DNA from: an uncultured Gemmatimonadaceae bacterium
Lineage (GTDB): Bacteria > Gemmatimonadota > Gemmatimonadetes > Gemmatimonadales > Gemmatimonadaceae
DNA: 64,000 nucleotides
Reading direction: 5' to 3'
Assembly (NCBI GenBank): GCA_963781585.1
Contig: CAWAGQ010000004.1
Location: 864,001-928,000, forward strand
The notes below the pieces were generated by a model, which had not been told where the DNA came from, searched no databases, and was given only the letters and a program-made list of their open reading frames with translations. The first letter of the stretch is position 1, and each line of letters starts with the position of its first letter. Below are positions 1 to 64,000 of this stretch, in pieces. Made by a program: the position numbers and the translations under genes.

Positions 1-750
1 ACACAGCACGCTGCCGCCGTTGACGTTGAGCACTTCGCCGGTCACGTGTCGGGCCTGGGCAGAGCAGAGAAAGACGATTGGCGCCGCGATGTCATCGGGG
101 GTGGCGACGCGTCCAACCGGAATGGTCGCCGCGATGCGTTCGCGTCCTCCACCGGCGAAGACTTCGGCGCACATGTCGGTGTCGACCCAGCCGGGCGCGA
201 CGCAGTTGACGGTGATGTCGCGTGGTGCCACCTCGATCGCCACTGACTTCACGAACGCGATCATGGCGCCCTTGGACGCGGCGTAGTCGGCATGCATCGC
301 CTCGCCGCGCTGCCCAGCAGTACTGGCCACGAGAACCACCCGTCCCCCGGCGCCCATGCGCCGGAGCGCACTGCGCGCGGTGAAGAACATGCTGCTCACG
401 TTCTCGGCCATCGTGCGGGTCCACCGTTCATCGGACATCTCGGAGACCGCGTCTTCCTGCACCGGCCAGATACCGGCGTTCCCCACGAAGATGTCCAGTC
501 CACCGAATTCGCGATCGAGGCGCGCGAACAGCGCCTCGACTCCGTCGGGGTGAGACAGATCGCCTCCCTGCGAAAACGCCCGGACTCCTCCGGCCGCGAG
601 ATCACGCACGATCGCTTCGGCCGGCGCGGCGCGGGTTCGATAGGATATCGCGACGTCCGCCCCGCAGGCGGCCAGCAGGCGCGACGTGGCGGCGCCAATG
701 CCGCGCGATCCACCCGTGACGAGGGCCCTTCTTCCCTTGAGATCGATCAT
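1..750 (-). CDS. SDR family oxidoreductase (FabG-like), 3' end runs off window
   Basis: Manual translation from ATG at 750: MIDLKGRRALVTGGSRGIG (TGxxxGIG NAD(P) motif), YAASKG (YxxxK), ending ...VTGEVLNVNGGSVLC at position 1. Missing from the ORF track because no stop lies in the window. Confidence 0.9.
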   Translation of the reverse strand, partial: MIDLKGRRALVTGGSRGIGAATSRLLAACGADVAISYRTRAAPAEAIVRDLAAGGVRAFSQGGDLSHPDGVEALFARLDREFGGLDIFVGNAGIWPVQEDAVSEMSDERWTRTMAENVSSMFFTARSALRRMGAGGRVVLVASTAGQRGEAMHADYAASKGAMIAFVKSVAIEVAPRDITVNCVAPGWVDTDMCAEVFAGGGRERIAATIPVGRVATPDDIAAPIVFLCSAQARHVTGEVLNVNGGSVLC

Positions 751-760
751 TGCGCTGCGC

Positions 761-1345
761 TCACAGCTGGTCTTCCACGAGCTCGCAGATGATGTGTTCG
801 ATGCAGAGGTGAAGTTCCTGCGCCCGGTCGGTGCGTGGCGTCGGAACCACGATGGTGTGGGTAGCGATGTCGCGAATACGACCTCCACTGCCGGCAGTGA
901 GTGCCAGCACGTCGACGTGCTGCGCACGCGCGGCTTCCACGGCGCGCAGGATGTTCTGGGAGTTGCCGCTCGTGGTGTGCACGATCAGCAGGTCACCGGG
1001 CACAGCGAGAGCCTCGACCTGGCGCGCGAAGATTTCCTCGAAACCAAAGTCGTTGCCGGCCGCGGTCAGCAGCGAGGTATCGGTGGTGAGCGCAACCGCC
1101 CTCAGCGGCCGGCGCGTGAGGATGTAGCGCACGACGTACTCGGCGGCGACGTGCTGCGCGTCGGCGGCACTGCCGCCATTGCCGCAGAAAAACAGCGTGC
1201 CACTGCGGCTCAGGGTCGCGCGGACCATCGCCGCCGCGCGCGCGATGTCGTCAGGCAGCTGGGTCGCGGCGCGCTCGGCTGTCGCGGCAAGATCCCGCAG
1301 TCTGGTTACGATCCGCTCGCGCATCGCGCGCTCGTCGAAAGTCAT
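761..1345 (-). CDS. gmhA: D-sedoheptulose 7-phosphate isomerase (SIS domain)
   Basis: Motifs FCGNGGSAADAQH, GNDFGFEEIFARQVEAL, TTSGNSQN, QELHLCIEH. Start set at MTFDER (ORF track extends to 1390). Confidence 0.9.
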   Translation of the reverse strand: MTFDERAMRERIVTRLRDLAATAERAATQLPDDIARAAAMVRATLSRSGTLFFCGNGGSAADAQHVAAEYVVRYILTRRPLRAVALTTDTSLLTAAGNDFGFEEIFARQVEALAVPGDLLIVHTTSGNSQNILRAVEAARAQHVDVLALTAGSGGRIRDIATHTIVVPTPRTDRAQELHLCIEHIICELVEDQL

Positions 1346-1355
1346 GGCTTCTCCC

Positions 1356-2129
1356 TCAGGTGGCGCCGTCCTGTCGCCGCCGCCCGCCAAACCAGGCCTT
1401 CAGCCGCTCCACCATCCCGGAGCGCATACGGACCGGGGCCACCGCTGCCGGCGGGCGGTCGTCGAGCAGGCGCCGAGGGTTCTCGTGCGTCAGCCACTCC
1501 GCCTGTTCACCCGCATCAATCTCTTCCAGCCACTGCCGTACTGTCGAGAGCGACCGCCGGTCGCCGTGATTGTCGCTGGCCAGGATATGCACCAACCCGT
1601 CGGCAAGCATCGCGCGGGCGAAGTCGGCCATCGGCCCGGCGGTGATCACCGCGGTTGCGTCGGTCTGAACGAACGCGCCGAGCTCGTGCCACCCGCGAAG
1701 CGTCTCCAGCGTGCACCCCGCGTATCGCTCGGGGTGCGCCACCACCGGTACGATGCCCGTCCTGCGCAGCCGCACGAGCTCCTCGGTGGCCCAACCTGGC
1801 AGCCCCCGGCGCGGGAACTCCACGAGCCGCGCCTTCGAGTTGCCGAGCGCGAGCCGTGGCGAACGCAGATCCTCTCCCCCGCGATCCAGCATGATCTCCC
1901 AGCCGGGGTACAGCTCCAGCTCCGGTCGGGCGCGCGCCCGCAACTCCTCGAGCAACCCGACATGCTTGTCCACCGGCGCCCAGGTCGCCTGCGACGCGTT
2001 GAGGTGTGGGGTGCACACCACTGCCATCACTCCTTCGTCGGCCATTCGCTCCAGCACCAGCAGGGAATGCTCGATGGTCGGCGAGCCGTCGTCGACGCCG
2101 GGAAGGAGGTGCGTATGGATGTCGATCAC
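1356..2129 (-). CDS. CpsB/CapC/YwqE-family PHP tyrosine-protein phosphatase
   Basis: IDIHTHLLPGVDDGS, CTPH, VAHPERY, LASDNH motifs. GTG start overlaps the upstream TGA (GTGA). Confidence 0.88.
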   Translation of the reverse strand: MIDIHTHLLPGVDDGSPTIEHSLLVLERMADEGVMAVVCTPHLNASQATWAPVDKHVGLLEELRARARPELELYPGWEIMLDRGGEDLRSPRLALGNSKARLVEFPRRGLPGWATEELVRLRRTGIVPVVAHPERYAGCTLETLRGWHELGAFVQTDATAVITAGPMADFARAMLADGLVHILASDNHGDRRSLSTVRQWLEEIDAGEQAEWLTHENPRRLLDDRPPAAVAPVRMRSGMVERLKAWFGGRRRQDGAT

Positions 2130-2470
2130 GCCCGTGGGGCAAGCGCCGACAACCGCACCATGACGTCCGCTGCGAGTTCGGGGATGCGCTCGGGTTCGCC
2201 GGCGCACGCCTCGAAGCCGTAGGTCACGAGCGCGTCGATCGCGAGCAGATCGAGCGCGGCGGCGCGCGCCGTTCCATCTCCCGAGAGCAGCATGGCGAGG
2301 CCCTGTTGCGCCGCGACCAGACACTGACCAGCCACGCCGCCCGGCGCTCCCTCGAACGGAGACGCGAGCGTCAACATTCGCTGCCGGAGTGCGGTGGGAG
2401 CAGACGGATGGCGCGTCTGCATCCACGCCTTCAGGTTTCCCGCGGCATTCGCCGAGGCCACTCGACTCAT
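2126..2470 (-). CDS. hypothetical protein (114 aa, predicted helical)
   Basis: Fills the gap between alaS and the phosphatase exactly, with 4-bp overlaps at both ends. No motif recognised. Confidence 0.7.
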   Translation of the reverse strand: MSRVASANAAGNLKAWMQTRHPSAPTALRQRMLTLASPFEGAPGGVAGQCLVAAQQGLAMLLSGDGTARAAALDLLAIDALVTYGFEACAGEPERIPELAADVMVRLSALAPRA

Positions 2471-5379
2471 GATGTCGTTCCCATGAGGTCACGGACCACG
2501 GACGGTAGCATCGCCAACGCTTCGGGAAGGCGCGCGGCGTCTGGAATCCCGGCCTGCGCCATGTGAGGCTTTCCGCCGCCACGTCCGCCAGCGGCAGTGG
2601 CCAGCGCGCGCAACACCGCGTCGGCGCGGACGCCACGATCCCGCGCCGCGTCGGTGGCAACCACCAGCAGCGTCGACTTGCCGTCGGTGAACGTTGCGGC
2701 CAGCGCCGCCACGCCCGCGCCCATCTGTTCCCGCAGGGCGTCGCCTAACGTCTGCAGGGCCCGGACATCGTCGGCCGATACCGTGGCGCCCACGACTTTC
2801 ATTCCGTCCACCTGGGCGGCGGACGAAAGCAGCCGCCGCACCTCGTCGGTTCCGCCACGGAGCGCATCCTCCAGCCGCTTCTCCAGCGCCCGCCGGTCTT
2901 CCACGATCGCCTCAGCGCGCTTCACCACCGTGTCCGGAGTTGCCTTCAGCAGGTCAGATACCCGCAGCAGGCTTCGGTCCCTCTGGCGCAGCCATTCGAA
3001 CGCGCGCGGGCCGGTCAGTGCTTCGATCCGGCGCACGCCTGCCGCCACTCCGGTTTCGCCGATGATGTGGAAGAGCCCGATCTGGGCCGTGTTCCGGACG
3101 TGTGTACCACCACACAGCTCGAGCGAGATGCCGGGAATGCGAACGACGCGCACCACCGCCCCGTACTTCTCGCCGAACAACGCCATCGCACCCTCGGACC
3201 TGGCCTCTTCGAGCGGCTTCTCCTCGAAGAGTACGTCGGCGCCCGCCCAGATCGAGCGATTGACCCGCTCCTCGACGTCTTCCAGGGCTTCCGCACTCAC
3301 GGGTCCGTGGTGCGTGAAGTCGAAGCGCAGCCGGTCCGGAGCGACGAGGGATCCCGCCTGATGCACGCCCTTGCCCAGCACCGCCTGCAACGCCGCCTGC
3401 AACAGGTGAGTCGCCGTGTGGTTCCGCTCGGTGTCGCGCCGCCGATCGGTCGGCACGCGCGCCACCGCGGTGCCGAAATGCAGCGTCCCCGTGAGCCGAC
3501 CGATCGCCGCGTTTCGACCCTGGATCTTGCGCACGTCCTCGACGTCCACGCGCCAGCCGTCACCGACGATCTCCCCGCCGTCAGAGATCTGCCCACCGGA
3601 CTCGGCGTAGAACGGCGTCTCGCGCAGCAGCACCGCCACGCGCCCATCGTCGAGGTGTCGCACGGCCGTCACCTCGGATTCCACCTCGACGCTGTCGTAG
3701 CCCACGAACCTGGCGTCGGGCAGGCCCGATCCGGGGTGCGGCGCTGTATCGGAGTGACCAGCCACTTCACCTCGTCCGTCGGCGCTGTCGCCGGGGCCAG
3801 CGGGTGGTTTCACCGCCGGCAACCCGGGGCGAAGTGGGGTGCCGGCAGGGATCGATGCCGGCGTCCGTACCTTCCACTTCAATTCATCCGCCAGCTCGTC
3901 GCCGGACACCCCGAGCTTCCTGGACTTTCGCTCCTCCTGCGACTGCACGCGCTGCGCCTCGAGCGCCGTCTCGAACCCCGAGATGTCGACCGTGTAGCCG
4001 CGCTCGCGCGCCATCAGCTCGGTGAGGTCGATCGGGAACCCGTACGTGTCGTACAGCCGGAAGGCGTCTTCGCCGCTCACGGTGCCACGGATCTGGCTGG
4101 AACCCTGCGTGGTGTGTTCCGGTGCGACCTCCTCGAAGCGTTTCATCCCCGCGTCGATCGTTGTCAGAAAGCGCTCCTCCTCGGCGCGCGTCGTCTCGGT
4201 GATGTGCGTCGCGCGCTGATCCAGCTCAGGGTAGACGTCGCCCATCAGCTCGATGACCTTCGCCACGATCTGCACCAGCGTCGGCTCGCGACGGCCCAAT
4301 AGCCAGGCATGACGCACCGCGCGACGCAGGATCCGGCGCAGCACGTACCCTCGTCCGTCGTTGGAGGGGAAGACGCCATCGGCCAGGAGGAACGCGACGG
4401 CTCGGGCGTGGTCGGCGATCACACGAAACGAGGCCGGGGTGACGGCATTTGGCACCACCGAAAGGCCGCCCTTCGCACCCCGCACGGCGATCCCCGTGCG
4501 GCTCTCGTCGCTCTCGCGGCCCCAATATTCGATACCGACGGCGTGCTCGACGGCCGCGATGAGCGGCGCGAAGACGTCGGTGTGAAAGATCATCGTCACG
4601 CCCTGCGTGAGCGCGGCAATGCGCTCGAGCCCGGCGCCGGTGTCGACCGAAGGCCGCGGAAGGGGCACCAGCGTGCCATCCGCCTGCCTGTCGTACTGCA
4701 TGAACACGAGGTTCCAGAACTCCAGGAACCGATCGTTCTCCGAACCCGCGACGAACGCGTCGAGTGAGAACTCGTCGCGGTCCAGTTCCGTCCACTCGCC
4801 CACCACGCCGTCCGGAACGCTCCAGTCACCGGCAACATGGGCCACATCGACGAAGATCTCGGAGCACGGACCGCATGGTCCCGTGTCGGCCATTTGCCAG
4901 AAATTGTCCGAGTCGCCCAGTCCGTAGATCCGCGAATCGGGCAGACCGGCGATCTCACGCCAGAGCGCGCGCGCCTCTTCGTCGCTGTGATGCACGGTGA
5001 CCCGGAGATACTTCGGGTCGAGCTTCAGCTCGGTGGTCACGAACTCCCACGCGAAGCGGATCGCATCGCGCTTGAAGTAGTCGCCGAACGAGAAGTTGCC
5101 CAGCATCTCGAAGAAAGTGAGGTGCCTGGCAGTGTGTCCCACCTGCTCGAGGTCGTTGTGCTTTCCGCCGGCGCGAACGCACTTCTGGGAAGTGGCGGCG
5201 CGTCGTCCGAACGGCGTCGTCTCCAGTCCGAGAAAGACCTTCTTGAACTGCACCATGCCCGCGTTGGTGAAGAGCAGCGTGGGATCGTCCGCGGGCACGA
5301 GAGAGGAGCTCGGGCGCACGGCGTGGCCATTGCGTTCGAAGTAGCCAAGGAAGCGCGTGCGGATCTCGTTGGCGAGCAT
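2467..5379 (-). CDS. alaS: alanine--tRNA ligase
   Basis: DPTLLFTNAGMVQFK, HLTFFEMLGNFSFGDYFK, editing-domain HTATHLL and ELCGGTH, C-terminal GGRGGGKPHMAQAG. Confidence 0.98.
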   Translation of the reverse strand: MLANEIRTRFLGYFERNGHAVRPSSSLVPADDPTLLFTNAGMVQFKKVFLGLETTPFGRRAATSQKCVRAGGKHNDLEQVGHTARHLTFFEMLGNFSFGDYFKRDAIRFAWEFVTTELKLDPKYLRVTVHHSDEEARALWREIAGLPDSRIYGLGDSDNFWQMADTGPCGPCSEIFVDVAHVAGDWSVPDGVVGEWTELDRDEFSLDAFVAGSENDRFLEFWNLVFMQYDRQADGTLVPLPRPSVDTGAGLERIAALTQGVTMIFHTDVFAPLIAAVEHAVGIEYWGRESDESRTGIAVRGAKGGLSVVPNAVTPASFRVIADHARAVAFLLADGVFPSNDGRGYVLRRILRRAVRHAWLLGRREPTLVQIVAKVIELMGDVYPELDQRATHITETTRAEEERFLTTIDAGMKRFEEVAPEHTTQGSSQIRGTVSGEDAFRLYDTYGFPIDLTELMARERGYTVDISGFETALEAQRVQSQEERKSRKLGVSGDELADELKWKVRTPASIPAGTPLRPGLPAVKPPAGPGDSADGRGEVAGHSDTAPHPGSGLPDARFVGYDSVEVESEVTAVRHLDDGRVAVLLRETPFYAESGGQISDGGEIVGDGWRVDVEDVRKIQGRNAAIGRLTGTLHFGTAVARVPTDRRRDTERNHTATHLLQAALQAVLGKGVHQAGSLVAPDRLRFDFTHHGPVSAEALEDVEERVNRSIWAGADVLFEEKPLEEARSEGAMALFGEKYGAVVRVVRIPGISLELCGGTHVRNTAQIGLFHIIGETGVAAGVRRIEALTGPRAFEWLRQRDRSLLRVSDLLKATPDTVVKRAEAIVEDRRALEKRLEDALRGGTDEVRRLLSSAAQVDGMKVVGATVSADDVRALQTLGDALREQMGAGVAALAATFTDGKSTLLVVATDAARDRGVRADAVLRALATAAGGRGGGKPHMAQAGIPDAARLPEALAMLPSVVRDLMGTTS

Positions 5380-5386
5380 AGAGGCA

Positions 5387-5392
5387 AATATA
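5387..5392 (-). promoter_or_regulatory. putative -10 element of a leaderless alaS transcript
   Basis: TATATT-N7-ATG on the minus strand, with no SD between the hexamer and the start codon. Confidence 0.5.
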
Positions 5393-5407
5393 CGAGGAAG
5401 CGGCCAG

Positions 5408-6082
5408 TTAGCCGGGAGCGTGGCCGCCGGTCACCTCGCGTACGACGCGTCCCACGACGTCCGCCTGGTAGCCGCGTCGCGCGAGAAAGGCGTACAGACG
5501 CCGGCGGCGCGTCAGCAGGTCAACCGAGGCGAGTGTGGCCAGCCGCTTCTTCGCGGCCGCCAGCGCGCCGCCGTACTCGTCGACCTCGACGTCCTCCACC
5601 GCGGCTTCGATGGCGGCGGCGGCCACGCTCGGCGCCACACCGCGGCGGAACAGCTCGTCGCCGACTCGGCGGCGGGAGATGCCGCGCGCGAACCGGGACT
5701 CGGCGAACTGGCGCGCGAAGACCGCATCGTCCAGATAGCCGTACTTCTCGAGCCGGTCACTGACCCACGCCAGGTCACCCTTGAGCGCGCCGGTCCGCGC
5801 GAGCCTCAGGCGCAGTTCGCGCGCCGAGCGCGCGCGAACTGCGAGCAGGTTCATTGCTCGATCGAGCAGAGCGAATCTCCGGTCCGCGGTCCGCAGGGCG
5901 CGCAGCACCGCTCCGTCGACGGAACTCCCGACGCGCAGCCCGAGGTCGGCGATCGTCTCGACGCTCACCACTCCCGCCTGAACGCCATCGATCTCGACGA
6001 CAAAGCGCCCGCGCCGTCTGACGTGCTCGACAAGGGCGCTTACCGTACCGGGGTGCGCGTCCGGGGGCGAGGAGCGTGGCAT
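5408..6082 (-). CDS. recX: regulatory protein RecX
   Basis: Directly downstream of recA. RARSARELRLRL, GYLDDAVFA, AFLARRGY helical-repeat motifs. Confidence 0.9.
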   Translation of the reverse strand: MPRSSPPDAHPGTVSALVEHVRRRGRFVVEIDGVQAGVVSVETIADLGLRVGSSVDGAVLRALRTADRRFALLDRAMNLLAVRARSARELRLRLARTGALKGDLAWVSDRLEKYGYLDDAVFARQFAESRFARGISRRRVGDELFRRGVAPSVAAAAIEAAVEDVEVDEYGGALAAAKKRLATLASVDLLTRRRRLYAFLARRGYQADVVGRVVREVTGGHAPG

Positions 6083-6107
6083 GCGTAGAAGCCGTGCGCT
6101 GAGCCTG

Positions 6108-6193
6108 AGAAGAAAATGAAGAGGCCGGAGGGAAGCCCTTTGAGCAAAGCGGCGTACCGGGCGCCAACTTCCTCAGAGAACAACCCTCCGGCC
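6108..6193 (-). terminator. long imperfect hairpin plus pyrimidine/U-rich tail between recA and recX (terminator/attenuator)
   Basis: Outer stem GGCCGGAGGG (6123-6132) / CCCTCCGGCC (6184-6193). Inner pairings use G-U wobbles on the minus strand. Followed by UCUUCAUUUUCUUCU. Confidence 0.65.
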
Positions 6194-6230
6194 CCGACGT
6201 CGTGCGGGCCGCCCACCGTACTGGCCTGCG

Positions 6231-7277
<1,047 letters not shown>

Positions 7278-7361
7278 GCATCACCCATTGAGTTTGACAG
7301 GTTGAGAACCTGGCCACGCGGGAATTTACCGGATGGCCGGAAAACGACGATACCCCCGAAC

Positions 7362-7390
7362 AAAATACGAAGCTACCCCCCTGCCATCAA
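7362..7390 (-). promoter_or_regulatory. putative sigma70 promoter of recA, overlapped by a candidate operator
   Basis: TTGATG-N17-TATTTT on the minus strand. A CTTC-N7-GTTC direct repeat overlaps the -10. Confidence 0.55.
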
Positions 7391-7761
7391 CCTCCCCCCG
7401 CCAGCGAAAATGCGTCTTCCAGATGCCGGATCCGGACTCGTCCGTTGGCCACGAGCACTCCGATCACGTCGAACCTGTAGTGCTCACCAGGACGTCCGTG
7501 ACGGTCGATCCAGGTGGTTGCCGAACGAATCAAGTCATTACGTTTCCGCCAGTTAACTGCCTCCGTGGGATCTCCATACTGAACTCGGGTCCGCGCCTTC
7601 ACCTCGATGAACGCGACGAGCCCGTCCCGCTCCGCAATGAGGTCAATGTCACGGTGCCCGGTACGATACCGTCGCTCGAGCACCCGCCAGCCGCGTCCAC
7701 GAAGCCAACGCTCGGCGATTCGCTCTCCGGTCACGCCGAAACGATCTGTCTGACTCGTCAC
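7387..7761 (-). CDS. yraN: YraN/UPF0102 family protein
   Basis: GERIAERWL...GWRVLERRYR...DIDLIA...FIEVKAR...RFDVIGV. GTG start preceded by TATCTT-N6. Confidence 0.9.
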   Translation of the reverse strand: MTSQTDRFGVTGERIAERWLRGRGWRVLERRYRTGHRDIDLIAERDGLVAFIEVKARTRVQYGDPTEAVNWRKRNDLIRSATTWIDRHGRPGEHYRFDVIGVLVANGRVRIRHLEDAFSLAGGG

Positions 7762-7911
7762 GGCGCGAAGATAGGGAGCGCGTGCTATCGGTGTGTCACC
7801 CTTTTGTCGCGAGCCGAAGCCTGGCACTGCGTCCGCTCGGGCCCGCCTCACTCTCCAGGACAGCGCGCGCTCAGTCTGTGATCGCGCCAACCGGCGCCGC
7901 TGGCACCGGAC

Positions 7912-10212
7912 CTACGCTTCGGGGGTCTCCGGACCGCACAGCCTGTCGAGACTCTCCAGGCCGACCAGGATATCGCGTGGCTTCGAGCCATTCGGCGGAC
8001 CCAGGACGCCGGCTGCGTGCAGCTGGTCGATGATCCGCGCCGCGCGGCCGTACCCGATGCCCAGACGACGCTGCAGGAGCGAGGTCGAACCAAGTTCGTG
8101 CTGGATGCACACTTCTGCCGCGCGGCGGAAAAGCTCGTCCCGACGGTCGTCGACCGCGTGCTGTTCGTCCTCGGACTCGGCCGCCTCCAGTGCCTCGCGC
8201 GCCCGCACCTGTTCCAGCAAGTCGGGCTCCAACCGTGCATCGTCAGCCGCGAGCCCGCGGGCCGTCAGCTCGGCCCGGCGCGCGGTACGCCGCTCTTCGT
8301 ACCACAGCATCAGCTTCTCGGTGTCTTCGCCAGGAATGAACGCGCCCTGAATACGCAGCGGCTCCGACTTTCCGGGCGGAATGAACAGCATGTCGCCATT
8401 GCCGAGCAGGGATTCGGCGCCGATTCCGTCGATGATGGTACGGCTGTCTACCTGCGACGCCACCCGGAAGGCAATGCGACTGGGGAAGTTCGCCTTGATG
8501 AGCCCCGTGATGACGTTCACGCTGGGACGCTGTGTCGCAAGCAGGAGGTGAATCCCGATCGCCCGGGCCTTCTGCGCGAGGAGCGCGAGCGGTGTTTCGA
8601 CTTCTCCCTGTACGGTCATCATCAGGTCGGCGAGTTCGTCGATCACGATGACGATGTACGGCTGAATGCCGTCGCGGTACGTGCGATCCTCGAACGCGAC
8701 GGCGGCGTTCTTCGGATGCAGCAGGTGCGCGCCCTCCTGCACGCGCTTGTTGAATTCCTGGATGTTCCGCACGGCGTTGGCGGCCAGCAGATGGTACCGG
8801 TTGTGCATCTCCATCACGGCCCACTTGAGCAACGACGCGGCGTCGCGGTTGTCGGTGACAACGCGGTAGCGCAGATGCGGCATGCGATTGTAGACCGAAA
8901 GTTCGACCATCTTGGGGTCGATCATCAGGAAACGCAGCGTCTGCGGCGTGTGCCGGTAGATCAGGCTGGTCACGATGGTGTTCACGCAGACCGACTTTCC
9001 CGAACCGGTCGCACCGGCGATCAGGAGGTGCGGCATCCTGGCGAGATCGGCTACTACCGGATGTCCCTCGAGATCCTTGCCCAACGCGATTGGCAGGGAC
9101 GCACGGGCATTCTTGTACTCGCGCGACTCCACTAGCTCACGGAACGAGACGAGCTCGGCCGACGGATTCGGCACTTCCACGCCGACCGCCCCGCGTCCCG
9201 GGATTGGGGCCACCACGCGGATGCTCGGTGCGCGCATCGCGAGAGCGAGGTCGTTGGCCAGATTCGCGAACTGGCGCACTTTCACCCCCGGCGCCGGTTC
9301 GATCTCGAATTGCGTCACCACCGGACCGGTTGTGCGGCCCACCAGTTCCCCATCGACCCGGAAGGTGCGGAGCGCGTCCATCAGCTTCTGGCCCATCGCG
9401 TCGAGCTCGCGCCGACTCACCTCCACGTTGCTTGGAGGCACCTGTGCGAGCAGATCGGTGGGTGGCACCATCTCATCGTACGAGGCGCCTTCGCCGGGAA
9501 TGGTGAGCATGCCGTCGTCCCGTCCGCCCGCATCGGAGGCGGTAGCCGAGGACCGTGCAGTGCGTTCACGCCGTCGCCGGCCCCCGAACTCCTGGATTGC
9601 CGGGGCGTCTGCTTCCCCGGTGTCAGACTCGATGCCCGGCATCTCCTGCGGAGGGGGTTCCAGCCGCTGCGCCAGCGTTGCCTCCGGAGGAACCACTCCG
9701 CTCCCGGGCGAGGAGGCGCTCCCGATGATTGCGCGGATCGGGTTCCAGCGAAGCGTCCAGGCCATCAGCACACTGCCGCCCAGGGCAAGTACGATCCATG
9801 CGCCGGCGGTACCGAATCCGGCGCGAAGGTAGTAGGCGAGAAAGCTCCCCCACAGTCCGGAAACCGGCGTCGCATCGGGATCCGCTCCGGTCGCCAGTCC
9901 CAGCCCTACGGGCAGCAGCAGCGCCAAGCCGAGCAGGAAGATCATCCACGACCGATCGGTGGACGATCTCGTTCGCCCCATCAGCCTCAGGCCGTGCACC
10001 GCTGCGGCCAGTGGCAGGAGCGCTGATGCGGCGCCGCCGACCAGAACCAGAAGCCCCTGCTTGACGCAGGCCCCCACGGGACCGAAGACCCCGCGGGCCG
10101 CGATGCAGGATTGCGTGTCGGGCAAGGGCTGCAGAAGGAGCGCGCCGGCGACGAACACCGCCAGCAGCAGGAGGGCAATGCCGGCCAGCTCCCGCCTCAG
10201 CGCAGGACTCAC
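7912..10212 (-). CDS. ftsK: DNA translocase FtsK
   Basis: N-terminal TM segments, MPHLLIAGATGSGKS, IDELADLMM, LATQRPSV, gamma domain STSLLQRRLGIGYGRAARIID. Confidence 0.97.
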   Translation of the reverse strand: MSPALRRELAGIALLLLAVFVAGALLLQPLPDTQSCIAARGVFGPVGACVKQGLLVLVGGAASALLPLAAAVHGLRLMGRTRSSTDRSWMIFLLGLALLLPVGLGLATGADPDATPVSGLWGSFLAYYLRAGFGTAGAWIVLALGGSVLMAWTLRWNPIRAIIGSASSPGSGVVPPEATLAQRLEPPPQEMPGIESDTGEADAPAIQEFGGRRRRERTARSSATASDAGGRDDGMLTIPGEGASYDEMVPPTDLLAQVPPSNVEVSRRELDAMGQKLMDALRTFRVDGELVGRTTGPVVTQFEIEPAPGVKVRQFANLANDLALAMRAPSIRVVAPIPGRGAVGVEVPNPSAELVSFRELVESREYKNARASLPIALGKDLEGHPVVADLARMPHLLIAGATGSGKSVCVNTIVTSLIYRHTPQTLRFLMIDPKMVELSVYNRMPHLRYRVVTDNRDAASLLKWAVMEMHNRYHLLAANAVRNIQEFNKRVQEGAHLLHPKNAAVAFEDRTYRDGIQPYIVIVIDELADLMMTVQGEVETPLALLAQKARAIGIHLLLATQRPSVNVITGLIKANFPSRIAFRVASQVDSRTIIDGIGAESLLGNGDMLFIPPGKSEPLRIQGAFIPGEDTEKLMLWYEERRTARRAELTARGLAADDARLEPDLLEQVRAREALEAAESEDEQHAVDDRRDELFRRAAEVCIQHELGSTSLLQRRLGIGYGRAARIIDQLHAAGVLGPPNGSKPRDILVGLESLDRLCGPETPEA

Positions 10213-10216
10213 CGCG

Positions 10217-10963
10217 CTACCGCTCCCGCGGCGTGCCGAAGGTCGTGATCTGCCGGTCCTGGTAGACGGGGATCACGGAGCAGGTGTCGATGCCGGCGCA
10301 CACCACCAGATCCTCGGCGTACCCGTTGGTGGAGAGGGCGCGCCCGTGGGTGCTGGCAGCGAACATCCGCGACAGATCGTGGCCGTATCGCTTGTCGATC
10401 AGGACAGCCACGGTGGCGGCGTCATTGAGGTCGGCCCGCCGGCCGCGCCGCGTCATCCCGCGAACGAACCGTCCAGCGCAGGCGGCGTCTTCGAGCGAGA
10501 AGCGGCGTTCCCGCCCCGCGCAGACGATCGCGATGTCGGCATCGGCACGGGCCGCCGCCCGCAGCATCGCCAGCACCGCGGAGTAGTTGACGTACGAACC
10601 CACTACCACATCGCGCGCGCTCTGGCTGTTGACCAGCGCCCCGGTGCCATTGGTCGTGGTGAACAGGATGGTCTTGCCCTCGACGGCCTCTCGCGTGAAG
10701 TCGCGTGGGGAATTTCCCAGGTCGAAACCGGGAATCGCGTGCATCCGCCGTTCTCCCGCCAGCAGCACCTCACGGCGCTCGAATGCCTTCCGGCGGGTGA
10801 TCGCTTCCTCCGCGTCCTCGAAGGGGATGATGTTCTTCGCGCCGTTGGCCAGGGCCACCGCGATGGTCGTGGATGCGCGCAGGACATCGATCACGAGCAC
10901 CACCCGTCCACTCACATCCGCCGGTGTCAGCGACCCCCCACTGAAGAAGACGTCTATCCGCAC
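10217..10963 (-). CDS. comB: 2-phosphosulfolactate phosphatase family protein (ComB-like)
   Basis: VIDVLRASTT, LAGER, FDLGNSP, TTTNGT, SLEDAACAG. Confidence 0.88.
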   Translation of the reverse strand: MRIDVFFSGGSLTPADVSGRVVLVIDVLRASTTIAVALANGAKNIIPFEDAEEAITRRKAFERREVLLAGERRMHAIPGFDLGNSPRDFTREAVEGKTILFTTTNGTGALVNSQSARDVVVGSYVNYSAVLAMLRAAARADADIAIVCAGRERRFSLEDAACAGRFVRGMTRRGRRADLNDAATVAVLIDKRYGHDLSRMFAASTHGRALSTNGYAEDLVVCAGIDTCSVIPVYQDRQITTFGTPRER

Positions 10964-10964
10964 C

Positions 10965-12320
10965 CTACCCGGGGTCCTTGAAGAGGCCGACTTCGCGTTC
11001 AAGGAACTTGGTGTCGAAGTCGCCGGCTCGAAAGCGCTCATGGTCCAGCACGCGTCCCAGGAAAGCGGTGGTAGTGGTAACGCCCTCGATGATAAAACTG
11101 TCGAGCGCGATCTGCATGCGGCGGATTGCCTCGTCGCGGTTATCGCCCTGCGCGATCAGCTTCGCCAACAGAGAATCGTAATACGGTGGCACCGTGTAGC
11201 CGGTGTAGACGTGGGTGTCGACGCGAATGCCCGGACCGCCCGGGGGATGAAATACCTCGATGCGTCCCGGACTGGGTTGGAAAGCCCGGGCCGGGTCCTC
11301 GGCGTTGATGCGGCATTCGATCACGTGGCCCCGCAGCGGCGGGATCTCTGCAATGGACAGCTCCTCGCCGGCCGCCACGCGGATCTGCTCCTTCACCAGG
11401 TCCACTCCAGTCAACACCTCGGTTACGGGATGCTCGACCTGGATGCGCGTGTTCATTTCCATGAAGTAGAACTCGCCCGTTTCGTCCAGGAGCATCTCGA
11501 TCGTGCCGGCTCCCACGTATGAAATGGCCTTCGCGCCGCGCACCGCGGCGTCCCCCATCTCCTCGCGAAGTGCCGGTGTGACCGCCGGGCTCGGCGCCTC
11601 CTCGATCAGCTTCTGATGACGCCGCTGGATGGAACAGTCGCGTTCACCCAGGTGCAGCAGGTGCCCGTGCTGGTCTCCGAGAATCTGGAATTCGATGTGC
11701 CTGGGTCGGGCGAGGTACTTCTCGACGTAGACTTCGTCGTTGCCGAACGCGGAGAGCGCCTCGGAGCGGGCCAGCGAGAACGATCGTGAGAACTCGGCGT
11801 CGTTCCTGGCCACGCGCATTCCCTTGCCCCCACCGCCGGCTGCCGCCTTGATGATGACGGGGAACCCGATCTCGCGGGCTACTGCCGCTGCGTCGTCCGG
11901 ATCGGAAACCGGACCCGGTGACCCGGGAACAATGGGGACACCCACCTTTGCCATCGCCTTTCGCGCCTCGGCCTTGTCGCCCATGACGCGAAGCTGTTCG
12001 ACCGTTGGGCCGATGAAGGTGATGTTCGATGCCGCGCACGTTTCCGCGAATTCGGCGTTTTCGGCCAGGAACCCGTAGCCCGGATGAATCGCGTCGGCGC
12101 CCGTGATTTCGGCGGCCGCGATGATGCGCGGAATCTTGAGGTACGACTCCTTGGCCGGCGGAGGACCGATGCATACGTCGTCGTCGGCGAACCGGACGTG
12201 CAGCGACTCGCGATCTGCCTCGGAATAGATGGCGACGGTTTCGATGCCGAGTTCGCGGCAGGCACGGATCACGCGCAGCGCGATCTCACCCCGGTTCGCG
12301 ACAAGGACTTTCCTGAACAT
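10965..12320 (-). CDS. accC: acetyl-CoA carboxylase biotin carboxylase subunit
   Basis: [53 protein letters not shown]. Confidence 0.98.
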
Positions 12321-12349
12321 GCGGCGTCGTCAGGCGTTCGCCGGGCGCG

Positions 12350-13519
12350 CTACTTGGAGTCCCTCTGAAATTCGTCCCACGACGTGTCGCTCGATGCCGC
12401 CACCCCTTGTACCCGGAGCGCGAACTCGCTCGGGTTCGACGCGTAGAACAGCGCGCTCTCGTAGGAAATGACTCCCTTCGTGTACCAGAGCATCAGGGAC
12501 TGGTCGAAGCTCTGCATGCCGTACTGCGCGGTCCCTTCCTTGATGAGATCCGGAATATTGAGGGTCTTCGTCACATCGCGAATCTGGTCTCGCACGGCGG
12601 CGGTGTTGATCAGGATCTCGCACGCCGGAACGCGGCCCGGGCGATCGCACCGGGGGACCAGCCGCTGCGACACGACTGCGGTCAGCGCACTGGACAGGGC
12701 GTACCGCACCTCGTTCTGCTGGTGCGGCGGATAGAACGAGAGAATGCGATTGATGGTCTGGGTGGCGTCGGTCGTGTGCAGAGTCGAGAACACCAGGTGA
12801 CCGGTGTCGGCCGCCTTGAGGGCCGTGTCGAGCGTGTCGGGATCGCGAATTTCACCGATCAGGACGACGTCCGGGTCCTGGCGGAGCACCCGTCGCAGCG
12901 CCTGCGCAAAACTCCCGGTATCGGTGCCGATCTCTCGCTGGTTGATGTGGCACTTGAGGTCGCGATGCAGGAATTCGATCGGGTCCTCGATAGTGATGAT
13001 GTTCGCGTATCTCCGCTCGTTGATCAGCTGGATCATCGACGCGAGCGTGGTGGACTTGCCCGAGCCGGTCACACCCGTCACGAGCACCAGACCTCGAGGA
13101 GACAGCGACACCGATTCGACGATGGCCGGCAGGTTGAGCTCGCCGATCGATCGCGCCTGATGCGGAATCGTGCGGATGGCGAAGGCGATCGTCCCGCGTT
13201 GCTGGTACGCGTTGACGCGAAAGCGACCGATTCCCGGAACACCGGTGGCGAAATCCGCCTCCCGGTATTCGGTGAATTCCTTCACCTGCTTGGGCGACAT
13301 GCTCTCCTTGGCGAGCGCGTTCAGGTCCTCCGGCCGCAACGCCGGCAACGGCAGCGGGGACAGATCGCCGTGGATACGAAGGGTCGGTGGACGTCCGACC
13401 TTGAGGTGAAGATCGGAGGCGCCCAGCTGCACCATCTGCTGGAGAATCGCCTTGAAGTTGAAGGGAGGGCGCGCCGCGCTGTGAGCGGTCGCGTCGAGGC
13501 CCTGAACCGAACTAGCCAT
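12350..13519 (-). CDS. pilT: PilT/PilU family type IV pilus retraction ATPase
   Basis: [57 protein letters not shown]. The PilT AIRNLIRE motif reads AVRDQIRD, so PilT versus PilU is uncertain. Confidence 0.88.
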   Translation of the reverse strand: MASSVQGLDATAHSAARPPFNFKAILQQMVQLGASDLHLKVGRPPTLRIHGDLSPLPLPALRPEDLNALAKESMSPKQVKEFTEYREADFATGVPGIGRFRVNAYQQRGTIAFAIRTIPHQARSIGELNLPAIVESVSLSPRGLVLVTGVTGSGKSTTLASMIQLINERRYANIITIEDPIEFLHRDLKCHINQREIGTDTGSFAQALRRVLRQDPDVVLIGEIRDPDTLDTALKAADTGHLVFSTLHTTDATQTINRILSFYPPHQQNEVRYALSSALTAVVSQRLVPRCDRPGRVPACEILINTAAVRDQIRDVTKTLNIPDLIKEGTAQYGMQSFDQSLMLWYTKGVISYESALFYASNPSEFALRVQGVAASSDTSWDEFQRDSK

Positions 13520-14015
13520 TGGGGTCCACCCGGAAAAGAACCTGACCGTACTCCACGGGGTGAGCGTCCTGCACGCAGACCTCTTTCACGACGCCGGCGA
13601 ATTCCGATTCAATCTCGTTCATGATCTTCATCGCCTCGATGATGCACAGCACCTGTCCCTTCGAGATCCTGGCCCCCATCGTCACGTACGGTTTGGTCCC
13701 TGGTTCGGGTTGCGCATAGAACGTTCCGACCATCGGAGACTTCACCTCCAGCAGCGGCGTCTTCGGCGCCTCCACCACCGGTGGCGCCGAGTCCGGGACA
13801 GCCTGAGATCCATCGGTCGGTGTCACGCGGCCGGGCGTCGCCGAGGGCGCCACCGCGGGCATGGGAACCGGCGTCGGACTCTGAACCGGACCACGGTGTT
13901 GCGGCGTCTTCGAGATGCGGATCTTCATCCCCTTGTCGGAGGAAATCTCGACCGAATCGACGGTCGATCCGTCCAGCATCTCGATGAGCTTCTTTACATA
14001 TCGTAAGTCGATCAT
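13512..14015 (-). CDS. accB: acetyl-CoA carboxylase biotin carboxyl carrier protein
   Basis: KSPMVGTFY, EAMKIMNEIE biotinylation motif, VEYGQVLF, Pro/Ala linker. Confidence 0.96.
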   Translation of the reverse strand: MIDLRYVKKLIEMLDGSTVDSVEISSDKGMKIRISKTPQHRGPVQSPTPVPMPAVAPSATPGRVTPTDGSQAVPDSAPPVVEAPKTPLLEVKSPMVGTFYAQPEPGTKPYVTMGARISKGQVLCIIEAMKIMNEIESEFAGVVKEVCVQDAHPVEYGQVLFRVDPNG

Positions 14016-14043
14016 ACCCGGGTCTTGGTCACGCATCCGGTCC

Positions 14044-15132
14044 TCACGCCAGCTCGAGGAGCTCGCGGGGAAACTCCGTCAGAACCTCCGCGCCGTCCGC
14101 GCTGAGGTGTACATCGTCTTCGATGCGTACGCCTCCCCACCCCGGGATGTAGGCCCCGGGCTCGATCGTCACGACGGCGCCCGGTGGCAGCACCCCGTCC
14201 GCAGTTCTGGAAAGGCGCGGCGACTCGTGGACTTCCAGTCCCAGGCCATGACCCAACCCGTGCCCGAAGGCATCGCCAAATCCGCGCGCTCCCAGAACGT
14301 CACGTGCGATGGCGTCAGCGTCCCGACCACGCATGCCGGCACGTACCCCCGCGCGCGCCGCCCCGCCGGCATCGCGAACCGCCGCGTGGACCTCCACCTG
14401 GCGTTCAGTCGCGCGGCCCACCACCACCGTCCGTGTCACGTCCGCACAGTAACCGCCGGCCACCGCCCCAAAATCCAACAGCAGAAACTCGCCGCGCGCA
14501 ATGGCGCGGTCTCCCGGACTCGCGTGAGGCAGCGCGCTCCGCGCCCCTGAAGCAACAATCGCGTCGAACGGGTGCCGTTCGGATCCCGCGTCGCGCAGGT
14601 GGCGCTCGAGGAGACCGGCGACCGCCAGTTCGCTCAGTCCCGGGCGTACGTCAGCCAGCGTCTTCGCCAGGGCCGCGGTGGCAATCTGGCCCGCCTGTCG
14701 GATCAGCTCGACCTCGCACGCATCCTTGCGCTCCCGCAACGACTCCACCAGGTCCGTCGTCGGGCGCCAGTGCCATTTGTTGCCTTCATCCAGAAGACGC
14801 TGGAAGTCGCGATGCGTCAGGTGCGCCGACTCGAACCCGGCGGCGCTCACGCCAGCGGTTTCGCCCAACATCGCCCACAACCCCGTCCACACGCTCACGC
14901 TCTCCACGCGAACGCGCGCCGTGTTCCCGACTTCCTCGGCAACCTGGATCTCGTAACGGAAATCGGTGAGGAAGAGGAGATCGCGGGCGGTCACGAACAC
15001 CAGCGCGTTCGATCCGCTGAACCCCGTCAGGTAGCGGATGTTCGCGAGGCCGGAAACGAGAAGCCCGTCGAGGTGTGAGTCGACGAGCCGGTCGCGAAGG
15101 GCGGCGAGCCTCCGAGGTCGCGCGTCAGCCAC
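14044..15132 (-). CDS. Xaa-Pro aminopeptidase/dipeptidase (M24 family)
   Basis: [20 protein letters not shown]...[33 protein letters not shown]. Confidence 0.93.
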
Positions 15133-15565
15133 GGCGCGAGAGGCTCGCAACGAGTCCTCGCAACGCCAGTTCGTACCCGTAGGCGCCGAACCCGCAGATC
15201 ATCGCCCGCGCGCTCGAGGCAAGCAACGACCGTCGTCGCTCGGGCTCGCGCGCAAAGATGTTGGACAGGTGGACCTCGACGAATGGGAGTGACAGTGCGG
15301 CCAGGGCATCGCGGATTGCGAGGCTCGTGTGGGTATAAGCCCCAGCGTTGATAATCGCACCGTCCGCCGATCCCCGCATCCCCTGAATCGCGTCGATTAG
15401 AACACCCTCATGATTCGACTGCACGAACTCGAGCTCGACACCCAGGTCGCGTGCGATATCCCGAAGCCGCGCCTCGATGTCAGCGAGCGTCGTCGTTCCG
15501 TAGACGTCGGGCTCCCGGGTGCCCAGAAGATTCAGATTGGGTCCGTTGAGGACAGCGATCCTCAC
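15125..15565 (-). CDS. aroQ: type II 3-dehydroquinate dehydratase
   Basis: [43 protein letters not shown]. Confidence 0.97.
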
Positions 15566-17634
15566 TTCTTCTTCAGTCCGTCGAGCCAGGTGTTGAATTG
15601 CTGAATGTCCTTCGCCCGCTCATCGGCGACGGACTCCGTTCCGTCCGTAGTCGGAGTCTCGCCCGGCTGCGCGTCATAGAACGCGTCGAGGGTTGGCGCC
15701 GCCGCCGGCTCTTCGTGGAAGAGATGGTCGAGCGAGAGTTCGCGCTGCGAGACGCGAGACGGCCGACCCACTGACGGCATTCCGTTCGAGAAAGCAGCCG
15801 CCAACGAGGCAGCCGCTGAATCCTCCTGCGGGGGCGGCGGCGCGCCAAACAGCTCGGTCAAGCCGGGTGATCCTGACGGCAGTCCAGGCAGGCTCAGGTC
15901 GGTTGCAGCGTGAGGCTGATTCTCCGTGGAGGCCGACGCGAGAGTATCGGACGGCGGGGCCGCCGACTCGGCCGCCAGCATGTCGGGGCCGTCGTGTGGC
16001 GCCCGCCTGGGATCCGCCGTGCGATGGCGCTGGTGCGGAATCCGACGGGCCAGCAATCCGAAGAACGTGCGCACCGATTGCGCGGCCATTTCTCCGCCCG
16101 CGACGCGGTGCGACGCGGGAGTCGCAACGAGCGCCTCGGCGCCCGCACCGGTTTGAAGCCCCTCTATGAGACCTCGAAGAGTATCGTCTGACGGATTGCG
16201 GCTGAGCAACTCCCTGTAGATCTCGAGCGCCTCTTCGCGAAACCCCTGTTCGAGGTACAATTCCGCAAGCGTTTCCGTTGCGAAGGGAGCCAGTGCAGGC
16301 CGGTCCGGCGGTGGCGCGCTCGTATATGCGATGGGTGTTTCCCACGCATCAGATTGGGGTAGTCCGTGAACGTCGTCGTCGACCTGGTCGGCGCGCTCGA
16401 GGTGAACTCCCTGATCAGGCTGGTCGGCGCGCTCGAGGTGAACATCCTGATCAGGCTGGTCGGCGTGCTCGAGGTGAACATCCTGATCAGGCTGGTCGGC
16501 GTGCTCGAGGTGAACACCCTGATCAGGATGGTCGGCGTGATCAGGCTGGTCGCCGTAGTCTGGCAGTTCGAGTGGCGCGGACGCGGCGGCGTCTGATGGC
16601 GTGAGGCCTTCCATTGCGGACTCGGCCACCCCGTGAGCGGCGGTTCCGAAAAGCGCTTCGATGTCATCCTCTGCCGGGCCCGCGCTCACCGACTCTTCCT
16701 CGTCCAGAGGGAATGCGAGGGTATCGTCGTCGGCATCCGTATCGAACGGGCCATCGAACCAGTCGTGCGGCGCCGCGTCGGAGTCCGGTTCGGATGTATC
16801 GGAAGCGGGGCCATCCCAAGAGGTGTCCAGGCCCGCATGAGCGTCGTGGGATTCCGCTGGCGGACCGAAGGCTGAGTCGTCGGCACGATCGGCTGCGTCG
16901 GCCGCGCCGGTCTGATGCGACGAGAGCCACGAAGTCGATGACACATCCTGCTCGTCCGCCGGAGGTGGTGTATCCACCGTCCCGGGCCAGACCGCCTCTT
17001 CCGCCAGAGAGTCGCTGGAAACAGCTAGCGGTTCCGAGTTCGCGTCGGCAAGCGGCTCCGCCGCAGCCGACACATCCATCGGCGGATTGGCGGGAGTCGA
17101 TGCGTTCTCCGACTCGGCGTTGTGCCACGACTCCCCGTGGGACACGGCTACGGCCCCGGCGTCAGCCGCGATTGCCGTATCCGGTGAGGAATCAGCGCGG
17201 TCCCCCTCGGTCGACGCGTGCCCCTCGTCGTTAGGTTCGTCTTCGAGTCCGGCCATGATGGCGGCGATCTCGCTGTTCCGCGGATCGGCGTCGAGCACGC
17301 GCTGATACCAGGTCCGCGCATCGTCGCGGTCTCCGCGCTCACGCGCGATGTCACCCATGTAGCGAAGCGCGATGAGATTCTCGGGATCGAGCCCGAGGGC
17401 GGACTCGAACGCCGAGCGCGCGCCGTCGAGGTCCGCCAGATCGAAGAGCGCCTGGGCCAGCACAATGTGACCGCTGACGTGCCCCGGTTGCGACGCAAGC
17501 TGCGAACGACAGATGTCGATCGCCTGCGTCAGGTCTCCGAGTTTCCTCAGTTCGTTCGCAAGTGGCGCGAAGTACCGGCGGGGATTCTCGTCGAATTTCT
17601 GCTTCAGCTCTTCGATTCGTACTGAGGTGGCCAT
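15562..17634 (-). CDS. TPR protein with long acidic disordered linker (690 aa)
   Basis: N-terminal TPRs ([11 protein letters not shown]...[13 protein letters not shown]), Asp/Ala/Pro-rich middle, [16 protein letters not shown]-terminal FNTWLDGLK helix. Confidence 0.8.
16384..16551. repeat. 36-bp tandem repeat (4 copies plus a partial) encoding HLE(H/R)ADQPDQ(D/G)V
   Basis: Unit ctggtcggcg(c/t)gctcgaggtgaac(a/t)(t/c)cctgatcagg at 16384, 16420, 16456 and 16492, then a degenerate copy. In frame, no spacers. Confidence 0.92.
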
Positions 17635-17816
17635 ACCCAGCCCCCGGTTTCATCGTGCCGAACGGGCGCACCTGGTGTGTGCGCGGGATCGTATGCCAGA
17701 CGACCGACGACTCGCAGAAGTGACACTGTAACTTGATTTTAGACGCAGATCACAAATAGCTTTCCTGGTTCGAATTGTAAGGTATTTCTTCCGAATCCAC
17801 CCAGGAGTTTGCGCCC

Positions 17817-19646
17817 GTGCTGCAGCAAATGCGGAGCGCCGCAAAATGGATCTGGTTGTTCGTTGTCGCCTTCTTCGTGGGCGGCTTCCTGCTCTTTCAG
17901 ACGTCAGGCCTCATGGGCCGCGAGAAGGTTACCTCCTCGACCGTGGTTGCGACGGTCAACGGCGTCGACATACCGTATCTGACGTGGGCGAACCTCTCAA
18001 ATAGCCTCGCCCAGCAACAGGAAGCATCGACGGGACATGCACTTACGCTTGACGGGCGGCACCAGGTCGAGGACCAGGCGTTCGAGCAGCTCGTGTCGAA
18101 TATCGTGCTCGAGCAGGAGTACCGCCGCCGTGGAATCCGGGTCAGCGACGACGAGGTGATCCAGGCGGCTCAGCTGAGTCCACCGCCGGAAATCGTCCAG
18201 AACCCCGAATTCCAGACGGACGGTCGGTTCGACATCGACAAGTGGCAGCGGTTTCTCAAGAGTCCGGCGGCCCGCCAGGGTAACGTCCTGCTTTCGCTCG
18301 AGGACTATTATCGCAACGAGATCCCGCGGTCCAAGCTGTTCGACCAGATCGCGAGTGACGTCTACGTCTCTGACGCCAAGCTCTGGAGCGTCTATCGCGA
18401 TGGGCACGATTCGGCGCAGGTGAGCTACGTCACATTCGACGCCTCGGCGTTGCCGGACAGCGGCGTTCAGGTCACCGACGAGGAGATCCGGCAATACTAC
18501 GAACGCAACAAGAAGCGCTTTGAGCGCGGCGGGCGCGCCATTGTCAGTCTTCTCACCATCCCCCGCAGCATCTCTGCCGCCGACAGCGCCGCGGCACGCG
18601 CCAGGACGCTCGAGCTTCGCGACGAGATCGTGAAGGGGGCCGCATTCGAAGACGTGGCCCGTCGCGAATCGGCCGACAGCGCGTCGGCCACACAGGGCGG
18701 CCTGCTGGGAGTGTTGGCCCGCGGACGCTTTGTACCCGAGTTCGAGAAGGCGGCCTTCGCCCTCAAGCCCGGCGAGCTCTCGCAGCCGGTGCTAACCAGC
18801 TTCGGATATCACCTGATTCGGGTCGAACCGCACAAGGGCGATTCCACCACGGTCTCTCACATTCTCGTTCGCATCACGCAGAACGACTCGTCAGCGGTGG
18901 CGACCGATCGGATGGCGGATACGCTCGCACGCATCGCAGCATCCAGCACCGAGTCGTCGCACTTCGACAGCGCAGCCAAGGTGCTCGGGCTCAGGCCGGA
19001 GATCGTGCAGGCGTACGAGGGGCAACCCCTTCTTGGCGCGCATGGTGTGGTGCCGAGCGTGAGTGCCTGGGCGTTCTCAGGGGTGCGGGTCGGTGAGACA
19101 AGCGACCTGTATGACTCGGACGACGGGTACTTTCTCGCGCGGCTCGACACGCTGTACGAAGGAGGCACCGCGCCGCTCGACGAAGTCCGCGGCGACATTC
19201 GTGCCGCCCTGGCACGTCGCAGAAAGGCGGAATCCCTGGTGCCGAAGGCCAGCGAGTTGGCGAAGGCGGCCTCGTCTACCAGCCTCGAGGCGGCCGCGAA
19301 ATCACACGATGTTCAGGTCACGAAGAGCCCGATGTTCTCCCGTAGCATGACCGTTCCCGGGCTCGGCCGACTGAACGAGGCGATTGGAGCGGCGTTCACG
19401 CTGCCTGTCGGTGTCGTGAGCGCTCCCGTGGTTACCAATGACGCTGTGTACGTAATGCGTGTGGACAAGCGGGTGAACGCGAGCCGCGACGAATGGGAGA
19501 AGCAGAAGACGGTTCAGCGCAGTCAATTGACCGAGGCTCTGCGCCAAACGCGCCTCAGGGACTACCTGGACGGCCTTCGCAAGCACGCCGACGTCAAGGA
19601 CAAGCGCAAAGCCCTGAACGCCGCCGCCCGTGAGCAGGGGTCCTGA
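17817..19646 (+). CDS. PpiD/SurA-type periplasmic peptidyl-prolyl isomerase/chaperone
   Basis: N-terminal TM anchor, SurA_N-like region, parvulin domain (FEDVARRESAD, GGLLG, FVPEFEKAAF, SQPVLTSFGYHLI). AGGAG SD before the GTG. Confidence 0.88.
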   Translation: MLQQMRSAAKWIWLFVVAFFVGGFLLFQTSGLMGREKVTSSTVVATVNGVDIPYLTWANLSNSLAQQQEASTGHALTLDGRHQVEDQAFEQLVSNIVLEQEYRRRGIRVSDDEVIQAAQLSPPPEIVQNPEFQTDGRFDIDKWQRFLKSPAARQGNVLLSLEDYYRNEIPRSKLFDQIASDVYVSDAKLWSVYRDGHDSAQVSYVTFDASALPDSGVQVTDEEIRQYYERNKKRFERGGRAIVSLLTIPRSISAADSAAARARTLELRDEIVKGAAFEDVARRESADSASATQGGLLGVLARGRFVPEFEKAAFALKPGELSQPVLTSFGYHLIRVEPHKGDSTTVSHILVRITQNDSSAVATDRMADTLARIAASSTESSHFDSAAKVLGLRPEIVQAYEGQPLLGAHGVVPSVSAWAFSGVRVGETSDLYDSDDGYFLARLDTLYEGGTAPLDEVRGDIRAALARRRKAESLVPKASELAKAASSTSLEAAAKSHDVQVTKSPMFSRSMTVPGLGRLNEAIGAAFTLPVGVVSAPVVTNDAVYVMRVDKRVNASRDEWEKQKTVQRSQLTEALRQTRLRDYLDGLRKHADVKDKRKALNAAAREQGS

Positions 19647-19675
19647 CCCGAAATCCGAAACGCCCCGAACGAACC

Positions 19676-19706
19676 AACGCCCGTCGGTAACCCGACGGGC
19701 GTTTTT
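19676..19706 (+). terminator. intrinsic terminator
   Basis: 12-bp perfect stem AACGCCCGTCGG / CCGACGGGCGTT, loop TAAC, followed by TTT. Lies between convergent genes. Confidence 0.8.
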
Positions 19707-19775
19707 CCTCCCCTCACGACTCGGAGACCGGCGAAAAGGCCGGTACTCACAAACGCGGTCCCGGGACTGCCGCGC

Positions 19776-20030
19776 TCAACCCAGAAGCCGCTTCGGCTCC
19801 GGTCTCGACTCCTCTTCCTGCTGGACCACCGGATCCCGATCGGGAAGCCGATCCGCCCGCGAATCTCCTTCGCGAATGGAGCGATCCACGTCGCTGATCC
19901 CGCGCTTGAATTCCTTGATGCTCTTCCCGAACGAAGATCCGATCTCGGGCAGCCGCTTTGCTCCGAAGAGGAGCAACACCACCACGAGAATGAGGAGGAT
20001 CTCCATGAATCCCAGATTGCCGAAGTTCAT
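19776..20030 (-). CDS. tatA: twin-arginine translocase TatA/TatE
   Basis: LGFMEILLILVVVLLLFGAKRLPEIGSSFGKSIKEFKRG. Confidence 0.95.
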   Translation of the reverse strand: MNFGNLGFMEILLILVVVLLLFGAKRLPEIGSSFGKSIKEFKRGISDVDRSIREGDSRADRLPDRDPVVQQEEESRPEPKRLLG

Positions 20031-20039
20031 ACGCCTCTC

Positions 20040-20321
20040 CTAGAAGAGCGATCGCGCGATCAGGTAGGCGATCAGTACCCCGACCAGACTCAGTAGCGAC
20101 ACGTCGAGGGCGATGGGCCCCAACGCGAACTTCAAGATAATCAAGTCTACCTGAATCGGACCTAACTGGGGATGTACTCCCGTGGTCATGAATTCCTTTA
20201 CAGCCCCAACCGGCAGGAACTTGCGGGCAAAGTGGGTCATGAAGCCACCCACGATGAAGCCTATGGAGAGCACCACGGCATGGAAGAGGGGGCGCCGCCT
20301 GGTCGAGCCCTTGTTGATCAT
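20040..20321 (-). CDS. small membrane protein (DUF4321-like)
   Basis: Two hydrophobic segments, coupled to its neighbours. Family recalled from memory, not searched. Confidence 0.65.
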   Translation of the reverse strand: MINKGSTRRRPLFHAVVLSIGFIVGGFMTHFARKFLPVGAVKEFMTTGVHPQLGPIQVDLIILKFALGPIALDVSLLSLVGVLIAYLIARSLF

Positions 20322-21325
20322 CAGGATCGCCTATCCATGACGTAGCCAATCGTGTCGTAAAGTGCGCTCCGGCACGTCGAGTCGGGAAGGGTCGCCAGCG
20401 CTTCCTCCGCACGCGCCGCGTACTCTTCTCCCCGCCGGCGCGCGGCGTCCAGTCCCCCCAGGTCCCGCACGATCTCCACGACCGCCGCGATCTGCTCATC
20501 CCCGGGCTCTGGCGACGCGAAGAGGCCATCCACGACGCTTCGGGCACCCCGGGACATGCGCGGAAGGGCCGCGATCAGTGGCAAGGTCACCTTGTGCTCC
20601 CGGAGATCGAGCCCCGCGGGCTTCCCCAGCGTTTCGGCGGCCTCCGTATAGTCGAGCAGGTCATCCACCACTTGAAAAGCCATGCCCAGGTGACTCCCGA
20701 AGGCGGCCAGCTGTTCGCGAAATGCCACGGCGCCGCACAGGGCTCCAACCTCGCATGCCGCTGAGAACAGGGCAGCCGTCTTTGCCCGAATCAGGAATTC
20801 GTAGTCCTCGTCGGAGAACGCCAATGCGTCGAGGCACGACAGTTGACGCATCTCGCCAACAGTGAGTTCATTCGACGCTTTCGCGAAAACGCGCAGGGCC
20901 TCGAGATCCGCCAGCCGCACCAGCTCCTGCACGGCGCGGGAGTACAGGAAATCGCCCGCGATGACCGCCACCTCATGGGTGAACATCGAATTGATCGTCG
21001 GCATGCCGCGACGCAGCACGGAGTGATCAACTGCGTCGTCATGCACCAGCGTAGCGAGGTGAATCAGCTCGACAACCGCGGCGTGCGCCGAGGCCCTGGG
21101 CTCGGCTACTCCCTCGACGCCGCTGGACAACAGCAGGAGCGTGGGGCGCAGCATCTTGCCCCTGACGAGCAGGAGGTGCTCGTTCACGCCGCGGAACAGT
21201 TCGCCATCGACCGCGACAATGCGCCACATCTCCGCGGGCACCCGGGACAGGGCGGCCGAAACAGAGCCCTGAATGTCGCCGAGGGACACAGCGCCCGCAG
21301 CCGGCGTGCGGATGCGCGCCGTCAC
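20321..21325 (-). CDS. polyprenyl diphosphate synthase (IspB/HepT-like)
   Basis: GKMLRP, ELIHLATLVHDDAVD..RRG (FARM), AKTAALF, FQVVDDLLD (SARM). Confidence 0.94.
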   Translation of the reverse strand: MTARIRTPAAGAVSLGDIQGSVSAALSRVPAEMWRIVAVDGELFRGVNEHLLLVRGKMLRPTLLLLSSGVEGVAEPRASAHAAVVELIHLATLVHDDAVDHSVLRRGMPTINSMFTHEVAVIAGDFLYSRAVQELVRLADLEALRVFAKASNELTVGEMRQLSCLDALAFSDEDYEFLIRAKTAALFSAACEVGALCGAVAFREQLAAFGSHLGMAFQVVDDLLDYTEAAETLGKPAGLDLREHKVTLPLIAALPRMSRGARSVVDGLFASPEPGDEQIAAVVEIVRDLGGLDAARRRGEEYAARAEEALATLPDSTCRSALYDTIGYVMDRRS

Positions 21326-24300
21326 TTCGCTAGTTGCTCCATTGCGGACACGCGTTGAGTGATGTCACGGAACTCGAGGTCGATGGCAAACACCCGTTGA
21401 TAATAACGCAGGGCGTCCTCGTGGCGACCCATCTGCTCGCTGGCGAATCCGAGGAGGTACAGCACGCCAACCAACTGCTGCTCATCCGTGCCCTGGACAC
21501 TGATGGCTCGCTGCAGCAGAGCGGTCGCAATGGGATACTGCGTCTTCTCAACGAAGCACTGGCCAAGTGCCTCATATGCGCGGATGGAGTTGCTACTGCC
21601 GCGGAGGGCCTTCTGGAACTCAGCAATGGCCTCGTCCACCAGGCCCATTTCCTTGAACGCGACCCCCAGGTCGTAGTGGGCCTGATAGTCTTCGGCGTCG
21701 ACGTTCTCCGCGAGACCGCGCTTGAACCGACGCAGCAACTCGTCGAAATCCGCCTGCTCGTCGCCGGTGGGTCTGGAGTCGTCGACCACCATTCGCGTCG
21801 ATCGCGTCGGCTCGGTAGTGCGCAGCCACTCACCAAGATCGAGAAAGTCGCCGCCGTTTGCATCGCTGGGTGCCAGCAACGGGGCGCGGTTGAGGATCGG
21901 AGTGTCATGACGAACCTCCGCTCCCCGGCGCGACGGTGCCTCGGCAGCGTCCTCAGCGGGGACTGTTGTCACGTCCCCGTTGCTCGCCAATACCGCGGAT
22001 TCAGCCTCGGCGACCTCGCCTGAGGGTTCGGACGGCGCCTGCTCGTCCGCGCCGCGCTTCCCGTCCACGGTCGCGCCGGCGTCCGCTGCAACAGCTTCCT
22101 CCTCACCGGCCCCGGTCTCAGCGCTACGAAAGCCGACTTGCTCGGCCGCTTCCATCGCCTCCGGGGAGGCTTCCGCTGCCCGCTCCGGCTCGTCGGGACT
22201 CGCGCCCAGACTCTCCACGGGTTCCCCGAGGCTCTCTCGCGTCAATCCGTCCGCCATGGCGGGCGCTTCGATTTCTACCGACGGCTGCTCAGCGTCCACT
22301 GCGCGCAGGCGCCAGTCGTCTGCTGCCGCGTCCTGCGGTTCGGCGGCCGCGTTGCTGGGCTCCGCCTCGACTCGGGGCGACTCATCTGCGTCGGCGCTGG
22401 ACTGTGCGCCATCGACCGACAGCGGAGGCGCCTCGGGTAGTTCGACCGCTGCACCCGGCGAATCCGGTGCGTCGGTAGCCAGGTGCGTGAAGTCGACCGC
22501 CTCCACGCCCCATTCGGATGGTTCGGTCTCGTCACGCGTGGACTCACTTGCGTCGGCGGCGGGGGGCGAGCTGTCGACCGACGCGGGGCGCGATGCCGGG
22601 GCGGCATCGGAGCCTTCTTCTTCGCGCGCCGTTGGCTCGGCGGCTTCGGGCGCCTGCAGACTATAGGAGCCTTCTTCTTCGCGCGCCGGTGGCTCGGCGG
22701 CTTCGGGCGCCTGCAGGCTGCTGTCTGGTTCTGTGATCCTCAGAGACGTGGCCGTCTCTTCGCTGCCCACTGTCGACTCTGCATCGGCGCCCGAAGCCTC
22801 GCGCACGTCGTCCAGAGTCGCGTCGTCGTCCGTCTCGGACCCGTCCCGCATGGTTGGCGGCTCGGGTGGCCGCACGAAAGCACCGCCTTCCGGAATCGAG
22901 TCGAGCTCCTGCGACCATCCCGGCTGGTTCAGCGTGCCGCGCATCTGCTCGAGTTGATCCGGCGCCAGCGTCGCCATTGCGAAGAGCGCCCGGTCATTGT
23001 TCGGGTTGAGCTCGAGCACCCGTGTGTAGACCGTGATCGACCGATCGCCGGCTCCCGTGCGAAACAGCGTGTCGGCGAGCTCGAGGTACGCATCGATGAG
23101 ACGCGGCCGGTCATGCGAACGAACCGCGAACTCCACCCGCTTCTGGTGGTGTCGCACGGATGTCGGAAGAACGCGGATTATCTCATCCACAATCTCCTGG
23201 GCATGCTCGAGCTGCCCGGAGAGCTCGTAGCCGGCCATTGCGAGTTCGAGCTCGTACAGTCCCTCGTCGCGATTCCCCACATCGAGGAGCGCTTCACCAA
23301 GCTGCCTCCGCAACATCCAGTTCTCTGGATCGAGGTCGAGCCGGCTGCGGAGTTGTCCCTCTGCTCCGCCGAACGACGCCACGAGACGCGGTTCCCGGGA
23401 TGGTTCCCTGGGACCAGTGGCATCGGATGGTTCGACTGAATCCTCCGTTCCCGATGATTCAGTAGGCACCTCCGGAGTCGGGCTTTCCGGCGAGTCTATC
23501 AGTCCCTGGAAGCCGTCCGGCAGCGGTGCCTCGACGCGTTCCTCGCTGGCGTCGTCGGAATCTTCCTGGAGGCGAGCATGATCCGGCTCCTCATCGGCCA
23601 CGCGCGCCGAATCGCCGTCGCGCCTCCGGTCGCGGAGGAGCTTTCGGCGATTACGGCGACTGGTCTTCCCTTCAAGTGGCGCCGCGGCCTCGGAGAGCAC
23701 TTCGTCTGACAGTCCCGGAATTGGCGGAAATACCGGGCCGTCGGTGACGTCCTCTTCGCCGAACGAGGGCGACGCACCCAGCAGCTCGTCCGCGTTCCCC
23801 ACCTGAACGCCGTCGACGGGTGATGCTTCGGAGGTGTCGACGGACTCCGAGTTCTCCATCGTCAGATCGGGCGACGAGGGGTCCGTTTGATGGTCGCGAG
23901 CTGCATCGTCAAAGCTCACGCCGAGTGGCGTCTCCTCGACCGCCCCCGCGTTGAGTACCTCCGACAAGCCGGTGTTCTCATCCTCGAGCGCCGCCTCCTC
24001 TCGCGCGAGTTCCGCGTCCGATGGCGCACGGAACGGGCTGGTGGCCTCGACTGCTTCTTCGTTGGACTCGATGGACTCCGACTCGGGCGGTGTACCCATC
24101 GCAGGCGGAGCGCCCAGATGTGGCAGGTCCGTCAGAAGCGCCAAGTCGTGTGTGCGGGGCTCCGACGAGCGGACAGCTTCCGCCAACTCGAGGTCGGCGA
24201 ACTCGATTCCGGTCAGGACGGACTGGCCCGCAGCGTTGAGGGGGAGGCTGCCGTTCGCTTCGACGCGTGCCGGTGTCTCCAGTTCCGCGACGTCCGTCGC

Positions 24301-25356
24301 GTCCGCGGGAGCCTCGACAAGCGAGCCCTCCGAAGCGTCGCCTGCGGCGTCGAAATCCACCGGGGTGGGAGCGGGCACGGCCTCGAACTCTCCGGTTCGT
24401 TCCGTGACGCCCGAGGGAATGTCCAGCGACGCCGCTTCCGCGGCCAGATCAGTGGCCTGGAACCCGGCGGCCACCTCCATCTCGATGGCGGCGGGCGGCT
24501 CGTCCGCGGGCGGAACGGACATTGCCGCCGGGGTCTCCGCCGGGTGCTCGCTCTCGGAGCCCGGCAGAAAGGTGAGCATCAGCCCTTCCAGCGCGGGTAC
24601 ATTGGGCTGGATGACCGGGGTGACAGGTCGGGCCGCCGGCGGCGTATTCACCATTGTCGGCGACCGGCCCTCGGCCTCCGAGAGGTCGAGGAATACGAGA
24701 TCGTTCGGTCGCTGGGTCCGATGGGTGCCTGACGAGCGGGGAAGTACGCTGGGGTCGATCGCCTTCATCCGATCGACGGTCGCGCGGGCCTCGGCGCTGC
24801 GGCCTTCGCTCTCGAGCTTTTCGTACAGGGACTGCAGTTGCTCGAGGGCTTCGTCCTTCCGGTTTTCCTTCGAGAGCTGTTCGGCGAGGATCAGCCGGAC
24901 ATCATCCTGATCGGGGAACAGCGACGCGAACTCCTTGAGGACGCGGAGAGCCTCGTCGGTATTTCCGCCGCGTTGCATACGGTCGGCGTACTCGAGAAAG
25001 TTCTTGCGGGCGTCACTCTTGAAACCCTTGCTCGCGCTGATCTTCCCGAGCTTGTAGTAGACCGCGGTTCGTCCGGGCGACTGCCGCAGGATCTTGTTAC
25101 AGAGCGCGATGGCATTGTTGAGATAGCCGCGCTCCGCGTACATGTCCACGGCGCGCTCATAATAGCCGAGCGCATCGCTCGTTCGTCCCTGCCGCATCAG
25201 CAGATCGCCGACGCGGTTGAACAGAGGCACATCGGCGTCATCCAGGTCGTGCGAGTTGTCATCGAGCACCTGGATGTACAGCTCGAGGGCCTTGTCGAGC
25301 TGACGCTTTTGCTCGTACTCCGCTGCGCGCTTCCTGAGCTTCGGCAGCATGGACAT
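21322..25356 (-). CDS. giant TPR protein (~1344 aa) with acidic disordered linkers
   Basis: N-terminal TPR array, central TPR block, C-terminal TPRs (DYQAHYDLGVAFKEMGLVDEAIAEFQKA), separated by Glu/Asp/Ala/Pro-rich linkers. Start at MSMLPK has a GGAG SD. Confidence 0.82.
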   Translation of the reverse strand: MSMLPKLRKRAAEYEQKRQLDKALELYIQVLDDNSHDLDDADVPLFNRVGDLLMRQGRTSDALGYYERAVDMYAERGYLNNAIALCNKILRQSPGRTAVYYKLGKISASKGFKSDARKNFLEYADRMQRGGNTDEALRVLKEFASLFPDQDDVRLILAEQLSKENRKDEALEQLQSLYEKLESEGRSAEARATVDRMKAIDPSVLPRSSGTHRTQRPNDLVFLDLSEAEGRSPTMVNTPPAARPVTPVIQPNVPALEGLMLTFLPGSESEHPAETPAAMSVPPADEPPAAIEMEVAAGFQATDLAAEAASLDIPSGVTERTGEFEAVPAPTPVDFDAAGDASEGSLVEAPADATDVAELETPARVEANGSLPLNAAGQSVLTGIEFADLELAEAVRSSEPRTHDLALLTDLPHLGAPPAMGTPPESESIESNEEAVEATSPFRAPSDAELAREEAALEDENTGLSEVLNAGAVEETPLGVSFDDAARDHQTDPSSPDLTMENSESVDTSEASPVDGVQVGNADELLGASPSFGEEDVTDGPVFPPIPGLSDEVLSEAAAPLEGKTSRRNRRKLLRDRRRDGDSARVADEEPDHARLQEDSDDASEERVEAPLPDGFQGLIDSPESPTPEVPTESSGTEDSVEPSDATGPREPSREPRLVASFGGAEGQLRSRLDLDPENWMLRRQLGEALLDVGNRDEGLYELELAMAGYELSGQLEHAQEIVDEIIRVLPTSVRHHQKRVEFAVRSHDRPRLIDAYLELADTLFRTGAGDRSITVYTRVLELNPNNDRALFAMATLAPDQLEQMRGTLNQPGWSQELDSIPEGGAFVRPPEPPTMRDGSETDDDATLDDVREASGADAESTVGSEETATSLRITEPDSSLQAPEAAEPPAREEEGSYSLQAPEAAEPTAREEEGSDAAPASRPASVDSSPPAADASESTRDETEPSEWGVEAVDFTHLATDAPDSPGAAVELPEAPPLSVDGAQSSADADESPRVEAEPSNAAAEPQDAAADDWRLRAVDAEQPSVEIEAPAMADGLTRESLGEPVESLGASPDEPERAAEASPEAMEAAEQVGFRSAETGAGEEEAVAADAGATVDGKRGADEQAPSEPSGEVAEAESAVLASNGDVTTVPAEDAAEAPSRRGAEVRHDTPILNRAPLLAPSDANGGDFLDLGEWLRTTEPTRSTRMVVDDSRPTGDEQADFDELLRRFKRGLAENVDAEDYQAHYDLGVAFKEMGLVDEAIAEFQKALRGSSNSIRAYEALGQCFVEKTQYPIATALLQRAISVQGTDEQQLVGVLYLLGFASEQMGRHEDALRYYQRVFAIDLEFRDITQRVSAMEQLAK
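22609..22719. repeat. 57-bp tandem duplication inside the TPR gene
   Basis: ggagccttcttcttcgcgcgccg(t/g)tggctcggcggcttcgggcgcctgcag at 22609 and 22666. Encodes SLQAPEAAEP(P/T)AREEEGS twice. Confidence 0.9.
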
Positions 25357-25423
25357 CAGGCCGCTCCGCGCTGACGGGCACTGGAGGCGGATAACCCGCG
25401 ATGGAGCACGAAACGCAACAGTT

Positions 25424-26710
25424 TCACGTGGCGGTGTGCCCCGGCTCGCCGCGGACCCACGTGGCACGGCAGCGGCGGTCACCGTACCAGTACGGTATCT
25501 CCCGCACGTCTTCGCATTCGAAGAGCGCGAGGTCGGCGGAGAAGCCCGGGGCGATCTGCCCGGTCTCCTGCGCCAGATCGAGAGCGGCTGCGCCGTTCAC
25601 GGTGGCAGCGAGCACGGCTTCAGCGGCGGAAAAGTGGAGTTGGCTCACGGCGAGAGCGAGAATCAGCGGAAAATTCGGCGTCGGTGAAGTTCCCGGATTG
25701 AAGTCCGTCGCAAGCGCAACCGCGGCGCCCGCGTCCAGCAGCGCGCGCGCGGGCGCCTGTTTGTTCTTGCCCAGAAACAGCATGGTACCTGGAAGGAGCG
25801 TGGCGACCGTTGCCGATGCCGCCAGCGCGCGCACACCACCATCCGAGATGGCCGCCAGGTGGTCCGCGGACGTCGCCCCCATCTCGGCGGCGAGCTCCGC
25901 TCCGCCGGAAGGTTGCAACTCGTCGGCGTGGAGCTTGAGGCCAAGCCCCGCGGTCCGCGCCGCCAAGAGTATCGTCCGCGTTTCTTCAACTGTGAACACG
26001 CCCGGCTCGCAGAACACATCCACGAAGCGCGCGAGATCGGCAGCCGCCACCTGCGGAACCATCTCATGGACGAGCAACCCAACGTAATCGGAACGGCCGC
26101 CAGAAGTTGCGCGCGCCTCCTGCGGGATCTCGTGCGCTCCCAGAAAGGTGGGGATCAGTCGGAGCGGCATCGCCTGCTGCAGGCGGGCGAGGACGCGCAG
26201 CATCTTGAGCTCGTCGGGGAGCGTAAGTCCATAGCCGGACTTGACTTCTATGGTTGTAGCACCGTAGCTCGCGAGACGTCGCAGTCTCGACCGAGCAAGA
26301 GTGAACAGTTCGTCCTCGGTTCTGTGACGCAGATCGCGAACCGACGCGTGAATCCCGCCACCGCGGCGCGCGATCTCCATGTAGTCGAGTCCCGCCGCCC
26401 GCTGCTCCTGCTCCTCGTGGCGCGGCTTGCCGAAGATGGCGTGCGTGTGCGAGTCCACCAGCCCCGGCATCAGCACGCCGCCGGCGCAGTCGACCTGCTC
26501 CGCCGTTGGAAAACGGTGCGTCATCTCACCCGCCGATCCCACACCGGCGATCCGCGCGCCGACCACCGCGACGGCGGCATCCCTGATCACCGCGGCGTCA
26601 CGCATCTCGGGACCTCGGCGCGCGCGCGGGGGCCCGGCGCAGGTCACCACTTGCGCGGCGTTGACGAAGACAAGCGATCGAGACGGCGCTCCGCCGGCGA
26701 CCGCGCTCAT
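25424..26710 (-). CDS. hutI: imidazolonepropionase
   Basis: PGLVDSHTH, EVKSGYGL, TFLGAH, DVFCEPGVF, HADEL, SADHL, ATDFNPG. Confidence 0.96.
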   Translation of the reverse strand: MSAVAGGAPSRSLVFVNAAQVVTCAGPPRARRGPEMRDAAVIRDAAVAVVGARIAGVGSAGEMTHRFPTAEQVDCAGGVLMPGLVDSHTHAIFGKPRHEEQEQRAAGLDYMEIARRGGGIHASVRDLRHRTEDELFTLARSRLRRLASYGATTIEVKSGYGLTLPDELKMLRVLARLQQAMPLRLIPTFLGAHEIPQEARATSGGRSDYVGLLVHEMVPQVAAADLARFVDVFCEPGVFTVEETRTILLAARTAGLGLKLHADELQPSGGAELAAEMGATSADHLAAISDGGVRALAASATVATLLPGTMLFLGKNKQAPARALLDAGAAVALATDFNPGTSPTPNFPLILALAVSQLHFSAAEAVLAATVNGAAALDLAQETGQIAPGFSADLALFECEDVREIPYWYGDRRCRATWVRGEPGHTAT

Positions 26711-27678
26711 GCCATTACGTCCCGCACGCGCGACAGGCGCAGGGGCGCCTGCGCTTCGCCGCGACACGCGTACCAGCACCGATCACAGTCGATCGGCTCA
26801 TACGCCTTGAACTCCGTCCAGTGAAAGTCCGTGGGAAAGTCGGGACATCGCTTCACACGACCCGACGGATCGATGTGGATGGTCCGAATGCCGGACCGGC
26901 ACGGTTCGCGCATCTCGCCGCGGAGGTATCGGGGAATCTGTTCGAGATAGTAGTCAGAGTTGGTGATCACGCCGCGACGACGACGCTTGAAGTCCAGGAG
27001 CTCGCGTACAACCTCGGAGGCACGATCGATCTGTCCGTTCTGCAGAAGCCAGGTCCGGTTGCCATTCTTGAAGTCGGTGTAGACACTGAAGTTCACGCCG
27101 CACCCGAGCTCCGTCGCAACCCTGACGATCTCCGCAATCTGGTCGAGATTGTCGTTCCGGATCACCGTGTTGAAGCGAATGGCATCGATGCCGTCGGCGC
27201 GCATTGCGGCGACCGTGGACAGGATCTTTGCCGTCAGGCCGCGGATGCCGCGGGCCGCATCGTGTCGCCCGTCCAGGTAGTCGAGCGAAATGTTGAACTG
27301 GCTGATTCCGGCGCGCCACAACGAGCGCGCCCGCTCGACGGTCAGCAGTCCGCCGTGGGTCAGGAGAATGAGGTACTTGATGCGGATCGCCTCGTGGACG
27401 GCACGCACAAGCTGCTCGAGGTCGCGTCGCAGGAGCGGTTCGCCTCCGGTGAACGTCACCATCATCGGGTTGAAGCTCCGCGCCGCGTCCGCGAAGGTCG
27501 CCATCTCGTTCGCTTTCTCCTCCGCCGGGGTCTTCCAGTAGTCGCAGAAGCCGCATCGGGCGTTGCAGCGCAGCGTGACTTCGAAGTTCACGAGTACCGG
27601 GCGCCGGCGAACAGCCAGCCAGGCGTACTTGGCCAGAAACAGTGGGACGTGATAGGGCTTGAACCGGGACGAGAGCAT
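26707..27678 (-). CDS. radical SAM protein with C-terminal Cys-rich (twitch/SPASM-like) domain
   Basis: CNARCGFC (CX3CX2C), TGGEPLLR, ISLD, C-terminal CRSG...IDPSGRVKRC...CDRCWYAC. Confidence 0.9.
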   Translation of the reverse strand: MLSSRFKPYHVPLFLAKYAWLAVRRRPVLVNFEVTLRCNARCGFCDYWKTPAEEKANEMATFADAARSFNPMMVTFTGGEPLLRRDLEQLVRAVHEAIRIKYLILLTHGGLLTVERARSLWRAGISQFNISLDYLDGRHDAARGIRGLTAKILSTVAAMRADGIDAIRFNTVIRNDNLDQIAEIVRVATELGCGVNFSVYTDFKNGNRTWLLQNGQIDRASEVVRELLDFKRRRRGVITNSDYYLEQIPRYLRGEMREPCRSGIRTIHIDPSGRVKRCPDFPTDFHWTEFKAYEPIDCDRCWYACRGEAQAPLRLSRVRDVMA

Positions 27679-27764
27679 GGGTTAACCAGGGCGGTGCGAT
27701 GAGAGGAGGCGTTGGCGCGAGAACCGGCGATCACCCGTCCGGCGCCGCGGAGGAGCTGCCGAGT

Positions 27765-29456
27765 CTATTCGAACTCGGTCATCGGCGTTCGAATGCCTTC
27801 TTTACGCGCCGTCTCGACCGCGATCTCGTAGCCGGCATCCACGTGTCGCGCCACACCGATGCCCGGGTCGTTGGTCAGGACCCGTTCCAGACGCTCGCGC
27901 ATCTCCGGGGTGCCATCTGCTACGATGACCTGGCCGGCATGCAGGGAATTGCCGATCCCCACACCACCGCCATGGTGGAACGATACCCATGACGCACCAC
28001 TGGCGACGTTGAGCATTGCGTTGAGAATCGGCCAGTCCGCGATAGCGTCACTGCCGTCGCGCATCGCTTCCGTTTCGCGGAAGGGTGATGCCACGCTGCC
28101 GGTATCGAGGTGGTCCCGGCCGATCACGATGGGCGCGCTCAGCTCGCCTCGCGCCACGAGGTCGTTGAGCGCGACGCCGAAGCGCGCCCTCTGCCCCTGT
28201 CCGAGCCAGCAGATGCGTGCCGGTAGCCCCTGGAACTGGATCTTCTCACGGGCCAGGGTGATCCAGCGCCGCAGGTGCTCGTCGTCGCCGAACAACTCGA
28301 GGACGAGTTCATCGGTGCGATAGATGTCGGCCGGGTCGCCTGACAGCGCCACCCAGCGGAATGGCCCCTTCCCCTCGCAGAAGAGGGGCCGGATGTACGC
28401 CGGCACGAATCCCGGAAAGTCGAACGCGTTCTGCAGGCCGGCGTCGAACGCCACGGTCCGGATATTGTTGCCATAGTCGAAGGTCACTGCGCCACGCCGC
28501 TGCATCTCGAGCATCGCCGAGACGTGTACCACGATCGACGCCGACGCGCGCTCGACGTACGCACGGGGATCCCGCGCCCGCAGCGCGCGCGCCGCGTCCA
28601 GCGTCATGCCGTTCGGCACGTACCCGTTGAGCGTATCGTGCGCGCTGGTCTGATCGGTGAGCACATCCGGCGTGACGCCGCGCCGCACCAGCTCGGGCAG
28701 CACATCGGCGGCGTTGCCAACCAGCCCGACCGACAGCGGGGTGCGGGCGTCGCGCGCCGCGGCGATCCACTGCAGGGCTTCGTCCAGCGAACGGGTCATG
28801 CGATCGCAGTACCGTGTGGTGAGTCGCTTGTCCACACGCGTCTCGTCCACCTCGACCGCCAGCATCACGCCGCCGCACATGCTCGCGGCCAGCGGTTGCG
28901 CCCCGCCCATGCCGCCCAGTCCTGCCGTCAGCACGAACCGACCGGCCAGCGAGCCGCCGAAATGCTCTCGCGCGACGGCGCCGAAAGTCTCGTAGGTGCC
29001 CTGGATGATCCCCTGGGATCCGATGTAGATCCAGGATCCCGCCGTCATCTGCCCGTACATGATGAGGCCCCTGCGTTCCAGCTCGCGAAAGACGTCCCAG
29101 GTGGCCCACCGGCCGACCAGGTTGCTGTTGGCGATCAGCACGCGTGGCGCTCCGGAGTGCGTGCGGAAGACGCCGACCGGCTTCCCGCTCTGCACCAACA
29201 TGGTCTCGTCGTTGTCGAGGGTGCGGAGCGTGCGCACGATGGCATCGAACGCCTCCCACGACCGGGCGGCGCGCCCCGTGCCGCCATAAACCACGAGGTC
29301 ATCCGGACGCTCGGCGACGTCCGGGTCGAGGTTGTTCATGATCATTCGCAGCGCCGCTTCCTGCTGCCAGCTGCGGCACGAGATCCGCGGTCCGCGTGGG
29401 GCGCGCACTTCACGGGCCCCACTCGCACATGTCGCGCTGGGAGACATCGTCGCCAT
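27765..29456 (-). CDS. hutU: urocanate hydratase
   Basis: [47 protein letters not shown]. Confidence 0.98.
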
Positions 29457-29535
29457 CACCTGCTCCTCCAGGCGGACTGACGCCTCTCCGCCACATTCGG
29501 GAAAACCTGCGCCGGTCTGCGGACCTGCGTGCCCA

Positions 29536-31050
29536 TCAATCGGCCGCCACCGCGAACCGGCCCGCCGCAATAGCCGCGGCGACCATGGCGATGTCGGGCG
29601 CAAGGGAGCGGTCGCGCTGCAGGGTGCGCACCATGCCGCGCATCTCGCGGTGTGCACGCTCGACGCCGGCGCCGGCGCGCAGCGGACGGCGGTAGTCGAT
29701 CCCCTGCATGGCGCAGAGCAGCTCGATCGCCAATACGTGACGTACATTGTGCACGATCCGGCGCAACTTCCACGCTCCGCCCATCGCCATCGGAACCACG
29801 TCCTCCTTGCCGCCGTCGGTGGGGATGGAATCCACGCTCGCCGGGTGGGAAAGCAACTTGCACTCGCTGGTGAGCGCGGCTGCCGTAACCTGCGTCATCA
29901 TGAAGCCGGAGCTGACGCCGGCGTCCGTGGTCAGAAACGGCGGCAGCCCCTGATTGAGGTCGGGATGCACCAGCCGGTCGATGCGGCGCTCGGAGATTAC
30001 CGCGAGATTGGTGAGCGCGATCGCGAGCACGTCCATGGCGAGCGCCACCGGTTGCCCGTGAAAGTTCCCGCCGCTGAGCATGACGCCGTCGCCGAAGACG
30101 AGCGGATTGTCGGTGGCCGCGTTCAGCTCACGCGCCACGATGTCCTGGACGAAGTGAATCGCGTCGGACACCGGCCCGTGCACCTGCGGCATGCAGCGTA
30201 GCGCATACGCGTCCTGCACCCGCGGATCGTTGTACCGGTGCGATTCGCGGATCTCGCTGTCGGCAAGGAGGCGCATCAGAAGCGCGGCCGAACGCTGCTG
30301 ACCCACCTGTCCACGTACGTCATGAATTCGCGGGTCGAACGCCACCGGCGTGCCGAGGAGCGCCTCGAGCGACGCTGCCCCCGCGACGTGCGCCGTCTCC
30401 CATAATGTCGTCGCGTCGGTCAACGAAAGTGACGCGATGGCGGTGTGCGCCTGGGTTCCGTTGACGAGTGCGACGCCTTCCTTTGGCGCGAGGGACACCG
30501 GGGCGAGCCCCGCCGCCTTCAGCATGTCCAGCGCCGGACCGCGGTCCCCACCGCGAAAGAGGTCCCCTTCCCCAACCAGAGCCAGTGCCAGGTGGGACAG
30601 GGGCGCCAGGTCTCCGCTCGCGCCTACGCTCCCCTGCTCCGGGATGGGCGGATACAGCCCCGTGTTCAGCATGCCGGCCAGGAGTTCAACGAGCGCGGGA
30701 CGCACCCCCGAGTAGCCTTTGGCCAGTACGTTGGCGCGGAGCAGCATCATGGCGCGGGTCTCGTCTTCGGCCAGCAGCGGGCCGACCCCCACCGCGTGCG
30801 ATCGCACCAGGTTCATCTGGAGATCGACCAGCCGGTCGTGTGGGATCGCGACGTCGGACAACTTGCCGAATCCCGTGGTCACGCCGTACACCGCCTCGTT
30901 GCGCTCGAGCTTGCCGTCCACGATAGCCCGCGTACGAAGCATCTGTGCGCGGGCCGCGTCGCTCAGAGCGACGGGGGCCCGGTCGCGCGCCACGCGCGCA
31001 ACCGCACTGATGGAGAGGGAGTCGCCGTCGATGACGATCGAGGCTGGCAT
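29536..31050 (-). CDS. hutH: histidine ammonia-lyase
   Basis: [21 protein letters not shown] (MIO ASG), [17 protein letters not shown]. Confidence 0.97.
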
Positions 31051-31056
31051 GGGGGG

Positions 31057-31085
31057 AATGTCGAGATCCCCCACGCGCAATTCAA
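31057..31085 (-). promoter_or_regulatory. putative promoter of a leaderless hutH transcript
   Basis: TTGAAT-N17-GACATT-N6-ATG. The -10 is imperfect. Confidence 0.35.
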
Positions 31086-31093
31086 GGAGTCCC

Positions 31094-34078
31094 TCAGGGT
31101 CGCGGCGTCGTTGTGCCCCGCGGATAGTCGCGGATCGGGTAGTCGATGTGCAGGTCGGGCTCTGCCTTGAGCGCGATATAGAAGTTGAAGGCGAAGTTGC
31201 CGTTGGGAGCGCGCGTGAACGAGAACGTGACGTCCCAGTCGTGCAGCTCCCGCTGCAGCGATACCACCTGGCTGGCGAACTGTCTGCGCTGGAAATCGTA
31301 GTTCGTGGCCCACTGGGCAGCCCAGTTCTCGGTGATATGAAAGCTCATCGTGGACTGCACATTTGACTGAGGCGGGGTCCGGAAGTACGTGCCTCCCAGC
31401 GTGGTCTGCTGATACAGATTTCCCGAGTTGGCGGTGCCGCTGTTCTGCCGCACGCAGGTATCGTAGGTGTAGAGATCAGCCTGGTACTGCTGGCAGACCG
31501 CCGTGGGATCGATGAACTCCGTGTTGGAGCCGGTGGCAGGACGCTGGCGCTGCGAGCTGTAGCTCAGATTCACCGTCCACCCCCGCCCCTTGGGAATGGT
31601 CATCGCGGCGCGGCGGACCCCGCCGGCGATGGGCTGTCCCGCAATGAACTGTGCGGGTGGGGTTGCCTGCTGGGTCTCCGCGGTCTGCTGGCCCGCCGAC
31701 GCGCCCGGCTCGCCGGAGCTCACCCCCAGCAGGCGCCCCAGCGCCCGGATGAGAGGGGAATCGGGACCCAGCGACAGACTGGCCCGAATGGTCTCGCGAT
31801 ACGGCTTGAAGACCGCCGAGTCGGACAGGGGATCGCCCTGAAAGAGCGAATAGCCGGTACCGAAATCGAATCCGGGGAGGAGGTCCGACCGAAGCGTCAG
31901 ATCCACGTTGCGGGTGGTGAGGCCCGTCTTGCCGGTCACGCGCGCACGCTCGAAGTCGTACGAGAGGGGCGACATGTCGACCGAGAGCAGCTTCACGTGC
32001 GCCGCCTGCTGCACGGCCGCCGTATCATTCGAGGGGCGGAGCTTTCCCTCGAAAAGCGTCGAAAGGTGCAAGGTCACGACGTCCTGCTTGTTCGCCCCCA
32101 GAAAGCCCACGCGGGTGTGCCCCACGGCAGCCAGGAAGTCGTCGCTGACCTGGACCTCGGGCGAATACGAGAAGCTGATTTGCGGTGCAATGGTGTGCCG
32201 GATCTGGCTCAGAGGTCCGAACCCCGGGAAGAAACGATAAAGCGTCGGGGAGATGCTGAGCTGGAACGCCGGGCGCAGCGGCTGCGAGATGAACCGGCTC
32301 CCGCTCAGATTGGTGCGCACGAGAAGACCGAACGCGCCGTCCACTTTCTGCACCTGTACTGACGGTACGAGATTCCAGCGACCCTGCGAGAGTCCGGGCA
32401 GGTTGAAGCTCGTCTGCCAGTCGATGTCGGTCCGGTAGGTGCGCTTGAAGATCCGGTCGACCGTCTTCGAGGTGTCGTTCACGTCCCTGATCGTGACCTT
32501 CGACGGAACGTTCACCGCGACATCGGTGACCCTGAACGAGTTGTGCCAGCTGAAGCCGAAGATCTCGAGCGGCGTGTCGAGCTGGACGGAGCTGTTGCGT
32601 TCGCTGTGGTCCAGCTTCACGCTGTCGACCGTGCCGTCCGGCAGCTGGATGTAACGAAATCCGTACTGCAACGCCTGATCGATGTGCAGACGCTGCTGGT
32701 TGGAGGTGGTGATCGCAGGCGTCCAGGTGAGCCATGCTCCCACGCGGATCGGCTGCGACGAGAGATTGAAGTTCGGGAAGTTGCGAAGGATTTCGCTGCG
32801 CCCCGGATACTGCGTCTGCGATCCCCCTATCGAGTACTTGAGCGGACCGCGACCGCTCTGGAAGTTGAGCTGCGAACTGATGTTCTGCAGTGCGGCGTAG
32901 GGATTGAGCGCCGTATTCCGCTGGATGGTGGTGTTGCTGACGTAGTTGAGGTTGGCCGTGAGGTGGGTGCGTTGGGAGAAGTCCTGGGTGTGCTGCCACG
33001 AATACTGTTCGTTCCGCGACCCGTCGCGCAGAAAGTGGTACCCCACGCCGAGCTGGCCCGAAATGAAGCGGTCGCGCCATCGGTAGCGCACCTGGCTGTT
33101 GAGGCGGAACCAACCGGGGTCGTTCAGCGGAGCGCGCGCGTTGCTCCGCCAGTCCATGGTGAACTGCGCATCGACGTAGTCGCTCAGCACGAAGTAGTAC
33201 CCGAAGTTCTCGATCGTGCGGCGATAGGTCGGGCTGTTGCGAATCAGCTCACTGAAACCGAACTGCGGCGGGATGATTCCGCTGCGGCGTCCGCTCCGCA
33301 TGTCCTGAAAGACGAACGGCAGCCACATCACGGGAATGTCGGCGATGTACAGAATCGCTGGCCGCGCCACCATCACATCCTTCGAGATCAGCTTGATCTC
33401 CTTCGCCGCGAAGTGGTAGTGCGGAATGGAGTCGTCACAGCTGGTGAGCGATCCGCCGACGGCGTAGAAGGCCGTTTCGCCGTTCGCGGTCGAGTCGCCC
33501 TTGAACGCGCCCACGTTGCCGTGCACGAACCAGTGCTGACCGCTCTCCATGCCGGTGGTCACCTCGCGCGCGATACCCTCTCTGGTCCGGATGTCGTAGC
33601 GAATCAGACGCTCGGCCACGATGTCGTCCTGCCCGCTGCCGGGGTTACGCAGCAGGAGCGTGTCGCCGCGTGCGATAACGACCTGGGTGGAGTCGTTGTA
33701 CTGCACGGTGTCGCCCATCAGGGTCATCGAGTCGCGTGACACGATCGACGGCTTGCCGACGATGAAGATCTGGCCCGAGTCGGCGTGAAACGTTACGGTC
33801 GAACCCTGGTAGCGCGTCACCGCGAACCCCTCGCGCTTGAGCAGCGCGCTCATCACCGAATCCTCGGGCTCCCAGGGGATGACCCGCTGCGCCCTGGTGC
33901 TGTCGCCACGCTGCCCAAGCGAGTCGCGACGAGCCAGCGAATCGGGACGCGGAATGGTGTCGCGGCGGGTGGCGCTGTCTGGCCGGGGAGGAGTCACCTG
34001 GGCGCCGAGCGCGCGACCCGACGCCACGAGCGCGACGGCTGCCAGCGCGAGGATGGCGAGCCGGGTTCCGGCGATCAC
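31094..34078 (-). CDS. lptD: putative LPS-assembly outer-membrane protein, LptD-like
   Basis: Signal peptide, N-terminal beta-rich region with TSCD..PHYHF..K, PVMWLPF, RRSGIIPP, then a long beta-barrel-like region with alternating aromatic residues. Confidence 0.75.
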   Translation of the reverse strand: MIAGTRLAILALAAVALVASGRALGAQVTPPRPDSATRRDTIPRPDSLARRDSLGQRGDSTRAQRVIPWEPEDSVMSALLKREGFAVTRYQGSTVTFHADSGQIFIVGKPSIVSRDSMTLMGDTVQYNDSTQVVIARGDTLLLRNPGSGQDDIVAERLIRYDIRTREGIAREVTTGMESGQHWFVHGNVGAFKGDSTANGETAFYAVGGSLTSCDDSIPHYHFAAKEIKLISKDVMVARPAILYIADIPVMWLPFVFQDMRSGRRSGIIPPQFGFSELIRNSPTYRRTIENFGYYFVLSDYVDAQFTMDWRSNARAPLNDPGWFRLNSQVRYRWRDRFISGQLGVGYHFLRDGSRNEQYSWQHTQDFSQRTHLTANLNYVSNTTIQRNTALNPYAALQNISSQLNFQSGRGPLKYSIGGSQTQYPGRSEILRNFPNFNLSSQPIRVGAWLTWTPAITTSNQQRLHIDQALQYGFRYIQLPDGTVDSVKLDHSERNSSVQLDTPLEIFGFSWHNSFRVTDVAVNVPSKVTIRDVNDTSKTVDRIFKRTYRTDIDWQTSFNLPGLSQGRWNLVPSVQVQKVDGAFGLLVRTNLSGSRFISQPLRPAFQLSISPTLYRFFPGFGPLSQIRHTIAPQISFSYSPEVQVSDDFLAAVGHTRVGFLGANKQDVVTLHLSTLFEGKLRPSNDTAAVQQAAHVKLLSVDMSPLSYDFERARVTGKTGLTTRNVDLTLRSDLLPGFDFGTGYSLFQGDPLSDSAVFKPYRETIRASLSLGPDSPLIRALGRLLGVSSGEPGASAGQQTAETQQATPPAQFIAGQPIAGGVRRAAMTIPKGRGWTVNLSYSSQRQRPATGSNTEFIDPTAVCQQYQADLYTYDTCVRQNSGTANSGNLYQQTTLGGTYFRTPPQSNVQSTMSFHITENWAAQWATNYDFQRRQFASQVVSLQRELHDWDVTFSFTRAPNGNFAFNFYIALKAEPDLHIDYPIRDYPRGTTTPRP

Positions 34079-34866
34079 GCGGGGGCCCCGGCCCCTTCCG
34101 CCTCGGCGGCCTCCTTCTCCTCGCGCTTCCGTTTCCAGCGGTGGATCATCGCCGAGGCGCCAACGCTCACCTCGTAGAGCATGTACAGCGGCACAGCCAG
34201 GGCGAACAGCGAGAACGGATCCTGTCCCGGCGTGATGAACGCCGCGGCCACCAGCGCGCCCACGATTGCGTACCGGCGGAAGCGGTTGAGCATCCTTGGA
34301 TTCACGAGACCCAGCCACGAGAGTCCGGCAATCGCGATCGGCAGCTCGAAGACCGCGCCCAGGGCGAGCGACATGCTCATCACGAAGCCCGTGTATTCCC
34401 GGAACGAGAACATCGGGTCCAGTGCCGCGGACTGGATACTGGTGAACACCTTGAGCGTGAGGGGAAGGATCAAGAACCACGACAGCGCAGTCCCCGCGAG
34501 AAAGAGCAGCGCGCCGCAGATCAGTACCGGAATCACGACGCGCTTCTCATGCTTGTACAGGGCTGGCGACAGGAAGCCCCACACGTGCCACCCGATAACC
34601 GGTGACGCGAGGATAGTTCCCAGGATGAGCGACGCCGTCATCAGAATGCGCAACGGGTCGGTGGGATTGGTGACGATCAGCCGACGGCCGGCCGGGAGAT
34701 ACGGGAGGACGGGCCGCTCGATGACGAGGAACAGATCGAACCGCGTGAGCAGGTAGAACGCCACGCCAACGCCGATGGCCACGGCCACGAGCGACCAGAT
34801 GATGCGCCACCGGAGCTCCTCGAGGTGATCGAGGAAGGGCATCTCCGTCTGACCGTCCCGCGACAT
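34075..34866 (-). CDS. tatC: twin-arginine translocase TatC
   Basis: MPFLDHLEELRWR, FLSPALYKHEKR, FELP, AAFITP..D, PLYMLYE. Confidence 0.96.
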   Translation of the reverse strand: MSRDGQTEMPFLDHLEELRWRIIWSLVAVAIGVGVAFYLLTRFDLFLVIERPVLPYLPAGRRLIVTNPTDPLRILMTASLILGTILASPVIGWHVWGFLSPALYKHEKRVVIPVLICGALLFLAGTALSWFLILPLTLKVFTSIQSAALDPMFSFREYTGFVMSMSLALGAVFELPIAIAGLSWLGLVNPRMLNRFRRYAIVGALVAAAFITPGQDPFSLFALAVPLYMLYEVSVGASAMIHRWKRKREEKEAAEAEGAGAPA

Positions 34867-34883
34867 ACGCCTCCCGCCCGCTG

Positions 34884-35681
34884 CTACGGCTTGCAGCTCC
34901 AGGTCTTTACCAGGTCGGCCTCGTCCGAGGTGGGATACTCCCGGGCAACCCGATCCATCACCGCGCGCGCCTCAGCGCACCGTCCACCACCCTCCAACAG
35001 CTTGCCAACCTTGTAGAGCGCCGTCGACGCCTTTGGCGACTGCGGGTATTTCTGTGCGACCTCACGATACGCGGAGTCCGCCGCCGCGGTGTTCCCTTCC
35101 TTGTTGAGCGTCTCGGCAATCCAGTATTGCGCCTCGGGCGCGAGTTCCGAGTTCGGCCAGGCCGCCACGAGCTGGCGAAACGCCTCTCGCGCCGTGGCGT
35201 AGCTCTCCTGACGCATCTGATCGTTGGCGAGCGTCCAGAGCTGATACGGTCCCGGCGGAGGAGCACCCGGGGTTGCGGCGGCGGTGGTGTCGCCGGGGGC
35301 GGGGGGCTGCGACGACATGATCTGCTGATTCCGGGTCTCTATCTCCGAGTGCAGGTCCTGCAGCCGGCGCTGGCTCTGGCCGGTGAGCTCCTGAATCTGC
35401 AGAAGCTGCTGCTCAACGGAGTACAGCTCCTGCCGGGAATCGCCCTGGAGTTTCACCAACCGGGCGCTCACATCGCGGACGGAATCCGAGAGCGTAGCGA
35501 AGGCGTCGCGCGCCGCCGTGATCATCGTCTCCAGTTGTCGCGCGCGCGCAGAGTCGGCGCGCGCGGCCTCGGCACGAAACGCCACCAGGTCGTCCTGCAG
35601 AACGCGGACGTCGCTCCGGGTGGCAAAGCAGCCCAGCCCGATCGTGGCAATGGCGATGGCGCCGAGGTCGCGAGTGCGCAT
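34884..35681 (-). CDS. cpoB: Tol-Pal system protein CpoB/YbgF (lipoprotein, coiled coil plus TPR)
   Basis: Lipobox GLGC, coiled coil, APEAQYWIAE and YPQSPKASTALYK TPRs. Follows pal. Confidence 0.85.
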   Translation of the reverse strand: MRTRDLGAIAIATIGLGCFATRSDVRVLQDDLVAFRAEAARADSARARQLETMITAARDAFATLSDSVRDVSARLVKLQGDSRQELYSVEQQLLQIQELTGQSQRRLQDLHSEIETRNQQIMSSQPPAPGDTTAAATPGAPPPGPYQLWTLANDQMRQESYATAREAFRQLVAAWPNSELAPEAQYWIAETLNKEGNTAAADSAYREVAQKYPQSPKASTALYKVGKLLEGGGRCAEARAVMDRVAREYPTSDEADLVKTWSCKP

Positions 35682-36284
35682 CTAGTTGAGCGAGGTGATG
35701 TTGTCCCCGCCGGCGATGATCTCGAACTCATCGCGACGGTTCTGGCGGTACGCGTCTTCGGTGCTACCCTGCACCGCAGGCCGCGCTTCGCCCCAACTCA
35801 CGATCTCGATCCGCGAGGGATCGATTCCCTGATCCGTAAGGTAGCGCTTGGCGGCGGCAGCTCGGCGCTGCCCGAGGGCGAGGTTATAGGCGTCGGAGCC
35901 GCGCTCATCGCAATGTCCCGAGATCCGGAGGCGAACCGCCGGATTCTTGCGCAAGATCGGGAGCTTGGCGTCGAGCGCGGAGCGCGAGGCGTCGGTGATG
36001 TTCGACATGTCGTAATCGAAGAAGATCTGGGCCTTCAACGTAGCTACCGCCGCCGCCCGCGCGCGTTCCGCGGCCGCGATGGAGTCGCGCCGGGCAGCCT
36101 CGGCCGCTGCACGACGCCGTGCCGCCTCGGCGGCCGCAATGCTGTCTTGACATGCCTGATTGCAGGTTTCGGTGGGCCGCGCAGCAGGTTCCGGGGGCGG
36201 AGCGACATCCTGCTTCTTGTGACAGGCAGCGAAGGCAGCGGCCGCAAGCATCGTCGGCACGATCACTCGGTGGATGCGGTTCAT
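35682..36284 (-). CDS. pal: peptidoglycan-associated lipoprotein (OmpA family)
   Basis: Lipobox FAAC, IFFDYD, GHCDERGSDAYNLALGQRRA, QNRR. Confidence 0.93.
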   Translation of the reverse strand: MNRIHRVIVPTMLAAAAFAACHKKQDVAPPPEPAARPTETCNQACQDSIAAAEAARRRAAAEAARRDSIAAAERARAAAVATLKAQIFFDYDMSNITDASRSALDAKLPILRKNPAVRLRISGHCDERGSDAYNLALGQRRAAAAKRYLTDQGIDPSRIEIVSWGEARPAVQGSTEDAYRQNRRDEFEIIAGGDNITSLN

Positions 36285-36314
36285 CGCGTTATCTCGTGGT
36301 GGGGGGTGACCAGT

Positions 36315-37640
36315 TTACCGGCTGCGAAGAGGAGACGACCACGCGCCGTACAGCGCTGCTCTGGACGCGTGCGTGAGTTGGCGAACTCGACCTGACTCCA
36401 TATCGACCACGAACAGCTGGCGTGCTCCCGTCCGGTCGGACGTGAACACGATGTGCCGGCTGTCCGGTGCAAACCATGGATTCTCGTTGATGCCCTCACT
36501 CGTCAGCTGGCGAACCGTCCGATCGAGGAGGCTGATGGTCATGACCTGGAACCTGCCCGCGAGCTGCGACTGAAACGCGATCAACCGCCCATCCGGCGAC
36601 CAGTTCGGGTCCGTTCTATAGGACTGGTCACCGACCATGTAGGTCAAGATCTGAGCGTTCGTCCCATCGGCGTCCGAAATATACACCTCCGGATGCCCAT
36701 TCCTATTCGAGGTGAAGGCGATGCGCCTGCCGTCCGGGCTGAAGGTCGGTGAGGTGTTGATGAAATCTCCACGGGACACGGTCACCTTGCGTGCCGGCTC
36801 GGACCCGAATGGATCGGTCGCATAGAGATCGATCCCGTTCTCGGCGCCGTGCGCATACATGATCGTGGAGCCGTCGGGCGAGAAGACCGGCGTGCTGTTC
36901 ATGTTGCCGGGCGGGGTCCGCAAGACACGTGTGGCCCCCCCCAGCTCCCTGATGATGACCCGCTGGCCCTCGTCCCCCATCGTGATGTACGCGATGTGCG
37001 TCGCTTTGGGAAACCACACCGGCGACATCGCATCCGGCGCAGGCACCAGGAGCTTCGGATTCGCGCCGTCGCTGTCGACCTGCCAGACCCGCCCAGGATT
37101 GCCGTCGGCGTAGAGAATCCGCGTCGCCGCGATGCCCGGCACGCCGGTGAGCCAGCCCTCCATCTCATCGGCGACGTTATGCAGCGAAAGCCGCCACTCG
37201 GGGGAGAGCCCTGCGCCGTCCAGCGGGAAATCCTTCACCCGCTCCACCTTCTGCTGGGCAACGTCGTGCACCGCCACGTGGATCCCGAACGCGGTCATGG
37301 TCGGTTGCACCACCGCTGCCGCGCCCAGCCGCGCGAACAGCGGGTAGTTGGCCGACGAGCGGGACCCATCTGCCGAGCTGTCGGTCCCGGCCGAATCCCA
37401 GGCGATCACGTTGATGCGATCGCCGAAGTCGAAATCCCGCTGCAGAATCGTGCGGATCGAATCACCGACCTCGCCGTTGACCGGGAGCACCACGACACCC
37501 GGTTTCGTGCCGGGGGCGTACTTCAGGGCGAGCCGAACACCGCGCGTGCTGTCCTGCGCCACCGCGGAGCCCGCCAAGCACGCGAGCGCCGCCGCGGCCG
37601 CGAGGTGAACAACACTTCTGCGGAACGGCGAACGGGACAT
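36315..37640 (-). CDS. tolB: Tol-Pal beta-propeller protein TolB
   Basis: Signal peptide, PD40 repeats (PVFSPDG, PTFSPDGRRIAFTS, PNWSPDG), position in the operon. Confidence 0.9.
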   Translation of the reverse strand: MSRSPFRRSVVHLAAAAALACLAGSAVAQDSTRGVRLALKYAPGTKPGVVVLPVNGEVGDSIRTILQRDFDFGDRINVIAWDSAGTDSSADGSRSSANYPLFARLGAAAVVQPTMTAFGIHVAVHDVAQQKVERVKDFPLDGAGLSPEWRLSLHNVADEMEGWLTGVPGIAATRILYADGNPGRVWQVDSDGANPKLLVPAPDAMSPVWFPKATHIAYITMGDEGQRVIIRELGGATRVLRTPPGNMNSTPVFSPDGSTIMYAHGAENGIDLYATDPFGSEPARKVTVSRGDFINTSPTFSPDGRRIAFTSNRNGHPEVYISDADGTNAQILTYMVGDQSYRTDPNWSPDGRLIAFQSQLAGRFQVMTISLLDRTVRQLTSEGINENPWFAPDSRHIVFTSDRTGARQLFVVDMESGRVRQLTHASRAALYGAWSSPLRSR

Positions 37641-38362
37641 TACCGGATCACTGTCGGGTCGAACGTGAAGATAACCGTCAACACGTCATCCGCCCAACCG
37701 TCGGGCAACGGGCCAAAGGCGAGCGATTTCCCTGCCTGCTCCACCGCGCCCATCGCGGCCAGATCGAACGCGGTTGAGCCCGAGCGACGATGCAACTGTA
37801 TTCCGGTGACGCTACCATCACGATGAATGAGAAAGACGAGCTCGGCGTGCAGCGCGCCGGCGTTGCGCGGCTTGAAGCGGAGTGCGATCTGGGTGACGAT
37901 GTTGTGGAGGTAGGTGGGGAACGGAAACGCCACGCCCTCGAGATCGACGTTGGCCACGTCGGCTCCCTTTCCACCTTCGGGACCGCCTCCCGCCTTGGGC
38001 GCGGCGTCATCGTGGCGCGCGGTGCGGGTGGTGGGGACGGGAGTCGCCTTGGCCGGTGCCTTACGAGTCGCGGGGGCCTTCCTGGGCGGTGGGGCAGTCT
38101 TCGGGAAGGACTCGGCGCGCTTGGGAGTGGCGTCGGGCGGTGCGGTGGGGGCCGGCGTCTCAGAGACCACGCCGACCGCGCGCGGTCCCGCCGGCGCCGC
38201 GACAAGCTGCACATGGTAGATGGGCGGGAGGGCCTCGTGTCCGGCCTGCGCAGCGAGCACCGCCAACACCACCAGCGATCCGTGCAGCAGTGCCGAGAGC
38301 GTGACCGGAAGCCCGAGGCGTGGAGCCCGGTCGCCCGGTCGCGCGGTGGTTGCGCTCCTCAT
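37640..38362 (-). CDS. TolA/TonB family energy transducer
   Basis: TM segment with SALLH, Pro/Ala/Lys linker, TonB_2-like C-terminus (SGSTAFDLAAMGAV). Confidence 0.82.
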   Translation of the reverse strand: MRSATTARPGDRAPRLGLPVTLSALLHGSLVVLAVLAAQAGHEALPPIYHVQLVAAPAGPRAVGVVSETPAPTAPPDATPKRAESFPKTAPPPRKAPATRKAPAKATPVPTTRTARHDDAAPKAGGGPEGGKGADVANVDLEGVAFPFPTYLHNIVTQIALRFKPRNAGALHAELVFLIHRDGSVTGIQLHRRSGSTAFDLAAMGAVEQAGKSLAFGPLPDGWADDVLTVIFTFDPTVIR

Positions 38363-38769
38363 CGTTCGCGAATCGGTTCCACCGCCATGCCGACGCCGGC
38401 GATTCCTGCCTTCATCATCACGCCGAGCACCCGTGCCACGGTGCCATAGTCGACGCTTTCGTCGGCCTGGAGGTAGACGCCCTGTTTGGCGCGCCCCTCG
38501 GCATAGGACTTGAGCGACGCATTGAACTCGGCGAACGTCATGCGAATGCCGTCCACTGCGATGCCGCGGTCGCGATCGATGGTGATCACCATGCCGCTCT
38601 TCTGTTCCAGCGGCCGCGCTTCGGCTTTCGGCAGCGTCACGTCGATTCCACCCTGCATCATGGGCGCGGTGATCATGAAGATCACCAGCAGGAGCATCAT
38701 CACGTCGATCAGGCTCACGACGTTGATCTCCGCGTTCAGTGGTACTCGCTCCCGCCGCCGACGTGCCAT
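38359..38769 (-). CDS. tolR: TolR/ExbD family protein
   Basis: AEINVVSLIDVMMLLLVIFMITAPMM, VTLP, ADESVDYG. Confidence 0.88.
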   Translation of the reverse strand: MARRRRERVPLNAEINVVSLIDVMMLLLVIFMITAPMMQGGIDVTLPKAEARPLEQKSGMVITIDRDRGIAVDGIRMTFAEFNASLKSYAEGRAKQGVYLQADESVDYGTVARVLGVMMKAGIAGVGMAVEPIRER

Positions 38770-38782
38770 GTCCGGGTCTCCG

Positions 38783-39505
38783 TCAGATGCGCTGCTCGCG
38801 CACCAGCAATGCCACGAGCTCGGAGCCGAAGCCATCCAGCTCGCCGTCGATCCGATTGAGCCGGGTGGCGAAGATGTTGTACGCGAACACCGCCGGGATC
38901 GCGACCGCCAGGGCCAGCGCCGTCGCCGTCAGCGCCTCGGCCACGCCGGGCGCGACCGCGCCGATATTCCCCGCGCCGCCCACCGCGATTCCGAGAAACG
39001 AGTGGATCACCCCGAGCACCGTGCCTAACAATCCGATCAGGGGGCTCACCGACCCGATGGTTCCGAGCCACGGCACGAAGTGCGCCAGTGCGTCGCGTTC
39101 GACCGCCATCTGCGAGTCCATGACTTCGCGAAGCGCCTCCACCTGGGCCGCGCTCAGGCGTGGCGTCCGCTCCGGAGTACCCACCAGCGCGGGCGTGGTT
39201 TCCGTGAGAAACAGCTGCGCGCGCTCGAAGACGCGCGTGAAGGGATTGGCCCGCCCCTTGGCGGCGAGACGCGCCACCTCAGCCAGGCTCTGTGCACGTT
39301 CGAACTGGCGCACGAACGACGCGCCGGTGCGCCGAACGCGCCGGTACTCGATCCACTTGGCGAACATGATGGTCCAGCTCACCAGCGACAGGAGTGCGAG
39401 CAGTGCAAGCACACCCTGGGTCACGGGGGTAGCCGAGGTAATCAGTTCGAGCGGCGTGGACGGAATCGCGCCGCTGACCTGTGCAAGGAGGGGAAACGGC
39501 ATCAC
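38783..39505 (-). CDS. tolQ: TolQ/ExbB/MotA proton channel
   Basis: LGTIGSVSPLIGLLGTVLGVI, VAPGVAEALTATA, AVAIPAV. Confidence 0.88.
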   Translation of the reverse strand: MMPFPLLAQVSGAIPSTPLELITSATPVTQGVLALLALLSLVSWTIMFAKWIEYRRVRRTGASFVRQFERAQSLAEVARLAAKGRANPFTRVFERAQLFLTETTPALVGTPERTPRLSAAQVEALREVMDSQMAVERDALAHFVPWLGTIGSVSPLIGLLGTVLGVIHSFLGIAVGGAGNIGAVAPGVAEALTATALALAVAIPAVFAYNIFATRLNRIDGELDGFGSELVALLVREQRI

Positions 39506-40467
39506 GGCATCTCCAGCTTCGTGCGCGACGCGAACCAGGCAAAGGTGTCCCGCAGGCCAGTCTCGAGCCCGACGAGCGGGCGCCAGCCCAGTTCACGCGC
39601 CGCCTTCTCCACCGTCACCGCGGATCGCTGCTGTTCCCCCGCTCGAGGTGGCGCATGCAGAACCGGGACCTCTGAACCGGCCACCCGTTGCAGGGCCCGC
39701 GCGAGGTCGATGACCGACGTCTCGGTCGCGGTGCCGATGTTGTAGGCGCGGACGTCCAGCCGGCCGCGGGACCGCAGCGTGGCCCGGGCGGCCGCCAGAT
39801 TGGCTCGCGCCACGTCACCGACGTACACGTAATCGCGCGTCTGAAGGCCTTCGCCGAACAGGGTCAGCGGCTGGCCGCTGAGGATCCGATCGCAGAAGAT
39901 GGCGACCACGCCGGCTTCGCCATGGGGATTCTGCCGGGGCCCATAGACGTTCGAGTACCGCAGGATGACACTCTCCACTCCGTGAACCCGACCGTAGTAG
40001 GCGAGGTAGTACTCCACGCTCAGTTTCGCGATGCCGTACGGCGATTCCGGATCCTTGGGCATGTCCTCCACCGACGGAACGGGAACGAAGTCCCCGTAGA
40101 TGGCGCCACCGGTGGACGAAAAGACGACGCGGGTCGGGAAACCGCTCGCGCGCACGGCCTCCAGCAGGTTCAATGCACCGACGATGTTGATCGCGGCATC
40201 CGCGGCGGGATCGCTCACGCTCTTGCGGACATCGATCTGGGCAGCGAGATGGCAGACGAGGTCGAACCGGCCTTCGCGCACCAGGCGGGCCGCGTCCGGA
40301 GCCCGCAGGTCGACCTGATGGAAGCGTGCCCGTTCCGGCAGATTGGCGCGGTTGCCGGAGGACAAGTCGTCGACGATCTCGACCACCATCCCTTCGGCGA
40401 GCAACAGGTCGGCCACGTGCGAGCCGATGAATCCCGCGCCGCCGGTCACGAGGGCGCGTCCGCTCAT
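39502..40467 (-). CDS. NAD-dependent epimerase/dehydratase (UDP-glucose 4-epimerase-like)
   Basis: TGGAGFIGSH, HLAAQIDVRKS, STGGAIYG, YGIAK, NVYGPRQ. Confidence 0.92.
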   Translation of the reverse strand: MSGRALVTGGAGFIGSHVADLLLAEGMVVEIVDDLSSGNRANLPERARFHQVDLRAPDAARLVREGRFDLVCHLAAQIDVRKSVSDPAADAAINIVGALNLLEAVRASGFPTRVVFSSTGGAIYGDFVPVPSVEDMPKDPESPYGIAKLSVEYYLAYYGRVHGVESVILRYSNVYGPRQNPHGEAGVVAIFCDRILSGQPLTLFGEGLQTRDYVYVGDVARANLAAARATLRSRGRLDVRAYNIGTATETSVIDLARALQRVAGSEVPVLHAPPRAGEQQRSAVTVEKAARELGWRPLVGLETGLRDTFAWFASRTKLEMP

Positions 40468-40534
40468 GCGGGCGCGACAGGTGTGCTGGATGCAGCCGTC
40501 ATCGAGACGCTCCCGCGTCGGGTGTTGGTGACGC

Positions 40535-40590
40535 CGCAGACGAAACCGGCGCCGGGGTGTGTGGCCCCAGCGCCGGGTTCCGTCACTGCG
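40535..40590 (-). other. GC-rich stem-loop in the 180-bp gap upstream of the epimerase/tol-pal genes
   Basis: GACGGAACCCGGCGCUGGGG / CCCCGGCGCCGGUUUCGUC, with G-U pairs on the minus strand. No U-tract follows. Confidence 0.5.
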
Positions 40591-40646
40591 AGTTCACTGA
40601 GAGCGCGCGTGGGCAGTGGTCGCCAATCTAACGACTGTCGCTCGCG

Positions 40647-42017
40647 TCAGGGGAGTTTGGCGCTGACGCGCACGGGCATGCCGGGCGCGATGTCGCCGCG
40701 CTGCCGCCTGATGATCTTCGCCGTGGCAGTGCGCAGCCCCACGCGCAGCACTGTGGCGACCGCGATCTCGCCAGAGTGGAGCGCGGCGGTGTCCTCTCCC
40801 ACCGGGCCAAGAAGGGTGACCTGATCGCCCGGCTTCACCCCGGAAAGCGTGCCGAGATTCACGATCACATCGTACTGCAGCGAGGGGAGGAGCGCCGAGC
40901 TGCCGATCCACACTACTTCGCCGGTCGCTCCGTTCGAAACCGGGACTGGATGTGCCGGCGTCGTGTCGGCGGGCAGTGCCAGCGGGAACAGCTGATCGGA
41001 GCAGGACATCGTTCCGAACTGTGCGAGCACCGTGGCGCGTGTCGCGGTGCCAGCCCCGCCGCTATCGACTCTGACGATGCCAGTTGGGACCATGACGGTG
41101 CCCAGCCCTTCGAGTTGGGGACCAACGTGTGCCGCGAGCAGACGATCGCCCGCGGACACGGGGACAGCCTCGGGCGGCGCCAGCACCATGCGATCCCCAT
41201 AGCGCACGACCGACGAGGCGCCGCCTGCCGAGTCTCCGCTGGTGGAGAACGCGAGACATCGGCCGGCGCCCCACATCGCATCTGCGCCCGGCCTCATGGT
41301 TCCCGGCGCGCCGCGGCTCGCGCCGCCTTGCACCCCTATCGCAATCCACTCGGCAGGCAGCACGAATGGCGCCGACACGTACTCCCAGGCCCGGACCGGA
41401 GCCGGCGGTGCCACTTCCGGCCCGATCGTGTCCGCGCCTAACGACATGGCGGGCGGGGGCGCCGCACCCGGCTCCTTGCCGAAGAAGATCGACCGCCCGG
41501 CCATCGTGGGCGCGCCCGGGGCCGGCGAGGCCGCTTCCAGTACCCCCGGGTGCTCGACCGCCGCCTGGGGTGGCCCGGGTTTCTTCACCGCCACCGTCTT
41601 TCGCGCCCCTCCGCCGGCGGGCGGCGCGGCTGGTTTGCTCACGGCGGGTGGACGCTGCCCGCCGGCATTGCGAGGCGCCGAAGCCCGGTTGGATTCACCA
41701 CGGGCCGCCGTTCCCATCGGCGCCGACGGGCTGCGGGTCGCTGCCGAACGCCGCGCCCTCGGCGGCAACACCAGTCGCAGACCGGTCTCCAGCTGATTCG
41801 GCGACGTCACATGCTCCCGGTTCAGGGACAGTATCTCGGTCCACCGATGCCCGTCTCCCAGGGAGTCTTGGGCGATCCGCCAGAGCGTTTCACCCGCCTT
41901 GACCACATGACTGCGCGTCCCCGTCGCGGCAGGTTGCGCGCCTAACAGCGCGGGGGCCACCAGGGCCCCCGCGAGCAATGCTACCAGCCAATCAGAACGG
42001 AAGGTCGTCGTCCTCAT
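40647..42017 (-). CDS. LysM peptidoglycan-binding protein (TsaP-like architecture)
   Basis: Signal peptide, LysM (HVVKAGETLWRIA...LNR...LRLVLP), Pro/Ala linker, C-terminal beta domain (VIVNLG...GVKPGD...ATVLRV...ATAKI). Confidence 0.8.
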   Translation of the reverse strand: MRTTTFRSDWLVALLAGALVAPALLGAQPAATGTRSHVVKAGETLWRIAQDSLGDGHRWTEILSLNREHVTSPNQLETGLRLVLPPRARRSAATRSPSAPMGTAARGESNRASAPRNAGGQRPPAVSKPAAPPAGGGARKTVAVKKPGPPQAAVEHPGVLEAASPAPGAPTMAGRSIFFGKEPGAAPPPAMSLGADTIGPEVAPPAPVRAWEYVSAPFVLPAEWIAIGVQGGASRGAPGTMRPGADAMWGAGRCLAFSTSGDSAGGASSVVRYGDRMVLAPPEAVPVSAGDRLLAAHVGPQLEGLGTVMVPTGIVRVDSGGAGTATRATVLAQFGTMSCSDQLFPLALPADTTPAHPVPVSNGATGEVVWIGSSALLPSLQYDVIVNLGTLSGVKPGDQVTLLGPVGEDTAALHSGEIAVATVLRVGLRTATAKIIRRQRGDIAPGMPVRVSAKLP

Positions 42018-42519
42018 CTTCCAGCGCTCCAGGGAAGTCTTGGAAGTCCTCACCGCCCCCGCCCCCGCCCTCACGGCTCGGAGCCGCGGTCGTGGAACGT
42101 GCGCGCTCCGTCGCGCCGCGCGCGCGTTGCCCGCCCCCCTCGGACCCATCCCCATCAGCCAGCGCCCCGCCGCTGCGCGACGAGAGCATGATCATCTCAC
42201 GGACGTTGATCTCGGTGCTGTATCGGGTCTGCCCGTCCCGATCCTGCCACTGCCGGTACTCGACGCGGCCTTCGACATACAGCCGATCGCCCTTCTTGAC
42301 ATAGCGCTCGACCACGTCCGCCAGCCCGGAACCCTTGATGTTCCAGAGCACACACCGGTGCCACTCGGTCTTTTCCTGGCGATCACCATTCGCGCCGTTC
42401 CAGGTGCGCGAGGTGGCGAGACTCAATTGCGCCACTCGACCGCCGTTTGACGTCGAGCGGATCTCGGGATCGTTCCCCACGTTCCCGATCAACATGACTT
42501 TGTTCAGGCTGCGGCTCAC
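41992..42519 (-). CDS. ssb: single-stranded DNA-binding protein
   Basis: LNKVMLIGNVGNDPE, EKTEWHR, YVEGR, C-terminal DDDLPF. AGGAGG SD. Confidence 0.97.
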   Translation of the reverse strand: MSRSLNKVMLIGNVGNDPEIRSTSNGGRVAQLSLATSRTWNGANGDRQEKTEWHRCVLWNIKGSGLADVVERYVKKGDRLYVEGRVEYRQWQDRDGQTRYSTEINVREMIMLSSRSGGALADGDGSEGGGQRARGATERARSTTAAPSREGGGGGGEDFQDFPGALEDEDDDLPF

Positions 42520-42658
42520 ATGTCCTCCTGGCGAGTGAAGTCTAACGGCTCGCCCATGAGAGTATCCAGATGCCGGCGCCGCGGCGCAAACGCGGCATTG
42601 CTGAGATAATCATTCGATTGCAAGCGAACGAGAGTATATGACCTCGTGGGCCACCCGC

Positions 42659-43207
42659 CTATCTCTTCAGGCTCACCGGGCCGGCGGCAGGAGCGCCGAG
42701 CTCGAGCCGCAACACCAGTGCGTCCTCGATTGGATGCGAATAGTAGCGCCGGCGACGACCGATCGCGTGGAATTCCAGCGACCCGTACAGGCCCTGGGCC
42801 GCCAGATTCGATTCGCGCACCTCCAGGAACATCGCAATCGCCGAACGGGCGCGGGCCCGCTCCACGACGTCGCGCAGCAGTAGCCGCCCGACACCGCGAC
42901 GGCGCATCCCGCGGCTCACCGCGAGATTCGCCAGCTCACTCTGCTCGGCAACCATGTAGAGCACCGTGTATCCGACGACCCGCCCCGCTCCCCCTCCCCC
43001 TCCCCCGCTCACGTCCACGCCCCCATCATCGCCCTCGCACGCAACCGAGAATTCCACCTCCGCCGAAAGCAGCAAATTGGCGAACGATGCGCGGCTCCAG
43101 GGCAGCGAGAACGACTCCCGCTCGATTGCCGCGACCGCATCGAGATCCTTCGGCTGGGCCCGCCGAATCGCGATCGCCGGCGCTCCGGTCGATGCATCGG
43201 CCTTCAC
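42659..43207 (-). CDS. rimI: ribosomal protein S18-alanine N-acetyltransferase
   Basis: IERESFSLPWS, NLAV..RRRGVG, FLEVRESN..AQGLY, RRRYY..EDA. Follows tsaB. Confidence 0.88.
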   Translation of the reverse strand: MKADASTGAPAIAIRRAQPKDLDAVAAIERESFSLPWSRASFANLLLSAEVEFSVACEGDDGGVDVSGGGGGGAGRVVGYTVLYMVAEQSELANLAVSRGMRRRGVGRLLLRDVVERARARSAIAMFLEVRESNLAAQGLYGSLEFHAIGRRRRYYSHPIEDALVLRLELGAPAAGPVSLKR

Positions 43208-43863
43208 CGTGCCTCCAACGCGCGCCCGTGCGCGCGCTCCCACCGCACCTGCGCCTCGGCCTTCCGACCGTAGTCGGGCTCCCACGCCGACAGGTCGACC
43301 CGTGCGGCGAGGCCATGCCGCAGCAGGCTCGCGAAACCGCGCGCGTGCGGCGCCATCCCCCGCGCTTCTCGCGGCCCCACCAATTCGGCGCCTGACGACG
43401 CGGCATGGCGTTCAGCGTCGGCGCGCGAGGTCAGCGCCGGGGTGTCCACCGGCCGCGGTACGCCGCCATCGTCAACATCGACCGCGAGCGTGAACAGGTC
43501 GCCTCGCATCGCATCGAGCGCCGCCACGTACCGGCCCGCCGCCAACGGCGGTTCGGCGCCGGCGATGATGAGCAACGGCGACGGAGCGACGAACAGCGGG
43601 AGCGTTCGCGCCACGCAGATGCCCTTCGCAATCGAGGCAGCGATCCGCAGCGATGTGAAACTTCCGGGCCCCGATCCGCACGCTACCGCCTCGAGCTGAT
43701 CGACGGAGATGCCGTGCGCCGTGAGCAGCTCGGCAATCGCCGGCAGCAATCGCTCTTCGCGCTCGCCACGCATCGCCGCCGAGGACGCGCCGACGACCAC
43801 GCCCGGCCGGACCAGCGCCACCGTGCCGAGGTAGGTCGATGCATCGAGCGCGAGCGTCAGCAT
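43204..43863 (-). CDS. tsaB: t6A tRNA modification protein TsaB
   Basis: LALDAST, GSGPGSFTSLRI, LDAMRG. Confidence 0.9.
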   Translation of the reverse strand: MLTLALDASTYLGTVALVRPGVVVGASSAAMRGEREERLLPAIAELLTAHGISVDQLEAVACGSGPGSFTSLRIAASIAKGICVARTLPLFVAPSPLLIIAGAEPPLAAGRYVAALDAMRGDLFTLAVDVDDGGVPRPVDTPALTSRADAERHAASSGAELVGPREARGMAPHARGFASLLRHGLAARVDLSAWEPDYGRKAEAQVRWERAHGRALEAR

Positions 43864-43865
43864 CT

Positions 43866-44324
43866 TCAGGGCTCCATCGTCAGGCGCCGCCGCTCCGGCT
43901 CGTCGCTCACGTGCGCCAGCGCGATCGGGACCGCCCCTTCGGGGAGACGCGGACCCGCACGCTCCGGCCACTCGACCAGAATCAGCGCGTTCGCGTTTAC
44001 CACGTCGTCCCATCCGATGTTCGTGAGCTCCGACGCGTCGTCCAGCCGGTAGAGATCCAGGTGATAGACCACGCTGCGCGTGCCGGCGTACTGATGGACG
44101 AGCGCATACGTGGGACTGGTGACATCGCCCTGAACGCCATAGCCGCGACCGATCGCCTGGATCAGCGTGGTCTTGCCGGCGCCGAGGTCGCCGGAAATGG
44201 CGACCACCAGCGGCGGACGCGCCGAGGCACCGAACCGCTCGCCCCAATCAACAAGTTCCTGCCGGGTCAGCGTGAGATCCGACCCACTCCCCTGCGTTGC
44301 TTTGTCAGTCGGAAGCGCGCTCAT
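43866..44324 (-). CDS. tsaE: t6A tRNA modification ATPase TsaE
   Basis: GDLGAGKTT, VTSPTY, HLDLYRL, VEWPER. Confidence 0.93.
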   Translation of the reverse strand: MSALPTDKATQGSGSDLTLTRQELVDWGERFGASARPPLVVAISGDLGAGKTTLIQAIGRGYGVQGDVTSPTYALVHQYAGTRSVVYHLDLYRLDDASELTNIGWDDVVNANALILVEWPERAGPRLPEGAVPIALAHVSDEPERRRLTMEP

Positions 44325-44388
44325 GCTGCGCACCCCCGGCACGACGGCCGCCGTATCACAGGCGCCGGGCATGTCGCGCGCCCCGGCA

Positions 44389-46446
44389 TCATCGACTCGC
44401 CCGGATCGCGGCGAACGCGTCGCGCGGACGGGAATGCGTCGCATCCCGTTTCGCGCGCAACTCGAAGACCTCGTCGCGCAGGCGCGCCGCGGTCTCGAAA
44501 TCGAGTTCCGCCGCCGCCATGCGCATCTCCTGCTCGAGATCGGTGATCAGCTTGTCCAGATCGGCCGCGTTGTACGACGCTCCCGCCTCGGCCACCCGTC
44601 GGAGCGCCTCGCGTTCTTCCTTCTCGAGTCGCGCGTCGGCGACGCGGGTAATGAAACGCACTTCCTCCACGCTCTTCACCACGCCCCTGGGCGTGATCCC
44701 GTGCGCTGTATTGTACTCCACCTGCATGGCGCGCCGCCGCCCTGTCTCCTCGAGACAGCGCTTCATGGAATCCGTCATCCTGTCGGCGTAGAAGATCGCG
44801 CGCCCGCTCACGTGCCGCGCCGCCCGGCCGACCGTCTGAATGAGCGAGCGGTCGCTGCGCAGGAAGCCCTCCTGGTCCGCATCGAGGATCGCCACCAGCG
44901 ACACTTCCGGCAGGTCCAGGCCCTCCCGCAGCAGGTTGATCCCTACCAGGACATCGAACTCGCCGAGCCGCAGCCCGCGTACGATCTCCATCCGCTCGAT
45001 GGCGTCGATGTCCGAGTGCATGTAGCGCACCCGGACGCCCATCTGCTGCAGGTAGTCGGTGAGATCTTCCGCCATCCGCTTGGTGAGCGTCGTGACCAGC
45101 ACGCGTTCACCCCGCCGCTCGCGGATCCGGATCTCGTTCAGCAGGTCGTCCACCTGCCCGCGCACCGGCCGGATGTCGATCTCCGGATCCACCAGGCCGG
45201 TGGGACGGATGATCTGCTCGACCACCACGCCCAGCGACAGCTCCAGCTCCAGGTCGGCGGGCGTGGCGCTCAACATCATCCCCTGCGGAAGGAGCGAGAG
45301 GAACTCGTCGAACATCAGTGGTCGGTTGTCGAGGGCCGACGGCAACCGGAAGCCGTACTCGACCAGCACCTCCTTCCGCGCGCGGTCGCCGTTGTACATC
45401 CCGCGCACCTGCGGAAGCGTGACGTGCGATTCGTCGACGATGACCAGGAAGTCGTCAGGGAAATAGTCGAGCAGGCACGCCGGCCGCTCGCCCTCGGCGC
45501 GTCCGGAGAGCGGACGCGAGTAGTTCTCGATGCCGGCGCAGGTGCCGATCTCGAGCATCATCTCGATGTCGAAGTTGGTGCGCGACTCCAGTCGCTGCGC
45601 CTCGAGCAGCTTCCCGGCGTTCCGCAACACCATCAGCCGCTCGACCAGTTCGGTCCGGATCACGTCCACCGCGCGCTCGAGCGACGGCCGTGACGTGATG
45701 AAATGCTTGGCCGGGTAGATGCCGGCGCGATCGAGGACCGCGATCGTCTCTCCGGTAAGTGGACTGATCTTGGAGAGCCGTTCGATCTCGTCGCCCCACA
45801 GCTCCACGCGCACGGCCTGTTCTTCGTAGGCCGGGAAGATCTCGACCGTGTCGCCGCGCACGCGAAAGGTGCCGCGATCGAACGCGACGTCGTTGCGCGA
45901 ATACTGGATGTTCACCAGTTGTCGCAGGATCTGGTTGCGCGCGATGTGCTGTCCCTTCTCCAGCATGACCATCTGCGCGCGATACTCGACCGGGTCGCCG
46001 AGTCCGTAGATCGCCGAGACGGTGGCGACGATGACGACGTCGTCGCGCTCCATGAGGCTCGACGTGGCCCGAAGGCGCAGCCGGTCGATGTCGTCGTTGA
46101 TCGACGCGTCCTTCTCGATGTATGTATCGGTCGACGGGACGTAGGCCTCGGGCTGGTAGTAGTCGTAGTACGAGATGAAGTACTCGACGGCGTTGGTCGG
46201 GAAGAAACTCTTCAGCTCTCCGTAGAGCTGCGCGGCCAGGGTCTTGTTGTGGGAGAGCACGAGCGTGGGTCGCCCGTGGTTGGCGATGACGTGCGCCATG
46301 GTCATCGTCTTTCCCGATCCGGTGACGCCGAGGAGTGTCTGGAACCGGTCGCCGCGCGCGAGGCCCGTCGTCAACTCGGCGATCGCCTTGGGCTGATCGC
46401 CTGAAGGTTCGAAGGGGGATTGGAGGGCGAACGCGGCGCGCGGCAT
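44389..46446 (-). CDS. uvrB: excinuclease ABC subunit B
   Basis: [33 protein letters not shown]-terminal UVR domain (FETAARLRD). Confidence 0.98.
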
Positions 46447-46454
46447 GAACTCTC

Positions 46455-46484
46455 AATATAGTGTGCGTGCCGGTTTTTGTTCGG
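46455..46484 (-). promoter_or_regulatory. putative uvrB -10 (TATATT, 8 nt before ATG) and upstream CCGAACAAAA element
   Basis: Seen directly. The same 10-mer occurs upstream of recA. Confidence 0.4.
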
Positions 46485-46516
46485 TATCACGCGACCTGCG
46501 TGGAGCCCGGCGGGGC

Positions 46517-47242
46517 TCAGCGCGACGGGGCTCGTCGCGCGCGAACGGGTCCGGGCCGATTCCCGGGGAACGGGCGCTCGAAGGCGCCGCCGAACAGCAG
46601 AAAGGTCCGCTGAGAGGGAGCGTAGCCGTGACACACTTCGGCCCAGCAGTCAGGATCCCGTCTTCCGACGATCCCCGTCGCGAACAGATGGGACCTGTTT
46701 CCGCGGTCGGTCCAGCCGTACGCTGCCGTTGGTGCCCAGATGGCGTGCCGCGCGCTGCGCCCTTCGCTGTTCACGAAGCCGACCGCGTTGGTGATAAACC
46801 AGGACTTGCCATTCGGCAGTCGGCGTCCGAACTGGACGTACGGGAGCACGACTGGCATCAGAAGGCGCTGGCCGCCGATGCCGATGCCGGCGTCGTAGTC
46901 ACCCAGGAAGGCAGCCGGTGCTTCAACATACACATCGATCGTGGGCGCGAACGCCAGGAGGGTTATCCCCGTGGCGAGACGTACCGCGGCCGTGGAATCG
47001 CTCTCGCCGCGGATTCCTGCCGCGATCTGGCCCGTGAGGGCGAAAGGGACGAACACCGGATGGCGCGTCGAGTCCCGCCGCGGGCCCTGCTGGCCGATCT
47101 CGAATCCGGCGTTCATGGTGAAGACGACGCCATGTTCCACGTGCGTGTCATGGGAAAGCATCGGGTAGCAGCCGACACCGGCGACCAGTGGGAGGGAGCA
47201 TATGCAGCGCCGGAGAGCCGCCGCAGTCGCGCGGCGTGTCAC
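46517..47242 (-). CDS. hypothetical lipoprotein / possible beta-barrel protein
   Basis: Basic N-terminus, lipobox-like VAGVGC, amphipathic beta-strand pattern. Start uncertain (ORF open to 47353). Confidence 0.55.
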   Translation of the reverse strand: MTRRATAAALRRCICSLPLVAGVGCYPMLSHDTHVEHGVVFTMNAGFEIGQQGPRRDSTRHPVFVPFALTGQIAAGIRGESDSTAAVRLATGITLLAFAPTIDVYVEAPAAFLGDYDAGIGIGGQRLLMPVVLPYVQFGRRLPNGKSWFITNAVGFVNSEGRSARHAIWAPTAAYGWTDRGNRSHLFATGIVGRRDPDCWAEVCHGYAPSQRTFLLFGGAFERPFPGNRPGPVRARRAPSR

Positions 47243-47541
47243 ACGGGCCCTTGCGCGCCCGAAGAGCTGGTGCCGGATTCGGCGCGCTGACGGCGCAACT
47301 GAATGGTCATTCGTCCCCCGATGTCCGACGTCCGGCGGGTTACCACGCGCCAAGATGAAGACACGCGAGGATCAGTCGACCCGCACACCGTAGAGGCCGT
47401 GGCTGCGGCCAACGTACAGCCGTGAAGGCAACGACGCAGGCGCACCGGACACCGTTGAACGCGATGATCCAGTCCGGCGGATTGATGGCATATCTGGTTC
47501 AGCAACACCGTCCACACAGCTTCGGCATCAGCACCCGGCAG

Positions 47542-48711
47542 TCAGCGCGCATCACCCAGGCCGATCGCCAGTCCGATCGTCAGCACGCAGAGGACCGCGC
47601 CAAGCAGAAATGGCGACGCCATCCCGGCGTGATCGAACAGCACTCCGTCCCACCACGGGAACACTGCCCGCGCCACACCGCCAAACGTCTGCTGCACCCC
47701 CATGTAGAGGCCACGGCTCTCCTTCGGCACCACCCGCGACAGCAACGCCGTCACCCCGGGAAAGGTGAACGCCGTGCCTAACGGCATCAGGGTACATGCG
47801 ATCGCCAGCATCCCGTAACTCGCGGACACGGCGAACAGCGCCATGCCCCCAGCCAGCAGCGCCAGCCCGAGCCGAGACAGCCGCACCTCGCCCAGCCGTT
47901 TCACCGCCGGTCCGAGCAGCAGGAGCCGCGTGACCACCCCCATCGCGCCGAACCACATGAAGAAGTAGCCGATCGTCCGCTCGGTCACCGCGAACCGCCG
48001 TTCGAGGAACTGCGCAAATACCGCCGGCAGCCCGTAGAAAGCGCCGATCGCGATCGTGTAGGTCCAGATGAGGCGGGACGGAACCGACCACGGCCGGCCC
48101 ACGATCCGCCAGATCGCCTGACGAGGCGGCGGTCCCCGCATCTCCCCCGTGAGGGCCGTGCGGGAATCGTGCGATTCGCGCAGGTACCGCCACGCGAACC
48201 CCATGTTCACCGCGGCCACCGTCGCCGCTCCCAGCCCCGGCGCCGCCGGTCCCCACGCCGCGATCAGCAGCGACCCCAGCCCGGGGCCGAGGACGACTCC
48301 GAGACTCGTCGCCGCCGACAGCCAGCCGAGCGCCTTGGCGCGCTCGTCAGGCGGCGTGATGTCCGTGACATACGCCTGCACCACGCCCACCGTGCCGCCG
48401 CCCAGTCCCTGCACAACCCGCGACACGAGCAGCAGCCAGAAGCTCGTCGCGAACCCGAACACCACGTAGGCGATCGCCGATGCGCCGAGTCCGACCAGCA
48501 ACGTCGGTCGCCGGCCGCGGTGGTCCGAGAGCCGTCCCCACCAGGGCGCGCTCACCAGCTGGGCCACCGAGAAGATCCCGATCAGAATCCCGATCTGCGC
48601 GCTGCTCGCGCCCATCCGCTCGGCGTAGAACGGGAGCAGCGGAATGACCAGCACGAACCCGATCATGTCGACCAGGGCCGTCACCAGCAGGACGCCGAAG
48701 CGGGCGTCCAC
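47542..48711 (-). CDS. MFS transporter (TetA/DHA1-like)
   Basis: DMIGFVLVIPLLPFY, motif A GRLSDHRGRRP, about 12 TM segments. Confidence 0.92.
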   Translation of the reverse strand: MDARFGVLLVTALVDMIGFVLVIPLLPFYAERMGASSAQIGILIGIFSVAQLVSAPWWGRLSDHRGRRPTLLVGLGASAIAYVVFGFATSFWLLLVSRVVQGLGGGTVGVVQAYVTDITPPDERAKALGWLSAATSLGVVLGPGLGSLLIAAWGPAAPGLGAATVAAVNMGFAWRYLRESHDSRTALTGEMRGPPPRQAIWRIVGRPWSVPSRLIWTYTIAIGAFYGLPAVFAQFLERRFAVTERTIGYFFMWFGAMGVVTRLLLLGPAVKRLGEVRLSRLGLALLAGGMALFAVSASYGMLAIACTLMPLGTAFTFPGVTALLSRVVPKESRGLYMGVQQTFGGVARAVFPWWDGVLFDHAGMASPFLLGAVLCVLTIGLAIGLGDAR

Positions 48712-50900
48712 TACTCGTCGGACGTGATGTGCTCGCGGCGCGCGACTTCCTTGATGCCCTTCACCCGCCGCGCGGCCTTCATGATCTTCTGCAGGTGAGC
48801 GAGGTTTTCGACCTCGACCATCGCCGCGCCCGTCACGCGGCCATCTACCGAGCGGAGTTCCAGCGTCCGGATGTCGGTTCCGGTCGCGCTCACCGCCGCC
48901 GCCACGTCGGCGTACAACCCGCGTCGGTCGATCCCTTCGAGCACCAACCGGACGAGAAATCGCTCGCCGGCCTGCTCCACCCAGTCGATTTCGAGGCGGC
49001 GCTCGGGCTCGTGGGCGAGGAGGAGGAGGTTGGGGCAGTCGGCGCGGTGGATGCTCACCCCGCGTCCGCGGGTGACGTATCCCACCACCGCGTCGCCCGG
49101 CACGGGCTGACAGCACTGGGCATAGCGCACCATCAGGCCGTCGGCCCCCTGGATGCGCACGCCGCGCGAGGTCCCGCGCATGCGGTCCATGAGCCGCACC
49201 CGGTCCATCAGCCGCTCGAGCGGTGTGGCCCTGGGCTGGTGGTCGGGCGACCCCTCCTGCTCTGGATAGAGGAGCTTGAGCACCTGCCCGACGCTCAGGT
49301 CTCCCTGGCCGATCGACGCGATCAGGTGCTGGCCGTCGGTGAGCTTCAAGGTGGCGGCCGCGGCCTCGAGGGCGTCGTCCTTGAGCTTCGGAAGGCGCCG
49401 CTTGCGCACCTCACGCTCGAGGATCTCGCGCCCGACCCGTTCCGATGACTGGTGCTCCTCCTGCCGCAGCCACTGCCGGATCTTGTGGCGCGCGCGTCCG
49501 GTGTGGACATGCGCCAGCCAGTCACGGCTCGGCTTCGCGTTAGGCGAAGTGATGATCTCGACCGTCTCCGAGTTCCTGAGCTGCCTGGCGAGCGGCGCGA
49601 TCCTGGCGTTCACCTTGGCCCCGGCGCAGTGGAGCCCCACTTCGGTATGGACCGCGAACGCGAAGTCGATCGGCGTCGCCCCCCGGGGCAGCTGGATCAC
49701 GTCCCCGGTCGGCGTGAAGACGAAGATTTCGTCCTGGTACAGGTCGAGCTTGAGGAATTCCAGGAACTCCGCGGGATCCTTGGCGTCGAGCTGCAGCTTC
49801 AGCACCTCCCGGAACCACTGGAGATGGCGGTCCAACTCGTCGGCCGACTTGGCGTCGGTCTTGTAGCGCCAGTGCGCCGCGATCCCGAACTCCGCCGTCC
49901 GGTGCTGGTCGCGGGTGCGGATCTGGATCTCGTACAGCTGCTTGCCGGGTCCGAAGATCGTGGTGTGGAGCGACTGGTAACCGTTCGACTTCGGCTGCCC
50001 GATGTAGTCCTTGATCCGCTCCTGAAGCGGGGTCCAGCCGTCGTGGATGACGCCTAACGCATGGTAGCAGTCGGGGACCGTATTCACCAGCACCCGGATC
50101 GCCAGCAGGTCGTAGATCTCCTCGTATGGCCGCTCGCGCTTCTGCATCTTCCTGTAGATCGACCACAGATGCTTGGCCCGGCCCGTCACCTCCACGTCGG
50201 GGATGCCGGCCTCCTTCAGCACGCGCTCGAGGGGAGCCTGCAGTTGCGCGATCAGCGCCTCCCGCTCGGCGCGCTTGGCGGCCACCAGCTTCGCCAGCTT
50301 CCGGTACTCGTCGGACTCGAGGAACTTGAACGACAGATCCTCCAGCTCCCAGCGCATCTTCGCCATACCGAAGCGGTGCGCAAGCGGGGCGTACAGGTCC
50401 ATCGTCTCCAGGGCGATGCGGTGCTGCTTGTCCTCAGGCAGCGAGTCCAGCGTCCGCATGTTGTGGAGCCGGTCGGCCAGCTTGATGATGATGACCCGCG
50501 CGTCCCTGGCGATCGACACGAGAAGCTTGCGGTAGTTCTCGACCTGGCGCTCCTCGGTCGAGTGCATCGGCAGGTGTCCGATCTTGGTCAGCCCGTCGAC
50601 GATCTGGGCCATCTCCGGACCAAACTCCCGCTCCACGTCTTCGATCCGGACCGGGGTGTCCTCCACCACGTCGTGGATGAGCCCCGTGGCGACCGTGGCT
50701 GAATCCAGCTGCAGCTCCGCCAGGATCTTGGCGACCTCTACGCAGTGCGTGACGAACGGATCGCCGTTCCGCCGGAACTGCCCCTCGTGCGCCCGCGCAC
50801 TGAACCGATACGCACGCGCGAGCAGGTCCAGGTCGAGGCGCTCCGAAAGCGCCTCTCCCACGGTCCAGCCGGGGATGAGTTCGGTCAGCGTTGTTGCCAT
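48711..50900 (-). CDS. rel: bifunctional (p)ppGpp synthetase/hydrolase Rel/SpoT
   Basis: HDVVED hydrolase, KLADRLHNMRTL, PKSNGYQSLHT, TGS (TPIDFAFAVHT), CCQPVPGD, ACT domain. Confidence 0.96.
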   Translation of the reverse strand: MATTLTELIPGWTVGEALSERLDLDLLARAYRFSARAHEGQFRRNGDPFVTHCVEVAKILAELQLDSATVATGLIHDVVEDTPVRIEDVEREFGPEMAQIVDGLTKIGHLPMHSTEERQVENYRKLLVSIARDARVIIIKLADRLHNMRTLDSLPEDKQHRIALETMDLYAPLAHRFGMAKMRWELEDLSFKFLESDEYRKLAKLVAAKRAEREALIAQLQAPLERVLKEAGIPDVEVTGRAKHLWSIYRKMQKRERPYEEIYDLLAIRVLVNTVPDCYHALGVIHDGWTPLQERIKDYIGQPKSNGYQSLHTTIFGPGKQLYEIQIRTRDQHRTAEFGIAAHWRYKTDAKSADELDRHLQWFREVLKLQLDAKDPAEFLEFLKLDLYQDEIFVFTPTGDVIQLPRGATPIDFAFAVHTEVGLHCAGAKVNARIAPLARQLRNSETVEIITSPNAKPSRDWLAHVHTGRARHKIRQWLRQEEHQSSERVGREILEREVRKRRLPKLKDDALEAAAATLKLTDGQHLIASIGQGDLSVGQVLKLLYPEQEGSPDHQPRATPLERLMDRVRLMDRMRGTSRGVRIQGADGLMVRYAQCCQPVPGDAVVGYVTRGRGVSIHRADCPNLLLLAHEPERRLEIDWVEQAGERFLVRLVLEGIDRRGLYADVAAAVSATGTDIRTLELRSVDGRVTGAAMVEVENLAHLQKIMKAARRVKGIKEVARREHITSDE

Positions 50901-50950
50901 CGGCCTTCGCGGAGATGAGTCGAGTCGGGGGAGACGCCCTTGGCCTCCGT

Positions 50951-51685
50951 CTAGAGCATCCCGCCCTCCGCAAATGAAGTGTAGCGTCCTCTCCCAATGA
51001 TTACATGGTCATGAACCGGAATGTCGAGCAGCCGGCCGGCGGATACCATCTGCTCGGTCACCAACCGGTCGTCGGGAGACGGGGTCGGGTCCCCGCTGGG
51101 GTGGTTGTGCACCAGGATGATCGCCGCCGCCCGCTCCGCGATCGCCTCCCGGAAGACCTCCCGCGGGTGTACGAGCGACGAGTTGAGAATCCCTCGCGTA
51201 ATGGTGACGTCCCGCTCGAGCCGATACTGGGCATCCAGCACCGCCACGTGAAATTCCTCGACCGGAAGGTCCTCCAGCCGAGGGGCAAAGGCGAGAAATA
51301 CGTCGCGCGGAGACCGCACCGGGGCGCCCTCGTCACGCACTTCCGCGCCCAGCCTCCTTCCCAGTTCCAGCGCCGCATGCAGAACCGCAGCCCGGGCGGC
51401 GCCAACGCCGCGTACGGTCGTGAGAGTCGCCATCGGCCGCGATGCGATCCGGCGCAGCGAGCCCCCTGAACCCGCGAGGATCTCCTGGGCGAGCAGCAGC
51501 GCCGGGCGATCTCTGGAACCCGCACCCAGCACGATGGCAAGCAGCTCGATCGCACTCAACGACGATGCACCCAGGCGCACGAGTCGCTCGCGTGGCCGCT
51601 CGTCCGCGGGGAGCTCGCGAATACTGAGAGTGCGCGCCGGTGGTACCGGCGCATTTCGGGAAGGGGCCGGCGGAGTCTCACGCAT
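50951..51685 (-). CDS. radC: RadC family (JAB/MPN) protein
   Basis: ERPRERL, ELLAIVL, HhH GVGAARA, VHPREVF, HNHPSGDPTPSPDD, DHVIIG. Confidence 0.93.
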   Translation of the reverse strand: MRETPPAPSRNAPVPPARTLSIRELPADERPRERLVRLGASSLSAIELLAIVLGAGSRDRPALLLAQEILAGSGGSLRRIASRPMATLTTVRGVGAARAAVLHAALELGRRLGAEVRDEGAPVRSPRDVFLAFAPRLEDLPVEEFHVAVLDAQYRLERDVTITRGILNSSLVHPREVFREAIAERAAAIILVHNHPSGDPTPSPDDRLVTEQMVSAGRLLDIPVHDHVIIGRGRYTSFAEGGML

Positions 51686-52019
51686 GGCTTTGTTCACAGG
51701 TTGGGAACTGCCACAGATACGCTGGCGGCGGCTCAAGGCCGTCATCGAACGACTGCACGACGCATCTGCGCGTCGCGACCGGCATCCCCCGGACCGGCAC
51801 CGTACGGATGCGGGATGGGCGGACTCGGATAGCACCACCGGCTGCCCGGACGGCTGGCAGAGACAAGCCATAACACGTTCACTATCAACGCATTATCGCA
51901 CGTTCGCTGCCGCACGGTACTTCCGTCACCCGACGCGACAAGAGCCTTCACGCTCAGACTTCGGGATCGCACTGTTCGCCAACAGCGGTGAGCTGAAACC
52001 TGCCGCTGGCGGGTGTCTG

Positions 52020-52051
52020 CTGAGAACTGACCGCTGATGACTGATGCCTGG
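52020..52051. repeat. heptamer-periodic CTGA repeat
   Basis: CTGA at 52020, 52027, 52034 and 52041, and CTGG at 52048. Confidence 0.5.
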
Positions 52052-52069
52052 CTGCGGATTCCTGCCGTC

Positions 52070-55000
52070 CTACGCGCTCGCCCCGTGGCACTTCTTGAAC
52101 TTTTTTCCGGATCCGCAGGGACAGGGGTCGTTCCTTCCCACGCTCGCCCAGTTCGCGTCGCCGGACGCGCCGCCCGCGCTGCGGATGCTGGTGCTCCCCA
52201 TCTGCGAAAGCGACTTCGTGCGCCCGGCTCCCACGACCAGCGGGTCCTGCCGCGCGGAGACAGTCTTCTTTGGCGGCTCGTCGGGCGCGACGTCCATCAC
52301 CGTCTGCTGGCCGTCACCGTCCAGCGACGCACCGGCGGCCACCGGCTCTTCGGCCGGGATGTCCTCGAGGATGCCTAACGCGTTGTAGCGGCGCTGCGGT
52401 GCGGCGGAAGGACCGCCGCCGCCCCCGGGGCCACGACCGCCGTCCCCCTGCGGCGCCGGCGTCGGCGGCCCGAATACGAGCTGTGCGCGAAGGAACCGTT
52501 CGGTGAACGTGGTGTGGATGTCGTTCATCAGGTCCACGAACATCGTGTACGCTTCCTGCTTGTACTCGATCAGGGGATCCTTCTGGCCCCACGAGCGATA
52601 GTGGATGGCCGCCCTGAGCTGGTCGAGGTCGTAGAGGTGGTCCTTCCACTTTTCGTCCAGGACGTTGAGCATCACAAGGGAGAGCAGCCGGCTGGCGAAG
52701 CCCTGACCCGTCTCGTCCTGCACCTCGTTCAGGCCGGTCTCCTTCACCTCGAACGCCTTCAGCGCCGCGCCCAGGGCTGCTGTCGACAGACCTTCCACGG
52801 TGGTCGGCGAGTCGTCGGCCTCGAGTTCCGGCACGACCAGCAGGTAGTGCATCAGCAGTTCCTGCCGCAGGAGCCCCAGATCCCACTGGTTTGCGTCTTC
52901 GTATTCGCCGGCAAAATCCTCCACGCGCTTTTGCACGGCCTTCTCGACCATCTTCAGCGCTTCGCCGCGCAATTCCTCCCCCCCTCGAGGGCGAACGAGC
53001 GCAGCGAGTAGATCACCTCGCGCTGCTGGTTCATCACGTCGTCGTATTCGAGGAGGCGCTTGCGGGCCTGGAAGTTCTGCAGTTCGACCCGCTTCTGCGC
53101 CTGCTCGATGGACCGGGTGATGAGGGGATGAGTAAGGACTTCCCCTTCCTGGGCACCCAGCCGGTCCATCAGGCGCGCGATGCGCTCCGAGCCGAAGAGC
53201 CGCATCAGATCGTCTTCCAGGGAGAGGAAGAATTGTGACGCGCCGGGATCGCCCTGGCGGCCGGCCCGACCGCGCAGCTGTCGATCGATGCGACGTGACT
53301 CGTGGCGTTCCGAGCCGACGATGTGCAACCCGCCGCACTCCTCGACGTCGATCGGGTTCCCTTCCGGATCCTTGACGCGGGAGGGCTTCGACACGGTGAT
53401 GCCGGCCCCGAGTTTGATGTCGGTTCCGCGACCGGCCATGTTGGTCGCGATTGTCACCGCACCCGGCTGGCCGGCATTGGCGACGATCTCGGCCTCGCGC
53501 TGGTGGTACTTCGCGTTGAGTACACTGTGCGGCAGGGCGGCGCGCTTGAACATGCGCGACAGCGTTTCCGACACCTCCACGCTCACCGTCCCGACCAGTA
53601 CCGGGTAGCCGAGGTCGTGCAGTCGCCGCGTTTCCTCGACGATCGCGTTGTATTTCTCGCGCCGGGTCTTGAAGACGAGGTCCTGCCGGTCGTCGCGGAT
53701 CACCGGGCGGTTGGTCGGGATCACCGCCACGTCGAGCTTGTAGATCTGGTGGAATTCGGTCTCCTCGGTCTCGGCGGTGCCGGTCATGCCGGCGAGCTTT
53801 TCGTACATGCGGAAGTAGTTCTGGATGGTGATGGTCGCGAGCGTCTGCGTCTCGCCCTTGACCTTCACGCTCTCCTTGGCTTCCACCGCCTGGTGCAGCC
53901 CCTCCGACCAGCGGCGGCCCGGCATGGTACGGCCGGTGAACTCGTCGACGATCAGGACCTCGCCATCCTGGACCACGTAGTTGACGTCCTTCTCGTAGAG
54001 CGCGTGCGCCCGCAGGAGCTGGTGGACGATGTGGAGCTTCTCGCTCTTCATCGCGTATTCGGTCTCGATCGACTTCCGCGCGTCGAGCTTTTCCTGCGGC
54101 GACATCTCTCCGTCGTGTTCGATCCGGTGGATTTCGGTGGAGATATCGGGGAGCTCGAACTGGTCGTGATCGGACGGCGAGAGCGCGTCGACACCCCGAT
54201 CGGTGAGGTGCACGGTGTGGCCCTTCTCGTCCAGCACGAAGTACAGGTCGTTCTCCAGCTCCCGGTACTGCTGTTTGTTCGGCGACACCTTCCGGTCCGC
54301 CAGATAGTCCAGCTCCATCCGGTTCACCAGCTGCTTCACGCCGGGCTCCTGCATGGACTTGAGCAGCCGCTTGTTCTTCGGATGGCCGAGCTGCGCCTTG
54401 TACAGCGCCAGGGCCGCCGCCGCCTGGTCGCCCGTTTCCAGCGCGCGTTCGCCCTCACCCACCAGCGCGTTCACCACCTCGGTCTGCCGGCGGAACATCC
54501 GCTCGACCGCGCTGTTGTGGTCCGCGAACATCTCGTCGTTTTCGTTGCCCACCGGACCCGAGATGATCAGCGGCGTTCGGGCTTCGTCGATCAGCACGGA
54601 GTCCACTTCGTCCACGATCGCGTACCAGTGGGTCTTCTGCACCCGCTGGTCCAGCGAGATCACCATGTTGTCGCGCAGATAATCGAAGCCGAATTCGTTG
54701 TTGGTGCCGTAGGTGATATCGCACTCGTAGGCGGCGCGGCGGGCCGGGCTCCCCGGTTCGGTGTCATCGATGCACCCGACGGTGAGGCCCAGGTATTCAT
54801 ACACATGGCCCATCCATTGCGAGTCGCGACGCGCCAGGTACGAGTTGACCGTGACCAGATGCGAGCCTTTTCCCGGTAACGCGTTCAGGTACAGTGGCAG
54901 CGTCGCCACCAGCGTCTTGCCTTCGCCGGTGGCCATCTCGGCGATGCGCCCCAGATGGAGCTCGATGCCGCCCATCAGCTGGACGTCATACGGAACCATA

Positions 55001-55425
55001 TCCCAGGCCATCTCGCGGCCGGTGACCGTTATCGTGGTGCCTAACAAGCGGCGGGCCGCTTCCCGGACCGTGGCGAACGCCTCGGGCAGGATCTGGTCGA
55101 GCGTGTCGGCAATCACCTTTCGCAGTTCGGCATCCACCCCGCCCCGCCCGTCGACCCCTGTGAGGTCGTTGTCCAGCCGGTCCCGGTCGGCCGGATCCTT
55201 GGTGATCTTCTTGAGTTCCTTCAGCTCGGCGACGCGGCGCTCGAGTGCCTCGGTGCGGTCGTGCAGGATGCCCCGGAGCTTGGCGGTCTGACCCCGCAGC
55301 TCGTCATCGGACACTCCCTGCAACCGCGCGTAGTGCGCGTTGATCTCGTCGACAATGGGTTGAATCCGGCGACGCTCGCGCTCGTGTCGCGATCCGAAGA
55401 GCTTTCCGGCTACCTGCTTGAGCAT
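52070..55425 (-). CDS. secA: preprotein translocase subunit SecA, frameshifted at 52978-52984 as given
   Basis: N-part ORF 52954-55425 ([38 protein letters not shown]). The C-part is in another frame ([39 protein letters not shown]). One extra G in the G7 run joins them into a 1118-aa protein. Confidence 0.95.
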
Positions 55426-55434
55426 TCGTGCCCC

Positions 55435-56052
55435 TTATCGGTACAGCCCGCTCGACTCGATGTAGCGGGCGACATCGTCCACGACGAATCCGCGCACCGA
55501 CCGGCCCGCCCGGATCCGTGCACGGATCTCGGTGGACGAGACATCGACGCGCCGCGCGCCGACGAGGACCGGCTCGCGCGGGGCCCCGCCCTCACCCGCC
55601 AGCGTCCGCACGCGGTCCCGGATCAGCGCGGGCGTCACTGGTGCCGCGTCGGTAGCACGCGTCAGCACGGCGAGCCGCGCCAGGCTGACGATCCGCGCCG
55701 GCTCGCGCCATGACTCCAGACTCTGCAACGCGTCCGATCCGATGAAAAAGAACCGCTCCGCATCAGGGTGATGCGTGGCGTACCACTGCAGCGTATCCAC
55801 CGTGTAAGATAGCCCCTTCCGCTCGATTTCGATCGTGTCCACCGAGAATCGCCGGTCTCCATCCACCATCGCGTGGAGCATGGCGAGCCGGGCCTCGGCG
55901 GGAGCGGCCTCCCGCGACTGCTTCAGCGGTTGCTGGGCGGCCGGAATGAAGACCACGCGGTCGAGTGCCAGCACCTCCCAGGCGTCGGTCGCAGCCAGCA
56001 GATGTCCGATGTGCGGCGGATCGAACGACCCGCCGAAGAGCCCGAGACGCAC
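55435..56052 (-). CDS. nadD: nicotinate-nucleotide adenylyltransferase
   Basis: GGSFDPPHIGH, SYTVDTL, FIGSD, VSSTEIR. Confidence 0.96.
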   Translation of the reverse strand: MRLGLFGGSFDPPHIGHLLAATDAWEVLALDRVVFIPAAQQPLKQSREAAPAEARLAMLHAMVDGDRRFSVDTIEIERKGLSYTVDTLQWYATHHPDAERFFFIGSDALQSLESWREPARIVSLARLAVLTRATDAAPVTPALIRDRVRTLAGEGGAPREPVLVGARRVDVSSTEIRARIRAGRSVRGFVVDDVARYIESSGLYR

Positions 56053-56055
56053 TGG

Positions 56056-56847
56056 TCAGGGCGAATCGCGCGCGGAAGGCGGGCGGGGCGGCGTCGCCTC
56101 GGTCACCGGCGGGCCGCACACGGACGACACGTCCCCGTCGCGCGGATATCGCTCGTGCAGCGTCGCGCAGACTTCCGCCTTGTCCTGCTTGTACTTGATG
56201 CGGTCATAGACTTCCGCGAGCCGCAGGTAGGCGTCGTGCACGCGCGCGGTATCGGGATAGCGATCGACCACGCTGCGGAAGTAGATGAGGGCCGGGTCGT
56301 ACGCCTTGCGCCGAAGGTAGTACATGCCGGTCTGGTAGTCCTTGGTGGCGTATCGCTCGCTCAGAATCCCGATCTGCTTGAGCGCCGAATCGCGAAGCGG
56401 GCTGTCCGGATACAGGGAGAGCATGGTCTGATACGTGGCCAGGGCTGCACCACCGTACTTCGCGTCGAGGTCCGGTCGGCGCCACAATAACTGGTACTCC
56501 AGTCCGGCCTGATACTGGGCATCGGCCGCCAGCGAGTCGGTCGGAAAACTCTCCGACAGTCGCAGATATTCCTGCGCGGCCAGGAGATGCTCGCCACGCC
56601 GCGCGTGCGCCTCGCCGAGATAGAAGTGCGATCGCGGAAGCAGCGTGTCGCGGACCGGCAGCTCGAGGGTGAGCTTCTCGAAGACCTGAATCGCGTTGCC
56701 CCAATGCCGGGCCTGAAACTGGCGAACCCCGGCCGCATAGAGCGATTCGCTGGTGGGAAACTGACTGACTTTGAACGACGATGCGCACGCCAGCATCCAG
56801 GCGATGCCGACCAGGCCGGCGTTCGGAATCTTGCGGTGTCGGACCAT
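56056..56847 (-). CDS. bamD: outer membrane protein assembly factor BamD
   Basis: Lipobox MLAC, TPRs, YYLRRKAYDPA..YF..VVDRYPDT. Confidence 0.85.
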   Translation of the reverse strand: MVRHRKIPNAGLVGIAWMLACASSFKVSQFPTSESLYAAGVRQFQARHWGNAIQVFEKLTLELPVRDTLLPRSHFYLGEAHARRGEHLLAAQEYLRLSESFPTDSLAADAQYQAGLEYQLLWRRPDLDAKYGGAALATYQTMLSLYPDSPLRDSALKQIGILSERYATKDYQTGMYYLRRKAYDPALIYFRSVVDRYPDTARVHDAYLRLAEVYDRIKYKQDKAEVCATLHERYPRDGDVSSVCGPPVTEATPPRPPSARDSP

Positions 56848-57053
56848 GGCGGGTTGTGAGTACCCGATGCTATTGCAAACGGTTCATCGCGCTCCCCGCG
56901 TGCAACGCACGGGCGTGGGCAAACGTGAAACATAACGCGGCGCGCGAGGGGGGTGCTCACCCGGCCATGCACGTGCCCCGGGTTCCTCGTCCGCCGGGCC
57001 GGCATCATTCGAGCTTCGTCCCGCTGGGGCGGCGGCGAACGCCCCGGTCGGCG

Positions 57054-58010
57054 TCAGGCGCTTCGCGGGCGTCGGGCGCCGGGGCCAAGCGACCGGAAGT
57101 ACTCGATGGTTCGCGTCACGCCCTCGCGGAGCGGGACCCGTGGTTCCCAGCCGAGCGTCTCCCTGGCCCTGGAGATGTCGGGCTTGCGCACCTTGGGATC
57201 ATCGACCGGCAGGGGCTCGTAGTGGATCGGGGAGGTGGTCCCGGTGAGGTCCACGACCAGCTCAGCCAGCTGCCGCACGGTGTACTCGTCGGGATTCCCG
57301 ACATTGGTCGGGGCCGCCGTGCCGTGCTGGAAGAGTCGGTAGATGCCATCGATCTCGTCGTCGACGTAGCAGAACGAGCGGGTCTGGCTGCCGTCGCCAT
57401 AGATCGTGATCGGCTCATCGCCCAGCGCCTGAATGATGAAGTTCGACACCACTCGGCCGTCGCGCGGCCGCATGCGCGGACCGTAGGTGTTGAAGATCCG
57501 GACGATCCGCGTGTCGAGACCGTGCACCCGGTGGTACGCCATGGTCATGGCTTCGGCAAAGCGCTTGGCTTCATCGTACACGCCCCGTGGCCCGATCGGA
57601 TTGACGTTGCCCCAGTACGACTCGGGTTGCGGATGGACCAGCGGGTCGCCGTAGACCTCGGAGGTGGACGCCAGGAAGAAGCGAGCCCCCTTGGCCTTGG
57701 CGAGGCCTAACGCGTTGTGCGTGCCTAACGCCCCGACCTTGAGCGTGGCGATCGGATGTTCCAGGTAATCCACCGGGCTGGCGGGAGACGCGAAGTGGAG
57801 CACGCCGTCCACCGGTCCGGCGACGTACATGTAGGTCGAGACGTTGTGCCGGAAGAACTCGAAGTCCGGTCGTCCCATCAGGTGGGCGATGTTGTCCGGG
57901 TTCCCGGTCACGAAGTTGTCGATGCCCACCACCCGATGCCCGTCGGCGAGGAACCGGTCGCTGAGGTGCGAGCCGAGGAACCCCGCCGCCCCGGTGATGA
58001 CGACTCTCAT
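57054..58010 (-). CDS. uxs: UDP-glucuronate decarboxylase (UDP-xylose synthase family)
   Basis: [44 protein letters not shown]. Confidence 0.9.
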
Positions 58011-59314
58011 TCGCCGCCCCGCCCGATCGAGAAGTATCGGAACCCGAGGTTCCGGAGCTTGGTCGCGTCGTACAGGTTCCGGCCGTCGACGATGATCGGC
58101 TGGCGCAACGCCGTCTTGATGCGCCCGAAGTCGGGGTGCCGGTACTCGTTCCAGTCGGTGACCACGACCAGTGCGTCGGCACCGGTCAGGGCGTCGTAGT
58201 TCGAGGACGCGTAGGTGATTCGCGCGCCGATGTGTCGCCGCGCCGCATCCATCGCCGCGGGGTCGTGGGCGGTGATGGTGGCACCCGTCGCCAGCACCGC
58301 CTCGATGAGGACCAGCGACGGCGCCTCCCGCATGTCATCGGTGTTGGGCTTGAACGACAGCCCCCAGAGCGCGACGTGGGAGGTCCCCAATCCCGTCCCC
58401 AGCGCAGACTGCAGCTTCTCGAACAGCCGGTGCTTCTGCCGCTCGTTCGCCACCTCCACCGACTCGAGCACCCCCAATGGCCGGTCGAACTCGCGCCCGG
58501 TCCGGATCAGTGCCTTCACGTCCTTCGGGAAGCACGATCCGCCGTACCCCGGCCCGGGAAACAGGAACGAGGATCCGATGCGCGTGTCGCTCCCCACCCC
58601 CTTCCGCACCAGGTCGACATTGGCGCCGACGCGCTCGCAGAGGTTTGCGATCTCGTTCATGAACGAGATGCGGGTGGCGAGCATCGCGTTGGCAGCGTAC
58701 TTGGTCATTTCCGCCGATGCGATGTCCATGAAGATGATCGGCTTCCCGGTGCGAACGAACGGCGCGTACAACTCGGCCATTACGCTGCGGGCGTGATCCG
58801 ACTCGACGCCGAGCACCACCCGATCGGGCTTCATGAAGTCGTCGACCGCCGCGCCTTCCTTGAGGAACTCGGGATTGCTGCACATGTGAAACGGGTGCCG
58901 GGCGTATTGGGCCACCGCCGCGCTCACCTTGGCGGCGGTCCCCACCGGCACGGTGGACTTGGTGACGATCACCATCTCGCGCGTCATGTGACGACCGATC
59001 TGGTCGGCGACGTCGAGCACGTGCCGGAGATCGGCCGACCCGTCCTCGTCAGGCGGGGTCCCCACCGCGATGAAGACGACGTCGGCACGGGCGATCGCCG
59101 CGGCGATGTCGGCCGTGAACCCGAGGCGCCCCTGGCGCTGATTCCGCTCCACCAGGGTCTCGAGCTCCGGCTCGTAGATCGGGATCACGTTCTGCTTGAG
59201 CGAATCGATCTTGCGTCCATCCAGATCGGCGCAGATCACGTCGTTGCCGGTTTCCGCCAGGCACGCCCCCACCACCAGCCCCACGTATCCCGTCCCGATG
59301 ACCGAGATGTTCAC
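58007..59314 (-). CDS. ugd: UDP-glucose 6-dehydrogenase
   Basis: [43 protein letters not shown]. Confidence 0.92.
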
Positions 59315-59354
59315 GCCGGCACCTCGATTCGTGGCGCGGACCCGGGCCGCCAGG

Positions 59355-60686
<1,332 letters not shown>

Positions 60687-60724
60687 TCCTGGTTCGGGCA
60701 CAAGGTTCACCGATGTAGGGACGC

Positions 60725-61837
60725 TCAGCGCCCGTAGAAGGCACGAATCGCGCCAATGACTTCATCCAGCTGATCGTGCGTAAGCTCGGGAAAGATCGGT
60801 AGCGACAGCACCTCGCGCGCCGCCCGCTCGGATTCGGGGAAAGCGCCTTCCCGATAGCCCAGGTGCGCAAAACAGGGCTGGAGATGGAGGGGAAGCGGAT
60901 AGTAGATGGCGGTGCCGATACCACGTTCCCTGAGATACGCCTGCAGCGCATCCCGGCGCTCCACGCGCAGCGTGAACTGATTGTAGATCGACTCGTTCGC
61001 CGGATCCACCACCGGCGGGCGCACCTCGGCGAGGTCCTCGAGCGCGGAAGCATAGTAGGCGGCATTGGCCCGCCGTCCGGCGCTCCAGCGGGCAAGGTGC
61101 GGCAGTTTGGCCGAGAGCACGGCCGCCTGCAGCGCGTCGAGCCGGCTGTTGAAGCCCACCTCGTCGTGAAAGTACATCTTTGCCCCCCCATGCATCCGCA
61201 GCCGCCGGAGGCGATCCGCCAGCGCCGCGTCACGGGTCACGATCATGCCGCCGTCCCCCCAGGCCCCGAGGTTCTTCGACGGAAAGAAGCTGAGGGTTCC
61301 CATGGTCGCGGCTTCACCCGCCATCACACGGCGTCCGTCGATCGTACGGCTGGCACCGATCGACTGCGCCGCGTCCTCGATAATGGGAATCCCCGGCAAC
61401 ATGGCCCAGACGCGCTCGATGGCCGCCATCTGACCGAACAGGTCAACGGGAATCACTGCCCGGGTCCGCGAGGTCCTGGCCGCCACCGCGGCTTCGGGCG
61501 ACAGGTTGAAGGTGTCGGGCTCGATGTCACAGAACACCGGCTGGGCGCCGACGTTGTGGACCGCTCCGGCTGTAGCAAAGAACGTGAACGGCGGGACGAT
61601 CACCTCGTCGCCTGGCCCGATATCAAGCGCGCGAAGCGCCAGGAGGATCGCATCGGTGCCGCTGGCGCAGCCGACGGCGAACTCGGTATGAGACAGGGCG
61701 GCGACCTCGCCTTCCAGCCGGACGACGGGCTCACCGAGAATGAACCGTTGTTCGGCCACCACGCGCATCGCGGCGTCGGTGACGTCATCCTTGATGGCAG
61801 CGTGCTGGGCGCGAAGATCGAGAAGCGGTACTGGCAT
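60725..61837 (-). CDS. DegT/DnrJ/EryC1/StrS aminotransferase (WbpE-like)
   Basis: SGTDA, EDAAQ, SFFPSKNLGAWGDGG (PLP lysine), NSRLDALQA. Confidence 0.92.
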   Translation of the reverse strand: MPVPLLDLRAQHAAIKDDVTDAAMRVVAEQRFILGEPVVRLEGEVAALSHTEFAVGCASGTDAILLALRALDIGPGDEVIVPPFTFFATAGAVHNVGAQPVFCDIEPDTFNLSPEAAVAARTSRTRAVIPVDLFGQMAAIERVWAMLPGIPIIEDAAQSIGASRTIDGRRVMAGEAATMGTLSFFPSKNLGAWGDGGMIVTRDAALADRLRRLRMHGGAKMYFHDEVGFNSRLDALQAAVLSAKLPHLARWSAGRRANAAYYASALEDLAEVRPPVVDPANESIYNQFTLRVERRDALQAYLRERGIGTAIYYPLPLHLQPCFAHLGYREGAFPESERAAREVLSLPIFPELTHDQLDEVIGAIRAFYGR

Positions 61838-61896
61838 GTGGGTCAGGAGTGAGAGGTACGGCCTGGCGGTTGGATCCGGGTCGGACAGACGCGGAA

Positions 61897-62943
61897 TCAG
61901 TCGCCCGCGTGCAGTGGCAGGTGAACCTCATGCGCGGTCCGGGCCGATTCGTACGCCGCCACGATCAGCTCGAGCGACTTGCGTCCTTCGCGGCCATCCG
62001 TGTCGGCCCGGGCTTCGCCCCGGATGACCGCCAGCACGTTCCGGTAGTATCCGGCGTGCCCGAACCCATAGACGTCAGGTGGATTGGTGGTCGCCGCCTC
62101 GACGAGTTTGTCGTCATCATCGTAGTCCGCGAACATCCAGTGCTCCACGCGGTTCACCGCTGTCCCGCCGATCTTGACGCTCCCCTTCTCGCCCAGGAGG
62201 GTGATCGAACCCTCCAGATTCCGCGGGTAGGTGAGCATCGTGACTTCAATGACCCCGAGCGCCCCCGATCGAAACCGCAGCAGGACGACAGCGGTGTCTT
62301 CGGCCTCGATGCGGCGGCCCAGGGTCGCGGCGCCGGCCATTACGCCCTCGACCGGCCCCGCCAGCCACTGGATCAGATCCACGTAATGGGAGGCCTGGTT
62401 CATCAGGGCGCCGCCGTCCAGCGCCCAGGTTCCGCGCCACGGCGCCTGATCGTAGTACTCCTGCGGTCGTGCCCAGCGAACGGTGGTGTTTGCCAGGTAG
62501 ATCCGCCCGAACCGCCCTCGATCGATGGCGCGTTTCAGGAGCTGCACCGCCGGGTTCAGCCGATTCTGCTTCACCACGAACAGTTGCACGCCGGCGTCGT
62601 CACAGGCCCGCATCAGCGCGTCCGCACCGGCCAGCGAAATAGCCATCGGCTTCTCGACAACCACGTGCCGTCCGGCGCGCGCGGCCATCACGCCGTGCTC
62701 CGGATGCAGCCCCGACGGTGTGCACACCGCGACCGCTTCACATGCGACCTGGTCGAGCATCGTCGCGTAGTCGGAGAACCAGGGAACGCCGTTGGCGTCA
62801 CCCGCCGCCCGGGCGCGCTGTTCGATGATGTCGCACACCCCGGCCAGCACCAGCCCGGGGAGCTTGCCGATCGCTTCGAAGTGGGTCCGGCTGATGCGAC
62901 CGCAACCAACCAGCGCGATGCGGACCGGCGTGCCCGGGCTCAT
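61897..62943 (-). CDS. Gfo/Idh/MocA oxidoreductase (WbpB/WlbA-like)
   Basis: [45 protein letters not shown]. Confidence 0.9.
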
Positions 62944-63599
62944 CGCCCGCCCGCCGGCGTGAGCGTCTCGTGGCCGAGGGTGTACTGGCGGCCGCACACG
63001 CTGCAGGAGATGGCGCGGGCCGACGTTTCAGCCCTCGTGCGGCCCCGCACTGCTTCCACGCTCCCGTCCTCCGCTGCCCGGCCGCCGTCCCCAGGCACGC
63101 GAAGGACCTCGCCGCATTCGCACACCCACCCCACCCGCTTTGCGGGGACTCCCACGGCCAGGCCGTACGCCGGCACGTCTTTCGTCACTACCGCGCCGGC
63201 GCCCACGAACGCGAATTCTCCCAGCGTCACGCCGCACACCACCGTGGCGTTGGCCCCGATGGTCGCGCCGCGACGCACCAGCGTCTGGCGGTAGTCGTGC
63301 TTCCGCGATACGTGGCTTCGGGGATTGAGCACGTTGGTGAACACCATCGACGGCCCGCAGAACACGTCATCCTCGAGCACCACGCCCTCGTAGATCGAGA
63401 CATTGTTCTGGACCTTGACGTTGTTGCCGATCCGGGTGCCCGGCATCACCACCACGTTCTGACCGAGGTTGCAGCGCTCACCGATCACCGCCCCCGGCAT
63501 CACGTGGCAGAAGTGCCAGATCCTGGTGCCGGCTCCCACGATGGCCCCTTCATCCACGAATGAGCTGGGATGGATGAATGGCGGCGCTTGAGGGCTCAC
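62940..63599 (-). CDS. hexapeptide-repeat N-acetyltransferase (WbpD/WlbB-like)
   Basis: [47 protein letters not shown]. Confidence 0.9.
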
Positions 63600-64000
63600 G
63601 GTGCGCCCTCGATGGTCAGCGGGGCGCGCCGCGCGACGGGGAGCGCTGACGCGGACGGTACAGCATCGGCGCGCGCCGGACTGCCATCGGACCGCGGCGC
63701 CGCCGCGCCTGCCTCGGCACCCGACAGTCCCGCGTCGCTGCTCGCGCGCACCACCTCGTGCCACTCCTGCAGCGAGCGCACCACGGGCCTCCGCGACCGC
63801 AAGGCGAGAATCGCGTCGCATGCCGCGCTGGCCGCCGACATGGTGGTGGTATACGACAGGCGCTGGGCGATGGCCGTCCGCCGCAGCTGGTAGTCGTCGT
63901 ACTGGGCGTGCTTGCCTAACGGCGTATTGATCAGGAGCTGCACCTGACCGTTGACCATCAGATCGATACCGTTCGGCCGCCCTTCGTGCAGCTTGCGCAC
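63596..64000 (-). CDS. carB: carbamoyl-phosphate synthase large subunit, C-terminal MGS domain (5' part outside window)
   Basis: [12 protein letters not shown]...VQLLINTP...DDYQLRRTA...YTTTMSAA. Confidence 0.85.

Follow-up and report, generated by a model that had tools for sequence, protein, structure and literature searches.

An octamer word kept at the DNA level in certain lineages of Gemmatimonadaceae

The octamer CGTTAGGC is kept at the DNA level in certain Gemmatimonadaceae lineages, whatever the strand, reading frame or peptide in which it falls. It is almost certainly a word selected or driven as DNA. Its occurrence far beyond chance, for which the use of rare codons is accepted, makes it look like a genome-wide DNA signal. 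To our knowledge, very few groups have signature words that are spread over the genome and take precedence over codon choice; DUS, USS, HIP1, and Chi are the known cases. A literature search found no prior description of CGTTAGGC as a signal word, in agreement with an earlier note on this DNA that knew of no described motif with such a sequence. The word is not palindromic, its reverse complement being GCCTAACG. The analyzed window is a 64-kb stretch of DNA from a soil-type Gemmatimonadaceae bacterium; its genome has 66% GC, and the core of the word is AT-rich.

The hexamer GTTAGG/CCTAAC occurs 15 times in the window, with 13 copies on the minus strand and two on the plus strand. Dinucleotide shuffles of the window contain 6.67 copies of GTTAGG on average and 13 at most, and none of 100 reaches 15. 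Synonymous-codon shuffles of the called genes of the window, with every codon count kept, predict 2.25–2.52 copies of GTTAGG against 14 observed in these genes and 0.39–0.57 copies of CGTTAGGC against 9 observed. None of the 1000 shuffles reaches the observed counts. The absence of enrichment over such a control, which the earlier note had named as grounds for abandoning the motif, is therefore excluded. In the window as a whole, CGTTAGGC has 9 copies against 0.85 expected, and an unbiased order-3 Markov scan returns it as the top 8-mer. Twelve copies of the hexamer lengthen to GTTAGGC and three to GTTAGGT. The tetramer TTAG/CTAA occurs only 21 times, compared with 75.5 expected from shuffles; 19 of these occurrences belong to GTTAG, and exactly six lie outside the motif. 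The recount reproduced all 15 positions that the earlier note had listed, their strands, the 12 to 3 division and the approximate number of outside tetramers. The note had described the word as the heptamer GTTAGGY. This motif is real, but the word in full is an octamer, CGTTAGGC, which also has a secondary form, CGTTATGC; the heptamer matches are copies of CGTTAGGC, in which the GTTAGG core is strict and the flanks are softer.

The copies in the window are written in three ways, as had been claimed: twelve as NNG-TTA-GGY (11 with GGC and one with GGT), one as GTT-AGG, and two as antisense CCT-AAC. On the minus strand, CGTTAGGC is found in alaS (2743..2750; ACG-TTA-GGC, Thr-Leu-Gly; gene assigned by Pfam tRNA-synt_2c), in a LysM-domain gene (41436..41443; TCG-TTA-GGC), and in an MFS transporter gene (47776..47783; CCG-TTA-GGC). 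Four further minus-strand copies read GCG-TTA-GGC: one at the invariant peptide YHALG of rel (50052..50059), one in the C-terminal part of secA (52373..52380), and two in the same NAD-dependent epimerase/dehydratase gene (57723..57730 and, second of the pair, 57705..57712). The epimerase copies are 18 bp apart, and the pair is present in the relative L006 too. The last minus-strand CGTTAGGC (63914..63921; CCG-TTA-GGC) lies at the C-terminal end of carB, in an ORF with an MGS-like domain; this site, with its hexamer at 63915, was counted as TTA-GGC after its assignment to the carB C-terminal ORF. The form TGTTAGGC occurs on the minus strand in tolQ (39023..39030; TTG-TTA-GGC), in the N-terminal part of secA (55039..55046; TTG-TTA-GGC), and at the 5' end of the LysM ORF (41940..41947; CTG-TTA-GGC). 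The tolQ gene was identified by NCBIfam TolQ (E 3e-51; at 174.2 bits, short of the curated cutoff, 221) and Pfam MotA_ExbB. One minus-strand copy is AGTTAGGT, in a DUF4321 gene (20160..20167; CAG-TTA-GGT; Pfam DUF4321). The form CGTTAGGT is present in recA (6860..6867, minus strand; GTT-AGG, Val-Arg; Pfam RecA) and, on the plus strand, antisense to the gene of a 690-aa TPR protein (17229..17236; CCT-AAC, Pro-Asn; Pfam TPR). The other plus-strand copy is CGTTAGGC antisense in rel (49538..49545; CCT-AAC), and 7 of 81 Rel rows have the word at the same site. All 15 copies had been placed inside genes. For the copy at 41941 the coding status is uncertain, because the LysM ORF has its 5' end nearby and the ssb stop codon is close.

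The survey of relatives that the earlier note had called for much strengthens the reading as a DNA word. The relatives, all MAGs, were compared in one syntenic neighborhood, ±10 kb around rel. CGTTAGGC is the dominant over-represented word in 13 Gemmatimonadaceae relatives, and the order-3 Markov scan returned it as the top 8-mer in 12 of 53 relatives' loci longer than 14 kb. The motif-bearing sources contain 128 copies in 315 kb, compared with two copies in 874 kb of 49 motif-poor relatives, the split between the two groups having been drawn after the counts had been seen. Among motif-bearing lineages the density ranges from 0.14 to 1.9 copies per kb. One-off variants of the octamer are also enriched and concentrate at the flanking (first and last) positions, the commonest neighbors being T-for-C at positions 1 and 8 (21 and 22 copies). 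Beyond the octamer, the flanks show no extended conservation.

In the relatives, the word is found between genes as well as in each of the four stop-free frames, and on either strand. The 14 motif-bearing sources have 172 coding copies, 11 copies overlapping stop codons, and 32 non-coding copies. Motif-bearing relatives fill 42/145, 15/105, 21/91, and 19/35 of the synonymous opportunities for CGTTAGGC in the four frames, compared with 0/450, 0/334, 1/332, and 1/86 in the motif-poor relatives. Expressed as percentages, 14–54% of protein-permitted positions are filled in the 13 motif-bearing relatives and 0–1% in the 49 motif-poor ones. Since motif-poor species have the same peptides without the word, and copies are antisense, intergenic and on stop codons, the claim that the DNA word rather than the peptide is selected is upheld. 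The window taken alone is weaker and more frame-biased, with 8/39 filled for xCG-TTA-GGC vs. 1/59 for the other three frames.

The strand bias in the window, 13 to 2, had been suspected of reflecting gene orientation, and this proved correct. About 62% of raw copies in the relatives (124:76) lie on the gene strand, but after normalization by opportunity the antisense frames are used at least as much as the sense frames (40/126 vs. 57/250, pooled), and non-coding copies are split 21 on the plus and 20 on the minus strand. The word has no strand polarity beyond coding opportunity.

The word is often conserved at orthologous sites between species (e.g., 8/12, 7/10, and 4/5, vs. 17–19% background 8-mer identity). 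At the YHALG site of rel, 16 of 81 Rel rows have the hexamer GTTAGG. The codons are GCG-TTA-GGC in motif-bearing species and GCG-CTC-GGC in most motif-poor rows among those listed; variants are ACG-TTA-GGC in L038 and TTA-GGG in L049 and L050. The distribution of the trait on the Rel tree is patchy, with at least five changes, and monophyly of the motif bearers is rejected (p-AU 5.6e-6). Close relatives differ in density by a factor of more than 10, and in one sister species the density drops to zero; the sister pair L003/L004 has 12 copies of GTTAGG vs. none.

By analogy with the DUS of Neisseria and the USS of Pasteurellaceae, CGTTAGGC may be a self-DNA tag, a reading that we prefer to the others but only tentatively. 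Whereas selection or drive at the DNA level is observed, an uptake mechanism is what we infer to lie behind it. In such a mechanism, a sequence-specific protein of the DNA-uptake or recombination route would read the word on double-stranded DNA, and word-bearing fragments would be preferentially taken up or recombined. The word would then spread to every tolerant position, mostly synonymous ones such as [S/P/T/A]-Leu-Gly, and its spread would outweigh the negative selection on TTA, AGG, and CTA as rare codons. Loss of the reader in a lineage would lead to loss of the word. Accumulation of uptake sequences by mutation and uptake bias has been described (PMC1939737).

Like DUS and USS, CGTTAGGC is short, non-palindromic, lineage-specific, and present on both strands without replication polarity. 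It is mostly genic, in the least-cost frames, reaches about 1–2 copies per kb, and has enriched one-off variants; like them it is greatly over-represented, as counted in the 64-kb window and the rel ±10 kb loci. On the other hand, it has 8 bp without extended flanks, compared with 9–12 bp in DUS and USS. Inverted terminator pairs, common for DUS, are nearly absent, with a single convergent case among the listed close pairs. Other differences from DUS and USS are the very patchy presence among close relatives and the AT-rich core in such a GC-rich genome. The competence machinery seen in the window comprises only a PilT/PilU-family type IVa pilus retraction ATPase (445.9 bits, cutoff 319.1). 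The literature search found no paper joining Gemmatimonadetes with 'uptake sequence' and no mention of Gemmatimonas among the matches listed.

A bolder version, which we regard as possible but doubtful, is that CGTTAGGC represents a family of DNA uptake sequences that evolved independently of the other two and would be the first beyond the Proteobacteria, read in some Gemmatimonadaceae by a receptor associated with the pilus or with uptake. If so, its patchy presence would map the lineages of soil Gemmatimonadaceae that exchange DNA by sequence-biased natural transformation. DUS, USS, HIP1, and Chi each gave rise to a line of research into the uptake of DNA, recombination or the biology of chromosomes, and the Gemmatimonadota, the host phylum of CGTTAGGC, are abundant in soil, poorly studied and represented mostly by MAGs. 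Because sister lineages carry or lack the word, a clean natural experiment, the responsible gene could be found by phylogenetic profiling, and the same contrast makes the function testable (uptake bias, methylation, and protein binding) in the few cultured members. In practice, genetic manipulation might be made easier by the word, an effect reported for HIP1 in cyanobacteria, and its presence could mark lineages when sequences are binned.

Of the analogies offered by the earlier note, uptake sequences and HIP1 remain the best, whereas polarity of the Chi/KOPS type is unsupported. A HIP1-like explanation, which we consider less likely than the uptake tag and well below an even chance, is that the octamer holds the target of a lineage-specific, possibly mobile DNA methyltransferase, and that the word is created and maintained by a methylation-dependent bias in repair or conversion, or because methylated sites are selected. 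HIP1 (GCGATCGC) and the alternate cyanobacterial HIPs are likewise hyper-abundant coding octamers with conserved sites that are absent from some lineages. Conserved sites and deviations at the end positions are among the features of HIP1 described by Elhai (2015, PMC4390886) and Xu et al. (2018, PMC5861425), and CGTTAGGC shares these features, together with its coding and non-coding copies. The repeated changes on the Rel tree would suit an easily gained and lost gene. Given this patchiness and the L003/L004 contrast, a mobile determinant such as a methyltransferase suits better than pilus-based specificity in uptake, a trait whose inheritance in Neisseriaceae and Pasteurellaceae is broadly vertical. 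However, CGTTAGGC, in a different phylum, lacks the palindromic symmetry of the HIP1 type, and a one-strand methyl mark on a non-palindrome would be unfit for ordinary strand discrimination. Very-short-patch-type correction towards C predicts depletion of T-for-C variants, yet these are the commonest neighbors. Furthermore, turning CTC into TTA takes two substitutions, one of them a transversion, so that no one mutational bias could produce the word. The 112 ORFs scanned in the 64-kb window showed no DNA methyltransferase domain, and we know of no cognate methyltransferase of CGTTAGGC. A role of HIP1 in transformation or uptake has recently been proposed (PMC13756078; bioRxiv 10.1101/2024.09.10.611283), a proposal that converges with the reading of CGTTAGGC as an uptake tag.

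That CGTTAGGC is bound by an abundant protein, either nucleoid-associated or of chromosome architecture, and is selected for its spacing along the chromosome, is unlikely. Such an architectural role has been argued for HIP1 (Xu et al., 2018, PMC5861425). Copies of CGTTAGGC are more evenly spaced than expected at random (mean CV 0.771 vs. 0.912 ± 0.062, with 32 of 5000 simulations as low), and both the conserved sites and the lack of polarity are consistent with this role. However, the wide variation in density, down to zero in a sister species, would be odd for an essential architectural function, and the sites of known site-specific nucleoid proteins (ParB, MatP, Noc, and SlmA, for example) are few and for the most part palindromic.

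A Chi-like or KOPS-like polar signal, guiding RecBCD/AddAB or FtsK along the direction of replication, is very improbable. Its appeal comes from the raw skew: in the window, 13 of the 15 copies are on the strand that bears the genes, which is G-rich by GC skew and, judging from this skew and gene orientation, the only data used here for replication direction, is probably the leading strand; the majority of relatives' copies is also on the gene strand. The window contains recA, recX, and ftsK with a gamma domain, and its density of about 1 copy per 4.3 kb resembles the density of Chi in E. coli. Chi sequences are similarly species-specific, non-palindromic words of 5–8 bp, over-represented in core genes. 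But CGTTAGGC, unlike Chi, has no orientation preference once coding opportunity is considered, and none in non-coding DNA, making such a role unlikely. Neither the co-alignment with replication beyond gene orientation that distinguishes Chi nor the very strong leading-strand skew of KOPS/SRS was found.

Still less probable is a tyrosine recombinase core site. GTTAGGC agrees with GTTRRRY, the R' consensus of integrons, and GCCTAAC with RYYYAAC, that of R''; the consensus is quoted in PMC12901181, where GCCTAAC is the R'' box of an attC site. The letters match, but the attC architecture, with R'' and R' boxes paired in an imperfect palindrome beside cassettes or intI, does not: copies are solitary within conserved housekeeping genes, the divergent R''...R' arrangement is seen in only 2 of 13 close adjacent pairs, and flanks lack attC-like conservation. 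No integrase domain was detected in the 112 scanned ORFs of the window, and abundant insertion sites in essential genes would be harmful.

A translational or peptide effect, either regulation by the rare codon TTA or a favored Leu-Gly codon pair, would suit the 12 of 15 window copies that are sense TTA-GGY, but has a negligible chance of being correct, being refuted by the antisense and intergenic copies in the relatives. The stop-codon copies there and the CTC-GGC spelling of YHALG in most of the listed motif-poor rows also speak against it. In the window, 16 of 1938 Leu codons are TTA, and 12 of these are inside the motif; a single outside codon, in accB, had been claimed, but four were counted, in accB, hutH, secA, and bamD. 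In motif-poor relatives TTA makes up 0.54% of Leu codons and, again contrary to a translational effect, has no preference for a following GGN (3%, 4/143), whereas in motif-bearing relatives it makes up 2.31%, and 51% of these codons precede GGN.

The hexamer GTTAGG/CCTAAC occurs 15 times in the window, with 13 copies on the minus strand and two on the plus strand, exactly where the earlier note had located it; it extends to GTTAGGC in 12 copies and to GTTAGGT in three. The window has a G+C content of 66%, and its minus strand, G-rich by GC skew, carries nearly all genes. Reading frames were set by Pfam matches on 112 candidate ORFs, with which our own GC3-based gene caller agrees. Twelve copies are read as NNG-TTA-GGY, one as GTT-AGG (recA), and two as antisense CCT-AAC (rel and the 690-aa TPR gene), the same three encodings that had been described at first reading. 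Dinucleotide-preserving shuffles yield 6.67 +/- 2.31 hexamers (maximum 13), and none of 100 shuffles reached 15. The enrichment also stands in the codon-preserving control that the earlier note had proposed: synonymous-codon shuffles give 2.25-2.52 hexamers against 14 in the called genes, and 0.39-0.57 copies of the octamer CGTTAGGC against nine, the observed count being reached in 0 of 1000 shuffles in either case. This control is conservative, because the TTA codons themselves are retained. Thus, the two kinds of shuffle rule out chance and base composition as causes of the excess.

The tetramer TTAG/CTAA is found in the window 21 times, against 75.5 expected from dinucleotide shuffles; 19 of these copies belong to GTTAG and 15 to GTTAGG. 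The remaining six (both strands counted) compare with an expectation of about 75, a strong avoidance outside the motif, and match the earlier estimate of about six. Inside genes the tetramer has 16 copies (14 of them in the motif), against 31-32 from codon shuffles. TTA accounts for 16 of the 1938 leucine codons of the window, and 12 of the 16 are in the motif, which is far from chance because only 162 of the 1938 precede glycine. The other four lie in accB, hutH, secA, and bamD; the single codon outside the motif noticed before (accB) was an undercount.

Alignment of all copies reveals a C on either side of the hexamer in approximately 75-85% of cases and nothing conserved beyond. The octamer CGTTAGGC, with nine copies against 0.85 expected, ranks first among all 8-mers of the window by an order-3 Markov scan. 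A repeat element, MITE, or REP is ruled out, as flank conservation ends at about 8-10 bp. For comparison we used one syntenic neighborhood, +/-10 kb of rel, in loci retrieved with the window Rel as query. The search gave 80 loci (L001-L080), almost all carrying the label of a Gemmatimonadaceae or Gemmatimonadota MAG and none from the genome of the window itself, with a best Rel match of 88% identity; their genes were called by our own GC3-based caller. Of the 53 scanned loci longer than 14 kb, 12 likewise have CGTTAGGC as their leading 8-mer (L003, L005-L009, L017, L038, L042, L046, L056, and L058). GTTAGG density is 0.14 to 1.9 per kb, and most other relatives have zero or one copy in 22 kb. 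The loci were split, after the counts had been seen, into a motif-bearing set of 14 sources, the window among them (314,845 bp), and a motif-poor set of 49 loci longer than 8 kb (873,909 bp); L037 and L051 (52-53% GC), L001, L028, L044, and L047-L050 (short or intermediate), and nine more loci of at most 8 kb were excluded. CGTTAGGC has 128 copies in the former set and two in the latter, and the top differential 6-, 7-, and 8-mers are all its sub-words or extensions.

One-off variants of the octamer gather at positions 1 and 8; TGTTAGGC and CGTTAGGT have 21 and 22 copies, respectively, in motif-bearing sources and one each in motif-poor DNA. Changes in the core are scarce apart from CGTTATGC and CGTCAGGC. 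CGTTATGC, a secondary word with T for G at position 6, shows an approximately 12-fold enrichment (36 copies in motif-bearing sources against eight in motif-poor loci) and could represent either a tolerated variant or a dialect. It is found at 37175 in the window and in L003, L008, L009, L038, and other loci, with a peak of seven copies in L003. Depletion of T variants of the very-short-patch type is not seen; T-for-C variants are the most frequent neighbors, a misfit with such correction.

The distribution of the word on the Rel tree (quick IQ-TREE, single protein) is patchy. Most motif-bearing rows cluster together in a group of 20 rows with weak support, yet L004, L071, and L080 within this group have no GTTAGG, and a second, distant cluster (L017, L042, L044, and L058) has the word. 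The pattern of 16 bearers and 52 non-bearers needs at least five changes on this tree. Forcing the bearers together is rejected (p-AU 5.6e-6), for a bearer group chosen once the tree was known and on a gene tree rather than a species tree. The sisters L003 and L004 (support 100), with 12 and zero copies of GTTAGG in 22 kb, respectively, offer a natural contrast for tracing the responsible gene.

In the relatives, the word occupies all four stop-avoiding frames on both strands, as well as intergenic DNA and, in the two "forbidden" frames, real stop codons. CCTAAC contains 7 of 38 TAA stops in motif-bearing sources vs. 0 of 83 in motif-poor loci, and GTTAGG contains 5 of 80 TAG stops vs. 2 of 170. 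Stop codons supplied by the word are found, for example, at 548, 2853, and 20946 in L009, 1208 in L005, and 17031 in L046. Copies in motif-bearing sources total 172 in coding sequence, 11 on stop codons, and 32 in non-coding DNA; our caller classes 90% of this sequence as coding. Because the caller trims 5' ends, we place no weight on the slight excess in non-coding DNA. Any position at which synonymous changes could create the octamer was taken as an opportunity. In the 13 motif-bearing and 49 motif-poor relatives, respectively, the octamer is used at 42/145 and 0/450 opportunities as xCG-TTA-GGC, 15/105 and 0/334 as xxC-GTT-AGG-C, 21/91 and 1/332 as xGC-CTA-ACG, and 19/35 and 1/86 as xxG-CCT-AAC-G.

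Individual codons show the same. The invariant Rel peptide YHALG[V/I] is encoded with GTTAGG in 16 of 81 rows, 13 of them as GCG-TTA-GGC; most of the motif-poor rows shown, including L004, sister of the motif-bearing L003, have GCG-CTC-GGC. TTA makes up 0.54% of leucine codons in motif-poor relatives (4 of 143 before GGN), 0.78% in the window (11 of 15, by automatic gene calls), and 2.31% in motif-bearing relatives (85 of 167). The mean identity to motif-poor orthologs is 0.45 for motif-encoded peptides (131 sites) and 0.49 for controls from the same genes (396). As the two are about equally conserved, the word sits mainly at positions where the protein can tolerate it. Selection for the peptide is ruled out by this near-control conservation and by the relatives that encode the same peptides without the word. 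The earlier proposal that the DNA word, not the peptide, is selected is thus borne out by the use of all frames, stop codons, and intergenic DNA in relatives.

Between species, octamer sites persist at the aligned position at rates far above the identity of arbitrary 8-mers. Conserved sites number 8/12 from L006 to L008 (background 8-mer identity 18%), 7/10 from L009 to L006 (17%), 4/5 from the window to L002 (19%), and 3/5 from L017 to L009 (9%); the counts are 0/4 from the window to L004 and 0/2 from L003 to L004. Orthologous sites are conserved, and some sister lineages have lost the word totally. Spacing between copies is more regular than under random placement (mean CV of the gaps 0.771 in 10 sources vs. 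0.912 +/- 0.062 simulated, with 32 of 5000 simulations as low). In three species, one orthologous gene has copies immediately before its start codon (L006 1681/1692, L008 1420, and L009 583), partly in tandem with a spacing of 10-11 bp.

The non-palindromic octamer CGTTAGGC is thus specific to certain lineages, neutral as to strand, and maintained as a DNA word in the face of codon preference. A sequence-specific protein may read it on duplex DNA, and it may spread through drive or genome-wide selection. Of the functions considered, we tentatively favor that of an uptake tag. It shares with uptake sequences the lack of a palindrome and of polarity, presence in every frame and tolerated position, enriched one-off variants, and a density of up to approximately 2 per kb. 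The window has a gene for a PilT/PilU-family type IVa pilus retraction ATPase (12350-13519, minus strand) between accC and accB, two genes usually joined in a single operon; as support for an uptake role it is only circumstantial. Uptake sequences are described as accumulating through mutation plus uptake bias (Bakkali, 2007; PMC1939737). The main point against an uptake role is the extreme patchiness of the word. Full-text literature yielded nothing on Gemmatimonadetes with "uptake sequence", and none of the listed matches for natural transformation and competence mentions Gemmatimonas.

Such patchiness would suit a mobile methyltransferase or similar determinant, and a methylation-linked function resembling that of HIP1 is conceivable, if rather doubtful. 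The cyanobacterial octamer HIP1 is the other close analog, with enriched flank variants as reported by Elhai (PMC4390886), and is itself now proposed to act in transformation (PMC13756078; 2024 bioRxiv preprint). No methylation motif for the Gemmatimonad group was found in full-text literature. We regard service as an architectural binding site as unlikely.

A polar signal of the Chi or KOPS type appears very improbable. Raw counts favor the gene-bearing strand (13 of 15 in the window, 124 vs. 76 in 13 relatives), because [S/P/T/A]-Leu-Gly is common and the sense strand offers more opportunities. Relative to opportunity, the word fills 57/250 positions in sense frames and 40/126 in antisense ones, and the non-coding and stop-overlapping copies of relatives divide into 21 plus and 20 minus, with replication direction taken from GC skew and gene orientation only. 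Hexamer use in the window (TTA-GG 11/118, CCT-AAC 2/22, GTT-AGG 1/143, CTA-AC 0/78) ranks the frames as in relatives, at lower intensity. Coding opportunity and gene orientation account for the 13:2 bias, which had been flagged as confounded. Terminator-type inverted pairs are dismissed, with just one convergent pair.

Still less credible is a recombinase core site, even though GTTAGGC and GCCTAAC match the integron consensus GTTRRRY/RYYYAAC (PMC12901181): the copies are solitary within conserved housekeeping genes, and the scanned window ORFs contain no integrase domain. An attC-like arrangement is seen in just 2 of 13 close adjacent pairs, and with no more than these two candidates, the attC architecture was dismissed. 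An integron paper and a primer were the only matches to the motif strings in the main full texts of papers readable without subscription, which gave no description of the motif. An effect of TTA on translation has practically no likelihood, being ruled out by the all-frame, antisense, intergenic, and stop-codon copies and by the TTA contexts; no tRNA genes, sought for tRNA-Leu UAA, were found in the window.

In motif-poor relatives, the order-3 Markov scan showed no prominent alternative dialect word except the widespread palindrome TTCATGAA. In many Gemmatimonadaceae loci (e.g., L016, L065, L010, and L012), with or without CGTTAGGC, this palindrome ranks with the most over-represented 8-mers. 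The window has three copies (58656, 58830, and 59905) against 0.3 expected, all within two UDP-sugar dehydrogenase genes.

A seven-G run, GAGGGGGGGAGG, splits the secA gene (52070-55425, minus strand) into two frames that overlap, with the junction near 52960-52990. The two parts are in a single frame in 60 of the 61 relatives where both were found. The split is probably a homopolymer-length assembly error and less likely a recent frameshift.
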